Source: Mytilus trossulus (Eukaryota). From it: a stretch of DNA of 64,000 nucleotides. A model generated the notes under the pieces. It was not told the DNA's origin. It saw nothing but the letters and a program-made list of their open reading frames with translations, and searched no databases. The position numbers and the translations under genes are program-made. The stretch lies in assembly GCF_036588685.1 (NCBI RefSeq), contig NC_086373.1:20460001-20524000 (forward strand). Reading direction: 5' to 3'. Of this stretch, positions 1 through 64,000 are shown piece by piece; the stretch's first letter is position 1; each line of letters opens with the position of its first letter.

Positions 1-3000
1 AATGCAAAGTTTATGTTGTGTAACAAACGTAAACACAACGAAATTAATAAACGAAAGTGGTTTACTGCCCCTCGTGTAGGCCAGTTCTGATATGCATAAA
101 TTATAGCAATTTTACCTGACCATATCGGGAAATAGGTATTTAGTCGGATCTTAACACGTACGTGTGATTTGTTCAAACCGGTTTTCGATAAAAATATACG
201 AAGAAATGTCAAAATGTTTAGGACTTAATTAAATCCGTATTTCGGTAAGATTGTGCAAGCATACGATTTTTATTGCGTCTTACACTTTGAGAAGCGAATA
301 ATCTGTAACTACTTTATTCAAATATTCTGTAAAAACGTTAATTTGGAGCTATGAAAGTCAAGTGGCTAGAGAATTTTTCCTGAGGAAGTTTTAAAAAAGT
401 GCAAAAAAATATTTTTACAGTGGGTTAGCTTTCATTAGTATTCACTATCTATAGATTAACAACTTTTGGTTATATTTATAATTCAGAATCATCCTTGAAG
501 GTGGAGTGCAATTGCGCAGTTAATTAATTATATGGATGTGCCATTTGTATGATGAGTGACATTCCGTGGTATTATGTGCCAATTCGAAAAAGTTATACGA
601 TAATTGTCTCCCCTTAACAGGTTCATTTTTTTATAATTATGTTTAGGTTTCTGATATAATTTTGAATAATTAGAAAATGAATCAATGCAATATATTTCAG
701 TTTTTGTTATTGATGTATCAAAACAATTGATGTACGAATTTAATTTCCTAAATTTGAAACGTTTAAAAAATTTTACATACCAATATAAAGAACTTTTTAT
801 CATTTTTGAAATAGACTATGAATAAAAATTGCTTTTAAATTACTTCCCTTCATGATAGATTGATTGGGAAATGAGCCAGAGTTATCTATTTGTGATCACA
901 GAGAAGGACTAGCAAACAAATTTTGATTGCAGCTAATTAATTGATAAAACAATGTTCCCCTATAAACGAATGTTATTTTATAGAAATAAAAGAACTTAGT
1001 TAGCTAAATCTACAAATTTTATTTGAAATTATGATTTTTTATTGAAATAGATTAATATGCTACATGATGATGATGATAAAACCACTTAAGATATCTATTC
1101 GTAGTACTAATTTATCGTAGAACATGTAGAAAAATTCGTCCCTACGGAATAAATCTTATCTCTAGTATTTTTATGTATATCAGTTCTGACATGTTCAAAG
1201 TGCAATTGCATTAAAACAGCAAACAATCGGAATAAAATATATAAATGCTTGTTTAACCACAGAAAATCAAGGAATAATTCATATAATGTAGGGCTATACA
1301 CAAAAACAGTTTAATAAATTACGAAGTGAGTGTCTGTATTAAGTCACTTACTTTGTGTTTGGCAAAACGTTTAGGAATTTTTGTTTTCAATGCTCTTCAA
1401 CTTCGTACTTTATTTGGCATTTTTAACTTTTTTGGATTCGAGCGTCACTGATGAGTCTATTGTAGACGAAACGCGCGTCTGACGTATATATTAAATTTAG
1501 TCCTGGTATATATGATGAGTTTATAGGACAGTTGTGACTCAATAATTGCTCGTCTTTGCTTGTTGTATGGTTAATTTATTTGTTTGTAACGGTCATTTAT
1601 AGCAGATTATTCAAAAGTGTGCACCAAATGTTTATGTCATTTCGAAAAGACAGAAAAAAATATTACAATCATAAGTAACCCTTAAAAATGTTGAAGACGT
1701 CAAGGTCAGCATAACAAAAATATGTTTCAGCCAATCTGAAGACGTGTTACATTCAAAATTAAATTATTTTAATTATTCAAAAAACATTTTCACATTACAT
1801 ATTTTGGAGTATTTGTGATTACTTATTTACAATTTGGAAGTCAATTGTCATACTGTGCAAACTGCACTGTACAACCAAAATGTCTATGTTCATGAATCAA
1901 TTCTTTATAATTAAAGATTTCTGACCGTGACATATTAAACGATATTTTGACAAAAGTTTGAAGTGACCAAATGACAAATTTCCTCGAAGGTGATATTCAA
2001 CAATGAGAATGTTTTCATTTCATTTGATTGTTGTTACGCAATTTCTCGTTGTTTTTTTAACAACAGGTAGTTCTCTTACATTTGATACGTTTCCCTCGGT
2101 TTTAGTTTGTAATCCGGATTTGTTTTTTCTCTATCGATTTATGAATTTTGAACAGCGGTTTACTACTGTTGCCTTTATTTACTGTCCGGTTAGATATAGC
2201 GACAGCTATTGGCTTAAACTAGATAGTAACAAAAAGTTACAAACTTTTCCCGTCTCGTGATAAGAAATCAAATGCCAGAAAATAACCTATGTGTATTTTA
2301 GTTCCGATCAAATGTCATCAATTCATGCTTGTTTTATTATACTGTGTGTTGCACCTTGAAAATGAATATTGAAAGATCAATTATTTAATATACGTGTTGA
2401 ATTGCTATGTTCATCTGCAATGTGCACGATTTGTTTTGCTAAACAATGTTCCTATGCAATGTTTATGAGCATGCATTATCTGTATTATGTAACCTCTGCC
2501 AATCAAGACACACCTCACGAGTCGTGTCTATTCGTAAATGTTTTAATTTTTCAACAAGTAATGTGAACATATGTTTTGAATTAGGATATATCTATACTAT
2601 TAAACGAGATGACCTAATTTTGGGTGTGGCTTCTCTTCTTTCCACAATAAATTAATCATCATGCCTCTATGTCCTATGGGTACAGTGCATAATCGCATTT
2701 GTCATCCATTCATATGATTATTCAGATTGAGTTATTTTGAGTGATAAACGAGAAAAGAGACGTCCGGATATGTTTCCGTCATTGGGCGAAATCTTAAGTC
2801 AGATTAGACTTCCGGTTTGCGTTTTTCTGTATACTTTGAACATACATTAATACTACGAATACAGTGTATTTTCTGTCTTATATCCGTCATTGGACGAAAT
2901 TTAAGTCAGATTAGACCTCCGGTTTGCGTTTTTCTTTTTACTTTGAAACAAATGCATATACTACGAATAAAGTGTATTTTCTGTCTGATATCATTTTCAA

Positions 3001-3029
3001 GTTTACTATCCACGGCGGTCACAGGGTTT

Positions 3030-5573
3030 ATTAATTAATTAATTAATTCTTTATTCCGTAAGCAAATATACAGCTCATAGGATTAAATACATACACAAAT
3101 TATACAGTTAACATAAACATATACATAAACATATAAAGCATTACTATATAGCGGAGTTTGGCATATAATTTACATTGGTAATAAAGGTACAAAACAAAAA
3201 TCAAGTGTTACGAATTTTCTCTGCCTCGTACAGATATTTACCCAGATTATTTAATTCTTTAATATTTCTTACAGATAGTAATTGAACTAATTTGAAGGTA
3301 GATGGGTTTCTGTAATAATATATCTTAATATATTTACTTCTGACATTTACATATTTATCACACTCTAATATAAAATGATATTCGTCTTCGATGACTTTCT
3401 TATTACACATATTACAAACACGCTCATTTCTGGAAATATTAAAGTATCTTCCAGTTTCTACATTAAGTAAATGTGAATTTATTCTATATTTAGTTACATA
3501 TGACTGATATAAACTGTTCAATGGTCGATTCAAATAAAATTGCAAAGTATGTCCATCATGTATATATTGATATAAATAACATTTTGAAGTGTTTTCAAAA
3601 AATGACAAGGCTTCTGCTATATAATTATCAACAATTCTTTTTTTAAATTCATGCAAAAATAATTGACTATTTCCAACACTTTGTGCTAACCATATATCAT
3701 TAAATCCATACCTGTTTAGTATGTCTCTTATTTTACAACTCCAATTGAGTTTATCATTCGGTTTGACAAAACTAGATTCGTACATATCTTCATAAATACT
3801 ATTCAATATACAATTATTAGATTCTAATAGCTTCAACCAATAACGTACCATTCTTACATATCTATTAACATACAATGGTAAACGACCAAGTTCAAAATAC
3901 ACCATATGGCTCACAGTCGTTTTTCTCACTTTCAAAATTCTTTTTAAATAATACAAATGAAGCGTTTCTATATCAGCTCCTTTATGGAAACTCCATATTT
4001 CACAACCGTAATTCACAATACTTGTTACATATGTATCAAAAAGGGACATCAAAGTCTCAGTGTTATAACAATCATCATAAATCTTACTCAATAAACAAAA
4101 TGTAGCCTTTCTACCCTGTTCAGATAGTGTTTTCTGTGTTACAGTAAAAGTACCGTTATAGTTTAATAACAAACCAAGATATACAAACTGATCACACATT
4201 TCTATCATTTTTCCATTCAAATATCATTTTTCGTTCTCTTTCAGTACACCTTTGTTACGAAAAACAACTATTTTGGTTTTTCTTAAATTAATATCAAGAC
4301 CATTCTTGTATGAACTATCATATACAGTGACTATCATTTTTTGTAAATCAGAAATACTTTCGCTGAAGAGAACTGTATCATCAGCATACATAAAAAGATA
4401 AAGATTTAACAATTTTACTTCATATGGTTCTATTTCTTGTTTAATTAACTCAATTTCTATGTCATTTACATAAATTGCATATAAAAATGGTGATAATGAT
4501 TCGCCTTGCATAAGGCCAACATTACAATGAAAGAAATCTGAAAATTCACCATCTAATTTAACACAAGTTTTTAACTTAGAATACATTGATTTGATAAGAT
4601 TCAGTAAATTTCCACTAATACCGCATTTTAACATTTTTTGCCATAAAACATAATGTGACACACTGTCGAAAGCTTTGACAAAATCAATGAAACAACAATA
4701 GAGACGCTTTCCTTTACGTAAACTTTTTGATACAATAGAATGAAGGGCAAAAATCGCGTCGTGTGTACCATATCCAGGGACAAATCCAAATTGCGCATCA
4801 GTCAATATACTGTATTCTTTGCACCACTTCAATAGTCTTGTATTAATGACAGAAGTAAACAATTTCCCAACATGAGACACAAGCGAAATTCCTCTGTAAT
4901 TTCCTGTATCATCAACTTGACCTTTTTTAAATAGCGGAACTAAAACACTCTTGACCCATATTTCTGGAAACCAACCGGTAATAAGTATTACGTTAAAAAG
5001 TTCACATAACAATGGCAGTAGGACTAATTTACACTCCTTCAAAAATTCATTTAATAGATTGTCATAGCCTGTTGATTTTTCAGTTTTCAATTTTTTAACG
5101 CAAACATCAATTTCTTGCTCCGTAAGAGGTCGGTCCAATTCTTCGTAAATTACTTCATTGTTGACTTCTTCTTCCGGTCCGTCGTCAATTTCTTCTTTAG
5201 AAACTAAGTTTTTAAAATGAGTCACAAAATCGTTTAATTTTATGTTGCTTTGTTTGGCCTTTTTTCGTTTCCTGAATTTTCGATAACAGTACTTTGGATT
5301 CGTTTTTCTCATAGAACTCAACATGTTTCCTTTTTGTTTTTTATATCGTCTTTTTAAACTATTCTCACTTCGTTTAAATCTTTGTTTAGCAAGATTTAAA
5401 ATTAGTCTATTTTCTTCACACTTGTTTTGGTTAAATTGTTTCAATGAGCGTTTATATTCAATATACAATAGCTTGCAGTCATCATTTATCCATGGTTTAT
5501 CTTGCCGTATATTTATAGGTTTATAAGTTCGCTTTAAGCTGTTACAATAATCACATTTTAAAACTTTAGTCAC
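3030..5573 (-). mobile_element. 5'-truncated non-LTR retrotransposon (LINE, CR1/L2-group-like); reverse transcriptase ORF split by one nonsense codon
   Basis: ORF 4224-5573 has RT motifs (NYRGISL, QFGF, CCFIDFVKAFDSV, GLMQGESLSPFLY, YADD). ORF 3201-4220 continues in the same frame after a single TGA at 4224-4226 and contains the C-terminal 'RVCNMC..IEDEYHFILEC' motif. No endonuclease domain is present. The 3' end has AATAAA followed by an (AATT)n tail at ~3030-3055. Confidence 0.93.
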
Positions 5574-6202
5574 TTCTGTTTTTGTATTTAATAGAGAGGG
5601 TCTGAATAATATATTAATGACCGCTGTGGATCAATTATTAAACTGAGAATTGACTGTAAAAAGAAAATACACTTTCGGGACGTCTGGAACGGGTGTTTTT
5701 AAGATCGAAATTTCGGGATAGACCATTTCGGGATCCAGGATTTCTTTTTTCGAATTCGGGATGTCGAGATATATAATTTGTATAATAAATTCAGAACCTC
5801 GGGATTTCATGTTTTTAAGCTCGGGATATTGGGAGGAGTGGCGGATCCAAAAAAAATCATACGCAGGGGCCCGTTGACTGCCTATAAGAGGGGCCCGCTC
5901 TGGTCATGCTTCAGTGATTCCCTATATATAAGCAACCAATTATTTTCAAGAAAAAGTGGGCGGGCCCCCTAAATCCGCCTCTGACCCGACCCCCCTTTAA
6001 TGAATGTTCATAATATACAGATTAGCACTAAAATTATTCATGTGTCATTAAAATTAATAGAGAACAAACAAACAAAAAAATGATTTTTTTGTGGAAAAAG
6101 GAGGAGCCGGGCTAGAAAAACAATTATCCTGTCCCAAATTACCTATGACTTTTGATACTTTTTCTGAAATTCTCAAGTCACTAAATGTTTTACAAAAAAA
6201 AA

Positions 6203-6455
6203 AGAAGACGTGGTATATGAATGCCAATGAGACAGCTCTCCACAAGAGACCAAAATGACACCGAAATTAATATTTAAAGGTCACCTTACGACCTTCAACA
6301 ATAAGCAAAAGCCGATACTGCATAGTCTGATATAAAAGGCCCCGAAATGACAATGTAAAACAATTCAAATGAGAAAACTAACAGCCTTATTTATGTACAA
6401 AAAATGAACGAAAAACAAATGTCACTGAACCACTGAATTACAGGCTCCTGACTGG
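6203..6455 (+). repeat. Dispersed high-copy repeat family 1 (representative copy)
   Basis: AAGAAGATGTGGTATGATTGCCAATGAGACA..CACAAGAGACCAAAATGACAC..GCTATAAAAGGCCCCGAAATGAC recurs at ~26570, ~44230, ~63050 and ~58950(-), with related copies at ~15620(-), ~22150(-) and ~28700. Confidence 0.8.
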
Positions 6456-7202
6456 AATGTTCATAATACATGTACACTAAATGTATGTACATAATGAAAT
6501 TAATAGAAAACAAAAAATGGGAATTTTGGAAATAAAGGAAGAGGGTTAATAAAAACATTTTCCTGTACCCAAGTACCTATGAATTTTGATACTTTTCCTG
6601 AAATTCTCAAGACATTAAATCTTTTACAAAATTCTTCCTCCAACACTTTACATCCTTTCAAATACGCTCTGAATGTCCACGATTTCGCGGGTGTGTTCTA
6701 GTATATATAGAGAGAACGAAGCAGTCCTTAGCATTTTAGAAACTAAAACTTGTAAATAATTAATTTTATTGACAAAATATTGTGTATGTGTTCTTTGTCA
6801 CCGATCTATGTAAGAGTAACGTTTTTAGTGACATACAATGAACTCGAATCATATGCAAAGGTTATTACAATCTCTTCCTTATTCTCAATATGAGAAATAC
6901 TTTTACAGTAAAATTGACAATGGAAATGGGGAATGTGTCAAAGAGACAACAACCCGACCAAATAAAAAAACGACAGCAGAAGGTCACCAACAGTGTTTAT
7001 TCCTGTTCTCAATTGGAGAAATACGGTTACATTGTACTAGATCTTCGGTCGTAGAAAGTGTCTTGCTCGAAGCATACAGGAAATATTTCAGAAAAAAACA
7101 TCATCAACACAGCGCATACCAGTATTCATCCTCTTGATTTTGTGAATTTGTGTATCTTGAAGACTTCTGTAAGTTTTGTTTATCTTTCCTTTACATTAAT
7201 GT

Positions 7203-10200
7203 CTAGTACGGCGGTGCTGATGCCCCGTTTCCTCCGTAAGGAGGAGGAGGCTGTGAGTAACCAGACTGTCCCTGAGGAAGAGGAGGCTGTGTGTATCCAA
7301 ACTGTCCCTGAGGAGGAGTAGGTTGTTGTTTACCAAACTGTCCCTGAAGAGGAGGAGGCTGTGAAAAAACAAATTGTCCCTGGGGAGGTGGGGGCTGTGG
7401 GTATCCAAACTGTCCCTGGGGAGGTGGGTATGCCATATTCTGTCCTGGTGGTGGTGGATAACTCATTCCGGTTGGCTGATTTGGAAATGATGGCACTGGA
7501 GCTGAAATACAAAAAAGTAGGAAATGAAAGACAATAATTCAAAATATTACAAACTGAAAAAAGAAACATACAAAAAGAAAAAGAAAAAAGAAAAAGTATT
7601 TTGACTACAAAAACTGGTTTGTATAATCATAAACATCTTTGTCTCTCAAAACTCTCTGTACTAAAGACCGTTATTCATACAAAAAAATGAAATGGTTAAG
7701 GCTGTTCTTTTACTTATAATTATACATTACTGTATTGTATTGTGACTTAGAAGATTGTATTATTGGCACTCATCCCACATCTTCTTATTTATAAAAATAA
7801 CGAGAATATATATAGTAATATTGGAAAATAAATGCAATAACTGTTTTTGCGTGGAATGTTTCGAAAATATTTGAAGAAACTAATATATCCAACTTCGGGA
7901 TCAACATTCATTAGTCTAGTATACAAAGGATTGAATTAAGTATGCTGCGATCTAGTTACTGTATTACATACGTGAAAGCTGGACAGTAGTAATTCTTGTT
8001 GTCGGTTGTACAACAGTGCCTCTGTTCCCACTGGTCTTTATCTGCTTACATACAACCATAACAACAACAAAAACTATAATTCCAAAGATGATACAACCAA
8101 TCACTATCCCAGGAATAGCACCAGTCGGACTGAAATGTACAAGTGTATGGTTACCAGTCTGATTAGAATTATATTTCTAGTTTCTAATTTGGCTTTTTAA
8201 ATTTACATAACTTGACTACTTTAATCTCCTCAGTTTTGATCATTTAAACAAATCTTTAGTTTGCAAGCTGGCCATTTCAATATGTCAACTAACAGTGTTG
8301 ATGTAAATGGACAGTAGATGGATCTGAACATGTTAGCGCTCTTTTTGATTTTCTTTATTTAGTGCAAAGCGATTTTATTGATAAGAGACAAAATTAGCAT
8401 TTGATCCCTATGTTCAATAATCTATATCCAAAATATTAGTCGGCATGCTTGGTTAACGGGCACATTTTAAAACGCGGTAAAAAGCGATCCCATCAGGACA
8501 TTATACTATCTGAGATGTGGGTCGGGAAACAAGCCAACGTTTAGTTTTTTATGTATTGTTTTTGGGTACTGCTGTTTTTCTTTTCGCTGTTTTTCTATGT
8601 TTTATTAATGACATTACCAGTCTATTTTGATTTATGAGTTTAAATATTCCTTAGGTATATTTTGTCTCTCTTTTAGATGTTGAGCCAAGACGTTCAGTTG
8701 AACGGCAAACGATTTAATGGCTTCTAAGGTCAAGACATTGGTCACGTGATAAAAGGTCAGAGTTTACGATTTTTGGTAAACGTGCACGCCTCGTGGTTTT
8801 TGGACTCGTATTGTCTTATTTGTACTCGTACATTGATAAAAACCAAAGAGTTCAATTCTAGATTGAATAAGCTTCCTTATTTTATATAATTATCATTAAA
8901 AAGCGTTGTAAAAATGTTATAAATTCACGAGTGAAGTGAAACTTTTTTTCTGAAAATTTGCGTAGGTCCACGGAAAATCCTTTATAATTCCTCAAATAGG
9001 TTTGGTAACGTGTTGAGGGGTATAAAATATGAAGTAAAACCATTTTTTGCTTCTTTTAATACTTTATCAGATCACAAAAACCCCGGATACGCAATTGTGT
9101 CAGATTATTCGTTGCGAAGCGGAGATCAAAGGGAGATAACTCGGTACGCGCATCGTAGGATATTGCAAGTTCACAACAGTAAATTCGAGTAAAATTAATG
9201 ATTGCAGATATATTTCGGCAATTTCTTCAGTAAATTTTCAATATTCTATGTTCCTCTACTGTTGTAACATTAAAATAGTCATGGGAAGGTTGAATATGAC
9301 ATTTTTTTTTCAAGTACTTACAGGTTATTGAACACTTCCAAAGAAGAAAATTCTGAACTTGGACTTATTGTATTTTCTCAAACACCCTTTTGGTAGATAG
9401 AAGGATACAAGAGGGGTTTATCAGTTGTCAGTAGAACCTGTGTTACAATAGAATTGAACTTTTCATTGCATGAAAGCAAACTGAATATGGAAACAAAGGA
9501 AATATAGTCTTAAAAATTGTGAACATTTATACTTTTGAATGAAAATAATATGAATTTGCAGTGGACAGAAGTACATGTACAATGCTTGTTTTATTGTACC
9601 TCTTTTAAGATACAGTGGTGGATCCCAGGGGTTCTGGTGACCTCCTCTTTTATGGAAGATTAATGCATTTGAAATCAGGGATCATATAGTTAACTCTCCT
9701 TTTTATCCTTGGTTGAGAATACCACCACTTATGTTTAAAATTGTCTGGATTCACCCTGAGATAACCTTTATAAGATGTACAAGTTATGTTGCTTGCCTTA
9801 ATCAAGAGAAAATATCTGAACCCAAAGAACCAGAAAGGGATTTAGAACATAATAATCAACACAAAGATAACTGAGCAAAAGCTGTATTGCAACCTGATAT
9901 CATGCAGTTCTCATCATAATTCCTATTATATGTATTATTTCAAATTTTGCTTTATTTTTCTTCTTCTTATATTTGAATTCAATAGTCCTGCAACCAACTG
10001 TTGAGTGCATTCAATTAAATTATTGATTGAATAATAAGCTATAAAGCTGACCAGTAAATAAAGTTTGGAAATGCTTTGTTAAAATACAATAGTGGTATTA
10101 TATCATAAAATATACTGAATCAACTTCAAATTTAATCCAAATTCATACTTACCTGCTCTAAAATGCATAATCAATTGAAAAACAAAAACCTGAGAACACT

Positions 10201-13200
10201 ACAATGTATAACATAGAGATTGCACGGCCACTTCCCATGTTATAGTAGTCATAGACAAAAATAAAACTGACTTAAATTAAGTATGTTAATGTTTTTTTGT
10301 AAAAAGGACAACAATAAGATATTTATTATTCTGATATCAGAAATAATCTCATAGTATCAAATAAGAATGTCAGTTCTTTTAATTGAGATAATCAATTTAA
10401 TCACATTATTTACTTTTATAAAAAAAACTCATGATATTATCTGTATTTACAATCATGGACTATATAAAAGCTTGTCAACATCTCACTTACTTCAAATGCT
10501 TTTAAAATTAACCTGTTAGTACTAAAATAAAAGAGATGTGGTATAAGATAAGATATTTTATTCCAATTAAAAAAGGCCATGAAGAGCAAAGTAATGTGCT
10601 ACAATGATTTATATAATTGACACAATAATGTTGATATAAATCAGATAAACATGAATATAACCAACTCCATTCTTAGATTTTAAACCACAGCCAGACCAGG
10701 GCCACACATATATTAGAAAAAAAGGGTATAACAATTATATCTTCTATTATCATGATTATTAAACAGGCAAATATTCTCAAAGTCTTAATTAAAACAATAT
10801 CTGTACTGTATTTATAGTTTTCTGAGTGCAAAACATTTATTTTAAATTGCAACATTTTTCAATATCTCTAGATTTTCTTGAATATGCCAATTAAATTTTG
10901 CACTTGTGCTAAACATTTCAAATTTTTTACAACTTATTATACTGTCATTTAATTCTTTTCTTTAAAAGTTATAAAGGGGAAACTGACATTTAAATATGGT
11001 ATAATTGCCAATAAGATAACAGTCTAGAAACTTATCACCAGAGTCCAAGTACCTGTTAGCAGTGACAGTTAAATTACAAGTCACTTTACATACATCAACA
11101 ATGAATACATTCCATTGTTTTCAGGCAAATGAGGAAAATAAGAGTACCAATAGCTTTTGTCTTACTATATGTACAAGAGAATAATAGAAATGATAATATA
11201 AATAAGGAATAATCAGAGACAAAAAAGACAGGACTTATGCCATTGGACTATATGTAAAGTATTCCCTTACTAATCCTTGGAGGAGCTGCTGTATACTTTA
11301 TAGAAAAAAATATGTTGAGGATTTGGCCCCATCAATCAGGATTTTAGACATTTAATACATAATAATGCCAATTGCAATCTGCTCTATTTGTTCCAATGTA
11401 TAATGAGTATAAAATTTTATACCTAGGGTGGGAATTAAATGTCTTAAATCCATGCATGTTTATTTACTCTATTGTTCTTGGTGTACATAAAATGTACATG
11501 TATATGAAATATATCAAATGCAAAAAAAAATGCTGTAATGTAAATATGGTAATTTGTAAACATCACATTACACCCTCACTATTTAAAGACCTAGTAAAGG
11601 AAGTCCCTGCACCTCGCTTGACCAGTTTCTTAGACAAGATGTTTTATATAACTCTTGAAAGTATAACACGATAAAGGTTATATTGCTAAGTATATATGTA
11701 ACATCGACGTGCAATTAAGGTAAAGCAAACTGTCAAACATAAACAATCTACCACGTGTTTGTCGGCTGTACTTGAATTCAAAACGACCCATCAGGCCTTA
11801 TTTACACGAATTTTTGCTAAAGCAGACAGCTAAATATGTCTGTTTACCTTATGAGGTCTGTAAAGAATGGATTTGGTGGTATGACTTGTGTATGCATGGA
11901 AATATAATGAAGAAAACATTGATTTTTACCGTAACTTTTGAATACACAACATTCCCAAGGTATCCCCACAAAACACATGGCTACTTTGTAACGATGGCTG
12001 GTAACGTATAGCCACTTTCTAACGGCAAATCTAATTGGATGATCTCCAAAGATCAATAATAAAATTGCTAATAAATGATTGGATATGAAATTGTGTCAGA
12101 TTATAAATAGAGGAAAAAATGTAAACATTGAAATCCGCCATTTTGACGTAGGAAACAAACTAATTTCCAATCTTCGATTAAAGGACATTGCGCACATTGC
12201 CAGCGTATCATGCATAACCAGTCATCTGCAAATATATCTTTCAATATGTTTTTTACACTTACTTTTATATGTTTTAGTTAATTTAATGTTTTAATTTACT
12301 ACAGAACGGGACATCGTTCTCAAAGATGCCGTAGACAAAATTATAGGTGGCGCTGTTTGTGGGCGTAAACCTTTTACATACGGGTCCATTTTTGTCGACA
12401 AATTGACCTTTATCTGTCAGATTCAAGCGTTTGCCTTCCAACTGGTTTTACATTTTTCGTTATAAAAAAATCATTTTGTCATTAAAAATGTTCTTCGTCA
12501 CCAAAAGTCCTCAAGTTTCGAACCCCATGTAATTGTACAATAATTATTCGGAAAAAGGGAATACTTTTATATCTAAAATGATATACTCACAATACATATC
12601 CGCAAGATCTATAGGAGTAGTAGTAGCTGTAAGAACAGTAACTGGCTGTGACTGGTATAACTAAATACGAATATAAAACATAATTATAGTAATGATAAAG
12701 TAGTCGGCTGTGACTAGTATACATGTAACTGTTAACGAATGAAGCGTATTCAAAATCGTGATAAAGTAACCGGCTGTGACCGGTGTAACTATAAGCGAAT
12801 ATAAAACAGACCCATACGCATGACAAAGGAGCCAGATATATACGAAAATAAAATATAATCATAATGTTATTGCTTGCTATATACGAATATGAAACACAAT
12901 AATAATCTTGACAAAGTAGCTAACTATATACGAGTATAAAACATAATGATAATCATGATAAATTAGCTGGCTATATACGAATATAACACAGAATCAAAAG
13001 CATGATAAAAACAGGTGGCTGTTACATGTAACTATGAACGAATAAAACATAATCATGATAAAGTAGTCGTATGTAACTGGTATAACTATAAAATACATGC
13101 ATATAAAACATAATCGTAATCATGATAAAGAAGCCGACTATGACTGGAATAACTATAAACGAACAAAACTTAATCATAATCATAATCAGGATAAAGGAGC

Positions 13201-15101
13201 CGGCTGTGGCTGGTTAACTATAAACGAATATTGAACAGAATCATGGAAAAAATTTGGTTGATTATATAGAGAATCACTGAAAAATGACTGGAGTCTCTCC
13301 CCCCCCCCCCCCCCCCCCCCCCCAACTCCTTTAGGTCAGTCAGCGGGCCCCCCTTATAAAAAGTTCTAGATCCGCCACTGCAGTATAAAGCAAATATTGA
13401 ATTTAGTTCCACATATATACCACTGAACGTAATAAGCATTACTACCTCGTCTAAGATATTTACGTCAGAGTTTGAACAGAATTATTATTTTTATATACAT
13501 GTACATATCACTGGGGTTATAAAAACTTAAACCGAAGAAAAAGAAATATTAACTAGATTTGCGATTGCAAGCAATAGCGGATGGCACCCTTCCCCTATTG
13601 CCAGGTGAGCGGTAGCCATGGTAACAGCGGCCATTTTGGAAATTCCAAACTCAAAAGTCAAGTCTACATTAGCTGAGCAACATTTGTTATAAGTTTCAAT
13701 AAATTTGAAGCATTTTGAAGTTTTTTGTATTTTTGCTGTTTCCATGGTAACGGCGGCCATTTTGAATATTCCAAAGTCAAACCCCCGCTGCAACTTTTTC
13801 CCTCCACAATCATATACCATTTAATGGTTCTAGAATAAATTAAACATTGATGTTCTAGAATGTTCTGTGAAAATTCAAAGTTTTGACCTTTTTGCATTGT
13901 TTCCATGGTAACAAGAGCGATTTTGGAAATTCCAACGCCAAATTCCACATCTTCCAATGTTGCTCATCGTTACTGTGAAGTTTCATTAAGTTTGGAACAT
14001 TTTGAGATTTTTGAATTTTTTGGAGTAGTTTCCATGGCAACATAGTAGTTCCAATGAGTGCCAAAATCATCCAACACCTGTATATAGTGGGCACCTACAT
14101 TGTATTAAAATATAATGATTCTGAGTTAAATAGTATCCAAATAGTTCACAAAAACAAAAAACTGGATTTTTTTCACATTTGTTTCGTTTCCATGGTTTCG
14201 GCAGCCATCTTGACGGTGCCATACCCCACTGCACTATAGAATGTTCTTGTCTACATTATGGTATAGTTCCATCAATATTGTTCAAGCCTACTCCGAGAAA
14301 TAGCATGGACAAAAAAGTGTGGAAGAATAAAAATAATAAGAAAAAAAGAAACGAACAATAACAATATGTCACCCCAACTCCGTTGAGGGTGCCATAAAAA
14401 CACACACGTTGTCTCCCTTATACCTGTTTTGATATTGACTTAACATTATAAAGAAGCCATTTGACGATTCAGTCCTTATTTCGCTGACAAGATAATGTTT
14501 TGTGACAGAGAATGTCAGTTCTTGTTTTATAGTAATATAATATTTTTATTAATTGAACATGAAAATAAAACAAGACAGACAAGACAACAAAACACTACCG
14601 ACGGCGAATTCATGTACTCCGGAAGTTTAAAGAAGTTTCTCCTCTGCTGGTTACACCCGTAATGTTAAGAATGGCAGGTAAACATGGATGATACATTGGA
14701 TTCGGTGGTGTCTCAATTAAGATAACGATGAATGGTTTGGGGTATGTTAGTTGGAACAAATCCGTGGTCTCTCTAACCCGCAATAATCTAAAGCAGTCAA
14801 CCAACCGTGTTTCCAATATGAGAACATTTTTTTTTCATAAGAATAAGTTAAGTCTAGTCTTTCAAATAAATTTCAGATAGTGTGAAAACTTAACCACTAT
14901 TTATGAAAACCTCATAGATTAATACTCGAACAGTAACATATATTGTCATAGTGGTAATGAAGGGAAAATAGCATCACTGTGGTTGTATGTGTCAAACAAA
15001 AATTAGATAAGAAAATTATTTGGAAATAAATTTGTATGAAACTATTTACCTTCATTTAGTATACAGAGTGCTAAAATATGTATCCATATAAAATCAGCCA
15101 T
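7203..15101 (-). CDS. Paralog A: CYYR1/Shisa-like single-pass membrane protein, 4 exons, ~192 aa
   Basis: Exons 15101-15050 (MADFIWIHILALCILNE), 12660-12591 (VIPVTASYCSYSYYYSYRSCGYV), 8129-7972 (PTGAIPGIVIGCIIFGIIVFVVVMVVCKQIK...) and 7501-7203 (Pro/Gln/Gly tail ending PPPYGGNGASAPPY*). All introns are GT-AG, phases 1-2-1, and the 579 nt join in frame. Confidence 0.82.
12661..13245. repeat. Degenerate ~60-70 bp tandem repeat (~10 units) whose terminal unit supplies the exon-2 splice acceptor of paralog A
   Basis: Recurring GATAAAGTAGTCGGCTGTGACTGGTATAACTATAAACGAATATAAAACATAATC-like units that match the exon-2 start at 12641-12680. Confidence 0.7.
13551..14400 (+). mobile_element. Non-autonomous element with internal core repeats, an A-rich microsatellite and a 3' hairpin (DINE-1/HINE/pearl-like)
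   Basis: Repeated (GTTT)CCATGGTAAC..GCCATTTTG cores, AAGAATAAAAATAATAAG microsatellite at ~14323-14350, and stem-loop CACCCCAACTCCGTTGAGGGTG followed by an A run at ~14371-14400. Confidence 0.6.
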
Positions 15102-16909
15102 TTTTACACGTATGGCAAATAATTCACGGAGATCAACATATATTACAATGTTTTGTTTAGTAAATATATTTATTTTTACACCGCAAGTTTATACATGATT
15201 AATTTAAAACCAAAACATCAAACTTATTGCGAGACACAATCAAATTCAAAGGATTTAATGTAATTATGATTTCATCTATTATGAAAAGGTTGTTACGCCT
15301 ATTGTTAGACTTAATTATATAATACTTTGTCATATGTTAATCAATTTAATTTGGAATGTCATAAAATCGCTTGCTTAATTCATCTTTTTATAGGAACTTA
15401 TTTGACATCGCATTGCAAATAATTTATGCATATCAATAAAAAAAATAATATAAACGTTAGTTGGGAAATCAAAATTAATTAACACGGAAAAAAGACGGAA
15501 TGTTGGACAATTAGTTATGCCAGGATTCCTTCCCGTCCTCTTTCCCTGAAAAATGGTTCTGAGTTGTATTGTTTTTGTGTCATAGATCAACTTTATTCGT
15601 TCAGTGTATGATAATACAATATTGTTTCAGATAAGGGTGAAGATTGGTACCTATTTGAACGTTAATTCTAGTGTATCTCGTTTTTCGTATAGATAAGACT
15701 GTTGGGTTTACCGTTTGAATAGTTTAACACTAGTTATTTATGTGGCCCTTTATAGCTTGCTGTTCGGTGTGAGCAATGACTCCGTATTGAAGACCGTACT
15801 AATGGTTTACTTTTATAAATTGTGACTCGGATGGAGAGTTGACTCATTGGCATTCAAACCACATCCTCTTATATCTAATTTAAACTGAAGACTGGCATAT
15901 GAATTCAAGTTTGTTTTGTCTGTTTTATCTTTAGTTTGTTTGTACTAATATCGTCCTATTATAAACCTAAATGTGTCTATGTTTCTGAGCCCATCTTAAA
16001 TCTTGAATCAGATACATGTATCAGTGTTTTATATATGCTTTGAAATTATATGTTACATATTTTCTTAAGGGCTGAATACCTCTTGTATGTGAACTAGAAC
16101 TGCATAACTTGCAAGTATTAGCCACCTTTTCAGATCCTTTTATTTTTATTTAGATATGTTACCGTACCAAGATGTTTTTTTTTATTTGTATGCTGGTGTC
16201 TTACGCCATATTGCGGACTAAGAATATGCAACAGTTTCAAAATCTAATGGTTTAGAAAACAAACCACTCATCAACGATATCAGGCTAATAATTTGTCACA
16301 CACGAAGCGGCATAAGACTCAACAGAAGATCTCCAATCTAAATAGTTGTGACGTCAAATCCATGCTGTGAACAAAAAGAGGACTACATGCAATAATAGCA
16401 TGCTATCACGAGACTAGCGAGATAGCTTGTAAAATAATTGAAATTGATGTCATAAAATGGCCATGAATGTGGCTCCTACAATCATTTGTCCTGATCCAAA
16501 ATGGATATATATATATAGAGGTCAACGAATGGTAATAATTAGTGGCCCTCTCAAGTCACTATATTAATTATATTTCATGGGAATATTTTGAGTAAGATGT
16601 TTCTACAAATCTGTTTGTTTTTTGTTGTTGCTGCTTGTTATAGTGCAAATAGTGTCGATCACATCATAATAACTGTATATTTGCAACAAAACATATTTTG
16701 GGTTTAATGTAATGTAACTCGATATAACAACAACTTACATTGTCTTTTATTTAAAGGCTGTAAAAGAATATTGCACAAGCATTGTAAAAATATAAAAAAA
16801 TTCCCTGCTCTCTCTATCTATCTCCCACTCTTTCTCTCTCTTGATTTGATATATTTGTCTTATATTTTTCCTGAAAACGTCAAATGATATCCCGTTCCAA
16901 TTGAGTTTG

Positions 16910-19900
16910 TTACACAGATGGTGGTTGTTCAGTTGTTTGTTGGGTATTCCTGTTGTCTGTACGTCTGGTATACCGCGGTGGTTGACCTGTAATAGACGAA
17001 TGCATTCTTTTATTTTTAAATCTTTAATTTGTTTTTACTCTGTGGAGAAGACTGTTGACCAAGTGTTGGCTAGCAAGAACACAGCATTAGAGAAATATAA
17101 ATAATAATATATATAATTGAAGGTCATTAGTTCAACAATGTTATTGGAAAACATTTGTTAAATGTTATTGGAAAACATTTGTTATATGTTATTGGGAAAC
17201 ATTTTTTCTATGTCATTGGGAAACATTTGTTCTATGTCATTGGGGAAACATTTGTTCTTTGTCATTGGGAAACATTTGTTCGATGTCATTGGGAAACATT
17301 TGTTCAAAGTCATTGGGAAACATTTGTTCAATGTCATTGGGAAAAGTTTAATTTCATTGGGAAACATTTTTTAAACGTCATTCATAAAGCATACACAGAT
17401 ATATTCTATTGAAAGGCATTTGTTCATTATCCTCAAATCACCGGGCTGCACAGGATTTTTATTGATCAAAGAGGAATGGTATTTAATGGACATTTATTAT
17501 AATCGAAGTGGAAATATAAAAAAAAAGGGAAATGTGGAAAATTTCCACTTTTGTGAAAATGTCTTCACAATCCCGTAATGGAAGCTACAACAAATAAATA
17601 TTTGGGTGGGAATTTCAAAAGACCTGGGTAACTTGAAAACAAAATTCGAAACCACCTTTTGGAGAAAATAGTTGGTATGTATTATATAGGTTTCAAATGA
17701 CACGAAATTAACTATGTAGGTTTGAAGAATCTCGATAATTTTTAGATCCAGATTAGTTATCTTCAAAAATTTAATTATATTTTTTTTAGATTCCTTTACC
17801 CTTTCGGCCAAAAAAATGGATGAAATTGGATATAATTTTGATTGCCCTGAATTAGATTCAAATGGTCAACCTATTTTGGAATAATATGAAATTTGTCGTC
17901 ACCTGATCGTCCTAATGGATTAGTTGATACTGCTGTATCATGAATCAAATAGTCATCATTATCCAGCATCCGTATATGTGAAACAGCAAGGAGGATAACA
18001 ATAGTGATCAAAATAATGGCCACTATTCCACCAATTACCATGCCAACAATGGTCCCGGCATCGCTAAAATGAGAAAAAAAATCAAATATAAAAATAACAG
18101 GTGATAGCTCTGTAAAAAGGTATAGAGTGCTTCGCAGTATACTAATAAATTATTTCTCCATGAAGCAAAATTATTGGTCGGGCCTTAAATACCCATACTT
18201 TGATTGTCTTCTGTATTTGATATATTTCCCTGTCTAGGACATATTCACAATTGTATATCACATTAAAGTCAATTGAGGACCTTATCCACGTCAAAAGGTG
18301 TAGCGCCATTTATTTGAACTTGTCAGAAAAAAACATACTTGTAACTACATATTTGAAATAAAATAGTTCCTATGCCTGCGTGGAACTTCAAAAACATGCA
18401 AAATATTTTCGAAATTTTGGTATCAAATGAAAATTGACTGACTGGTGATAAATAAGAACACTTTTTGACTATAATTTTTATCAATGACAAAAAAGCATGA
18501 AATTTAAATAGGAGGCTATAATTTGCCTGTTTGTTAGATCTGATGTACCTGTCTTGGTACATCAATGTACCTTGAACATGTTCCGTCTTGGCTTTGCAAT
18601 TAAAGGTTTGTTGATTTTTTTCAGTATGAGATACCATAAGTTATTGCTTTGACATGCAATGCATGATTGTCACTTAATTTGACTTCACACAAAACAGCTG
18701 AGCCTACTTGAATTAACGAATTTAACATTGAAAGCAATGACAGAATGCATCAGTGTTGTACTTCCATAACTAAGGCATCCAATAAGAACCGATTTTATTT
18801 TAATTAATATTTTCAAGATGACATGAAAACTGATTGAAACTACTTTTTTCGCATCGTAATTATGCCCAGCAAAACTGGAGTCAAGAAGAGAACTTATCCT
18901 CAAAAAACAAATAGGATCGCAATCTTTTTGTGGGTAGTTGTCTCATTGGCAATCATACCACATCTTCTTTTTTATATTACTTACATGAGTGTGTGATGAT
19001 GTGAGCGATATATTAGCTAATATGTTAAATAGATAGGATACTACAATGATTCTTAGCTCTCGCAAAACTTTCAGCGGTTAGGGAAATTCTTTAAGTTTTG
19101 TAGCAAATTCTTCCCGCGCTTCATACACAATGTGCTGTTACGTCCTCACTTAAATTGCAAATAGAAACATTGAGGTCGTTTTATTGCTCAGGTCTTGCAT
19201 CATATCAAGCTTACCGTATGTATTGTTGTATGATTGATATAATTTTATTAAAACTCGATGGTTCATTAGATAATGGTGTTATTAATGCTTGGCCATATTG
19301 TTTTCACTTACGGATTGCAAAAGTTCAATTCTTCTGTAGAATTGCTGCATAGTCCAGCTACACTTTTCACTAGAAAGATATAAAGATATATATTCATAAA
19401 TATTATCAATTATAATCATCTTATTTTGTAAATGCTTTCTTGATGGACTGCTTCAAAATCATTTGAAAATTTTGATTTCCCTTTTTCATAGCTGCATAAT
19501 TGTGCTTTGAGGCATTTCGGAGCGATTTTAGGCACTGATTATGTTAAATCGTTAAAAAAAATCCATTTATAATTGTACCATAGACCTTTCGATTTGCAAT
19601 TTCCAACAAGTTTCTTCAGTGAACGAACAGAATAGCAAAGAAAATGACGATACCTCAAATAGTAGCTTCCACTTGGAAAGGAAACAATAATCACACGTGT
19701 TTAGAATACCCTTTTGCGTGATTTTTGTAAATTGTCTTTAATATTTTATCTTTTTTTTTAATTTAATCTCGTATCTTTATTATCTTATAATAAGAGTGGA
19801 TAATTCGTAATGCTCTATATTCTTTGTGTAAATCTAACCGAGAGAATAGTGACGTTAGGAACGTTTACAATAATATTTTTTTCAAAACGTGCTTAACATG

Positions 19901-21520
19901 AACTAATGAGTGTCATTTTAAAGTGCAGCCTTGTTGTATCATAGAACCTTAGTGTTTTACACATATCAAAGTTGTAACTTTGGAACAAAGATCACTGACA
20001 ATACTAATACAACATAACTATTTTAGTTATTTTATCATTTCACGCACTAGGCTATAAGTATGTGAATTTTCACGTGTAAACTTTCATATACATCGATTAT
20101 GAGTGGTACATGAAACAAAGGTTCAAGATGGACTCGTCACTTGTATTGGGGTCTTTTTCCATTGTGAGAAGCAAAGTAACGACAGGTATACTACATGTCA
20201 GAAATATGCATATGGTTGGTCAAAACCTGTTTACAAGGTACAAGTCCAGTCACAATGACTGATAATCTGATATTGGTTCAAATTCTTGATATTTTCGATA
20301 TCCTTTCAGTGTATTGTAAACCTTGTATGTATCATAAACGGGGAAAATGATCATTATTGTCACCCTCTCCCTCTCCTACAACCACACACACTACTTGAAT
20401 ACAAATCGATTTCAATAATTTACAATTCCATTCGATGGCAGTTAAAAGTGGGAAAGATAATACATGTATTTTACACTCAACTACAAAAGAAGCAATTATC
20501 GCTATTTTACTAAGTTTAGCCGGAGGACAATAATCCGATTATTATTGCATAATATTGGACAATAAAAGATATATTTTATCAGGACCTTGTGTAACGTTTT
20601 TAGATCATTATCTTTAAATGAATGTATGAATGTATTGTAAACTATTGCTTTGGCGGTCTTCCCCTCGCTTATAACATGTACACTAGTTATATATTTGTAT
20701 AAATTTGTATACGGTGTTGCGTTTAAAGCAGCCACAGTGCCAATTACAGACCAAAATTTAATAGACCAACAAATAATAGACCAAAATACTTAAATGTAAT
20801 CCGTCGGAATTAACCTCGTTTAGCGGAACAAGTTAAATATGGGGAAATAAGTTGCTAAATTTTAGAAAATTATTGTTGTGGTTCAATTTTCAGTTTTCGA
20901 TGGCAACTATTGCACGTTTGACTTTATCAGTAAAACATATAAACGAGTCAACCGATTGTTTGACAAAATTTCGATATATTTCGATTTTAATAAGATGCAC
21001 TTTAATTCTGGATGGAATCGATATATTATTAAATTTTGTAAGACTGCCTTAGCTAGCACTTAGGATTAATTCGTATAGTTACTTACTACACAAATCATTG
21101 TAAGCACCAAGCCGCAGATATTACCATTGAAAGAACGTTGTGTTGCATATGTATGATAAATGTTAAAAAGAAAAAAAGCAATACAATGAAAATCATAATG
21201 CTTGTCGTCCCTCACCATTATTACAATATTTGATATTAGACAAACTCACCGAGTTGCTTAAAAAGACATTTGGAAATGCATTAGTATGGGTTCTATGCTG
21301 TTCTCCAAACAAAATAAATATATACCGATGTATGAACCATCGAAAGTTCTTTTTTTCACTATAGTAATTTTTCAATCAAATTCTTCTTTTGAATTATCTT
21401 GGTAAATTTGATATGTTTAATATAATTATTCTTAAATTAAGAAAACATAGACCATACAGAATAGAGTGTCTTACCGTTTGTCAGAATAACACTTGAGCAC
21501 ACATACACAATAAGTATCAT
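16910..21520 (-). CDS. Paralog B: CYYR1/Shisa-like single-pass membrane protein (exon 2 unresolved)
   Basis: Signal exon 21520-21475 (MILIVYVCSSVILTN, phase 1). TM exon 18063-17903 (DAGTIVGMVIGGIVAIILITIVILLAVSHIR..., phase 2 in, 1 out). Tail exon 16986-16910 (GQPPRYTRRTDNRNTQQTTEQPPSV*). A candidate 7-nt exon 2 lies at 21256-21250. Confidence 0.68.
17139..17425. repeat. 24-bp minisatellite (~11 copies) in the last intron of paralog B
   Basis: Unit TGTCATTGGGAAACATTTGTTCAA is repeated with substitutions; it explains the periodic ORFs at 17155, 17162 and 17182. Confidence 0.9.
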
Positions 21521-23385
21521 TTTAACATTTCATTTTAAACCTCATACATGTACATGTATAGTGTATACTAATGTTCTAGGTTTTGAGAACATGTAGGTAA
21601 ATATTGACTTATATATTTTAATGGATGAATTATTTAGAAATGACAAATAAAAAAATCTTTCTCATTGGGCGGTGTCACAGTCCACTTGATTAAGCCCTTT
21701 GTAAATAATTACCCTTTTATATTACACAACTAGGTGTAAAACATTGTTTGATAACAAAGATTATAATCTCCCGTCATTACATCCTGTAATGTTCTTTGAA
21801 TTCAAAACATTTGTGAAAATTTAACGGTTGAAAAATCAAGTATTACCCAATATTAACTAACTTCTGTTAACTAAACACTTATGTTATATATTGAATTACG
21901 TCAGTAGGCTTTCAATTGAAGGACATATAATATAAATCTTTATATAAAAAGCTTTATTTGGAATTCGTTAGGTACGTATGAACGCATATATGACTAACCA
22001 CCTTTAGCCGGGTGTTTACAATTTAACAGTCCACAAAAAGACATGTTGTACCATAGATAAAATCTATTCTTTTTCTTTTGATTGAGTTAAGCCATTTCAT
22101 TTGATATTTTATAGTGCGTCTTTTTATATTGTAATGATACGCTATTGCTTCAGATAAGGGTGAAGGTTGGTTCATATTAAAACGTTTAAACCCACTGCAT
22201 TTTTTTGCACATGTCCTAAGTCAGGAATCTGATGTGCAGTAGTTTTCGTGTGTTGATATTGTTCATAAGTGATTCTCGCCTTTCGTTTTTTTTTTATATA
22301 GATATTCTCGTTTGAATGTTTCTTGGGGCCCTTTATTCTTGCTGTTCGGTGTGAAACGAGGTTCTGTGTTGAAAGACCGTACTTTGACCCATTATGGGAA
22401 ATTTTTACAATAGTGAATCGGATGGAGATTTGTTTCATAGAATTCATATCTTCTTATATCTATTGTATGTCACCCTTACCGTTCACATTATTCTACATGC
22501 AAGAAAGTGAGCGGAAACATTGGCTTTGACACATTCATGAGACACATACATATCTCATTTCTTGCTGATCGGGTGTTATATTTCTCTCGGGAAACGCAGT
22601 GAAAACATGATATACTATTACTATCTAGAACCAGTCGTGATATAGTGCATTGACGGTGATTTGTTTGTTATAAAAAGTATCGTGATTTCGATGCCGATCT
22701 AACTACCAACCTAAAACATGTTTACCATCTGATACTTTTGACAGTGTTTATAAACTGTTCTCTGGTACCGTCAACAGATACATGTTTTACTGTGCATATT
22801 GTGGTGTGTCTGTAATTCCACATTGGCTACATGTTTATACGGGGAGGGTTAATATCTAAAAAAAAATCCTTAACCCCTCCGTATGTACCTATCCCAAGTC
22901 AGGTTCTTTCGCAAAACTTGTACACATTGTTGTTAAGGGGCCAGCTGAAGCCCATCTGTCGCTGTGGCAAAGACCATTGGTGGACTTGTGACTGTTTTTT
23001 GTTTTTGGTCGGGTTGCACAGTCTCTTTCACATATTCCAAGATTCCTCTTTCAATCTTAAATTTATATGTATGAATGATAATATAGTCTTAGCTAAATTT
23101 TATGATTTGTTTATAATTTGCAGGACATAATTCATTTATTTTAAATTTTGATTGATTTATGAAAAAACTGGTTTAAATGCTTGATCAGTTTTGCTAACAT
23201 GCCATGATATTCATTTATACTTGTGTTCTTAGTGGCGATCTTAAATCTAAGATGACAAATACCGGTCTCGAGGAACATATAGTTTTACATTGTCCATTCT
23301 CTAATAATGATTTTACATGTAAACAGTACTTTGTGTGTGTCATAAATAAAATGACACTTGTCTTTAAAGTATAAAAAAAAATCCG

Positions 23386-26300
23386 TCAATCTCTCAGTTC
23401 TGATGTAGGGATAATAGTTGGAGTATATTGTGGAGGTGATATTGCCGGTATACACGATGGTCGAATAGAATGTCCATGTACAGAACTATTAGTTGCATCT
23501 TGTTCACAAGTGTAATCATCTCTAGATCGGCTTATCGAATTCGTCAATGGTGGGAGTCTAGTATTAGGATACAGCGAACTGTATCTAGGAGGTCCTAAAG
23601 GTGGTCGATCAAGATTCACTGAAAAAGAAAGCATAAATATATAAATTGGTTCAGTGAACCTTGAGAATGTTTATCAACACCAGAACATTGGTAATAACAT
23701 GCAGGCAACCGCAACATCGATCTAGACCAAGAGGTTATAAAATCTCGGAGAAAAAGGACCAACATATATATTTCTCCATCGTTATTGATTTGGCAAGAAT
23801 GTCGTCTAGTCAACAAATGGAAGTTTTTAACGACATAGACTGGCTATACAGCCCTTGCACGGTCGGTTTAGTCAACAACAAATGGAAATTTTTAACGACC
23901 TTGACTGGCTATAAAGCCCTTGCACGGTCGGCTTGATTTAGTCAGTTAAGGCAGTTCAGTGGTATACCGCCATCTTGAATTGTAAATAATCGGTTTAGTT
24001 TTTTGCCCAAATCTTCAAATTTGGAGACAGAATTGCAATTTGTTATGATTTATTGGTTAATCATTTTATTTATTTTTATATGAAAACTTAGTTATTCATT
24101 GCATTCATGATCGAAAATGTTTGAAAAAATACCCAATATTTTGATTATAGAACTTATTTTTTAACCCAGTCATAAAGTGGAAATAACTCTTTTGGTGCAA
24201 AATTTATACTGGACATATTGTGATTTTTTTTACTTGTAGCAAGAAAAAAGTTCGGGACACCATTTATTCTTTTTTATTTCGTAAAATATATTATAAAACC
24301 TATGTTCTTAATTTTATTTCAAATTCTGTCTCAGAGTTGTTTTTTGGTGTGCACAAAAATATGTTTTTTTTATGAACAATCCAAGCAAATTTTGTCAATT
24401 TTGAACGACTCGTATCTTGAAAAATTTCGTGGTGACCCATACTTTTGATTATTTTTATAACTTTTTGGAAATAAGCATAGTAAAATTTTCATTTTGGCAG
24501 TGTATAAGAAAATTCTGCCATTTGTTTTTCTATATCCCCGAACTGCCTTAAAGCCTAATCTTTTAAATTAATCCGATTGTAAAATAGTTGTAAACGAGAG
24601 AAATCTTAGAAAACATCACTTAGTTCTTGTTTGAATAAATGTATGAATATTGTGGAAATTTGCATATACCATTTTGAAAATATATAAGGAATAAATAATG
24701 GGATAATTATTGATACGCCCATTTCTAGATTTAGAAACTAACTTCAAATACTCGTTAAGCGTTTTAGGTTCATATCGTTCGAAAAGCATTCCACCAATTT
24801 TGTACTGGTATATTTGACGTACATGCAACACAGAAGATCTTTAAAAGTAAATTATAGTATACAATGATTATAGACAAAAAAACTCCGTCGAAGATAGTTT
24901 CATTTCGACTTGAAGAAGATGTTCTGCAACATAATAGTTCGGTCCTTTTAGACTATTATTTTAGTGAAGGAGGTCGTGGGTTTAATCCCTGATCAAGTCG
25001 AATCTCTCTAGGAGACCACGTTAGGACGCACAAAGGCGACTAGAATTATAGAAGAAAATGATTCAAAATGGTAATGATGGGTCTACAATTTTCACCTAAT
25101 GGAGGTTAAATTAATCATTCAAGTCTGGCGTGTGACTAAAAAAATATTATAACATATTCATAGAAGCAGAACTGATGATATCGCGATCCACTGTTATCTA
25201 GATAAGAAATCGGTAGGTGTAATACTGACCTGTGATATTTGTTGTATTTCTTTGAGCGTCTTGAGATGGTTGTACAGAACACACCTTTGACTTACAGCAA
25301 ACTGAGACAATAAGACATGTTACAACCACTAACATTACACATATACTCCCGAGAACAGCACCTAAAATAGTTCCATCGGAACTGGAGAAAAAAATGTATA
25401 AAACGGTATTATGAAATTAGGTAGTTATAACGTTATTATTGTTGTTGGTTTTTTTTTTTAATTTTTGCTGTTTTTGCTGTTTTTGTTGTTGCTGTTGTCA
25501 TTGTTACAAATTTCAGGTTGAAAAACATGAAGCATGTGAGGAACTGTATCAATGAACTTTTTCCTGCGTAGAAATATTCCCAGAATATATTTTTTTTCTG
25601 ATAGACGAAATAGTGTACGTCCTTATATAAGTTATCCTAGTTTTATGTCTATAATCTAATTTTCGCTTTGAAGCTAACCGTGAAATAACTAAGAAAACAA
25701 TATAAAAATAAGGAGATGTGGTCAGGTTTCCATTTGGAAAACACTATCCATCACCAGAGTTCATATGACGTGAATGTAAACCCTGGCAGATACTTTAAAT
25801 AGAAACTTTGGTTCAATTTTCGCCGGCAATTGTAAATTAGATGGTCTTACAACTGGTATATACATGTTTAGATGTCGGACGCCATCTTAGCACGAACACT
25901 TTGTAAATTCTACAAAAAGAATCTACATCTGCCTTATTTGACTATGATTTCGATTGTTGCGGTCACGCTTGATGGCCCATTTGAATCGAAGATATGCGAC
26001 CTGTATTACCACTCTATCTATAGTCTCTACGGAACTTTTATCCTAACAAGGTGTCATTCATTTATTATAATGTTTTGTGAATATAATATCAAAATATTTC
26101 CGATGGACACCAAGTACAAGTGTATAAGTATATATGGTATACCTTGAAGAACTGTCATTTCCTTCGCCACTTACAAAATGACCTGAAAAAAAGTTGTATA
26201 TATATAGTTTTAATATTCTTTAAAAAAAATTGAAAATGTTGCTACTATATGAAGATTCCTTGTATTGTTTCTTGTTTACAATAGAAATTCTATAAATTTT

Positions 26301-27048
26301 CGTTTAATGTGTTGTTAAGGCTGCCTCATTGATTTATACCTCAAATGATTGTTTAATTTGTCGTTGGGTTGTTGTCTCATTGATGTATTCATCGGTTCTT
26401 TGTTTTTAAAATGTGTCGTTGGGTTGCTGTATTTTACGTATACATCAAATCTTAGTTTAAGTTGTCGTTGGATTGCTGTCTCTTTGTTACCTAAAATCAT
26501 TTTGTCACATACCCAAAATCTCTGTTTATTCATCAGAATTGCAGTAGAATATAGTAGAATAGAATATAAAAAAAGAAGATTTGGTATAATTGCCAATGAC
26601 TCGAATGAGACAATTTTCCTCAAGAGACCAAAAATGACACAGAAATTAACAACTGTATGTCGCCGTACGGTCTTCAACAATGAACAAAGCACATACCGCA
26701 TAGTCAGCTATGGAAGGCCCTGAAATTCATACGAGAAAACTAACGGCCTAATTTATGTACAAACATTTAACGAAAAACAAATATGTAGCACATAAAAAAC
26801 GACAACCACTGAATTACAGGCTCCTGACTTCGGACAGGCACATATACATACATACTATGGTGGGGTATATTTATTTCCCAAATAACAGGGCCCATAAATA
26901 AAGGGCATACAATCAAATTCAATTGATTGACATACTTATATTTAAGATCTTGGTAGAAATGGTGACATGAAGTATTTAAAAATCGCTTACCTACTAATTC
27001 ATAGCAAATTAAAACAAGCACGATTTTAGATCCCACTATTACATACAT
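23386..27048 (-). CDS. Paralog C: CYYR1/Shisa-like single-pass membrane protein, 4 exons, ~160 aa
   Basis: Exons 27048-26991 (MYVIVGSKIVLVLICYELV), 26182-26143 (GHFVSGEGNDSSS), 25381-25230 (SDGTILGAVLGSICVMLVVVTCLIVSVCCKSKVC...) and 23618-23386 (..PPRYSSLYPNTRL..PPQY..*). GT-AG introns, phases 1-2-1, 483 nt in frame. Confidence 0.8.
23950..24547. mobile_element. Non-autonomous DNA transposon with TTAA target duplication (Kolobok-like)
   Basis: TTAA|GGCAGTTC ... GAACTGCC|TTAA: terminal inverted repeats starting with purines, flanked by TTAA. Lies in the last intron of paralog C. Confidence 0.7.
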
Positions 27049-27401
27049 TGCAGATAAATGATCCAAAATATATTAATTTGAATAAATACATGATTGCATT
27101 ATAAGCTATTTACTGTGAATAGCGTGTCCATATAGACAAAAGAATCAGCCATTATACAAATGTTTACACTATTAAATTAAATTATATTGTTTAAGTACAC
27201 ATGTATAACCTTTCATTTTTATTAATAATTCTTTCAGTTTTTCAAATGAACAGTCACTGATTCGTTGTCAGTGGAAAACAATGATATTGACATGTAGTCC
27301 TCTTGTGCAGTATATACAATATATATTTGCAATGGACGTTAAGGAAACAACACTTAAGCAATGAAAATTATGTAGAATGTAATTGCTTACTTGATTAATT
27401 T

Positions 27402-27511
27402 GAGTATACGTTAACATTAATTTCAAATGCTATTTTGGAGTATACGTTAACATTCATTCCAAATTCTATTTTGGAGTATACGTTTACATTCATTCCAAAT
27501 GCTATTTTGAG
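27402..27511. repeat. 36-bp tandem repeat, 3 copies
   Basis: GAGTATACGTTAACATT(A/C)ATT(T/C)CAAAT(G/T)CTATTTTG x3. Confidence 0.8.
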
Positions 27512-29910
27512 CTGTTCAAAACAAATTCCATTTATCTGTCAGATTTTGTCACTGTCTTAGTCAAACACTACATCTGTCACAGACGGTTTTCAAACATACG
27601 ACTTGATGATGTAACTACAGTGTACTAATTATATCACTGGATTCGATGCTGAATTCTGTATTTGTTAAGTACTTATCATATCTGCCATGCTAGTTGAATC
27701 CATTTTGAACTAAATAATCCGAATATACTGCAACGTTTACGAAAACAGAGGGTCATTTGTACTTTTGGACTCTTTCCTTACATACAATATATAAATCAAT
27801 AACTATTATGTTAGAATAAACTCATTCATAATTTGTCACTGTGGTAAGATATTTTTTCGTTTCATTGCCGTTTAGTTTGTACTTAAAGGTTAAATATTTG
27901 TCTACCAAAAGTCCTATCTCCTGTCGATAACTAGATTTTGGCATTGCAAGACAAAATGCAATTTCTAGATTGCTTATGACGTCTTAACCTAAATCTGTTG
28001 GAGGTTTACTGGTTGGTGTTTTAGTCTGAAAAGTATTTATATAGCTTTCAGTATCTTAAAAACTGAACACTATCAGATCGATACGTTATGATTTGAATAG
28101 AAAAACCAAGGATATTGGGTATGCATGATCCATGACACAAAATCAAACATGCACAACTAAAACCACACAAAAAGCAAAGGAACAGAGACAATGTTGCTGT
28201 TTTTCATCTCAAAGTCACAGTACCCTCAACACGAAGAAAAAGCATCTCTCACTTCATTATTGTTGGTATCTTTCTTCTATATATTGTGTATTATGTATAT
28301 CAATCTGACGAGTCATGTTCATCGACATTTTTTTAAAGTTTGTTCTTATTCTATATTGTTACACCATTGTCCACGTGGTTAATGAAATTTTGAGCGCTCA
28401 CAAACCTGTTTAACCCTTGCACGTTCTTTAAGTGCATGTCTACCAGGAGCATGTAATCGTTTTTTGTTGTCTGATATATAACTTATTTTCGTTAATTGTA
28501 ATATTAATTTGCTCGTTAAGTTTTCTATAAGTCTCTTGTACCTTACTTCTAGTAGACGGTGTTTGTTTTACTCATTGCTAAACATTATGATTACACTTAA
28601 TTCCTCATTCATAATTGTCTTATTGCCATCACATCAAAATCTCTAAATGTTCATAAATCCTGAATGATCAACTGTTTTTGGTCGTTTTCACTATTGTAGA
28701 TATAGGAAGTTGTGGTACGGAGTGTCAATACCATTTGGACAACTCTCCATCAAAGTAACAATTTATAAAAGTAAACCATTATAGGTAAAGGTACGGCCTT
28801 CAAAACGGAGCCTTGGATCACACCGAACAGCAAGCTTTAAAGGGCTCCAAAAATTACAAGTGTTAAACCATTCAAACGAGAAAAACAGCGGTCTATATAA
28901 AAACGAGAAACGAGAAACACTTGTGAACCACAAAAACAGACGACAACCACTGAACATCAGATTGTTTGTTTTGTTCACTCATCGTTGTTAATATAATGGA
29001 ATTTGATGCGACGGTCATACAAGTGAGAAGTTTAGTTAGCTGTAAAACCAGGTTCAGTACACCAATTTGTCTACCTTTGAAAATGCCTGTACCAAGTCTG
29101 GAATATGACAGTTGTTATTCATTCGTTTAATTTGGTGTGTTTGAGATTTTGATTTTACCATTTGCTTATGGACTTTCTGTTTTGAATCAGTTTCCTCGGT
29201 TTTACTTGTAAAAATCAACAAATGATACGGATCCCTGAATTTACACCATGATATGTACCACATAGGGATTTGATTAATCTCTTCAGCACCTGCGATCACC
29301 CTAGTTTTTTATGGGGTCCGTATAACTTAAGTCTAGTTTTTCTGTGTAGTGTTTTGTAAACATTTCATTTAGTTGGTTTTTTTTTGCGATGGCATTGTCA
29401 CCTTCTCTCCAACTTATGAATTTGAAAGCTCTTCTTTTTCCTTCTTTAACAACAGTTTGATAGGCTGACCCTCCTCGACAAATTATTGCCCCCTGAAAAT
29501 TAGTTGACCCTGTATATTCCTATTTAGTGTTAACTGTCCCTTTGTATCTGCTGCGTTCATTGTATAAGCTTTTCGTGATGTTAACCCTGTTGTTCCAAAT
29601 CGGAGATTGTAAAAAAATTGACGATCAAATGATATAAATGATGTGAATTAAAATAACGATTTAATGAAATTTTACGTTTGTCCTACAAGAAAGTGATATG
29701 AAATAATGAAATAATCTAATACACGTTTTTAAATAAAGTACAGAATTTATGATTCTAAATGACCACCAAATTAAAAAAAAAATGGTTGTCACATTGAAGT
29801 GTTAAAATGAATAAAAATTCAATGATTCCTTCTGAAAATAATGTCACATAACGAAGCAATCGTATTACGTAGAATGTTTATGTTTTATTCAAATCACAAC
29901 CGGTGTTGTA

Positions 29911-31324
29911 TCAGACCTGATTTAAATGTCTGTGAATCCAAAGCCGGATTCTTGTTAGATATGATTTATCTACAGCATCACGTTGGTGTTGAGATGTATC
30001 TTCGATACTGTCGTCTGTAGCTTCGTGAAGATCTAGCCTGCAGCAGTTAGTTTCACAGAAGGTCTGGATAACGATTCCTAATAAGATAACCATAAGAAGA
30101 CATCCGAGACCTGTGCCAATAATAACACCAACTAACCTAAAAAAAAAATAATAAAGAATTTCCTTTATTGTATCATATAGGCTCAAAGGGATCCTTATTT
30201 TTCACGATATCACAGTAGCATGGGTTCGAATCCAGGCGAGGGAAGAACCAATAATTTGCGAAAGCTTTACAGATCTAACATTGTTGGGTTGATGTTTAGA
30301 CGAGTTGTATATAAATGTATAGACATTTTATGAAGTTATAAAGGCATACTCATTGAGAACTTAAGCATGTATCAGTGGTTTGATTGAAAGTAAATGATGG
30401 GAAAATTATTTTTCTAAACTGAAAATGACTCATAAGAATGAGGATCGCTTGATAATGTAGTGATATGAACCATCCCGTCCACAGGTGCTTGGGGGCATGT
30501 ACTGATGTAGGATTTTTTTTATCTTTACTGGTGTTTTCATGTGGATAGGAGCAGAAACACACAAAATAAGTAAATATAAGTTGACACATCAATAAATATG
30601 TTATATATAGAAAAAACACAAAAAAAGGGGAACCGAAAAAGGGTGGACATGCCCCCAAGGACCTGGTGTCCAACACCTCTTTAAACAAATTGTGAACGAA
30701 GGAAAATATTTTAATTACTTTAATGCTAGCACCTGATTGTTAATTTCATTTACTACGACACTGCGCAGTGGTACGGGAAAGAACTCTGATGAAGGTCATT
30801 CTTATTACCCAAAAATTAAAATGTTTCCTTACAAACGCGAAGAGACAACAGAATAATTTGTCGTCGGACCGTTTGTTTCTGGTTTGTACCTCTCATATAT
30901 CGTTGGTTTTGATTGTAGCCTGTAGGAAGAATAAACAGGGCCAGTTTTATTCCACTTAACTCAGTTCAGTTTTTAAAAACATACAGAAATGAATTATTCC
31001 TTATCCCCTGTACAGTTTTACCTTATTTGCTCGCCCATGTCAACAGTGAAAGGGAGATAAATCGTTGTGAGGGGCTTGTCAAATTAAGTATATCAAATTT
31101 CAGACTTTATCAGTAACACAGATTTTTTTGATTTTTTTATAAAACTTTATAACACAGCATAAGATCACACAAACTAATAATCATAAAAAATAATAATCTT
31201 TATTAACGTAAAGCATCATCTATTTTTTTCCCGTTGTGAACGTAAGCATTATCCAAATTTTATAAATGCTATTAATAATAAACATGATCACATATATGCG
31301 TTACCACACGCTCAGGAAAGTCAT
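29911..31324 (-). CDS. Paralog D: short ectodomain-less, PY-less member of the array, ~81 aa
   Basis: TM exon 30136-29911 follows a poly-T/AG acceptor (phase 2 in, like the other paralogs) and reads LVGVIIGTGLGCLLMVILLGIVIQTFCETNCC...LNQV*. A minus-strand AATAAA lies at ~29884-29889. The candidate first exon 31324-31305 (aaaATG MTFLSV, phase 2) is less certain. Confidence 0.62.
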
Positions 31325-31649
31325 TTTGAATTAGCTTTGACGCCTTCCTACAATGATTTTTTTTATATAAAAATACAAATAAAGCTAGACAAAGTGATGC
31401 CCGGCCGTCCCACACTCCTATCTGAAGCAACTGTATTTTACCAAAGCCGCTAATGTTGGACTTTCTTTGAGATATTATTCTGTCAGGGATACACAAATAA
31501 TGCCACCGCAGATGCAAAGTGTTATTTATAAAATACACCAAGTTGAGCAGCAGGAAAGGGGGGGGGGGGTTATCCGGAAACGCTATGCATTTCTAACGCA
31601 AACATATGACCGCAAAAGTTCAACTATCTCCCATAAGAGCAAAAATTGA

Positions 31650-32292
31650 TATAACGTGACGGTACCCAAATTGCACCTATTTTGACAGTTTTTTCACCTA
31701 CGTTTTTTTAAGATCAAGAAAAAAATGTCCACACAGTGTTTATTTTATAGCCCTATCCTTCTTTATTGTATAGGTACACCAAGTTGATTTTTTTTTTATC
31801 CATATTGAGTCATAAAATACAGGGTTTGAATCAACCTCCAAACTATCCATGGTTCTGTAATGAGGAGTACCCAAATTGCATCCATGCTTAAATTCACATC
31901 GTCAAAAGTCTAAAAACCGAGCTTTTGTTTAATTTCTTCAAATATTTTAAACAATTGGATATAAGTCCATGCTTACTCTTCATATTTTACAAAATAGATA
32001 CTTAACATATATTGTATTTGCTAATTTTAAAAAGATGACGTTTTGATGACGTCGCATGGTGACGTTTTCGTACATTTTGCTTTTTCTGTAAACAGTCCAT
32101 CTGTTGATAAGTAATGTGAACGTTTTGTGTATATCTAAATATGTTTACCTATGTTGAGAGACGTGCATTGTATCAAATCATAAAAATACAAAATTGTTTA
32201 GTCTAGGAAATCTTGTAAGATTTCCGTTACTATTTTTTTCTAAATAGGTGCAATTTGGGTACTCGGTGCAATTTGTGTACCCTTACGTTATA
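31650..32292. mobile_element. Non-autonomous DNA transposon (MITE; TA-flanked, Tc1/pogo-like)
   Basis: TIRs TATAACGTGACGGTACCCAAATTGCACC / GGTGCAATTTGTGTACCCTTACGTTATA, with additional internal copies of GTACCCAAATTGCA. Confidence 0.72.
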
Positions 32293-32905
32293 TTTATAAA
32301 TACCTTCAATATATGTACAAACAAAAGTGTGTACACCATATCTGGATTTCGACAATTAATGGCTTTTCAGTGATGTTAGGGATCGAAACGGAATTTGGGA
32401 GGCCATATATTAATTAACTTCAATTAAGGATAGACTCTTAAATTTTTAAGAGTGGAAATAGCATAGAGGCGGATCATATTAACCCAAAGGAAAAATAATA
32501 CAAGCCCAAACGAAAAAATATAGTCTAAATTGAAAACAACGTTATGAATGCGTTGCATAAAAACCTCAATTTTATACGTGTGTATGTAAAACAAATTTAC
32601 TGGTAGAGAGGTCTAAATACAGCACAAACAATATTTTCCGAAAGACACAAAAAGTGAAAAGAATATTTTAAACAAACGCAATTGACTAACAGGTCAAACA
32701 ATTGATGTTCTTAAACCCTGCTGACTGCTATTAACGATTGCCAAATGAATTGATCACAAGATCTTAATTATCACTTTAATACTTAACAGAAAACAGTAAA
32801 CTTGCGAAGAAGATAGTATACCGCAAACATGAGCTGAAAAAAATTGTACACCATATCCGGATTTCGACAATTAATGTCTCTTCAGTGATGTTAGGTATCG
32901 AAACT

Positions 32906-33184
32906 TAACCAATTCGAATTAGTTTTAATTCGCACCATAACGTCGTAACGACAATTCGAATTCGAATTGCAATGCGCGTCAAATTCGCTTTACTGTCCAA
33001 ACGACGCTAACTTTTAATTTGTATTATTCACAAAAGCGTATTTTTAATGCAAATTGGAAAATTCGAATTAGCCAATTCGAATCAATTCGAATTAAAGAAG
33101 AAGAGTGTGTGAACGCAATAAGCGAATTCGATTCGCATTCGATTCAAATTCAATTCGAATTAAATGTCCGTGTGAACAAGGCAT
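32906..33184. mobile_element. Truncated Harbinger-like MITE fragment rich in TTCGAA/GAATTC palindromes, inserted in the second copy of a local duplication
   Basis: Ends in GTGTGAACAAGGC (reverse complement GCCTTGTTCACAC). It interrupts sequence that is contiguous in the copy at ~32330-32515. Confidence 0.5.
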
Positions 33185-34357
33185 CAATTTAGGATAGGCT
33201 CTTGGATTTCAATGAGTCGAAAAAGGATAAACGGACCATATAAACACAAAGGAAATTATAATATAATCCCAATCGAATATATATATATTTAACAATGCGG
33301 TGTCTTCTCCTCGGAATGGAAATGATGCAGGAGCGTAATAACCTCTTTTTGCAATTGGAGTTACGGTTTTTAGGAAACTGTACTTTTTACCACAAAATCA
33401 TTACAATAACTTTATTTCCAAAAAATCACGTTTAGTCAATTCAAGTTACTAGTATACGGCATCACTAAATATCGGTTTTTAAAAGACACTTATCTAACCC
33501 TAAGACTTCATAAAATTAGTTCAACCATCGGTCAAGCCAATTTTCTAATCATCCTGAAACTTGAACGAATATGAAATTTTTAAGACGAAGGATATGCATG
33601 AATAACACATGCATTGAAAAAAAGGAAAAGCACAAAGTAAAACAAGGAAAGGATATGCATATCCTACTCCGCATGTGGCACCCTTCATGATACTCTTGAA
33701 AAATTTGGTGATGTTACAATAGAGGAAAAGGGGACGGAATTATGGTTAGAGTAAATCGGAACGTACCAGTGGTCATCTGAGAAAGTATAGATAATCTAAA
33801 ATGGCGACTAATTCACAACCAATTCTTTTTTCAAAATTTAGATTGTTTATCAGTTAAAATCCTTGGGTTTACAATAGCTTACTTGTAATTAAATATTAGG
33901 AAAGGAATAGTTTGTAATACTTTGATTGGAACTGATATATATTCTATATGGAGGCACTGCTAGAATGGGACTTCAAAGAAAAGAAAAGATCACAATTTGA
34001 AAGCTGAAATAATCCCATTTCTCGTAAAGGTTTGTTCAACGTGCTATCATTTTCAATTTCTATATATAAGTCTCGATAAGAGACGGACTAAAATGTATCT
34101 GGCGTATCCATTAGTTCAAGTTCGATTGAACAGAAATGAGATGCGTTTAACATAGTCACCTAACTTTGAAATATTTAGCAGGAGCTTTGGTTTCACATTT
34201 GAGGTTGTAGCTATCACCGGTGTTTTCAATTTATTACTTGGTTAACTTTCATAAAAAATTAATTTCGGTGCAGCGCAGTTTTGATTTATTCAACAAAAAC
34301 ATTTAAAAAAAATGATAATTTGTTCGAATATCTAGTGAAATTATTCAAATTAGACTT

Positions 34358-37300
34358 TTATCTATTATAGTTTCCAAAGTTTGTTGTTGTCAGGAAAGGA
34401 TTGGCTGATTCTGAGTTGTGTCTGTCAGGCATTGGAGCAGATGGTGTCTGGAAAACGTTTGTTCCCATTGGAAGTGTTTGATTCTGACTTTCGTAGTATG
34501 CTGGTGGTGGAGGAAATTGGTTTGCTGGTACATAAAATTGATGGTTCATTGGCTGCATTTCTAAAAATAAAAATAATGGTGAAATTTTATAGATATTGGT
34601 ATTGTTGAATTCTTATGTTGATCTTAAATAGAGGTGTTTTTTTTTGTGGTGTTTGGTATATAATTCTGTTACTATTTCATTTCAATACTTAGTATACTCA
34701 ACATCTTTTTTAATTCATATATATTCTTAGGCAACTTGAATCATTCTTACTAAAAGGTAATGCACTTTACTTTACATATATTTTATTCTTTTTATTAATT
34801 TTCTTATAATACATTACTGTTAATGTTGTTTGTTTCGTCTATGGATGATGATTCTAATATGACTTGCTTCTTTTGCTTTATGAACAATCACATGCTCTAA
34901 ATCCATTAAAGTTTGTTTCAGTGCATGCGTATATTGACTTCTACGAGAATAATGAATTTTTTTTCAAATTGGTATGCATTTAATATCTCCAATCACTTAA
35001 ACACTTCTAAACTCTAATATAATGCACAGGTTGTTACTAATTCATTTATCATGACTGTCATGTTGCAATTCGAAATTGACATATTTCACCTAGATACGAC
35101 AACCGTGCATGCCGGCTGTTCAAAACTCCTTCCTCTGAAAAATCACATTGCCAGTCGTTTGCTTGTTTGCAAACAAAAAGGGAAGGTTCATGGAAGAGTC
35201 TTCACAAACGCACTACACTTAATATGCACATCGGACATAGAAATAACCTTAATTTTCCTAATCAAAATCGAAATAGTTGATGCAAGCTATACTTTATTGT
35301 AGTTTTAACATGGGTAAGCATTACATTCGCATTATATGCGTGATTATTTTAGCCCTCACTATAGCTCGGGCAAAAATAATCACGCATATAATGCCTACCC
35401 ATGTTACAACTACAATAAAGTATTACAGCTTGCATTAAATATTTGTTAATTTGGACATTTGGTTATTATTATTTTTTCAGAGTGCACACTTAAAGATCAA
35501 AGAACTTAATTAGAACTATTTTCAAGATAAAAACTTTTGATAGCTTTTTTCGGAAGCTTTTCCCTGTATTTCTAGATGGGCTAGCACTTTTGTCTTCTCG
35601 AAATATATATTCGAAAATTCTGTAACCGATTAGTAATCACATGAAAATACAAACTCTAATGCGGGGTTCACACATTGCCGATTATTGCTCCCGTTTGAGG
35701 TCAGACAGCAATACGACACGAAAAGTTAAAAAGTCGGATTAGTATCCTTAATTATCTGGAATGTCCTATCTTTGTCTGAACACAGTCGTTTTAGTTCGTA
35801 ACAGATTCTTACGGGTCGGGAAGGGTCCGAATAGTTCGGCAAAGCACCCCGACAGTTAGGTGCGTCCCGTAACATTCGGGACAGCTCAGACGATTTTGTC
35901 TAGTCGGATTACAATCGTGGCTATGTCGTGACAGATTCTGCTGTATCGGATCGAATTCCGAACAATGTCTTGTGTATTCTGGACGGTGTCTTGTGGAACG
36001 GGAATGATCTTGAGTAATTTTTCATAGTTGTTTTTATGACGATTGAGTCCAGATTGCATCCAAATCTTGTCGATTGCGAACCGTTTTTTGCCGAAACCGT
36101 TCCGAAACAGTCCCGTTATTAATACGAAATTAATCAATGATACCCACGTCAGAGTCCCGACAATTACAGAATACAATACGACTGAGACCAGACAAAGCCG
36201 TTTGCAATGCGATAGAGCGGACCGTGATAGGATTACGTTCCGACAGTACCTGATCATCCCGAATATGCCGACAGTTTTCTAACGGATATCTTCCGTCAGC
36301 GTCGGTTCACTGTCTGGTCACTGTCTGATCTTTGTCGGATTACGTTCGGTAGAGTCGGGACGAAGTCGTGACATAATCGGTCGAATTTTACCTGGCGAAA
36401 AATACAAATTGGGTTAGAAGCGGATTCAGAACGGGATTATCGGGACTTATTCGCTTAGAAACGGTTGAATATCGTCGCTTCCTGAACACTATCTGATTGT
36501 TGTCGTGATCAAATTATTTTCTTTTACAAATTTTGATTTTAGTTTTAATTTCCTTCCACGATTCACAGGATCTTGATCAGACTTTTGATAAATTTTAATC
36601 GGGAATGGTCCTGTCGAGGACGGTAGTAAAAATCGTGAATGTGTGACCCCAGCTTAAGTGGAAATACTTTACCTATCTACTTAGTATCATAACGTAAAGA
36701 TTTTGGGGTTTACAGTTGTTTTTCTTGTGAGCTTGTAAGTTGTAACAAACGACCAAACTAACCCCACCGCGACGTTTACAATTGGCAACTGATAGTAGTA
36801 ATTTTGTTAATCATTCGTACATGTATACATTTTAAAAGTGTTTATCTTTTTTCCACAACGGTTGATTTGTTTATATGGATTTGATCTATTTTTTTTGGTA
36901 AGGATTGACCTTTAGTTTTGATGTTGGCTTTTATATCAGGTGTATTGAAGAGACAATGTTACAAAATCTAAATCATCTAATACAATAGTGGGTAGTTATA
37001 CTAGTATATTAGAAAGATTCATAAATTTTATATACAAAAAAAAAAAAAATCACACAAATACTGAACTCGGAGGAGAATCCAATCGGAAAGTCCATAATCA
37101 TATGGCAAAATCAAATGACGAAACACATCAAAAACGAATGGACAAGAACTGTCATATCCTTGACTTAGTACAGGCATTTTCAAATATACAAAGTTCACAA
37201 AAATAGGAGTTGTTACCTATACAAAAGTCAAAGTGTCGTCACTTCTGGCAATGTTGTTCTAAAATGTCCACATAATATAATCACATTCGTTTATCAATAT

Positions 37301-40300
37301 AATTTGAATTTTTGTTGAGATTCAGTAATCTCATTCTTAATGTTGTAGGCAGCATTGCATTGCTCTTAGTATTCATATTCCTTAAACTTACGAGGATATC
37401 CCGGATGTGCTGCTACCACTGCGATATTATTGCTTGGGACACTGGTTACAGATCGGTGTGATCGTTTGCTGAAACAAAAAGCACCACACATGGCGACTAT
37501 GAAAGTAATCGTTATTCCTATGACAAATAGACCACCAATCACAATACCAACAATCGCACCAATTGATCTGAAAAAAAATTGTTAAATCATTATCTTGTTG
37601 GCATTTGTAATTATTCCGATACCATATTGGATATTTTTAACTTCCGGGTAACTAACCAAAAACCGAGAAAGCACATCAACTACAAGAGGAAAACAAAGGA
37701 ACAACAGGAACACTGAAGTACAACAAAAACAAACGCCAACTTACATAGAAACGAACTATTTTGTGATTTTACTTTTTGATAACAGCTGCCATATTCCTGA
37801 CGTGATACAAAATGGTTAACTTGAACTTGATTTTATGCTAGCCAAACCTCCCGCATATATGGCAATGTTAAAAATATCACTTAACTGACAACGCTACATG
37901 ACAGAAATACTGCGCAAACACATGCAAGAACAGAGAAACATTTTGTCATCGTATATGACATTTAGTTGCTATCATAAGTGGGTCTTGAAACAACAATGTT
38001 TTCTTGACAAAGTAAATACTACAAGATTAAAAAGTCTAGTTACTGGATGGAAAGTCTTGACAAAGTAAATACTACAAGATTAAAGTCTAGTTACTGGATG
38101 GAAAGTCTTGACAAAGTAAATACTACAAGATTAAAGTCTAGTTACTGGATGGAAAGTCTTGACAAAGTAAATACTACAAGATTAAAGTCCAGTTACTGGA
38201 TGGAAAGTCTTGACAAAGTAAATACTACAAGATTAAAGTCTAGTTACTGGATGGAAAGTCTTGACAAAGTAAATACTACAAGATTAAAGTCTAGTTACTG
38301 GATGGAAAGTCTTGACAAAGTAAAAACTACAAGATTAAAGTCTAGTTACTGGATGGAAAGTCTTGCCAAAGTAAATACTACAAGATTAAAGTCTAGTTAC
38401 TGGATGGAAAGTCTTGACAAAGAAAATACTACAAGATTAAAGTATAGTTACTGGATGGAAAGTGCGTGACAAAGTAAATACTACAAGATTAAAGTCTAGT
38501 TACTGGATGGAAAGTGCGTGACAAAGTAAATACTACAAGATTAAAGTCTAGTTACTGGATGGAAAGTCTTGACAAAGTAAATACTACAAGATTAAAGTCT
38601 AGTTACTGGATGGAAAGTCTTGACAAAGTAAATACTACAAGATTAAAGTCTAGTTACTGGATGGAAAGTGCGTGACAAAGTAAATACTACAAGATTAAAG
38701 TCTAGTTACTGGATGGAAAGTGCGTGACAAAGTAAATACTACAAGATTAAAGTCTAGTTACTGGATGGAAAGTCTTGACAAAGTAAATACTACAAGATTA
38801 AAGTCTAGTTACTGGATGGAAAGTGCGTGACAAAGTAAATACTACAAGATTAAAGTCTAGTTACTGGATGGAAAGTCTTGACAAAGTAAATACTACAAGA
38901 TTAAAGTCTAGTTACTGGATGGAAAGTCTTGACAAAGTAAATACTACGAGATTAAAGTATAGTTACTGGATGGAAAGTCTTGACAAAGTAAATACTACAA
39001 GATTAAAGTCTAGTTACTGGATGGAAAGTCTTGACAAAGTAAATACTACAAGATTAAAGTCTAGTTACTGGATGGAAAGTGCGTGACAAAGTAAATACTA
39101 CAAGATTAAAGTCTAGTTACTGGATGTAAAGTGCGTGACAAAGTAAATACTACAAGATTAAAGTCTAGTTACTGGATGGAAAGTCTTGACAAAGTAAATA
39201 CTACAAGATTAAAATCTAGTTACTGGATGGAAAGTGCGTGACAAAGTAAATACTACAAGATTAAAGTCTAGTTACTGGATGTAAAGTGCGTGACAAAGTA
39301 AATACTACAAGATTAAAGTCTAGTTACTGGATGGAAAGTGCGTGACAAAGTAAATACTACAAGATTAAAGTCTAGTTACTGGATGGAAAGTCTTGACAAA
39401 GTAAATACTACAAGATTAAAGTCTAGTTACTGGATGGAAAGTGCGTGACAAAGTAAATACTACAAGATTAAAGTCTAGTTACTGGATGGAAAATGCGTGA
39501 CAAAGTAAATACTACAAGATTAAAGTCTAGTTACTGGATGGAAAGTGCGTGACAAAGTAAATACTACAAGATTTAAGTCTAGTTACTGGATGGAAAGTGC
39601 GTGACAAAGTAAATACTACAAGATTAAAGTCTAGTTACTGGATGGAAAGTCTTGACAAAGTAAATACTACAAGATTAAAGTCTAGTTACTGGATGGAAAG
39701 TCTTGACAAAGTAAATACTACAAGATTAAAGTCTAGTTACTGGATGGAAAGTCTTGACAAAGTAAATACTACAAGATTAAAGTCTAGTTACTGGATGGAA
39801 AGTCTTGACAAAGTAAATACTACAAGATTAAAGTCTAGTTACTGGATGGAAAGTCTTGACAAAGTAAATACTACAAGATTAAAGTCTAGTTACTGGATGG
39901 AAAGTCTTGACAAAGTAAATACTACAAGATTAAAGTCTAGTTACTGGATGGAAAGTCTTGACAAAGTAAATACTATAAGATTAAAGTCTAGTTACTGGAT
40001 GGAAAGTCTTGACAAAGTAAATACTACAAGATTAAAGTCTAGTTACTGGATGGAAAGTGTGTTGATGTAATATCAAATATTATACAATTGACGGCTAACA
40101 CTTCTTCTATACGGTGGCAGAATGAGGCCATGCAAGAAATAGTTTTTAACTTGTTCCCACAACATAATATTTTGTACCCACAAGATAATATATTGTGCCC
40201 ACAAAAAAGTGTTCTTGTTCCCACGAGATAAAATATTGTGAGTACAAGATATTATCTTATGAGAACAATATACTATCTTGTTGGAACAAAATATTATGTT

Positions 40301-41925
40301 ATGGGAACAAGTTAAAAAATATTTCTTGCATGGCCTCCGAACATCAATTTGTATCAAAAGAGAATGTGTGTCATTGTTTATGACATATGTAGGTTATAAT
40401 AAGTAAGTTTTAAATAAGTTTAAATTTCAAGTCAAAAGCTTTATTATTTTTATATATTCTATGGAATACCGGTACTTATATTTCTTCTGAACATTCATAT
40501 TGTATGCTTGTTGTTTCATTATTATTTCCTACCGATAATCTGTCTGGGAGCAGGATGGAAAGTACATTATCATTTTATCAAATATTTTCCGATTGATTGA
40601 TACCAATTCTTCTATCATCAGTCTTTGGTGATATCTTTTTGATTTGTTTTTGTCTCATCTTTTTCTTTCTTTTTTGTTTAGACTGGGAGCAATTTGGCGC
40701 TTGACATACAGTCATACACCTGTGTATGCCTGTTATTGCATTCTTTAATTTGTATAAAGCAATTTTCGTCCATAACAAGACCATAAATATACATTCAACT
40801 TACAAGCCATCGTTGGAATAATAATAGTAGCTACGGTAGTAACGACGATAATATCCTTCAACGTGAGAAACTGAAAATTGATAAAGATTACATTTTCATA
40901 AACGCAAGCAAATCAATTTTATGACAATTGAAACACGGTTTTGGTCAGTCTAGAATTCTACACAGAAACGAATTTTATCGCTATTTTGTGCATTTTTCCT
41001 TTGATCTTTTTTTGTGATAATTTTCATATCATGCTTCTCGCTTGATATGAAAAAAATATTGCTAGAAACTAAGGAGCCACGTGCGTTGCTAACGAAATTG
41101 ACATTGAAATTGACAACGTCGTCACAGGTAAAATAGCGATAAACAGATTATCATTGGTCATCTCAACTCGATTGCTTTTCTCACTTTCGCTGTACCAGCT
41201 CAAGCGAGAAAATCCATCTCGTTGAGATAATCAACGATAATCTATAAATATCGTAATAAAATTAACGGTACCAATTTTCTTGCACCAGATGCGCATTTCG
41301 ACAATACATGTCTCTTCAGTGATGCTCGTGGCCAATATATTTGAAATCCAAAGCTTATATAAAAAATATGTGCGAAAGAACACAATGTTGCATCCCTGTC
41401 TTAAATCAACACACCAGCCGAATAGCAATCATTTAGCTTTTCCCTTGCTTGGATAAACTTTTCTAATACATATATAATCATTGTAGTTAAGATGGGTGAA
41501 CGATTATTTTTTTATATACAGAATTTATTAGTTCGAATAGCACGCTTGGTATTCTTGCTATCAAAAACACAACTGTTGTTTTTCCATTTATCAGGTTAAA
41601 TTCAGGTATTTGATAAAAAAAAATGTTATTAAAAAGATATTAACAATTGTCTATTTTTCACGTATTTATTTGTTTTTCTGGTTATCCATTACTATGTCAC
41701 GGTACGTTGTTACAAAATATCAGTAATTTACTATTATAAAATTGATAGTATAAATAAAAGTAAACAAAATGTTGCCATTTATCGGTTAATTACAGAATTT
41801 TCGAGTTTTGAAAGCACTATGTTTACCAATTATTTCTAATGATGTACAGGTGTACATTAACTTTACTGACCTGAGTTTAAGATAAAGAGAATGACCATGA
41901 AACAAAGTTTTTCTTTAGTTTCCAT
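34358..41925 (-). CDS. Paralog E: CYYR1/Shisa-like single-pass membrane protein, 4 exons, ~166 aa
   Basis: Exons 41925-41871 (METKEKLCFMVILFILNS), 40870-40804 (VSHVEGYYRRYYRSYYYYSNDG), 37567-37392 (SIGAIVGIVIGGLFVIGITITFIVAMCGAFCFSKR...) and 34560-34358 (..FPPPPAYYES..TPSAP..NPF..*). GT-AG introns, phases 1-2-1, 501 nt in frame. Confidence 0.86.
35660..36654. mobile_element. Non-autonomous PIF/Harbinger-like DNA transposon (~1 kb)
   Basis: TIRs TGCGGGGTTCACACATT / AATGTGTGACCCCAGCT with TAA on both flanks (35657-35659 and 36655-36657). The interior is CpG-rich, unlike the flanks. Confidence 0.75.
38003..40059. repeat. Homogeneous 51/52-bp tandem satellite (~40 copies) in intron 2 of paralog E
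   Basis: Unit CTTGACAAAGTAAATACTACAAGATTAAAGTCTAGTTACTGGATGGAAAGT, with a 52-bp variant carrying GCGTGAC. No unique spacers. Confidence 0.97.
40121..40339. mobile_element. Palindromic MITE-like element with ~21-bp internal repeats
   Basis: GAGGCCATGCAAGAAATAGTTTTTAACTTGTTCCCA ... TGGGAACAAGTTAAAAAATATTTCTTGCATGGCCTC. Confidence 0.75.
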
Positions 41926-42859
41926 TTTGATAGAATTACATGAACAAGTTTTTTACGCAGCGATATATTTATATTCACTTATTAAAACAAAAGAAAGTGA
42001 CATTTGTATCGTAATTTTCGTTGTTGTTTGTTATAAGATAAAAGACTCAATCATGTGTATAAATACATAATTTGGCACATGTATAATTGCTTGTGCTTTC
42101 ATTACAGTTTTACGTTAACCGGGTGATCGACTGAGTCTCTCAATCATTATTAGAACATCTAGTATACATGGGTGTTTTTTAATTGAACAACAGTAAAAAA
42201 AAAAAAAAAAAAAGAAAGTTTACAATCATTTTCAGCGTGGACATGAACATTTCTTGGCGCGTTCAGGTTATCAATTGACTGGGTCAGTTTAGATGACCGT
42301 CCTTCTGTAACGCCCAGTTGTCATATCTTTCATGTTGTAGTGTTTACTATAGACATTTAAAATGTGGGGTCGCCAAAGGTTATAAACGCGTAAATCAACT
42401 AATATGAATAACTAGCAAAGGACTATTATTACCTGCTCCGTAAGAGGTGGTGCACATCTCATATGTTTAACGCGAACATTCTTTAAGGTTTGATATGTTT
42501 TCAGTGTTATCGTTCATCAAGACCTTGTTTACCGAATAATTATATAACTATATATATTCTAAAACATAATGGTCATGTCAAGAATTTTCATGGCAATGTT
42601 CTAGAGAAATTTTTTATCAGGCACTTGAAACATGAAACATGAAACATGAAAACTTAATTAAACGCCTATTTCTACATATACAATATGTATTCAATGGCGT
42701 TGTACATAAATGACATATAAAATACAAAAATACTAAACAAAAATACAATATGTATGTAGGCACTTGTTAAAATGTAACAAACAGATCATTATTGTATATA
42801 TTTATATAATTTGTTTATCACGCTAAGAAAAATCGGTATGATAGCTTACTTGTATATAA

Positions 42860-43020
42860 CTGGGGTTCGTGTTGCTTAATCTTTAGTTTTCTATGGTGTG
42901 TCATGTGTACTATTGTTTTTCTGTTTGTCTTTTTCCTTTTTATCCATGGGCATTAGCGTTGTAACTTTCTTTTCGATTTATGAGTTTGACTGTCTCTCTG
43001 GTATCTTTCGTCCCTCTTTT
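42860..43020. repeat. Dispersed repeat family 3 (representative copy)
   Basis: CTTTAGTTTTCTATG..GATTTATGAGTTTGACTGTC..TGGTATCTTTCGTCCCTCTT recurs at ~8540, ~29330 and ~47300, and inverted at ~44890 and ~61500. Confidence 0.75.
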
Positions 43021-46000
43021 TTTTAAAGGTTCTGGCTATGTAATCGGTATTCATTTTTCCGAGGACCTAAAATCATAATATTGATCTATCCTATATTTAA
43101 CTTGACATAACAACGGTTATCGAAAGTGTCAGTTCTTTTTGATATATCTCATTTCATTAGTTAATGAACCAATCACACTTTTTTGCTCTTTCTATGATGT
43201 TTATTAAACAGATAACATGTTTATCCTATACTTTAGGTCAGCTCTAGGATTTCAAACATTTTGGCCTCGACTATCACTGAAGAGACAGTAATTGTCGAAA
43301 TGTGCATCAGGTGTAGCGAAACTAGTACCGTTAGAATAATTGCATCACTGAAACAGTTTTAGAACATAGAAGATCGAGTATAGAAGCCTACATTGTACTT
43401 TTTACATTTATGTTTTGTCCATTTGAGAAAGGTTGTGAAATTTTTATTTTGCTTTACTTGTTTTTTTAACTTACATCAAAAACACTTTCTCTGCTTTTAA
43501 CAAGGTTATTAGCCTTAATCAAAAAATATTTGTGCTATTTACTAAATCCTAGAATTTTATGCAAAACATGAAGGTAAATATTTAACTATAATAGTGCTTG
43601 ATTTACTTTAACTTTCTTAACATAGCAAGCTCTAATATCAGCTCTCTCTTGCATGCTCGCTTTATTTTCTTCAAAGTTTCAAATTTATTTAATTTTAAAA
43701 GCTGAATTTGTATTTAACAGCTATCTACAGTAAACAATGAATTCTGAAATAGGCACAACATTACGTAGGGGTAGTACAGAATTTCAATAGTTTAAACGTT
43801 CAAAAGTTAGGGGAATATTAAAGTTGAAAATATGCAGCACAGTCCTATGTTTTGACCTTTGAAAAACACTGTAGTGCATATCAACTTGCCATTCTAGAAT
43901 GTAATTTTTTACGAAACCTCATAGGAAAATTGGAACAGTTTTATACGCAAAAGGTGTTTCTTTGGGAAACAAATTAGAAATGACGTGTTTTGGTCATGAA
44001 ACTCTCTAGTAATCATCTCAGAAAAATTGCCTTATTTCTCTCTTGTTTTGTGTTTTTGAGGGGGGGGGGGGTCGTGGTGCTCAGTCTTTGGTTTCCTTTG
44101 TTGTATTTTGTAATCTGGTGTGGTGAGTTTAAAACCCGCTGTATTTGTTCGCATCTGTCCTAAGTCAGGAACCTGTTGTTCAGTGGCTGTCGTTTGTTGA
44201 TGTGTTTCTCGTTTATATAAACAAGTAGATGGGGTATGATTGCCAATGAGACAACCGTCCACAAGAGACCAAAATGACACAGAAATTAACAACTATAGGT
44301 CACCGTACGGTCTTCAACAATGAGCAAATCCCATACCGCATAGTCAGCTATAAAAGGCCCCGAAATGACAATGTAAAACAACTCAAACGAGAAAACTCCT
44401 TTTTATATATATTTGTTTTTTCCTGGTTGATGCTCCTAGTTTTCGGTTTTTTATATAGATTGGTATTCCTGGATGAGTTTTTATACAATAGTCATTTTGT
44501 GGCCCTTTATACCTTGCTGTTAGATGTAAGTCAAGGCTCAGTGTTGAAGATCGTATTTTGATCTATACTGTAGATTCATTATTATTCGTTGGATACCAAT
44601 TTTCGAGGCTTTCGTGGGAACAAGTAATCTATGTATGCAGATTAGTAAAACCACGAAAATGCAAGTTTTACTCAATCCACGAAAAGTGATACACACGAAA
44701 ATAAATGAATCCTCAGTAGTTGATTACTTATAACACATTATGGCTTGGATTAAGAAATATCTCATTGGCACTTATAACACATCTTATTACCACTTACATG
44801 TTCCTTTTTGTACTTTTCGCTTCTCTTTTAGAAAATATACGAACTTTGTGTATAAGGTATTTTGATACAGGTCGGCATTAAAAAGTTCAAAAGAGGCACA
44901 AAAGATACCAAATGAACATCCAAACTCATAAATCGAAAAAAAAGTCATGGTTAAAAAAAATGACAAACAGGCAAATAGACACACAATTGTACACACAACA
45001 CAACATACAAACTAAAGACTAAGCAACACGTACCCCACCAAAAACTTGAGTTGGTCTGATGTAATCTGAAAGTAGAGTTGCTCTTCATTTGGCACCCGTT
45101 GTTTTGTTCATGTTAATACAAACCCGGTAAAACATTCGTGATAAAGGGATGACATTGGTAACATATTCGCTACCATTCGTTTGAGAAAATGGATACTCAA
45201 AAACAGTAACCAATTCATGATGCCGTCCGGAACATTTACGAAGGGATGATTTCATCTTCACCATTTGAAACTTATGGTTCAATAAATTTCTTATGAGCAG
45301 CAATCACTACAATGAGGTTACTGTGCGTATGTGAACGACACACCTCTGCACATCATATAATGTATATGAAAAAACACAATCTGCTGAGACTAAAATTACA
45401 TTTTTTGTATTCTCTATAAAAATCTAAAGGTTCTTTGGAAAATAAGATAACTTTTGTATGACATGAATTATATAATTTAATGTTAACATTAATGAAACGT
45501 AGGCATGGTACGTACCCAAAATGCACCGAATTAGCAAAATAGCAGCGTATGTGTTACAAATTCTCTTAGAGAATTAACAAATTGTAATTTTATTATTTGA
45601 TATTATATATAAAAACAAATGTTCTGTGTATTATGTCAGTATTAAAATATCATAGTAATGGAATTAACAATGATAACTTTTATCTCGTATCATAAACTTG
45701 AAATCACAGGGTTAATAAGAGTTTCAAATAAAGGCAACAGTAGTATACCGCTGTTCAAAACTCATAAATCCATTGACAAAAAAAAAACAAAATCGGGGTA
45801 ACAAACTCAAACCGAGGGAAACGCATTAAATATAAGAGGAGAACAACGACACATCACCGAAAAGCAACACACACAGAAACGGACCAAGCAACAGACAAAA
45901 CACCACGAGAATAACAAATATAACATCCAAACCAAATACGTGAATTTGGGATAGACAAGTACGTACCGTGCCACGTCTTATCTCAATATCTCAAAAATAA

Positions 46001-46509
46001 GAGAAAACACAAACGACTGAACGTTAAAATGCAACACACACAGAAACAAACAATATTATAACAATGGCCATCTTCCTGACTTGGTACAGGACACTTTTAA
46101 AGGGGAAAAAAAGTGGTGGGTTGAACCTGGTTTTATGGCATGCCAAACCTCGCACTTTAATGGCAAAGTTAAATAAAACATTGAAATGACAACATAATAT
46201 TACAGGACTACAATACAAATAAATAGGAGAACGCATTAGATAAAGAAAAACATGATGAATAGATAACAAAAGACATCAGGTTTAACTGTCAAAACTGTCA
46301 ATGCCTTTCAGAACGTTGAATTTCTTTTATCAATAAATCAATCCATTATTTTATTGGAAGGGACTGGATTTTGGCTATAATAGTACGCTGTAAGGTTTAT
46401 AAAAGGTAAATTATATTCAGGTGATTTTCAATAAATGTATTTCAAGTCTTACAAAAAAACAAAAAAACAAAAAATCCACCAGCAGTGGTATCGACCCCGT
46501 GGTTGTAAA

Positions 46510-46740
46510 TAAACTCAACATAGACACCAGGATTAAATTTTGTATTTACATCAGACGCGCGTTTTGTCTACAAAGGACTCATCACTGACGCTCGAATAAA
46601 AAAAGTTAGAATACACAAATACAGTGCGAAGACGAAGAGCATTGAGGACCAAAAATTCCGAAAAGTTTTGCCAAATACATCCATGGTAATCTATTCCCGA
46701 GGTTGAAAAGCATTAGTAATTCAAAAATTCAAACTTTTAT
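46510..46740 (+). repeat. Dispersed repeat family 2 (representative copy)
   Basis: ATAAACTCA..CCAGGA..AGACGCGCGTTT..GACTCATCAGTGACGCTCGAAT recurs at ~1360-1523(-) and ~50414-50545, the latter in the TLR 3' region. Confidence 0.8.
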
Positions 46741-48200
46741 AAACAGTCCAAAGATCAGTTCAGTTTTACATTTATGAACCTATTGTTTTTTAGTTTCGTT
46801 ATAATAAGCAATCATTCATCAGACCTATTTACTAAGTGACGTTGATTTATAAGTGTGGATCCAATGCAAAGTATCAACACTGATTCCCATATAAGGCTTT
46901 AAAATGTCTGATATGAAACAAAACTTAATAGGCATTGTTAATAAAATCTGTATCAGTATTTTCTAAAAGTGGATTTTTTTTTAATTTTGATATTTCCTCT
47001 TTTAAACTATTCATCAAAGAAGTACGAGGAAATCGATACTAGAATTTTCATTTCGTCAGAGGATGGAAACCCGTATTGTTCATTATTCAATTCAATTAAC
47101 AGACATATTATGTAGACGTTTTGACACAATTTATTGAAACAATGTACCAATCGGAGAAATAGCAATCATGAAGTATAATGTAATACAAAAAATAAAGAAG
47201 ATAAAGTACATTTCATAGAGCAACAAGACGGGTTCCCGCACATGTGAAGCGGGATCTGCTTACCCTTCCAGACCACCTGAGATCACTCCCAGAATGTTGT
47301 GGAGTTCATGTTGCTTTGTCTTTAGTTTTCTATGGTGTCTTGTGTACTATTATTTGTCTGTTGTTTGTTTTTCTTTTTAAGCCATGGCGTTGTCAGTTTA
47401 TTTTTAAATTTATGAGTTTGAGTTTCCCTCTGGTATCTTTCGTCCCTCTTCCATAGAACACATCGAAGGAATCTTCACTTAATTTATTATGAAGAGTCTT
47501 GCAATGTGACTGGTTTCTTATCAGATATAATTAAACCCCATCCAAGCTAAACTAGTTACATGTCAGGATGAAAAAGGAATTTGTAATAGCACGTAGGAAT
47601 TAATTTGAATCATTAATATTGGTTTTCATTTTTATTGAAAAAACAAATTGTAAACAAAATAGTACTTTTATTTTGGTTGCTGTTTTTGCTTGCATAGTGA
47701 TGGAGAATTGAAAATTTGTGCGTAAGTTGCGCGTTTCTAGATTTATCGTCATACTCAAACACAAAAGTATAAATGCCAAAACTTAAGGACCTATACAGCC
47801 AAAAGATACATAATAAAAATAGCCATGGATTTCTACTTTCAACCAATTGGCCAATTAAGGTTATATAACAGAACGTTATTTTCCAAATTGATACAGAAAC
47901 GTATCCGCCTTGGATGCCTAAACAAGGAAGTATTTTGGGTAAATATATCATTAATTAACTTTTTATCATTTTCCAACTATAAATAAAAGTGTAACACATT
48001 TTGCGCAATTATAATTTGATTCATTTTTCAAATCTTATTTATATTTCACCTGTTAATAGAGTTTATTTTTTATGGATTTATATCTCTTAAAATTTTCTGC
48101 AACGATTTTGTCCAATCATTTTCGATCTTTATATAGTTGATATCATTTCGCGGCCGAATAAACATATACTTTTATATACATTTTTGCAGGTACCACAACA

Positions 48201-50303
48201 ATGCAGATAATATATCAAGTTTTATCACTCCTGGGATTTACCATCAGCTCAGTGGTATGCGCAAACAAGATGAAATTACCTTGTCAAGAAGAAGCACGCT
48301 GTAACTGCTGGAGAGTTAATAGAGAGAAGTTAAATGTGGATTGCTCGTATAGTAATATGTCGACAATTCCAGTACTGCAGTACGATGTAACTTTTCTCAA
48401 TCTTCAGTTCAATTCTATAGAAGTTCTTCCTAGCGGGATGCTAGGAAATCTTTCACAGTTGTCTACATTAGATATTTCGTATAACAAGCTATTACGGATT
48501 GAACCAGGTGCTTTTGACGGTCTCCGTCATTTAAGGAAATTAATTCTTCAAAACAATGCTTTGAAATACAATACTGTTTCGTTTCCATTAGGCATTTTTA
48601 AACCGTTGGTATCACTCGACTACATGAACATCAAATTCAATGACCCTTCAAATAGTGAAAACTTTCCAGGTAGTGTCCTTTCAGACCTTATAAAGCTTAC
48701 TGATCTCGAGCTTGACGTATTTGAATCACAAGATTATATGGTGTTTCCTGAAGTCTATATGTCCTTCAAAAGACTGCAGAGACTGGTGATTGGCAATTGT
48801 ACTATAAACACTATGAACAATACATTCTCTTATTTACCGTATCTTCAGTATATAGATATTTCTTCGTGCAATATCAGCAATTATCAAGAAGGGACATTGA
48901 ACAAGAGGAATCTGACTTATTTAAGTATGCCAGGCAAGGGATGGGAATATCTCAAATATGATCAAAATGTTGTTCGTGATTTAAACACAACAAAGTTGAC
49001 CATTTTAGTAATGAAACACAGTACGTTTTCATTAGAGTCTGCATTTCATTACAAATATTTGATTCATTCAGGTTTAAGAGAGTTGTACATACACAATAAC
49101 AACCTAAATCAAATAATAAATGAAGGTGAACCAGTAGAATTCTCTCTCCCTTCTACACTTGAGATTTTAGATCTTTCAAACAACAAATTAAGACAATTTT
49201 GTATCAATCTCCGAAACGTTACTGTTCTTAGTCTATGCAACAATTTGATTGGTCCATTCTTAGAGCAGGATCTGTGCATACAAAATGAAGCTAGTAACCT
49301 AAGAAGAATAGATTTATCTTTTAACAGAATTGAACATTTTAGTTTCTCTATATTTCAGCAACAAGCAAATTTAAAGTTTATCAATCTGAGCTACAACAAC
49401 ATAATACATATTTCATTTGACGTTTCTTACATAAATTATTCTTCAATCTTGGATTTGTCCAGCATTAACATAAGTTTTTTCGATCCGTCTACTATGAGCA
49501 ATTTCAGTTTTATGATGCACAGTTTCGGGTTAAAACTGAATTTATCAGACAATACGTTTGAATGCAATTGTGAAGGAATTTTGTTTTTGGTATGGATGTA
49601 TGATAATTCTAATCACCTGGTGAATAGTGAAAATTATGAATGTAAATTTGAAGATGGCTCCGTCATGAAATTCTTACATTTAAGAGATATAATTTATAAT
49701 TTGCAAATAAACTGCTTATCATACGATCTTCTTGCCGCCTCTCTTTCTATCATTATTCTATTAACTTTTGTTATTCAAGGAGCAAGACTCGTGTTCAAAT
49801 ACCGTTGGAGATTGCTTTATATGTATTACAGAAAAAGGAGAACACTCGGTAATGGGCAATCGGTAGAAAAATTCACGTTCAATGCGTTTATTGCATATTC
49901 AGAAAATGATAGGGATTTTGTTCTGAATGACTGTATTCAAAACCTTGAGAGTGATGGGGAGTTGAAACTGTGCATTCATGATCGTGATTTTCTACCAGGC
50001 GAGGAAATAACTTCAAATATTACAAACGCGATTCGCGAGAGTAAAAATACCATTTGTATTATTAGTAAATCATTTTTCCAGTCCTACTATTGTATGTTCC
50101 AGTACAACATGGCATTAATGGAAGGAATTTATGAAAGAGAAGAAGATAACGTTCTGATTTTAGTTTTCTACGAACAAATTATGCCTCGAGATTTACCATT
50201 AGTCATACAAGAGCAAATACGACAAAGGTCTTATATTTTGTATCGCAATGATGGAAGAGGAAACGTAGATTTCTGGAAAAGATTAAGAGAAGCTATACTG
50301 TGA
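48201..50303 (+). CDS. TLR: Toll-like receptor, single-cysteine-cluster type, 700 aa, single coding exon
   Basis: Signal peptide; LRR-NT (CQEEARCNC..VDCS); multiple LxxLxLxxNxL repeats; LRR-CT (NTFECNCEG..YECKF); TM (LLAASLSIIILLTFVI); TIR domain (FNAFIAYS, LCIHDRDFLPG BB-loop, C-terminal FW). A splice acceptor TTTTTGCAG ending at 48189 implies a 5'-UTR intron. Confidence 0.96.
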   Translation: MQIIYQVLSLLGFTISSVVCANKMKLPCQEEARCNCWRVNREKLNVDCSYSNMSTIPVLQYDVTFLNLQFNSIEVLPSGMLGNLSQLSTLDISYNKLLRIEPGAFDGLRHLRKLILQNNALKYNTVSFPLGIFKPLVSLDYMNIKFNDPSNSENFPGSVLSDLIKLTDLELDVFESQDYMVFPEVYMSFKRLQRLVIGNCTINTMNNTFSYLPYLQYIDISSCNISNYQEGTLNKRNLTYLSMPGKGWEYLKYDQNVVRDLNTTKLTILVMKHSTFSLESAFHYKYLIHSGLRELYIHNNNLNQIINEGEPVEFSLPSTLEILDLSNNKLRQFCINLRNVTVLSLCNNLIGPFLEQDLCIQNEASNLRRIDLSFNRIEHFSFSIFQQQANLKFINLSYNNIIHISFDVSYINYSSILDLSSINISFFDPSTMSNFSFMMHSFGLKLNLSDNTFECNCEGILFLVWMYDNSNHLVNSENYECKFEDGSVMKFLHLRDIIYNLQINCLSYDLLAASLSIIILLTFVIQGARLVFKYRWRLLYMYYRKRRTLGNGQSVEKFTFNAFIAYSENDRDFVLNDCIQNLESDGELKLCIHDRDFLPGEEITSNITNAIRESKNTICIISKSFFQSYYCMFQYNMALMEGIYEREEDNVLILVFYEQIMPRDLPLVIQEQIRQRSYILYRNDGRGNVDFWKRLREAIL

Positions 50304-53044
50304 TGCAAAACAACAGGACATTTTATATGGAACTTATGGGGAAATTAAAACTAATTTGTTGGTAGGGAAAGTTAACTTTTGGCAAACATGCCATTGAGAC
50401 TAAGATGTGATAAATAAACTCATTAAAGATACCAGGACTAAATTTGGTATATACGCCAGACGCGCGTCGTCTACAAAAGACTCATCAGTGACGCTCGAAT
50501 CCAAAAAAGTTAAAAACGCCAAATAAAGTACGAAGTTGAAGAGCAAACATCTGCTTTAAGTTAAATGTGGTTTCTTTTTCTTTACACCCCAGTTCTATTG
50601 ATATATTTCAAAGTTTCTATTTAAGACACCAGTGTAAATTGAATAATTATATTGTTACGTTAATTGCAGATACAAATATAGATATCTATGAAGATATCGA
50701 ATTATATACCATACCGATTTAAGAAATAAATTTAAAATGTAGTTCGTTTATTTTATCATTCACTAATGTTTCAATGCCATTCAACAGTTCTAACTTCCTG
50801 GTCCTGCTAATTTATAATCTTATTTGCGAACACCGGGTCTAACTTTCAAAACAAATTTGATCAATTACCATATGAAACATCGTATATATTTCAAATGTTT
50901 TCATTGACGTTTAACCACTGATGAGGATATGTAGACGTTTCAAATTATAAGACTGGTGTCTTTAGTGAGTTTGAATCAGCGTAGAAAAAAACTTAAACAA
51001 AGTCGTGAATAGGATAAACACAATAAAATAGCAAATGAAGAATTCCGATATAAACAATCACGTCCACTAATGAGATATTGGCACTGACACATTGGCTTCT
51101 AGTAGACTTGGTATTAGTTTTAGGATAACGCAAAGCTCTTCAATTATATTCTTATTCTTGATAAGGTTAAAACCATTAAAGCACCTCCGACGCATGAAAA
51201 TTATAAACTCTTGTTAACATAATATAAATATAAACTCTTGTTAACATAATATTAATATAAACTCTTGTTCACATAATATAAATATAAACTCTTGTTAACA
51301 TCATTTTTTCTATGGAAACATGTCAAGTATTCAATATTGCTAAATAATATGCATGTGTTTGAATTGAGTTTTTTGTTTTGTGTTTCTTTAGTTTTGTTGT
51401 TTTGTTGTTTTTATGATGTCTTAAGGATAGTCATATATACTTGAAGTTGTTTGTTTCCAAACTCCATCAGTTTTCATTTATAAATGTACATATGCTTAAT
51501 CAAAGTCACATTGGTATGTTAACTCATGTGAAGCATTGATTCTTAACAATGTAAATAAAAGAAAGTTTACAATAGAAATTGCAACACTTTATAAATCTGC
51601 TTTTGGTGTTCATGTGAACAATTTCAAAATCAAAAAAGAACTCGCTAGTCATTTGATTTTTATTGACTTTAAAGCAAACAAATAGCATGATATACTTTTA
51701 AAACAATGAATTGTTGATAATATTTATCTTAATTTATAAAATATATGTACATGTTATACTCCTTTATAAAAATTAACAAAATTAATAGACTCTCTGCACA
51801 ATTTTTATGTTATTTTCTAAGATCAATTGTTAGCTTCTGTAAAAAGTACCCATTCTAGTTAAACCCTGGGTTTCATGTGCATACAAATAATAAGGTTGGT
51901 CACATCAGTAGAAGGGTACAAATTAGGATCTTGATTATATTCAAATTAGAATGCACTAAGTATAATGTCAGTAAAACATGTAAATAAATAAACAACCTTA
52001 AAACAACGCTAATTTATGGTCAAACCCTCATAAAATAGTACCTGCATAGCAGGTTTTGTATTTATAAACAGATAAAAGTAACCGCCAGCAGTCACGTGAT
52101 GATGAAGATGGGGATGAGGATGAAAATGTGGGTGGAGATCTAATTTGTCTTCTCTCATCATATAATAACAAGAGAACTATTCGTGTCACTACATACCAAT
52201 GAATTGATATTTATGATAAAAATCTTAATGCAAAAAGCACGATTCTAATATATCATTACTCAGCACCAATATAAACACAACTTGATCAATGTTTATGGTA
52301 AAACAGGTTCGACAACTTGATCAATGTTTATAGTAAAACAGGTTCGACAAACCATGGCCTTATGGGAACGACTATTTAACTTCAAGGAAAATTAGGGGGA
52401 AGTGGGAGGGTGTCCCATACCTTACGGTGATAAATCAAAATCTTCTGACAAAACAAAATAACCCCCTCGAAGTTAAATGGTAGCTCCCATAACAAACTGT
52501 AGGTGTGGTTTGCATTGAGTTTATTGAACTTAAGATTAAACGCTGCCTTCGACGTGGGTTTTCTGAATTCATGGTGGAATCGATCTTCATTGGTTTTATT
52601 TTCAATAGTTCATCACATTTAATTTTTTCAATAAAAAACATTTAAAATAAAAAAGCAGAGTTAAAAAAGCCCCAAAAGGACAAAATAATCAGTGTGACGG
52701 CGTCATGTAAATAAAATGGAAATTCTTAAATCAATCACATAACATTTCTTCACAAAATTCTATAGTTCACTTATTCAAATCTATTTGGAATTAATTTATA
52801 TAAAAATTAATACACTAAAGACGAATTTCCACTTTTGATGCTTAAAATGATTGTCAAATATATCACATTCGTGTAAAAATAATAAAATGAAGCTGATTTA
52901 GTTTCCAATCAAATGCATTAACTTTTGATTGAGGCATATATATATATATATATATATATAAATACAGGGTAAATTCAAGGTTTGTGTTGCTCTGTCCACC
53001 ATATATCATGACCTTATTTCACTGTATAGCGGAGCAGGTAATCA

Positions 53045-56000
53045 TCATGACCTCATTTCACTGTATGGCGGACATGGTGATGCTGGTGACGATATTCCTT
53101 GAAATGTTGTATTTGATGGCGGCGATGATACACTAATATCTTCATACGCTGGTGGAGGATTTACATCACTACTTGTATACTGTGGTGGCTTTGTTACTAA
53201 TGGTTGATACGGAGGTGCTGTCGGTGGTATATATGACCAGTTATTGTGAAGAGGTGCTAAAAACAAAAAAACATCACATTTATACTGGCATGCTTGAATT
53301 GGAGATCCGAAATATACAAAGGAAACATTTACTAAACATTATATTAACAAGGTATCTGTTATAGGAACTTCTATTTCACTTTTCGAATACAAATGAGACA
53401 AATGTTTGTATTTCGCTCTTTTGAGATTATTTTGAATCTGCACAACATTAATTATTATATAGAATTCTTAAAAAATACAGTCACAATAAAACATGTCGTA
53501 GGCATGAAAGACTTTTGATAAGTTTGTTAACTTCTTCATTCACATCGCTTAGAAAAAAAAACTGGCTCCAATTCGCAATAACTCGCTGAATAACATACAG
53601 TCTCTGTCTTACCATTATCGTTCTTATGTAGTTCTAGAACACCTATTCAGATATATATTTGGAGATAGGCAAACATGAAAGATTGCATCATTATTTAAAT
53701 TAGAATTAAATACCATGTATTGGTATGAAAAGGTATCTATTTGATTCCGTTTGTTTGAAGATTAAAACGTAGAATCAATCATAATAATATTACCGTTGTA
53801 TAAGATTTTTCATTTTCATTTTGAGCATTCCCTTGGCTTCAACTAGTATCTAAATTTCAAAACGACAGAATGTTTCCAGTTTATTTATTTGCACTCGAGT
53901 TAAACATAAAACAAACTTACTGCTGTAAGGGGCCCTTGAAGTAACTGTGGCTATTGGTGTTTGACGTATCGTGTGGCCACGTATACCGTGTGTTTTACAA
54001 CAATTACAAGCGTGTACAACCACAATGACAATAGCTATGACGATACACAGAGCAATCAATCCACCTATAATACTACCAGCTACCATACTGGCAGACCTGA
54101 AATAAAGACAAATACAAATCTGAGTTATATTGTACACGGCTAAAGCCAATTACTACTGACTGAGCTGAAATAAAGACAAATACAAGTCTGAGTTATATCG
54201 GATATGGTTGATGCCAATGAGACACTGAAACAAACGAGCATATAAAAAGAAGAAATTCGAAAAATGACTTGACTTTTCTGAATTCTTTTTTGCCATGACT
54301 GTGATAATTACAAAAAACACATAATTAAAAAATTGCCTGCATCTATTCTTTCCAAAATTGGCTAATTTCCCTGGTAAGTGTAATTGTAGAACGTGTACAA
54401 GAAAATATAGCAAAGTCATATTCAAATTTAGAATCTTTATCTCTGTTAGAATAAGTTTTATCAAACGAAATTGGAGCAATTTATGATATTATTCCCTGTT
54501 TACTCTAAATACATAACTAGCGAATTTGTTTATTGCATACAATCATCAACGTTAGTTCAAACGGTTTTCACAAAATTTATAGAACATAAGCAGGATTTAT
54601 ACTTTCCCAATTGCATAAATACAGTGGATTATATTTTGCACAAAAGTTGTCTACACATCATGTTATTATATGTTATTCTATTTTATTCCAAGATGTTTGA
54701 TTTCTAGCAATAAGAAGCTTTGTCGGGTAAAGAAGATCAAAATGTTAAAGAACTCGTGAATTGAATTCGTTTGGTACGATTCAAGAAGTAAACGGGAGAA
54801 CACGTCGAAAGCGACCCAAATGGTTGATTGCTTTTTTGTGACCTTCAGAATGAAACGTTTGTATACATGAATGCTCAGAAAAGCCACCTGCATGAACAAA
54901 ATTGAAGAAAAGGGGAAGGGAAGTTCCTTAAAATCATCATTTACTTATTATGTCATTCTGGGACATTCTTTAATTTGCACATGTTGAAATAAGAAGTAAT
55001 TTGAAACGCGCTTTATGAAATTTCTGCTGAATATTTTTTAATGCAAATTTACACTTAATTATATGTCCCAAACAGCAAGTAAATGAATTCGATTCCTATT
55101 TTAAAATATTCCTGCACAAATAATGAAATAATTAAGGGTATGCAGTATTTATATATTCTTTTTTTAAACATTTTAAATGTGACGTTATGCTTCGGACACA
55201 TTACTAAGTCTTGACATTGTTTTTTTATTTATACAAAATCTAAGTTTAAAATTAAAAATCTGTGTACATTATATTTATACACATAAATTTTGATATAAAA
55301 AAAACTTGTGTGCGATGGTTGAAAATCTGCCAGCAGATTCGGAGTTATTTTTACATTTTCTGGCATAAATATTTTCCATCGACAAAAACAAATTTTAATT
55401 ATTTCTTTCTGTCAATAATACGCTTAAAATTTATTTTATATTGACAGCCTTATTAACCACATAATACGTTTCTTCCAAGCGTATATATAATCTTCTGAAA
55501 ATGAAGTGGTTGTCTGCCAACACATTTGGATGACAACTGGAAGTTCAGTATCTAGTTACATGTCAGAACTATGCATGTTATGTAATAACTATTTTAAATC
55601 AAATTTTATAATAACAAAGTTATGTGCCAAAGTAATTACAATTTAATGAATTGCATAACTTTATAATTTTATAATACAACAATGTATATTCACTTTAAAT
55701 GGTTATGTAATTTTATTATGTAGAAAAATTATGTGGGGCACCATCCATGACACAAAATCAGCACATGCACAGCAAAGGCACACACACAAATAAACAAAAG
55801 GAACAGGCGCCTTCGATGTATTCATTCTTCAGAATAGATTAAGAGCACGCGAAAGCCGGACTTTTCTATAACAGTTCTGATTTGGACAATACATTAAGTA
55901 TCGGGGGAAATATCTTCAACCGAGTATAATTTTAACTGTTATATTAAACGGTTTTAATCCTGACTTAATTCAGAAGACTTAAACGTAATTGGGAAGTTTT

Positions 56001-58368
56001 TTTAATTTTTATTATTTTTATGATTTAATAAAAAAATACTTAAATCCAACCTACACCTTTAATGCATAAATTTCACAAACACATATATACGCTACACATA
56101 TATTTTTTTTCAATGTTCATGCAGATGCAGTTCAGTTCATATAAAATTTCATCAAGATTATAAATATTGCTAAATAGCAGAGGCTAAGAGTATACTTTGC
56201 CTTTAACGTCACTTAAGAATAACAAAACAAAAGGTTGAGAGCACTATAGGTAACCTAAAGATACATCTAAACTCAACTTTAAAAAAACTATTTGTATGTG
56301 TTCTCGGGGAACATGATACCCTCTAGATCACTCCGTATATATGCTACTCTAATATATTCTAAAAGTTATAAACATTGGCTTTCATAAAAAAAAATCGTGC
56401 ACCACATTATAGACGATGTTTGAGAATTCTAGTATTTTTGGAGGTGTAAAAAGTAAAATCACAAAAATACTGACCTCAGAAGGAAAACAAATCGGAAAGT
56501 CCCTTATCACATGGCAAAATCAAATGACAAAACACATCAAACCCGAATGAACAAGAACTGTCATATTCCTGACTTGGTGCAGGCATTTTTAAAGGCAGAA
56601 AATGGTGGATCAACTCTGGTTTTATAGCGCTAAACCTCGCTCTCTGTTGACTGTCTCATCAAATTCTGTTATATGTAATTTATATTCTATGAGGCCAACA
56701 TACAGAGGGAAATGCGATTTAAGCAAGAACCACTGAGGTACCTCTTCAGGGGTTAGAAAAAACCCATACTTGATATTAAATATCTTACCCGTCATATCCC
56801 TCATAATAATAGTAGTAGTAAGAAGAATAGTGGTTATATCTTCTACTATGGCTGGAACTGACAGGACATACTGAAATAGAGAGAACAGTCTGTATAATTG
56901 ACCATAATATGTTTAAAATAACAAATGTTCATTTTGCCTCCATTTTTTTTCATGCAGGTGGACACCGTTATAAGGAAAAGCCTTTGGGAGCAATTCGTCA
57001 CGTACAAACTTTCTATTTATAAGTGTATTGGATAACCATTAAACAGTTGTTCTGAAATTAAAACCATGGTAAAATGATTGTTTGTGGTCCGATTTATTTT
57101 ACATTGACTTTAACAAATATAAAACTTGGAATCAGAGATTATATAAATGACATAAGAACTTCTGATATTCTGAATATGATGTAGCTGTATGGAATTGCGT
57201 ATTTATTATTCCTTATATATACCAAGGAGCTTTGAAATATCAAAGGACGTCCCACATTTTGACTTTGGACAATGTATGCAAGGGGTCATCAACTAGCAGT
57301 GCACATTACTGTCTGCCAAATATTGGACATACAAAGAAAAATCACCCAATATTTGATATTTAAATAGAACGATGAGTTTATATTAATGTCGAAATATTTC
57401 TTTTATTTACTTGTAAAAAATCAATGGAAATTTTAAAAAAAATCGAAAATTGAATCTTGTTATCTTTAATTTGATATCAGTAAATGTCTACGCCACGAAT
57501 CTCTAAAGTGTCTCTGATTTATACCTTATTTAATAGTTGGTTAATTAAGAGATATAACAATTTACTTGCTTTAACACTTCTTTTCTTTATATCCCAAATA
57601 GGGGTAAACTCATGAAGTAATCAAGCCATATGATCCCATGAATATGACTAGACATATATTGATTATATACAGAAATAGATATCCAATACTAGTAATAGAT
57701 ATCCATATAAAGTACATTAAAAAACATAAAGACACAAGCCAAAAAAATCAACATAAGAATGGAGATATGGTGGAACATAAACAAACTTAATCTTTGTCAG
57801 GGATGAGATAGAATACCATTCAAAAATGTATTTCAAACAATTTGACGGTATAGATCAGTAAATGAACGAACAGTCAAGAAATCAAATAAAAAAATCAACA
57901 GAGAACACTTGAAAGGTTATAAAGTTTCACTAGAGGCCCTTCATCTTTCCGGCTTCCATCCAAAAGAAATGATTGTATTTATATTTTGTTAAATTTCACT
58001 GATGGCGATGCGCTGTAAGAAACAAACTCAAGACAAGAAGTTAGTTGGTTTTTTTTTTTTGCGGGGGGGGGGGGGGGGGGGGGGGGTGCTTTCTCATGGA
58101 AATACTAAATAAACATGGTGAATAGCAAAGTTAATATGTTGTATCAATAAAATACAATTGTTTAATATGTAGAAATAACAATAATATATAAATATATATT
58201 TCATTTCAAAACATCAAGATATTGTCTGTCACTTCCCTTCTCGTATAACCTAATATTTAAGGTCTTATAGGTTTCTAAAACAATTTATATTCAAATTTAA
58301 TGATTACCTGAAAGGAGAAATCCAAAGAAATAAAAGCAAAAATATCCAAAAAAATCATATACATCCAT
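53045..58368 (-). CDS. Paralog F: CYYR1/Shisa-like single-pass membrane protein, 4 exons, ~176 aa
   Basis: Exons 58368-58308 (MDVYDFFGYFCFYFFGFLLS), 56870-56789 (VCPVSSSHSRRYNHYSSYYYYYYEGYDG), 54096-53921 (SASMVAGSIIGGLIALCIVIAIVIVVVHACNCCK...) and 53256-53045 (..PPTAPPY..PPQY..PPAYEDI..CPPYSEMRS*). GT-AG introns, phases 1-2-1, 531 nt in frame. Confidence 0.87.
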
Positions 58369-59012
58369 TTTGAAAAGAGTGTGTCGTCCTATATAATTTA
58401 AATCGCCGACATCATAACTCTATTTATTTACATACGTACGTCTTGTCGTTAAGACTATATTTCAATGGATAACCTCTTAATTCGTATAAAATGTTTAGTC
58501 ATGCGATCTTTTGTCCTTTTTAAATACATCTATACCTACTATAAATAAGACTACCTGTCACGAACTAGTCGAAACAATATCTTCTGCAATCAAATTTTAA
58601 AAAATGGGATCGGAAATTTAGCTGGGATGCAATATCATCAAACATTTTTATTGTATCTTTTATAAGTATAGAAATAAGTGTAGCTATATAATCGTTTACA
58701 CGTTCCTTTCACAGTATATTTACATATTTTAGATAAGCCAACAAATTGGCAATGTTTAAATGTAGATATTATATTTACAAGGCATCATAAATAATCATAT
58801 AATACTCTATTAAAAAGGGCACGTTTCTTTACCACTCTTATTTCTTGATATGTTCTTCAAAATCATGATAGAATGTGACATAAAAACAAATTGCTATATA
58901 TATATACTCTGGAAATTATTGCATATAGGGAACGCTAAAATTTAACAATGAAGGCCGTACGGTGACCTATCGTTGTTAATATCTGCATCATTTGGTCTCT
59001 TGTAGAGAGCAA

Positions 59013-61084
59013 GTTGTCTCATTGGCAATCATACCATATTTTGTTTAATAAATGAAGGCTTTCGACCATTTTAATTGCACCTAAAACCTTAAACCCCTAA
59101 AACGTTCGTTCTAATTGTGCCATATGAATTTGAAGGTTTTTTTTAATTAAAAGTAATGAGAGCTATGATCAAGAAACGTAACATGCCGTACTTTAACCTA
59201 TAATGGTTTACTTTTTAAATTGTTAATTGGATGGAGAGTTGTCTCATTGGCACTCACACCACATCTTCCTATATCTATGGTCTGCATGAATATGATTACT
59301 AAAAGTATCTAACAAATGTCTCTAAAGCATGGGTCAAATAGGAGTATCTGCATCTTCAACAATTATTATGAACGCTCTCGAACATTGTGAACTAGAATAA
59401 TATGCTAATCGTTTTTGTTGACCGTGTATGCTGATTTTTAAAAAAAATAATTAAATAACCGTTTCTTTTCGGTGTTTGCCCAAAACACGAAATCGTCTTC
59501 TAAGGGCAGTAACTTCTACGAATAATTTGCTGTTTTCTGCTCTATGGTCGGGTTGTTATATTTTTGACATATTCCCCATTTCCATTCTCAATCTTAAAAT
59601 GATTGGGGAAGCATTTTAAAGCTATGCGCCAGACGCAAACATTTGGTCGTAGACACCATATTAAATCTGAAATCAAATATAGAAAATAAACTTGAGAAAT
59701 AAATCAAATGAAAAGACAGTTTAGCAAATAATCAAGACAATTTATAACAGTATATATATATGTTAGATTTCATTGTCAGAAATATTTTATAGTTTGTTTG
59801 CATTACCTCTCACATGTGTTCTTCCGTGAACAGAAGTAGTGTGATCATTTCAACTTGCAATGTTCGTGAGAGTTTATGGATTATGCTGAGAACAGTATAT
59901 ATCTATATATGTTCCTGGTTTATGTTGAGGTCATTGTAACTTTGAGTCATAAGAGCGCGGTTTCTTTCCTTTTTATTTTTTATGTGCGGGTAGTGATTCG
60001 ATTATGTGTCACGAATTGATACACCATATCCTGGAAGTATATTTCCGTTGTCTCATTGGCAATCATACCATATTTTGTTTAATAAATGAAGGCTTTCGAC
60101 CATTTTAATTGCACCTAAAACCTTAAACCCCTAAAACGTTCGTTCTAATTGTGCCATATGAATTTGAAGGTTTTTTTTAATTAAAAGTAATGAGAGCTAT
60201 GATCAAGAAACGTAACATGCCGTACTTTAACCTATAATGGTTTACTTTTTAAATTGTTAATTGGATGGAGAGTTGTCTCATTGGCACTCACACCACATCT
60301 TCCTATATCTATGGTCTGCATGAATATGATTACTAAAAGTATCTAACAAATGTCGCTAAAGCATGGGTCAAATAGGAGTATCTGCATCTTCAACAATTAT
60401 TATGAACGCTCTCGAACATTGTGAACTAGAATAATATGCTAATCGTTTTTGTTGACCGTGTATGCTGATTTTTAAAAAAAATAATTAAATAACCGTTTCT
60501 TTTCGGTGTTTGCCCAAAACACGAAATCGTCTTCTAAGGGCAGTAACTTCTACGAATAATTTGCTGTTTTCTGCTCTATGGTCGGGTTGTTATATTTTTG
60601 ACATATTCCCCATTTCCATTCTCAATCTTAAAATGATTGGGGAAGCATTTTAAAGCTATGCGCCAGACGCAAACATTTGGTCGTAGACACCATATTAAAT
60701 CTGAAATCAAATATAGAAAATAAACTTGAGAAATAAATCAAATGAAAAGACAGTTTAGCAAATAATCAAGACAATTTATAACAGTATATATATATGTTAG
60801 ATTTCATTGTCAGAAATATTTTATAGTTTGTTTGCATTACCTCTCACATGTGTTCTTCCGTGAACAGAAGTAGTGTGATCATTTCAACTTGCAATGTTCG
60901 TGAGAGTTTATGGATTATGCTGAGAACAGTATATATCTATATATGTTCCTGGTTTATGTTGAGGTCATTGTAACTTTGAGTCATAAGAGCGCGGTTTCTT
61001 TCCTTTTTATTTTTTATGTGCGGGTAGTGATTCGATTATGTGTCACGAATTGATACACCATATCCTGGAAGTATATTTCCGTTG
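59013..61084. repeat. Near-identical 1034-bp direct tandem duplication
   Basis: 59013-60046 matches 60047-61080 with about three differences seen by eye; GTTG is shared at the junctions. Confidence 0.95.
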
Positions 61085-61964
61085 AAAAATAAATGCACAA
61101 ACAAACAAAATTTAAATCCGAAGGTTATTACTTTCCATCTTCAGCAATGAAGACAAACTCAGACATTTAAATTAGAACATTTAGCATTGAAATTGGAACT
61201 CATTCCCCCTAAAGTAGTAATTGCTACGTACGTACTACGTGTAACTGATTTACAGCGCAGGCACGCACATATCATTTTAAATCATATTTTTTTTGGTTCA
61301 ATATAATAAATGAGAACCATAACTTACAGTGATTTTGACGACACCAAAACAAGACAAAATTGTTTTTTTCTTTTTAAAAGCATGTAGATTTCCCATTACC
61401 ATTCTCATTTTTATTAGGCCATGATGGTCATGACAATAGTATAAAACCCTTGCACATTTTTGTACGATGCTGCCTATGCCTACCTGGGGGTAATGCTCAA
61501 AAAGGGACAAAAGATACCAGGGGACAGTCAAACTCATAGAAATAAACTGAAACCGATATGGTTATGGCTAAAAAAGAAAAAGACAAACAGACAAATAATA
61601 GTACACAAGACACAAGATAGAAACCTAAAGAGTAAGTTGTTTGAAGTGTTGAATAATCGATGGAGTAAGTATATATACGGTGTAATACCTTTCCGAATAA
61701 TACGTTTAACGTATCACGAGTTTTTAACCAATTAACCATATCAATTTGTTCAAATCCTTTTCGGATAAATATTTAACAGTTCAAAAGGTGAACTTCCTGA
61801 CCGATACATTTCTTAATTATAAATGTCCAATACACACTGGTATTAAAGAGATAATGGTAACTGCAATTACGATTATCCCAATATGGCGACGGTAGATATA
61901 GGTAAAATCTTTACACTCATTTTTCTTACATGTAGCATGCTTTTGTCAATAGTTACTCAGCTGC

Positions 61965-64000
61965 AAGGTTTATCTATACCATTACATCATATTTGAATCG
62001 TAACGGTGCACTGGAATTGTCTAAGCGCTGTGAAAATAGCCGTTGAAAAATTCGGGATGATAATCGTAACTCTATGGTATTTTTCTTCTTTGATAATCGT
62101 AATTTTCTTAATCGGATAATAGTAACTGAAACATAATAAATGTGTTTTTCAGCATTTCAATGGTATTTTGTGTGTTAAAAATGTAATTTAATAGAAAAGT
62201 ACGAATTATATGGCAAGCATGCAAATACAAAAATGTTCCTTGTTTTAGTACCTTCAATATTTTTCTCTACAATATCTTCCATGCATATGTATGCAGCATA
62301 TTTTTCATATACCGAGTATTTATGAATTTTTAATAAGTTTGTTTCTTATTTTGCGGAATATGGGTTATTCAATTATTTTCAATTTTGCAGTCATTCTTTG
62401 AATAAGTATTCTTGTAAGAAAATTCAAAGCCACATCAATTTTATTTCTTGATTTTCGGGCTTTTGGCCAAACTATAAAAGAACACAAATCCATGTTTGTC
62501 AATGAACTCCACGTTACTTAATTTCATAATACACAAAGAATCCCATGTAGGGCCAATCTTTCTCTAATCTTATTTAAGAATTGAATGCTTCTTTTTGTAA
62601 ATTTATTGGGGTGTAAAAGCGTTGACCGAAGTACATTTTGTATGAAGCGCATTCTAAAAATGTACGCACGGTCAACGCTTTTACAACCCTATAAAGTTAC
62701 AAAAAGAAGCATTCAATACTTATAATTACATTTTTTAGCTAGGATTATAAAAACACGATTTTCATGAAGTTAAATTTTTAAATTCACCTGTGCACTTTAT
62801 TGTGGGACCTCGTGTCATCATGAATGAAATGTTATTGTCTCATGCAACTGCTTACGGAATAACATATGATGTGCAATTAGCCAATCAGAATAACGTATTA
62901 TAATTAAACATACATCTAATGTAATTATATAGCATTAAATGTTTTAAGGATGTCATATTATCATAATTCAAAATAAAATTTGATTCTTTTATAGTTTATA
63001 TCTGAGATACTGAAATTTCAGTGACAGTCATGAAGTAGCCAATATAAATAAGAAGATGTGGTATGTTTGCCAATGAGACAACTTTCCACAAGAGACAGAC
63101 ATGACTCATCATTAACAAATATAGGTCACCGTACGGTCTTCAACAATGAACAAAGCCCATACTGCATAGTCAGCTATAAAAGACTCCGAAATGACACTGT
63201 AAAACACTTTTCAAAGTTTTCCCTTGTTCATCATAGCTTTTAAGTTATGATATCATCCATGAAAAATGATCGAAGTGATATGAAAACTGTAGCCACTAAT
63301 TTCTCGTCAAACGGTTTTTGACGAATACTAAATGTCTTTCCTACTTCGTTATGGCATACTAGGGTATGTTCTAGAATTAAATCACCGGGGGCAGAAATAG
63401 CACATATAACCACCTGCAACAAATGAATTTAAATAATATTTACTATATTTACTATTTACTTCAGAAATTATTTTTTGTTTACTGTCTTAATCAGAAATCT
63501 GATATAAGGTGACACATGCGTGTCGCCTGACAATTATTATCATGTATCATAATTTCCATCGCTCATTCACATATTTTGTGGCTTACCTAGTGTTTGGAAA
63601 TTTCTGTAAATTAACAAAGTTCGTGTTTTCCCATTTCCAAATTTCTTGAAGCTTGTTCACCCTTCCAATTGTATGATATACTAGTATGTAGCTGTTTTCA
63701 TAAGAACTATTAAATATATATGCATAAAAAGAAATGTCATAAGATGTTGGTACGTTTCGTAAATAATTCATCGCCATAATTTCATAATATGCTATCAGAT
63801 TTACGTTTTTAGTGTCAATATTAATAAAACAGTTTCCAGTTACGATTATCTTTTTTATTTTTAGATACATAATTACGATTATCTTTTTTTCCGAGTTACG
63901 ATTATCATCCCGAATTTTTCAACGGCTATTTTCACAGCGCTTAGACAATTCCAGTGCACCGTTACGATTCAAATATGATGAAATGGTATAGATAAACCTT
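61965..64000. mobile_element. Long-TIR (foldback-like) DNA element; right arm runs off the window
   Basis: 61965-62070 is the near-perfect reverse complement of 63893-64000, and GATAATCGTAA subterminal motifs repeat on both arms. Confidence 0.8.
62573..62725. mobile_element. Palindromic (hairpin) MITE-like element nested in the long-TIR element
   Basis: ATTGAATGCTTCTTTTTGTAA..GTAAAAGCGTTGACCG / CGGTCAACGCTTTTAC..TTACAAAAAGAAGCATTCAAT. Confidence 0.75.

Follow-up and report, generated by a model that had tools for sequence, protein, structure and literature searches.

Genes of the array

The window, a 64,000-nucleotide stretch of Mytilus trossulus DNA, contains six genes (A to F), all on the reverse strand, of a ten-gene Mytilus tandem array encoding CYYR1/Shisa-like (STMC6-derived) single-pass proteins. 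We identified at least 47 copies of the family in the genome. Genes A, B, C, E and F share an exon plan composed of a signal exon, a short ectodomain exon, a transmembrane (TM) exon and a tail exon, with intron phases 1, 2 and 1. Gene models read by eye indicate a type I layout for these five, in which exon 1 is hydrophobic and a single TM segment is present; D has no signal. Exon joints were taken from contigs X1 to X4, which are presumed to be RNA and were used for joints rather than expression level. The four-exon structure and the intron phases in common rule out a viral origin, and the label 'viral-type', given to the tail motifs in an earlier sequence-only reading, holds as an analogy for what are host genes with introns.

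The model of gene A matches RefSeq protein P0042. It comprises a signal peptide exon (15050-15101), a short ectodomain exon with two Cys and seven Tyr (12591-12660), an exon for the TM helix and juxtamembrane part (7972-8129), and a Pro/Gln/Gly tail exon (7203-7501) with PPPY at 7247-7236 and a terminal ASAPPY at 7223-7206, the latter aligned with the terminal PPxY of sister copies. Four A-like copies adjoin the window, and their tails are near-identical. Gene B has a signal peptide exon (21475-21520), a second exon with two Cys and no Tyr (19312-19369; contig joint 18062/19312), a TM exon (17903-18063; contig joint 16984/17901), and a short tail exon (16910-16986), the PPRY of which (16981-16970) is retained in P0039 and P0041. 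Gene C, whose spliced model is identical to P0072, consists of a signal peptide exon (26991-27048), a Ser-rich second exon with neither Cys nor Tyr (26143-26182), a TM exon (25230-25381) and a tail exon (23386-23618); X1 and X4 contigs join 25230 to 23618. Both PPxY motifs of its tail (PPRY, 23592-23581; PPQY, 23436-23425) are retained in all aligned orthologs.

Gene D probably begins with a short coding exon without signal peptide (31022-31038), a weak assignment based on a start as in P0040 and a 9-base loose end in X1. Its TM exon (29911-30136) is terminal and lacks a PY tail, and contigs continue through to 29587. A and B fall outside the range of the sequence-only reading (23386-53256), and D is the sixth member.

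The spliced model of gene E is identical to P0003. Its signal peptide exon (41871-41925) is followed by a second exon in which 8 of 23 residues are Tyr and none is Cys (40804-40870), a TM exon (37392-37567), and a tail exon (34358-34560, contigs ending at the acceptor 34560) with PPAY (34507-34496), PSAP (34444-34433) and NPF (34402-34394). Gene F, with ortholog P0044 for its signal peptide exon (58308-58368), has a second exon with 9 Tyr in 28 residues (56789-56870), a TM exon (53921-54096), and a tail exon (53045-53256) encoding PTAP (53224-53213), PPQY (53188-53177) and PPAY (53155-53144). Thus PY motifs occur in the tails of five of the six genes, and all motif strings listed in the sequence-only reading lie in frame within terminal exons.

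Family assignment

The whole E protein matches Pfam CYYR1 (PF10873) with 34.8 bits, above the cut-off of 31. A (P0042), C (P0072) and the F ortholog (P0044) gave no match at E<=0.1 in the same scan, which for B and D covered the TM exons only, and a PF10873 search of the mussel genome returned two weak exon matches, none above the cut-off. The M. edulis ortholog of E carries the name CYYR1-like, and the nearest Atlas cluster to E is a CYYR1-like cluster from Mollusca (0.94). An Atlas structure search with E, for which the model is of low confidence, found no match at TM 0.5 or more; the best Atlas matches for C are other families, below 0.9. A profile search of proteins with family alignment A2 gave seven matches, none from outside Mytilus. 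On a TM profile built solely from paralogs outside the array, the TM exons of A, E and F score 47.7, 42 and 45.4 bits (shuffle maxima 5-20) and that of B scores 23 bits, while those of C and D are weak (14 and 16 bits; shuffle maxima 10-13).

The array proteins share with the CYYR1 and STMC6 proteins (WBP1, WBP1L/OPAL1, VOPP1, TMEM92 and SHISA5) a signal peptide, a short Tyr-rich ectodomain, one TM helix, juxtamembrane Cys and a Pro-rich tail with PPxY. They differ in their tandem expansion, in the P[S/T]AP of some tails and in the ectodomain. Specifically, the six-Cys C*C*CC*CC pattern is complete in four paralogs elsewhere in the genome (C1:18.787, C1:18.794, C7:47.372 and C1:94.767 Mb), whereas array members have zero to two Cys in exon 2: the domain is cut to two Cys in A and B and lost in C and E, with a single Cys in F, close to the signal end. 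As judged from these sequences, the array appears to be a derived variant of the STMC6/Shisa-like family rather than a canonical member.

PPxY and P[S/T]AP motifs in the tails

To count motifs, 43 family tails were grouped by eye into 26 lineages, and expectations come from shuffled tails rather than from Pro-rich disordered tails across the proteome. On this measure two of the motif classes listed in the sequence-only reading, PPxY and P[S/T]AP, exceed chance. PPxY is found in 38 of 43 tails and 23.7 of 26 lineages (6.6-8.2 expected). It is a real feature of the tails, but one already known for the CYYR1/STMC6 family. The proposed connection with endosomal sorting and NEDD4-family ligases is supported by this conservation and by human CYYR1, which binds WWP1, WWP2 and ITCH through PPxY at late endosomes (PMC11399591).

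P[S/T]AP is found in 8 of 43 tails, representing 6 of 26 lineages where 0.75-0.82 were expected, a number reached in none of 1,500 shuffles. Outside the array the motif is also in excess (4 of 20 lineages against 0.75 expected, p=0.005). Its reported presence in E and F was confirmed, and the motif is conserved there in addition to being enriched across the family. The M. coruscus ortholog of E retains PPAY, PTAP and NPF; nine of the ten motif positions are identical and the tenth changes from S to T, compared with 44 identities at 82 other tail positions. The motif positions of E sit in short conserved blocks, so that their conservation is not fully independent. Two of the five E ortholog records (P0001 and P0004) have frame-shifted tails without PSAP and NPF. 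In F, all five records retain P[S/T]AP, which is PSAP in M. californianus and M. coruscus. In both genes the exchange is confined to S and T, with P, A and P unchanged.

Alternatively, PPxY may be the sole functional motif, with P[S/T]AP arising as a by-product of a favoured [S/T]APP context beside PY motifs or of turnover of Pro-rich repeats, and no binding of TSG101. Rearranging P, P, A and [S/T] gives 11 other anagrams, of which 10 show no enrichment, whereas [S/T]APP matches P[S/T]AP in enrichment (6.2 of 26 lineages), so selection may act on [S/T]AP ahead of a PY motif and not on a TSG101 ligand. In F and in the copy at C9:73.67 Mb, P[S/T]AP runs into a PY-like string, as a by-product might. 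We nevertheless consider this explanation quite improbable, given that P[S/T]AP lies at least 11 residues from the start of any PPxY in four of the six lineages, that S and T are swapped within a fixed frame of P, A and P in E and F, and that phage-display ligands of TSG101 also read PSAPP (PMC11670305). Compared at the contact residues described in that paper, the TSG101 of this genome retains Y68, N69, I70, M95, P139, V141, F142 and S143, and has Gln in place of T96.

In a poorly resolved tree built from 44 TM segments, five changes are needed to account for P[S/T]AP; neither a single nor a multiple origin is shown, because 19 of the 41 branches are open (12 of 41 are starred). Among the literature matches listed, we found no report that STMC6 proteins carry P[S/T]AP or that mussels have CYYR1-like arrays. 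The enrichment of P[S/T]AP in CYYR1-like tails, with E and F keeping the motif across species, thus appears to be the new element of this array.

ALIX-type, NPF and YxxPhi motifs

The claim that the tails collectively encode all three late-domain classes depends for its ALIX class on LYPNTRL in C (23554-23574), and hence on a single Phe/Tyr change. The Tyr codon (23571-23569) is Phe in other species: nine of ten C records, including the more distant M. coruscus, read LFPN[T/S]RL, and the sole Tyr record is identical to the gene of this genome. The Tyr is not a sequencing error, because X1 contigs also have the codon. In YPXnL it is the Tyr that is critical (PMC3341166, in which it was changed to Ala, not Phe). 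Overall, the ALIX motif of C appears to be a lineage-restricted Phe/Tyr substitution without a conserved role. The sequence-only reading had itself named conservation in orthologs as the test of its motifs, and LYPNTRL fails it. One of the 26 lineages has LYPxL (p 0.06-0.10), and no single array protein carries all three classes.

NPF, the motif class bound by EH domains, occurs in 1 of 26 lineages (0.33 expected, p 0.29); it is retained in three of five E ortholog records within a conserved C-terminal block. YxxPhi, the AP-adaptor signal class, is not significant (14.3 against 12.3-13.0 expected), and falls to 5.3 against 10-11 expected when PY-type Tyr residues are left out. YSSL, YEDI and YSEM each have their Tyr in common with a PY or xPxY motif, and these strings seem to be extensions of PY motifs. 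ALG-2-type YP..YP repeats (cf. PMC5037681) were also considered and rejected (5.5 of 26 against 3.1-3.9, not significant). The idea of a different sorting code for each paralog was therefore overstated: YxxPhi counts the PY Tyr twice, A-like tails are nearly the same, and D has no tail motif.

The sequence-only reading combined all three late domains, a per-paralog sorting code and vesicles bearing Tyr-rich decoy peptides into one model. Several observations are consistent with it. E and F have the combination of P[S/T]AP and PPxY seen in LITAF and ARRDC1, their ectodomains are rich in Tyr, exosome secretion of SIMPLE requires its PTAP (PMC3667717), and a strict LYPx1-3L is uncommon when the five window tails are shuffled (1.3% of shuffles, P=0.013). 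We regard the model as very unlikely, because the critical Tyr is confined to one C record and one lineage, PPxY reduces exosome secretion in SIMPLE (PMC3667717), and neither a ligand nor a pathogen link was found. The decoy idea does not apply to B and C, where exon 2 has no Tyr. We found no evidence of vesicle loading in this analysis, and the main text of a mollusc vesicle paper (PMC7760292) does not mention the CYYR1-like family.

PxYxxPhi is enriched (11 of 26 lineages against 3.3 expected). This would suit adaptors of the Shisa/Commissureless type, for which the endosome is secondary: client receptors are caught in the ER or Golgi on their way to the surface and sent for degradation instead. 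Shisa proteins and Commissureless work in this way, and Commissureless has an extended PY motif (PMC5578492); furthermore, gills of another mussel show an over-representation of Shisa-domain genes (PMC5549309). Such a role seems unlikely for array members, whose lumenal part has no six-Cys domain; CYYR1, the closest Pfam match, is late-endosomal, and P[S/T]AP points to ESCRT-I.

Proposed function

We suggest that the array proteins are probably adaptors of NEDD4-family ligases that act through PPxY tails and are bound for late endosomes and lysosomes, E and F being TSG101-capable in addition. By analogy with human CYYR1, the conserved PPxY tails would recruit NEDD4-family ubiquitin ligases through WW-domain binding, with K63 ubiquitination. 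The adaptors, and any partner membrane protein, would then be sorted into late endosomes and lysosomes. E and F may also bind the UEV domain of TSG101 through P[S/T]AP and so make direct contact with ESCRT-I, as LITAF/SIMPLE does.

The expanded mussel family might instead have repeatedly gained or kept a TSG101-binding P[S/T]AP, which would make LITAF/ARRDC1-like proteins of E, F and the paralogs of four other lineages. These would drive their own budding into extracellular vesicles and expose on them a Tyr-rich peptide that is very short and variable, a reading that we think doubtful. Like LITAF/SIMPLE and ARRDC1, E and F have P[S/T]AP and PPxY in one Pro-rich cytosolic region; unlike them, array proteins are type I and have no LITAF or arrestin domain in Pfam scans, which makes the likeness a functional analogy only. 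Two of the three classes of viral late domains (PPxY, P[T/S]AP and YPXnL) occur in the array, in intron-containing host genes and with YPXnL not conserved.

If the NEDD4-adaptor reading is true, mussels own a large, unstudied set of ligase adaptors, some with a direct ESCRT-I contact that is unreported in the vertebrate family. Its members, which differ in the presence of P[S/T]AP and of the Cys domain, would form a natural series bearing on whether such adaptors opt for degradation or for release in vesicles. The more striking claim, that of a complete viral-type set of late domains, was lost on ortholog comparison; what we describe is an ordinary family with a modest new variant. The array proteins, which have no Gla domain, resemble Commissureless, PRRG4 and yeast Rcr1 as short single-pass PY adaptors with extended PY motifs.

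Gene array and family membership

Six-frame translation of the window (G000:C1:20,460,001-20,524,000, on contig C1 of this 1.30 Gb genome) revealed six transmembrane (TM) exons with a GxxIG-type start on the minus strand. Genes A, B, C, E and F are modelled with four exons, and intron phases are 1, 2, 1 in all five. Model C reproduces the Mytilus trossulus RefSeq protein P0072 exactly and model E does so for P0003, the revised model A reads the same as database protein P0042, and orthologs from four other Mytilus species match F. Within 16801-36800, contigs of presumed-RNA runs join exons 2-3-4 of B and exons 3-4 of C, and end at the last acceptor of E. D (31038-31022 and 30136-29911, minus strand) has a TM exon that continues into a stop codon; it lacks a PY tail and apparently also a signal peptide. 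Contigs from three runs cover D, which may be truncated or act as a dominant-negative copy. In gene models of two other species D is preceded by a copy of C exons 1-2 that is absent here. Public models P0039, P0040, P0041, P0052, P0054, P0058, P0061 and P0074, which fuse array neighbours or join F to a B-box gene lying downstream, are likely annotation artefacts.

The array continues to the left and has ten members, as four further copies of the A type, nearly identical and spaced by about 10 kb (L016-L019; G000:C1:20,420,600-20,453,200), lie immediately beside the window. Every tail of these copies ends in two PPxY motifs and lacks P[S/T]AP.

E matches Pfam CYYR1 at 34.8 bits, above the cut-off of 31, which in the Pfam scan was not reached by A, C or the ortholog of F. 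An E ortholog from M. edulis and one A-like neighbour bear the name CYYR1-like, and Atlas places E adjacent to molluscan CYYR1-like clusters (0.94). Genome searches recovered at least 47 family genes. Proteins of the STMC6 (Shisa-like, including CYYR1) superfamily are described as defined by a C*C*CC*CC pattern (PMC5578492). The full pattern occurs in 4 of the at least 47 genes; two Cys flank a Tyr run in many, and C and E have no Cys. A profile built solely from 34 paralogs outside the array gave 48 bits for A, 45 for F, 42 for E, 23 for B, 16 for D and 14 for C, versus maxima of 5-20 for block-shuffled controls. Together, the Cys patterns and profile scores indicate that the array branched from the CYYR1/STMC6 family with a reduced Cys complement; C and D are linked to that family mainly by position, and C also by exon structure. 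PPxY-bearing CYYR1-like proteins are already known, and these genes are partly annotated as such. Our literature searches did not find P[S/T]AP enrichment or Cys-domain loss described in this family; Pei and Grishin 2012, who defined the family, may note either.

Late-domain motifs

A sequence-only reading had proposed that the tails jointly encode all three viral-type late domains: PPxY (NEDD4-WW type), P[S/T]AP (TSG101 type) and LYPx(n)L (ALIX type). Every motif string that it listed was found in frame by translation and in the gene models, but its coordinate range excluded A and B and it omitted D. The ASAPPY of A aligns with the terminal PPxY of sister copies. Of the three classes, PPxY and P[S/T]AP stand and LYPx(n)L does not.

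Tails were found for 43 of 47 genes (missing at C1:5.659, C1:18.84, C1:31.802 and C3:6.981 Mb) and assigned to 26 lineages by visual inspection; whole-tail and local shuffles, 1500 of each, served as the null. An earlier count on 36 tails agreed. PPxY is present in 23.7 of the 26 lineages (6.6-8.2 expected) and P[S/T]AP in 6 (0.75-0.82 expected), a number that no shuffle reached. Outside the array, P[S/T]AP occurs in 4 of 20 lineages versus 0.75 expected (p=0.005), and setting all then-missing lineages negative in the 36-tail count gave p 0.002-0.012 (Poisson). Among 11 other anagrams only [S/T]APP is enriched (6.2 of 26); it overlaps P[S/T]AP, and the selected unit may differ slightly from the latter. 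LYPx1-3L is found in 1 of 26 lineages (p 0.06-0.10), the loose YPx1-3[LI] in 4 (3.4 expected) and NPF in 1 (0.33 expected). YxxPhi is near expectation (14.3 versus 12.3-13.0 of 26 lineages) and PxYxxPhi is not (11 versus 3.3), so YSSL, YEDI and YSEM, previously listed as YxxPhi motifs, are extensions of PY-type motifs. In this they resemble the extended PY motif reported for Comm (PMC5578492).

P[S/T]AP is conserved in orthologs of E and F. All five F records keep it, three as PTAP and those from M. californianus and M. coruscus as PSAP. E retains it in three of five records, the one from M. coruscus reading PTAP; the tails of the remaining two are frame-shifted. Of the 10 PPxY, PSAP and NPF positions of E, 9 are identical in its M. 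coruscus ortholog and the last has T in place of S; elsewhere in the tail, 44 of 82 positions match.

The LYPNTRL of C shows the opposite pattern. LFPNTRL or LFPNSRL replaces it in 9 of 10 records with that tail (two from M. edulis, four from M. galloprovincialis, one from M. coruscus and two more); the tenth, with Tyr, is identical to the C gene of the window. This Tyr, reported as the critical residue of ALIX-type motifs (PMC3341166), is among few differing positions, since identity over the rest of the tail is 81-92% across four scored orthologs. Conservation was the test that the sequence-only reading had itself set, and by that test its claim of three late domains is refuted. Phe is most likely ancestral here, as M. 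coruscus is a more distant relative. The Tyr codon is also present in X1, a contig set from one sequencing run, and is therefore a real allele. The first Leu of LYPNTRL doubles as the hydrophobic residue of PPRYSSL.

Predicted sorting functions

Human CYYR1 is reported to be late-endosomal, to bind WWP1, WWP2 and ITCH through PPxY and to drive lysosomal degradation; its authors describe multiple PPxY motifs as common to the STMC6 family (PMC11399591). By analogy, A, B, C, E and F would recruit NEDD4-type ligases through PPxY and enter a late-endosome/lysosome route. E and F may additionally contact TSG101 via P[S/T]AP, because the TSG101 of this genome keeps the checked pocket residues (list from PMC11670305) and reported phage-display TSG101 ligands read PSAPP, as do F orthologs (PMC11670305). 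A second TSG101-like UEV exon (L110; G000:C10:33.09 Mb) lies about 67 kb from the first. Exosome secretion of SIMPLE reportedly requires PTAP and is lowered by PPxY (PMC3667717), a precedent for E and F, which likewise combine the two motifs; vesicle release by these two proteins is possible by this analogy. Tyr-rich decoys, also proposed, are ruled out as a role common to the whole array because the ectodomain exon of B and C has no Tyr.

Neighbouring and paralogous features

A single-exon Toll-like receptor gene (LRR and TIR) lies between E and F on the plus strand (48201-50303). Intron 2 of E contains a tandem repeat of about 51 bases in about 40 copies (38008-40070). Upstream of F, a tandem duplication of about 1.03 kb with 99.9% identity (59013-61084) is either a recent event or an assembly artefact. 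The minus strand also carries a reverse transcriptase remnant, presumably LINE-like, with a frame broken by stops (3201-5903). In one paralog (L088/L102; G000:C3:6.957-6.977 Mb), intron 3 holds about 19 kb of repeats with long open frames, derived from the 3' half of the TM exon, and a tail exon with PSAP comes next. At L107, the tail exon is duplicated (G000:C3:7,085,015 and 7,088,056) behind a single TM exon.

Follow-up and report, generated by a model that had tools for sequence, protein, structure and literature searches.

The window analysed here, a 64,000-nucleotide stretch of Mytilus trossulus DNA (contig NC_086373.1, positions 20,460,001 to 20,524,000), carries five complete minus-strand genes which are probably reduced, single-pass relatives of the Shisa-like/CYYR1 proteins, their ectodomain likely having shrunk by internal deletion and the proteins likely serving as adaptors whose PPxY motifs bring in NEDD4-family ubiquitin ligases. 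The layout comprises four exons encoding the signal peptide, the ectodomain, a transmembrane (TM) helix and a Pro-rich PPxY tail, with exon 2 also encoding the end of the signal peptide. A keyword literature search returned no description of the reduced bivalve forms, which the family survey of Pei and Grishin 2012 may list.

Anatomy of the window genes

An earlier note on this DNA had described Tyr/Ser/Arg micro-ectodomains in genes E, F and A. The peptides are indeed encoded on the minus strand at the exon 2 positions given below and, as also proposed there, each lies in its own phase 1-2 exon, the exons of E, F, A and C being AG/GT-bounded and of this phase. The exons of genes E and F are as follows.

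41871..41925, minus strand: gene E exon 1, signal peptide
40804..40870, minus strand: gene E exon 2 (phase 1-2), Cys-free ectodomain YYRRYYRSYYYYSNDG following the end of the signal peptide; model as P0003
37392..37567, minus strand: gene E exon 3, TM helix with GxxxGxxxG and a juxtamembrane Cys
34358..34560, minus strand: gene E exon 4, Pro-rich tail with PPAY
58308..58368, minus strand: gene F exon 1, signal peptide; read-contig joint 56870-58308
56789..56870, minus strand: gene F exon 2 (phase 1-2), Tyr stalk without Cys, its end reading YYYYYYEGYDG
53921..54096, minus strand: gene F exon 3, TM
53045..53256, minus strand: gene F exon 4, tail with PPQY and PPAY

Translation of 40804-40870 in gene E gives SHVEG-YYRRYYRSYYYYSNDG, with 8 Tyr. 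The four-exon gene E model agrees letter-for-letter with P0003 (XP_063422527.1, M. trossulus RefSeq), a match which is not independent as this record probably derives from the same M. trossulus assembly, and no gene E splice junction occurs among the 15 read-contig joints listed of 255. Intron 2 of gene E contains a 51-bp satellite (38002-40058; 40 copies, 97% match).

Exon 2 of gene F (56789-56870) encodes 9 Tyr. F exons 1-2-3-4 are joined in contig 15 (640 nt) of run X18, in which exon 4 occupies letters 30-315 and exon 3 letters 316-489, the exon 2 and exon 1 sides taking 84 and 67 letters, respectively, while run X2 joins exons 2-3-4. Both runs are presumed, as a guess, to be RNA, and their joints skip GT-AG introns. 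Exons 1-4 use up the length of the X18 contig, so that there is no room for an additional exon. The earlier note had held that additional ectodomain exons restoring a Cys-rich domain in transcripts would contradict its reading. For gene F, such a hidden exon is ruled out by the X18 and X2 contigs. For E, A1, B and C the answer comes from annotated models, which contain no extra exon, and from relatives that are whole-ORF proteins on Logan contigs of 0.9-1.5 kb, which have the same short ectodomain and are read as spliced transcripts. A stretch of ∼1 kb upstream of gene F is present twice in tandem (59020-60050 and 60050-61070), and the interval separating genes E and F holds, on the plus strand at 48201-50303, a single-ORF, 700-aa Toll-like receptor (LRR + TIR) of opposite orientation.

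The remaining members of the window are the following.

15050..15101, minus strand: gene A1 exon 1, signal peptide, placed using P0055
12591..12660, minus strand: gene A1 exon 2 (phase 1-2), Tyr/Ser loop of C-x10-C form; P0055
7972..8129, minus strand: gene A1 exon 3, TM
7203..7501, minus strand: gene A1 exon 4, Pro/Gln/Gly repeats and PPPY
12661..13230, minus strand: repeats in A1 intron 1, degenerate 47-66 bp tandem copies of the exon 2 acceptor region
16910..21520, minus strand: gene B, exon 1 21475-21520, exon 2 19312-19369, TM exon 17903-18063, PPRY exon from 16986; P0066
23386..27048, minus strand: gene C, exon 2 26143-26182, TM exon 25230-25381, PPRY + PPQY tail; P0092
29911..30136, minus strand: D, TM exon

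The A1 model matches P0055, and those of B and C match P0066 and P0092, although the database records for A1, B and C probably come from the same assembly and the matches are not independent. No exon 1 or 2 recognisable as belonging to D, such as another copy of the C-like ones, was found within the window, and D is a probable gene fragment. M. galloprovincialis model P0088 has the exons 1-2 that D lacks, possibly a presence/absence difference or a model artefact. A LINE-type reverse-transcriptase ORF, interrupted by a stop near 4225, is present on the minus strand at 3204-5630.

With cleavage sites placed by eye, the ectodomains measure 18 (E), 25 (F), 20 (A), 16 (B) and 10 aa (C). Tyr makes up 35–44% of the A, E and F tips, Arg stands beside Tyr in E, and A1 exon 2 (12591-12660) combines 7 Tyr with the C-x10-C loop. 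Exon 2 of gene B encodes a C-x9-C loop without Tyr, and that of gene C reads EGNDSSS (26143-26182), with an N-D-S sequon, zero Cys and zero Tyr, in agreement with the earlier description of an ectodomain reduced to a short stretch with an N-glycan sequon. Thus, only three of the five complete window genes are Tyr-rich. This concentration of Tyr exceeds the chance level obtained from 30 order-2 simulations, in which segments of 16 stop-free codons with at least 7 Tyr had a mean of 0.17 (maximum 1) and those with at least 8 did not occur, compared with three and two observed, respectively. Lys is absent from all eight two-Cys or Cys-free tips listed. AlphaFold2 modelling of A1 from a 20-row alignment (mean pLDDT 57) predicted helices only at residues 2-18 (signal) and 45-72 (TM), the ectodomain having pLDDT <50 and no secondary structure.

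Kinship with CYYR1 and the cysteine series

Kinship to the Shisa-like/CYYR1 proteins, suggested previously, is supported by the Pfam CYYR1 scores of gene E (34.8 and 35.5 bits versus a cut-off of 31) and by the PPxY tails. Exon 1 encodes a hydrophobic signal peptide in A1, B, C, E and F, a single TM helix follows the ectodomain with a Cys near its C-terminal end in A1, C, E and F and none in B, and PPxY occurs in the Pro-rich, [LP]PxY-type tail of 6/6 proteins checked. Alignment A2 has no invariant columns other than TM glycines G48 and G52, which also account for two of the three in alignment A3. The nearest Atlas clusters of A1 are molluscan CYYR1-like and shisa-5-like (0.91-0.95). The PF10873 gathering score is reached by E and by the two-Cys protein P0057, but not by the four-Cys P0060, by A1, A4, B and C or by the F ortholog; at E 0.05 this profile found no match in A1, B and C or in the F ortholog, and a Pfam family search of the genome returned only 2 weak matches.

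The signal peptide, the short Tyr-rich ectodomain, the single TM helix with a Cys near its end and the Pro-rich PPxY tail are those of CYYR1/Shisa-like proteins (STMC6, PF10873). In contrast, the C*C*CC*CC motif, described as defining Shisa-like proteins, which have roles in trafficking and degradation (PMC5578492), retains two Cys at most in the mussel proteins, the mature part containing 2 Cys in A1 and B and 0 in C, E and F, so that the earlier statement that the multi-Cys domain is largely lost holds. The ectodomain is also shorter, 10-25 aa compared with 35-44 aa in the six-Cys proteins measured. As the six-Cys motif is lacking, the genes are classed not as typical members but as reduced relatives, likely with a mode of action like that of CYYR1.

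Searches of the mussel's own genome matched 32 and 17 exons, spread over several contigs, with family loci on C1, C7 and C9. The 18 further ectodomain exons recovered from 40 stretches around part of these matches fall mostly into the six-Cys class (11), with 4 four-Cys exons, 2 two-Cys exons and a single Cys-free one. All 18 are single phase 1-2 exons. Some entries of the list came from a scan that accepted only phase 1-2; among the matches listed, an all-phase scan gave the same frames. Thus a 6-4-2-0 Cys series exists within one genome with the same exon phases, a natural set of deletions within a single exon with which to probe the role of the Shisa-like ectodomain. In nine of the 11 exons of the six-Cys class, 16-26% of residues are Tyr, which cluster between Cys1 and Cys2 and again in the stalk that follows the last CC. 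The phase 1-2 exon shared with the six-Cys relatives, and their mostly Tyr-rich composition, make both traits look ancestral. Most simply, the micro-ectodomains are internal deletions that kept either the Cys1-Cys2 loop (A, B) or the Tyr stretch only (E, F). Oyster P0020 and other Mytilus loci also have a two-Cys Tyr loop, its C-x10-C form is common to mussel and oyster proteins, and six-Cys forms of oyster and starfish are likewise Tyr-rich.

A tree of 26 TM exons did not settle the deep branches and supports no order or number of Cys losses. Independent origins of the Cys-free forms are not claimed: the tree contains 4 changes, only 1 of which is forced by starred branches, and shuffles gave counts as low in 500/500.

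Two loci outside the window add to the range of exon forms. At L085 (G000:C1:91343997-91344111), another Cys-free Tyr/Ser/Arg ectodomain exon lies upstream of a family TM exon. At L076:4873-7610 (G000:C9:73662873-73665600), the ectodomain exon of a four-Cys member is split into two minisatellites, one of 14 x 94 bp (acceptor plus first-loop half) and one of 20 x 67-76 bp (Tyr stalk half plus donor). Only 5/20 stalk units carry GTGAGT at their end, and the one closest to the intact exon has GTGACT instead. These arrays show how half-exons can arise. At gene A2, as in A1, tandem exon 2 acceptor copies of 62-66 bp (10.2 in A2) lie upstream of exon 2 (G000:C1 about 20453100-20453750), an upstream acceptor copy leading to a stop in the exon 1 frame.

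Divergence of the tips between paralogs and species

The earlier note had attributed the Tyr codons to (TAY)n runs prone to slippage and hence variable in length. Runs of Tyr codons are present but mix TAT and TAC, a pure triplet repeat reaching no more than 3 units in 7/7 Tyr-rich exons examined; TRF detected no array in the Tyr-rich exons. The mixed codons point to selection on the residue. Slippage as a driver of variability is not supported, as loop length (C-x10-C in 5/5 A paralogs) and the F Tyr6 run (Tyr6-EGYDG in 5/5 Mytilus species) are also constant. Slippage does occur in longer pure runs: P0061 and P0096 differ by one Tyr in a longer Tyr run, and the number of Tyr codons varies between 4 and 5 among units of the array at G000:C9:73.66 Mb. 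One-residue indels are found between species in E and F.

Divergence between paralogs was assessed in the A genes, four further intact copies of which lie 0-40 kb left of the window (G000:C1:20420000-20460200) at a spacing of about 8-13 kb, with open exon 4 reading frames in A2-A4. Exon 2 is the most divergent among the copies (identity 72-90%, versus 79-95% for TM exon 3), exon 4 being 91-96% identical among A2-A5, and the Y/S/R pattern of the loop is different in each of the five. In sums over 10 non-independent pairs with small counts, pN/pS between A paralogs was 0.61 in the loop versus 0.36 in the TM exon, values which do not support positive selection on exon 2. Informative sites switch from an A1+A5 to an A2+A5 grouping inside exon 3, not at introns, indicating gene conversion or unequal crossover and not exon swapping; exon-wise shuffling between A paralogs is therefore rejected. 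The proposed interchangeability of ectodomain exons is not supported as a special feature, given this crossover and given that its basis, the phase 1-2 exon, is common to the 11 six-Cys-class and 4 four-Cys-class exons.

Between species, the tips are largely conserved. The F ectodomain is identical at 22-23 of 25 residues in four other Mytilus species; within the edulis group it differs at 2/25 positions, compared with 0/125 in the TM helix and tail, and against M. californianus and M. coruscus identity is 22/25 in the ectodomain and 87-88/100 in the tail. Three M. edulis/galloprovincialis records agree with the E ectodomain at 15-16/18 positions and show one Tyr indel, a level of identity similar to or above that of the E signal peptide (19/24). 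The M. coruscus counterpart of E, which shares a contig with the M. coruscus counterparts of F, C and B-A, is identical at only 8/18 ectodomain positions and its charge is reversed, the C-x9-C being kept in an acidic tip whereas M. trossulus E is Cys-free and basic. In a cluster of oyster relatives, 14 of the 15 sequences listed of 34 members have the same tip between Cys1 and the TM helix, and all 14 variable positions among 13 full-length 169-aa sequences fall outside this part, although clusters cut at 90% identity favour such apparent conservation.

Thus, the variable binding tip put forward earlier has partial support, with exon 2 the most divergent exon among the A paralogs, five different A loops and an E tip that, against M. 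coruscus, has lost two Cys and become basic, whereas hypervariability is weakly supported. Conservation of exon 2, which the earlier note had set against its own proposal, is largely what was found between species. The between-species and paralog comparisons suggest that the tips diverge slowly between paralogs, with no sign of a hypervariable microsatellite.

Probable adaptor function and other readings

At late endosomes, the PPxY motifs of human CYYR1 are described as binding WW domains in WWP1, WWP2 and ITCH and driving lysosomal degradation (PMC11399591). By analogy, the PPxY tail of the mussel proteins would bind WW domains of NEDD4-family ligases, the GxxxG-type TM helix and short aromatic stalk at the outer or lumenal membrane surface may pick a partner membrane protein, and partner or ligase would then be sent to endosomes and lysosomes. 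The ectodomain would have arisen by internal deletion of a six-Cys exon to a two-Cys Tyr loop or a Cys-free Tyr stalk, and paralogs may differ in partner or tissue through slow tip divergence and not repeat slippage. In mouse SHISA-5, partner binding is reported to need the Cys-rich domain (PMC10531659), so that its loss in the mussel forms could change function. Members with almost no ectodomain are intact and conserved between species, which implies that function can be carried by the TM helix and PPxY tail. Commissureless, PRRG4 and yeast Rcr1/Rcr2 have the same short single-pass PY-motif plan, with binding to NEDD4/Rsp5 ligases known for them, and Commissureless is described as having an ectodomain without Cys and similar trafficking work (PMC5578492). 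This likeness is in working principle only, as no sequence relationship was seen and Comm has no signal sequence.

Antibody paratopes are enriched in Tyr/Ser, and the two-Cys Tyr/Ser loop may instead be a true ligand-binding paratope, diversified between paralogs, with the micro-receptors coupling an outside, possibly microbial, ligand to ubiquitin-dependent uptake. The five different loops of the five A paralogs, further variants in other species, the greater divergence of exon 2 and the higher pN/pS of the loop (0.61 versus 0.36) are consistent with this reading, as are the many family loci on contigs C1, C7 and C9, the TLR gene within the cluster and the reported over-representation of Pfam Shisa in the gill of Mytilisepta virgata, an enrichment concerning Pfam-positive members and not necessarily the reduced forms (PMC5549309). 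However, pN/pS is <1, loop length is fixed, the changes are mostly Y/S/R swaps, and the tip lies within about 20 residues of the membrane. With the oyster sequences and the E and F orthologs nearly constant and B and C lacking Tyr, a paratope is doubtful, if conceivable. It is quite unlikely that in bivalves the Shisa-like domain has given rise to minimal receptors whose entire ectodomain, a CDR-like tip without a scaffold, is a Tyr/Ser/Arg loop of ten residues closed by a disulfide, with gene conversion diversifying the loop between tandem paralogs and with direct coupling to NEDD4-type ubiquitination. A role of the ectodomain as a nearly neutral spacer, the TM helix and tail acting alone while a Tyr-rich, low-complexity exon decays and drifts by microhomology deletion and gene conversion, is likewise unlikely. 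The Ser stretch that is all of C, the Tyr-free B, the different tip of M. coruscus E, the exon 2 pieces in tandem arrays at A1, A2 and G000:C9:73.66 Mb and the mosaic exchange among A copies agree with a spacer; the F tip does not, its Tyr6-EGYDG being unchanged in five Mytilus species and its ectodomain as conserved as the tail against M. californianus and M. coruscus (22/25 versus 87-88/100), nor do the mixed TAT/TAC codons, which point to residue-level selection, or the C-x10-C Tyr loop common to mussel and oyster.

That the Tyr tips are substrates for DOPA conversion, in adhesion or cross-linking, or for Tyr sulfation, with the modification as their function, is very improbable. The Tyr content of the A, E and F tips (35-44%) and the Arg beside Tyr in E would fit such a role, and acidic residues, which suit sulfation when beside Tyr, adjoin the Tyr run in F; the E tip, in contrast, is basic and a poor context for sulfation. 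Tyr richness also extends to the six-Cys oyster and starfish forms, and the proteins are membrane-anchored with PPxY tails. The word 'shisa' occurs in one byssus paper, only as part of a place name. A DOPA glue role is unlikely, and the observations lend weak support to both the hypervariable-tip and the glue readings. The mussel foot proteins Mfp-3/5 are secreted and Lys/DOPA-rich, and are not known to have a TM helix or a PPxY tail. The likeness to them drawn in the earlier note extends to high Tyr with Arg and Ser but breaks down beyond composition, since the tips are without Lys, in all eight two-Cys or Cys-free examples listed, and are carried on proteins with a TM helix and a cytoplasmic PPxY tail.
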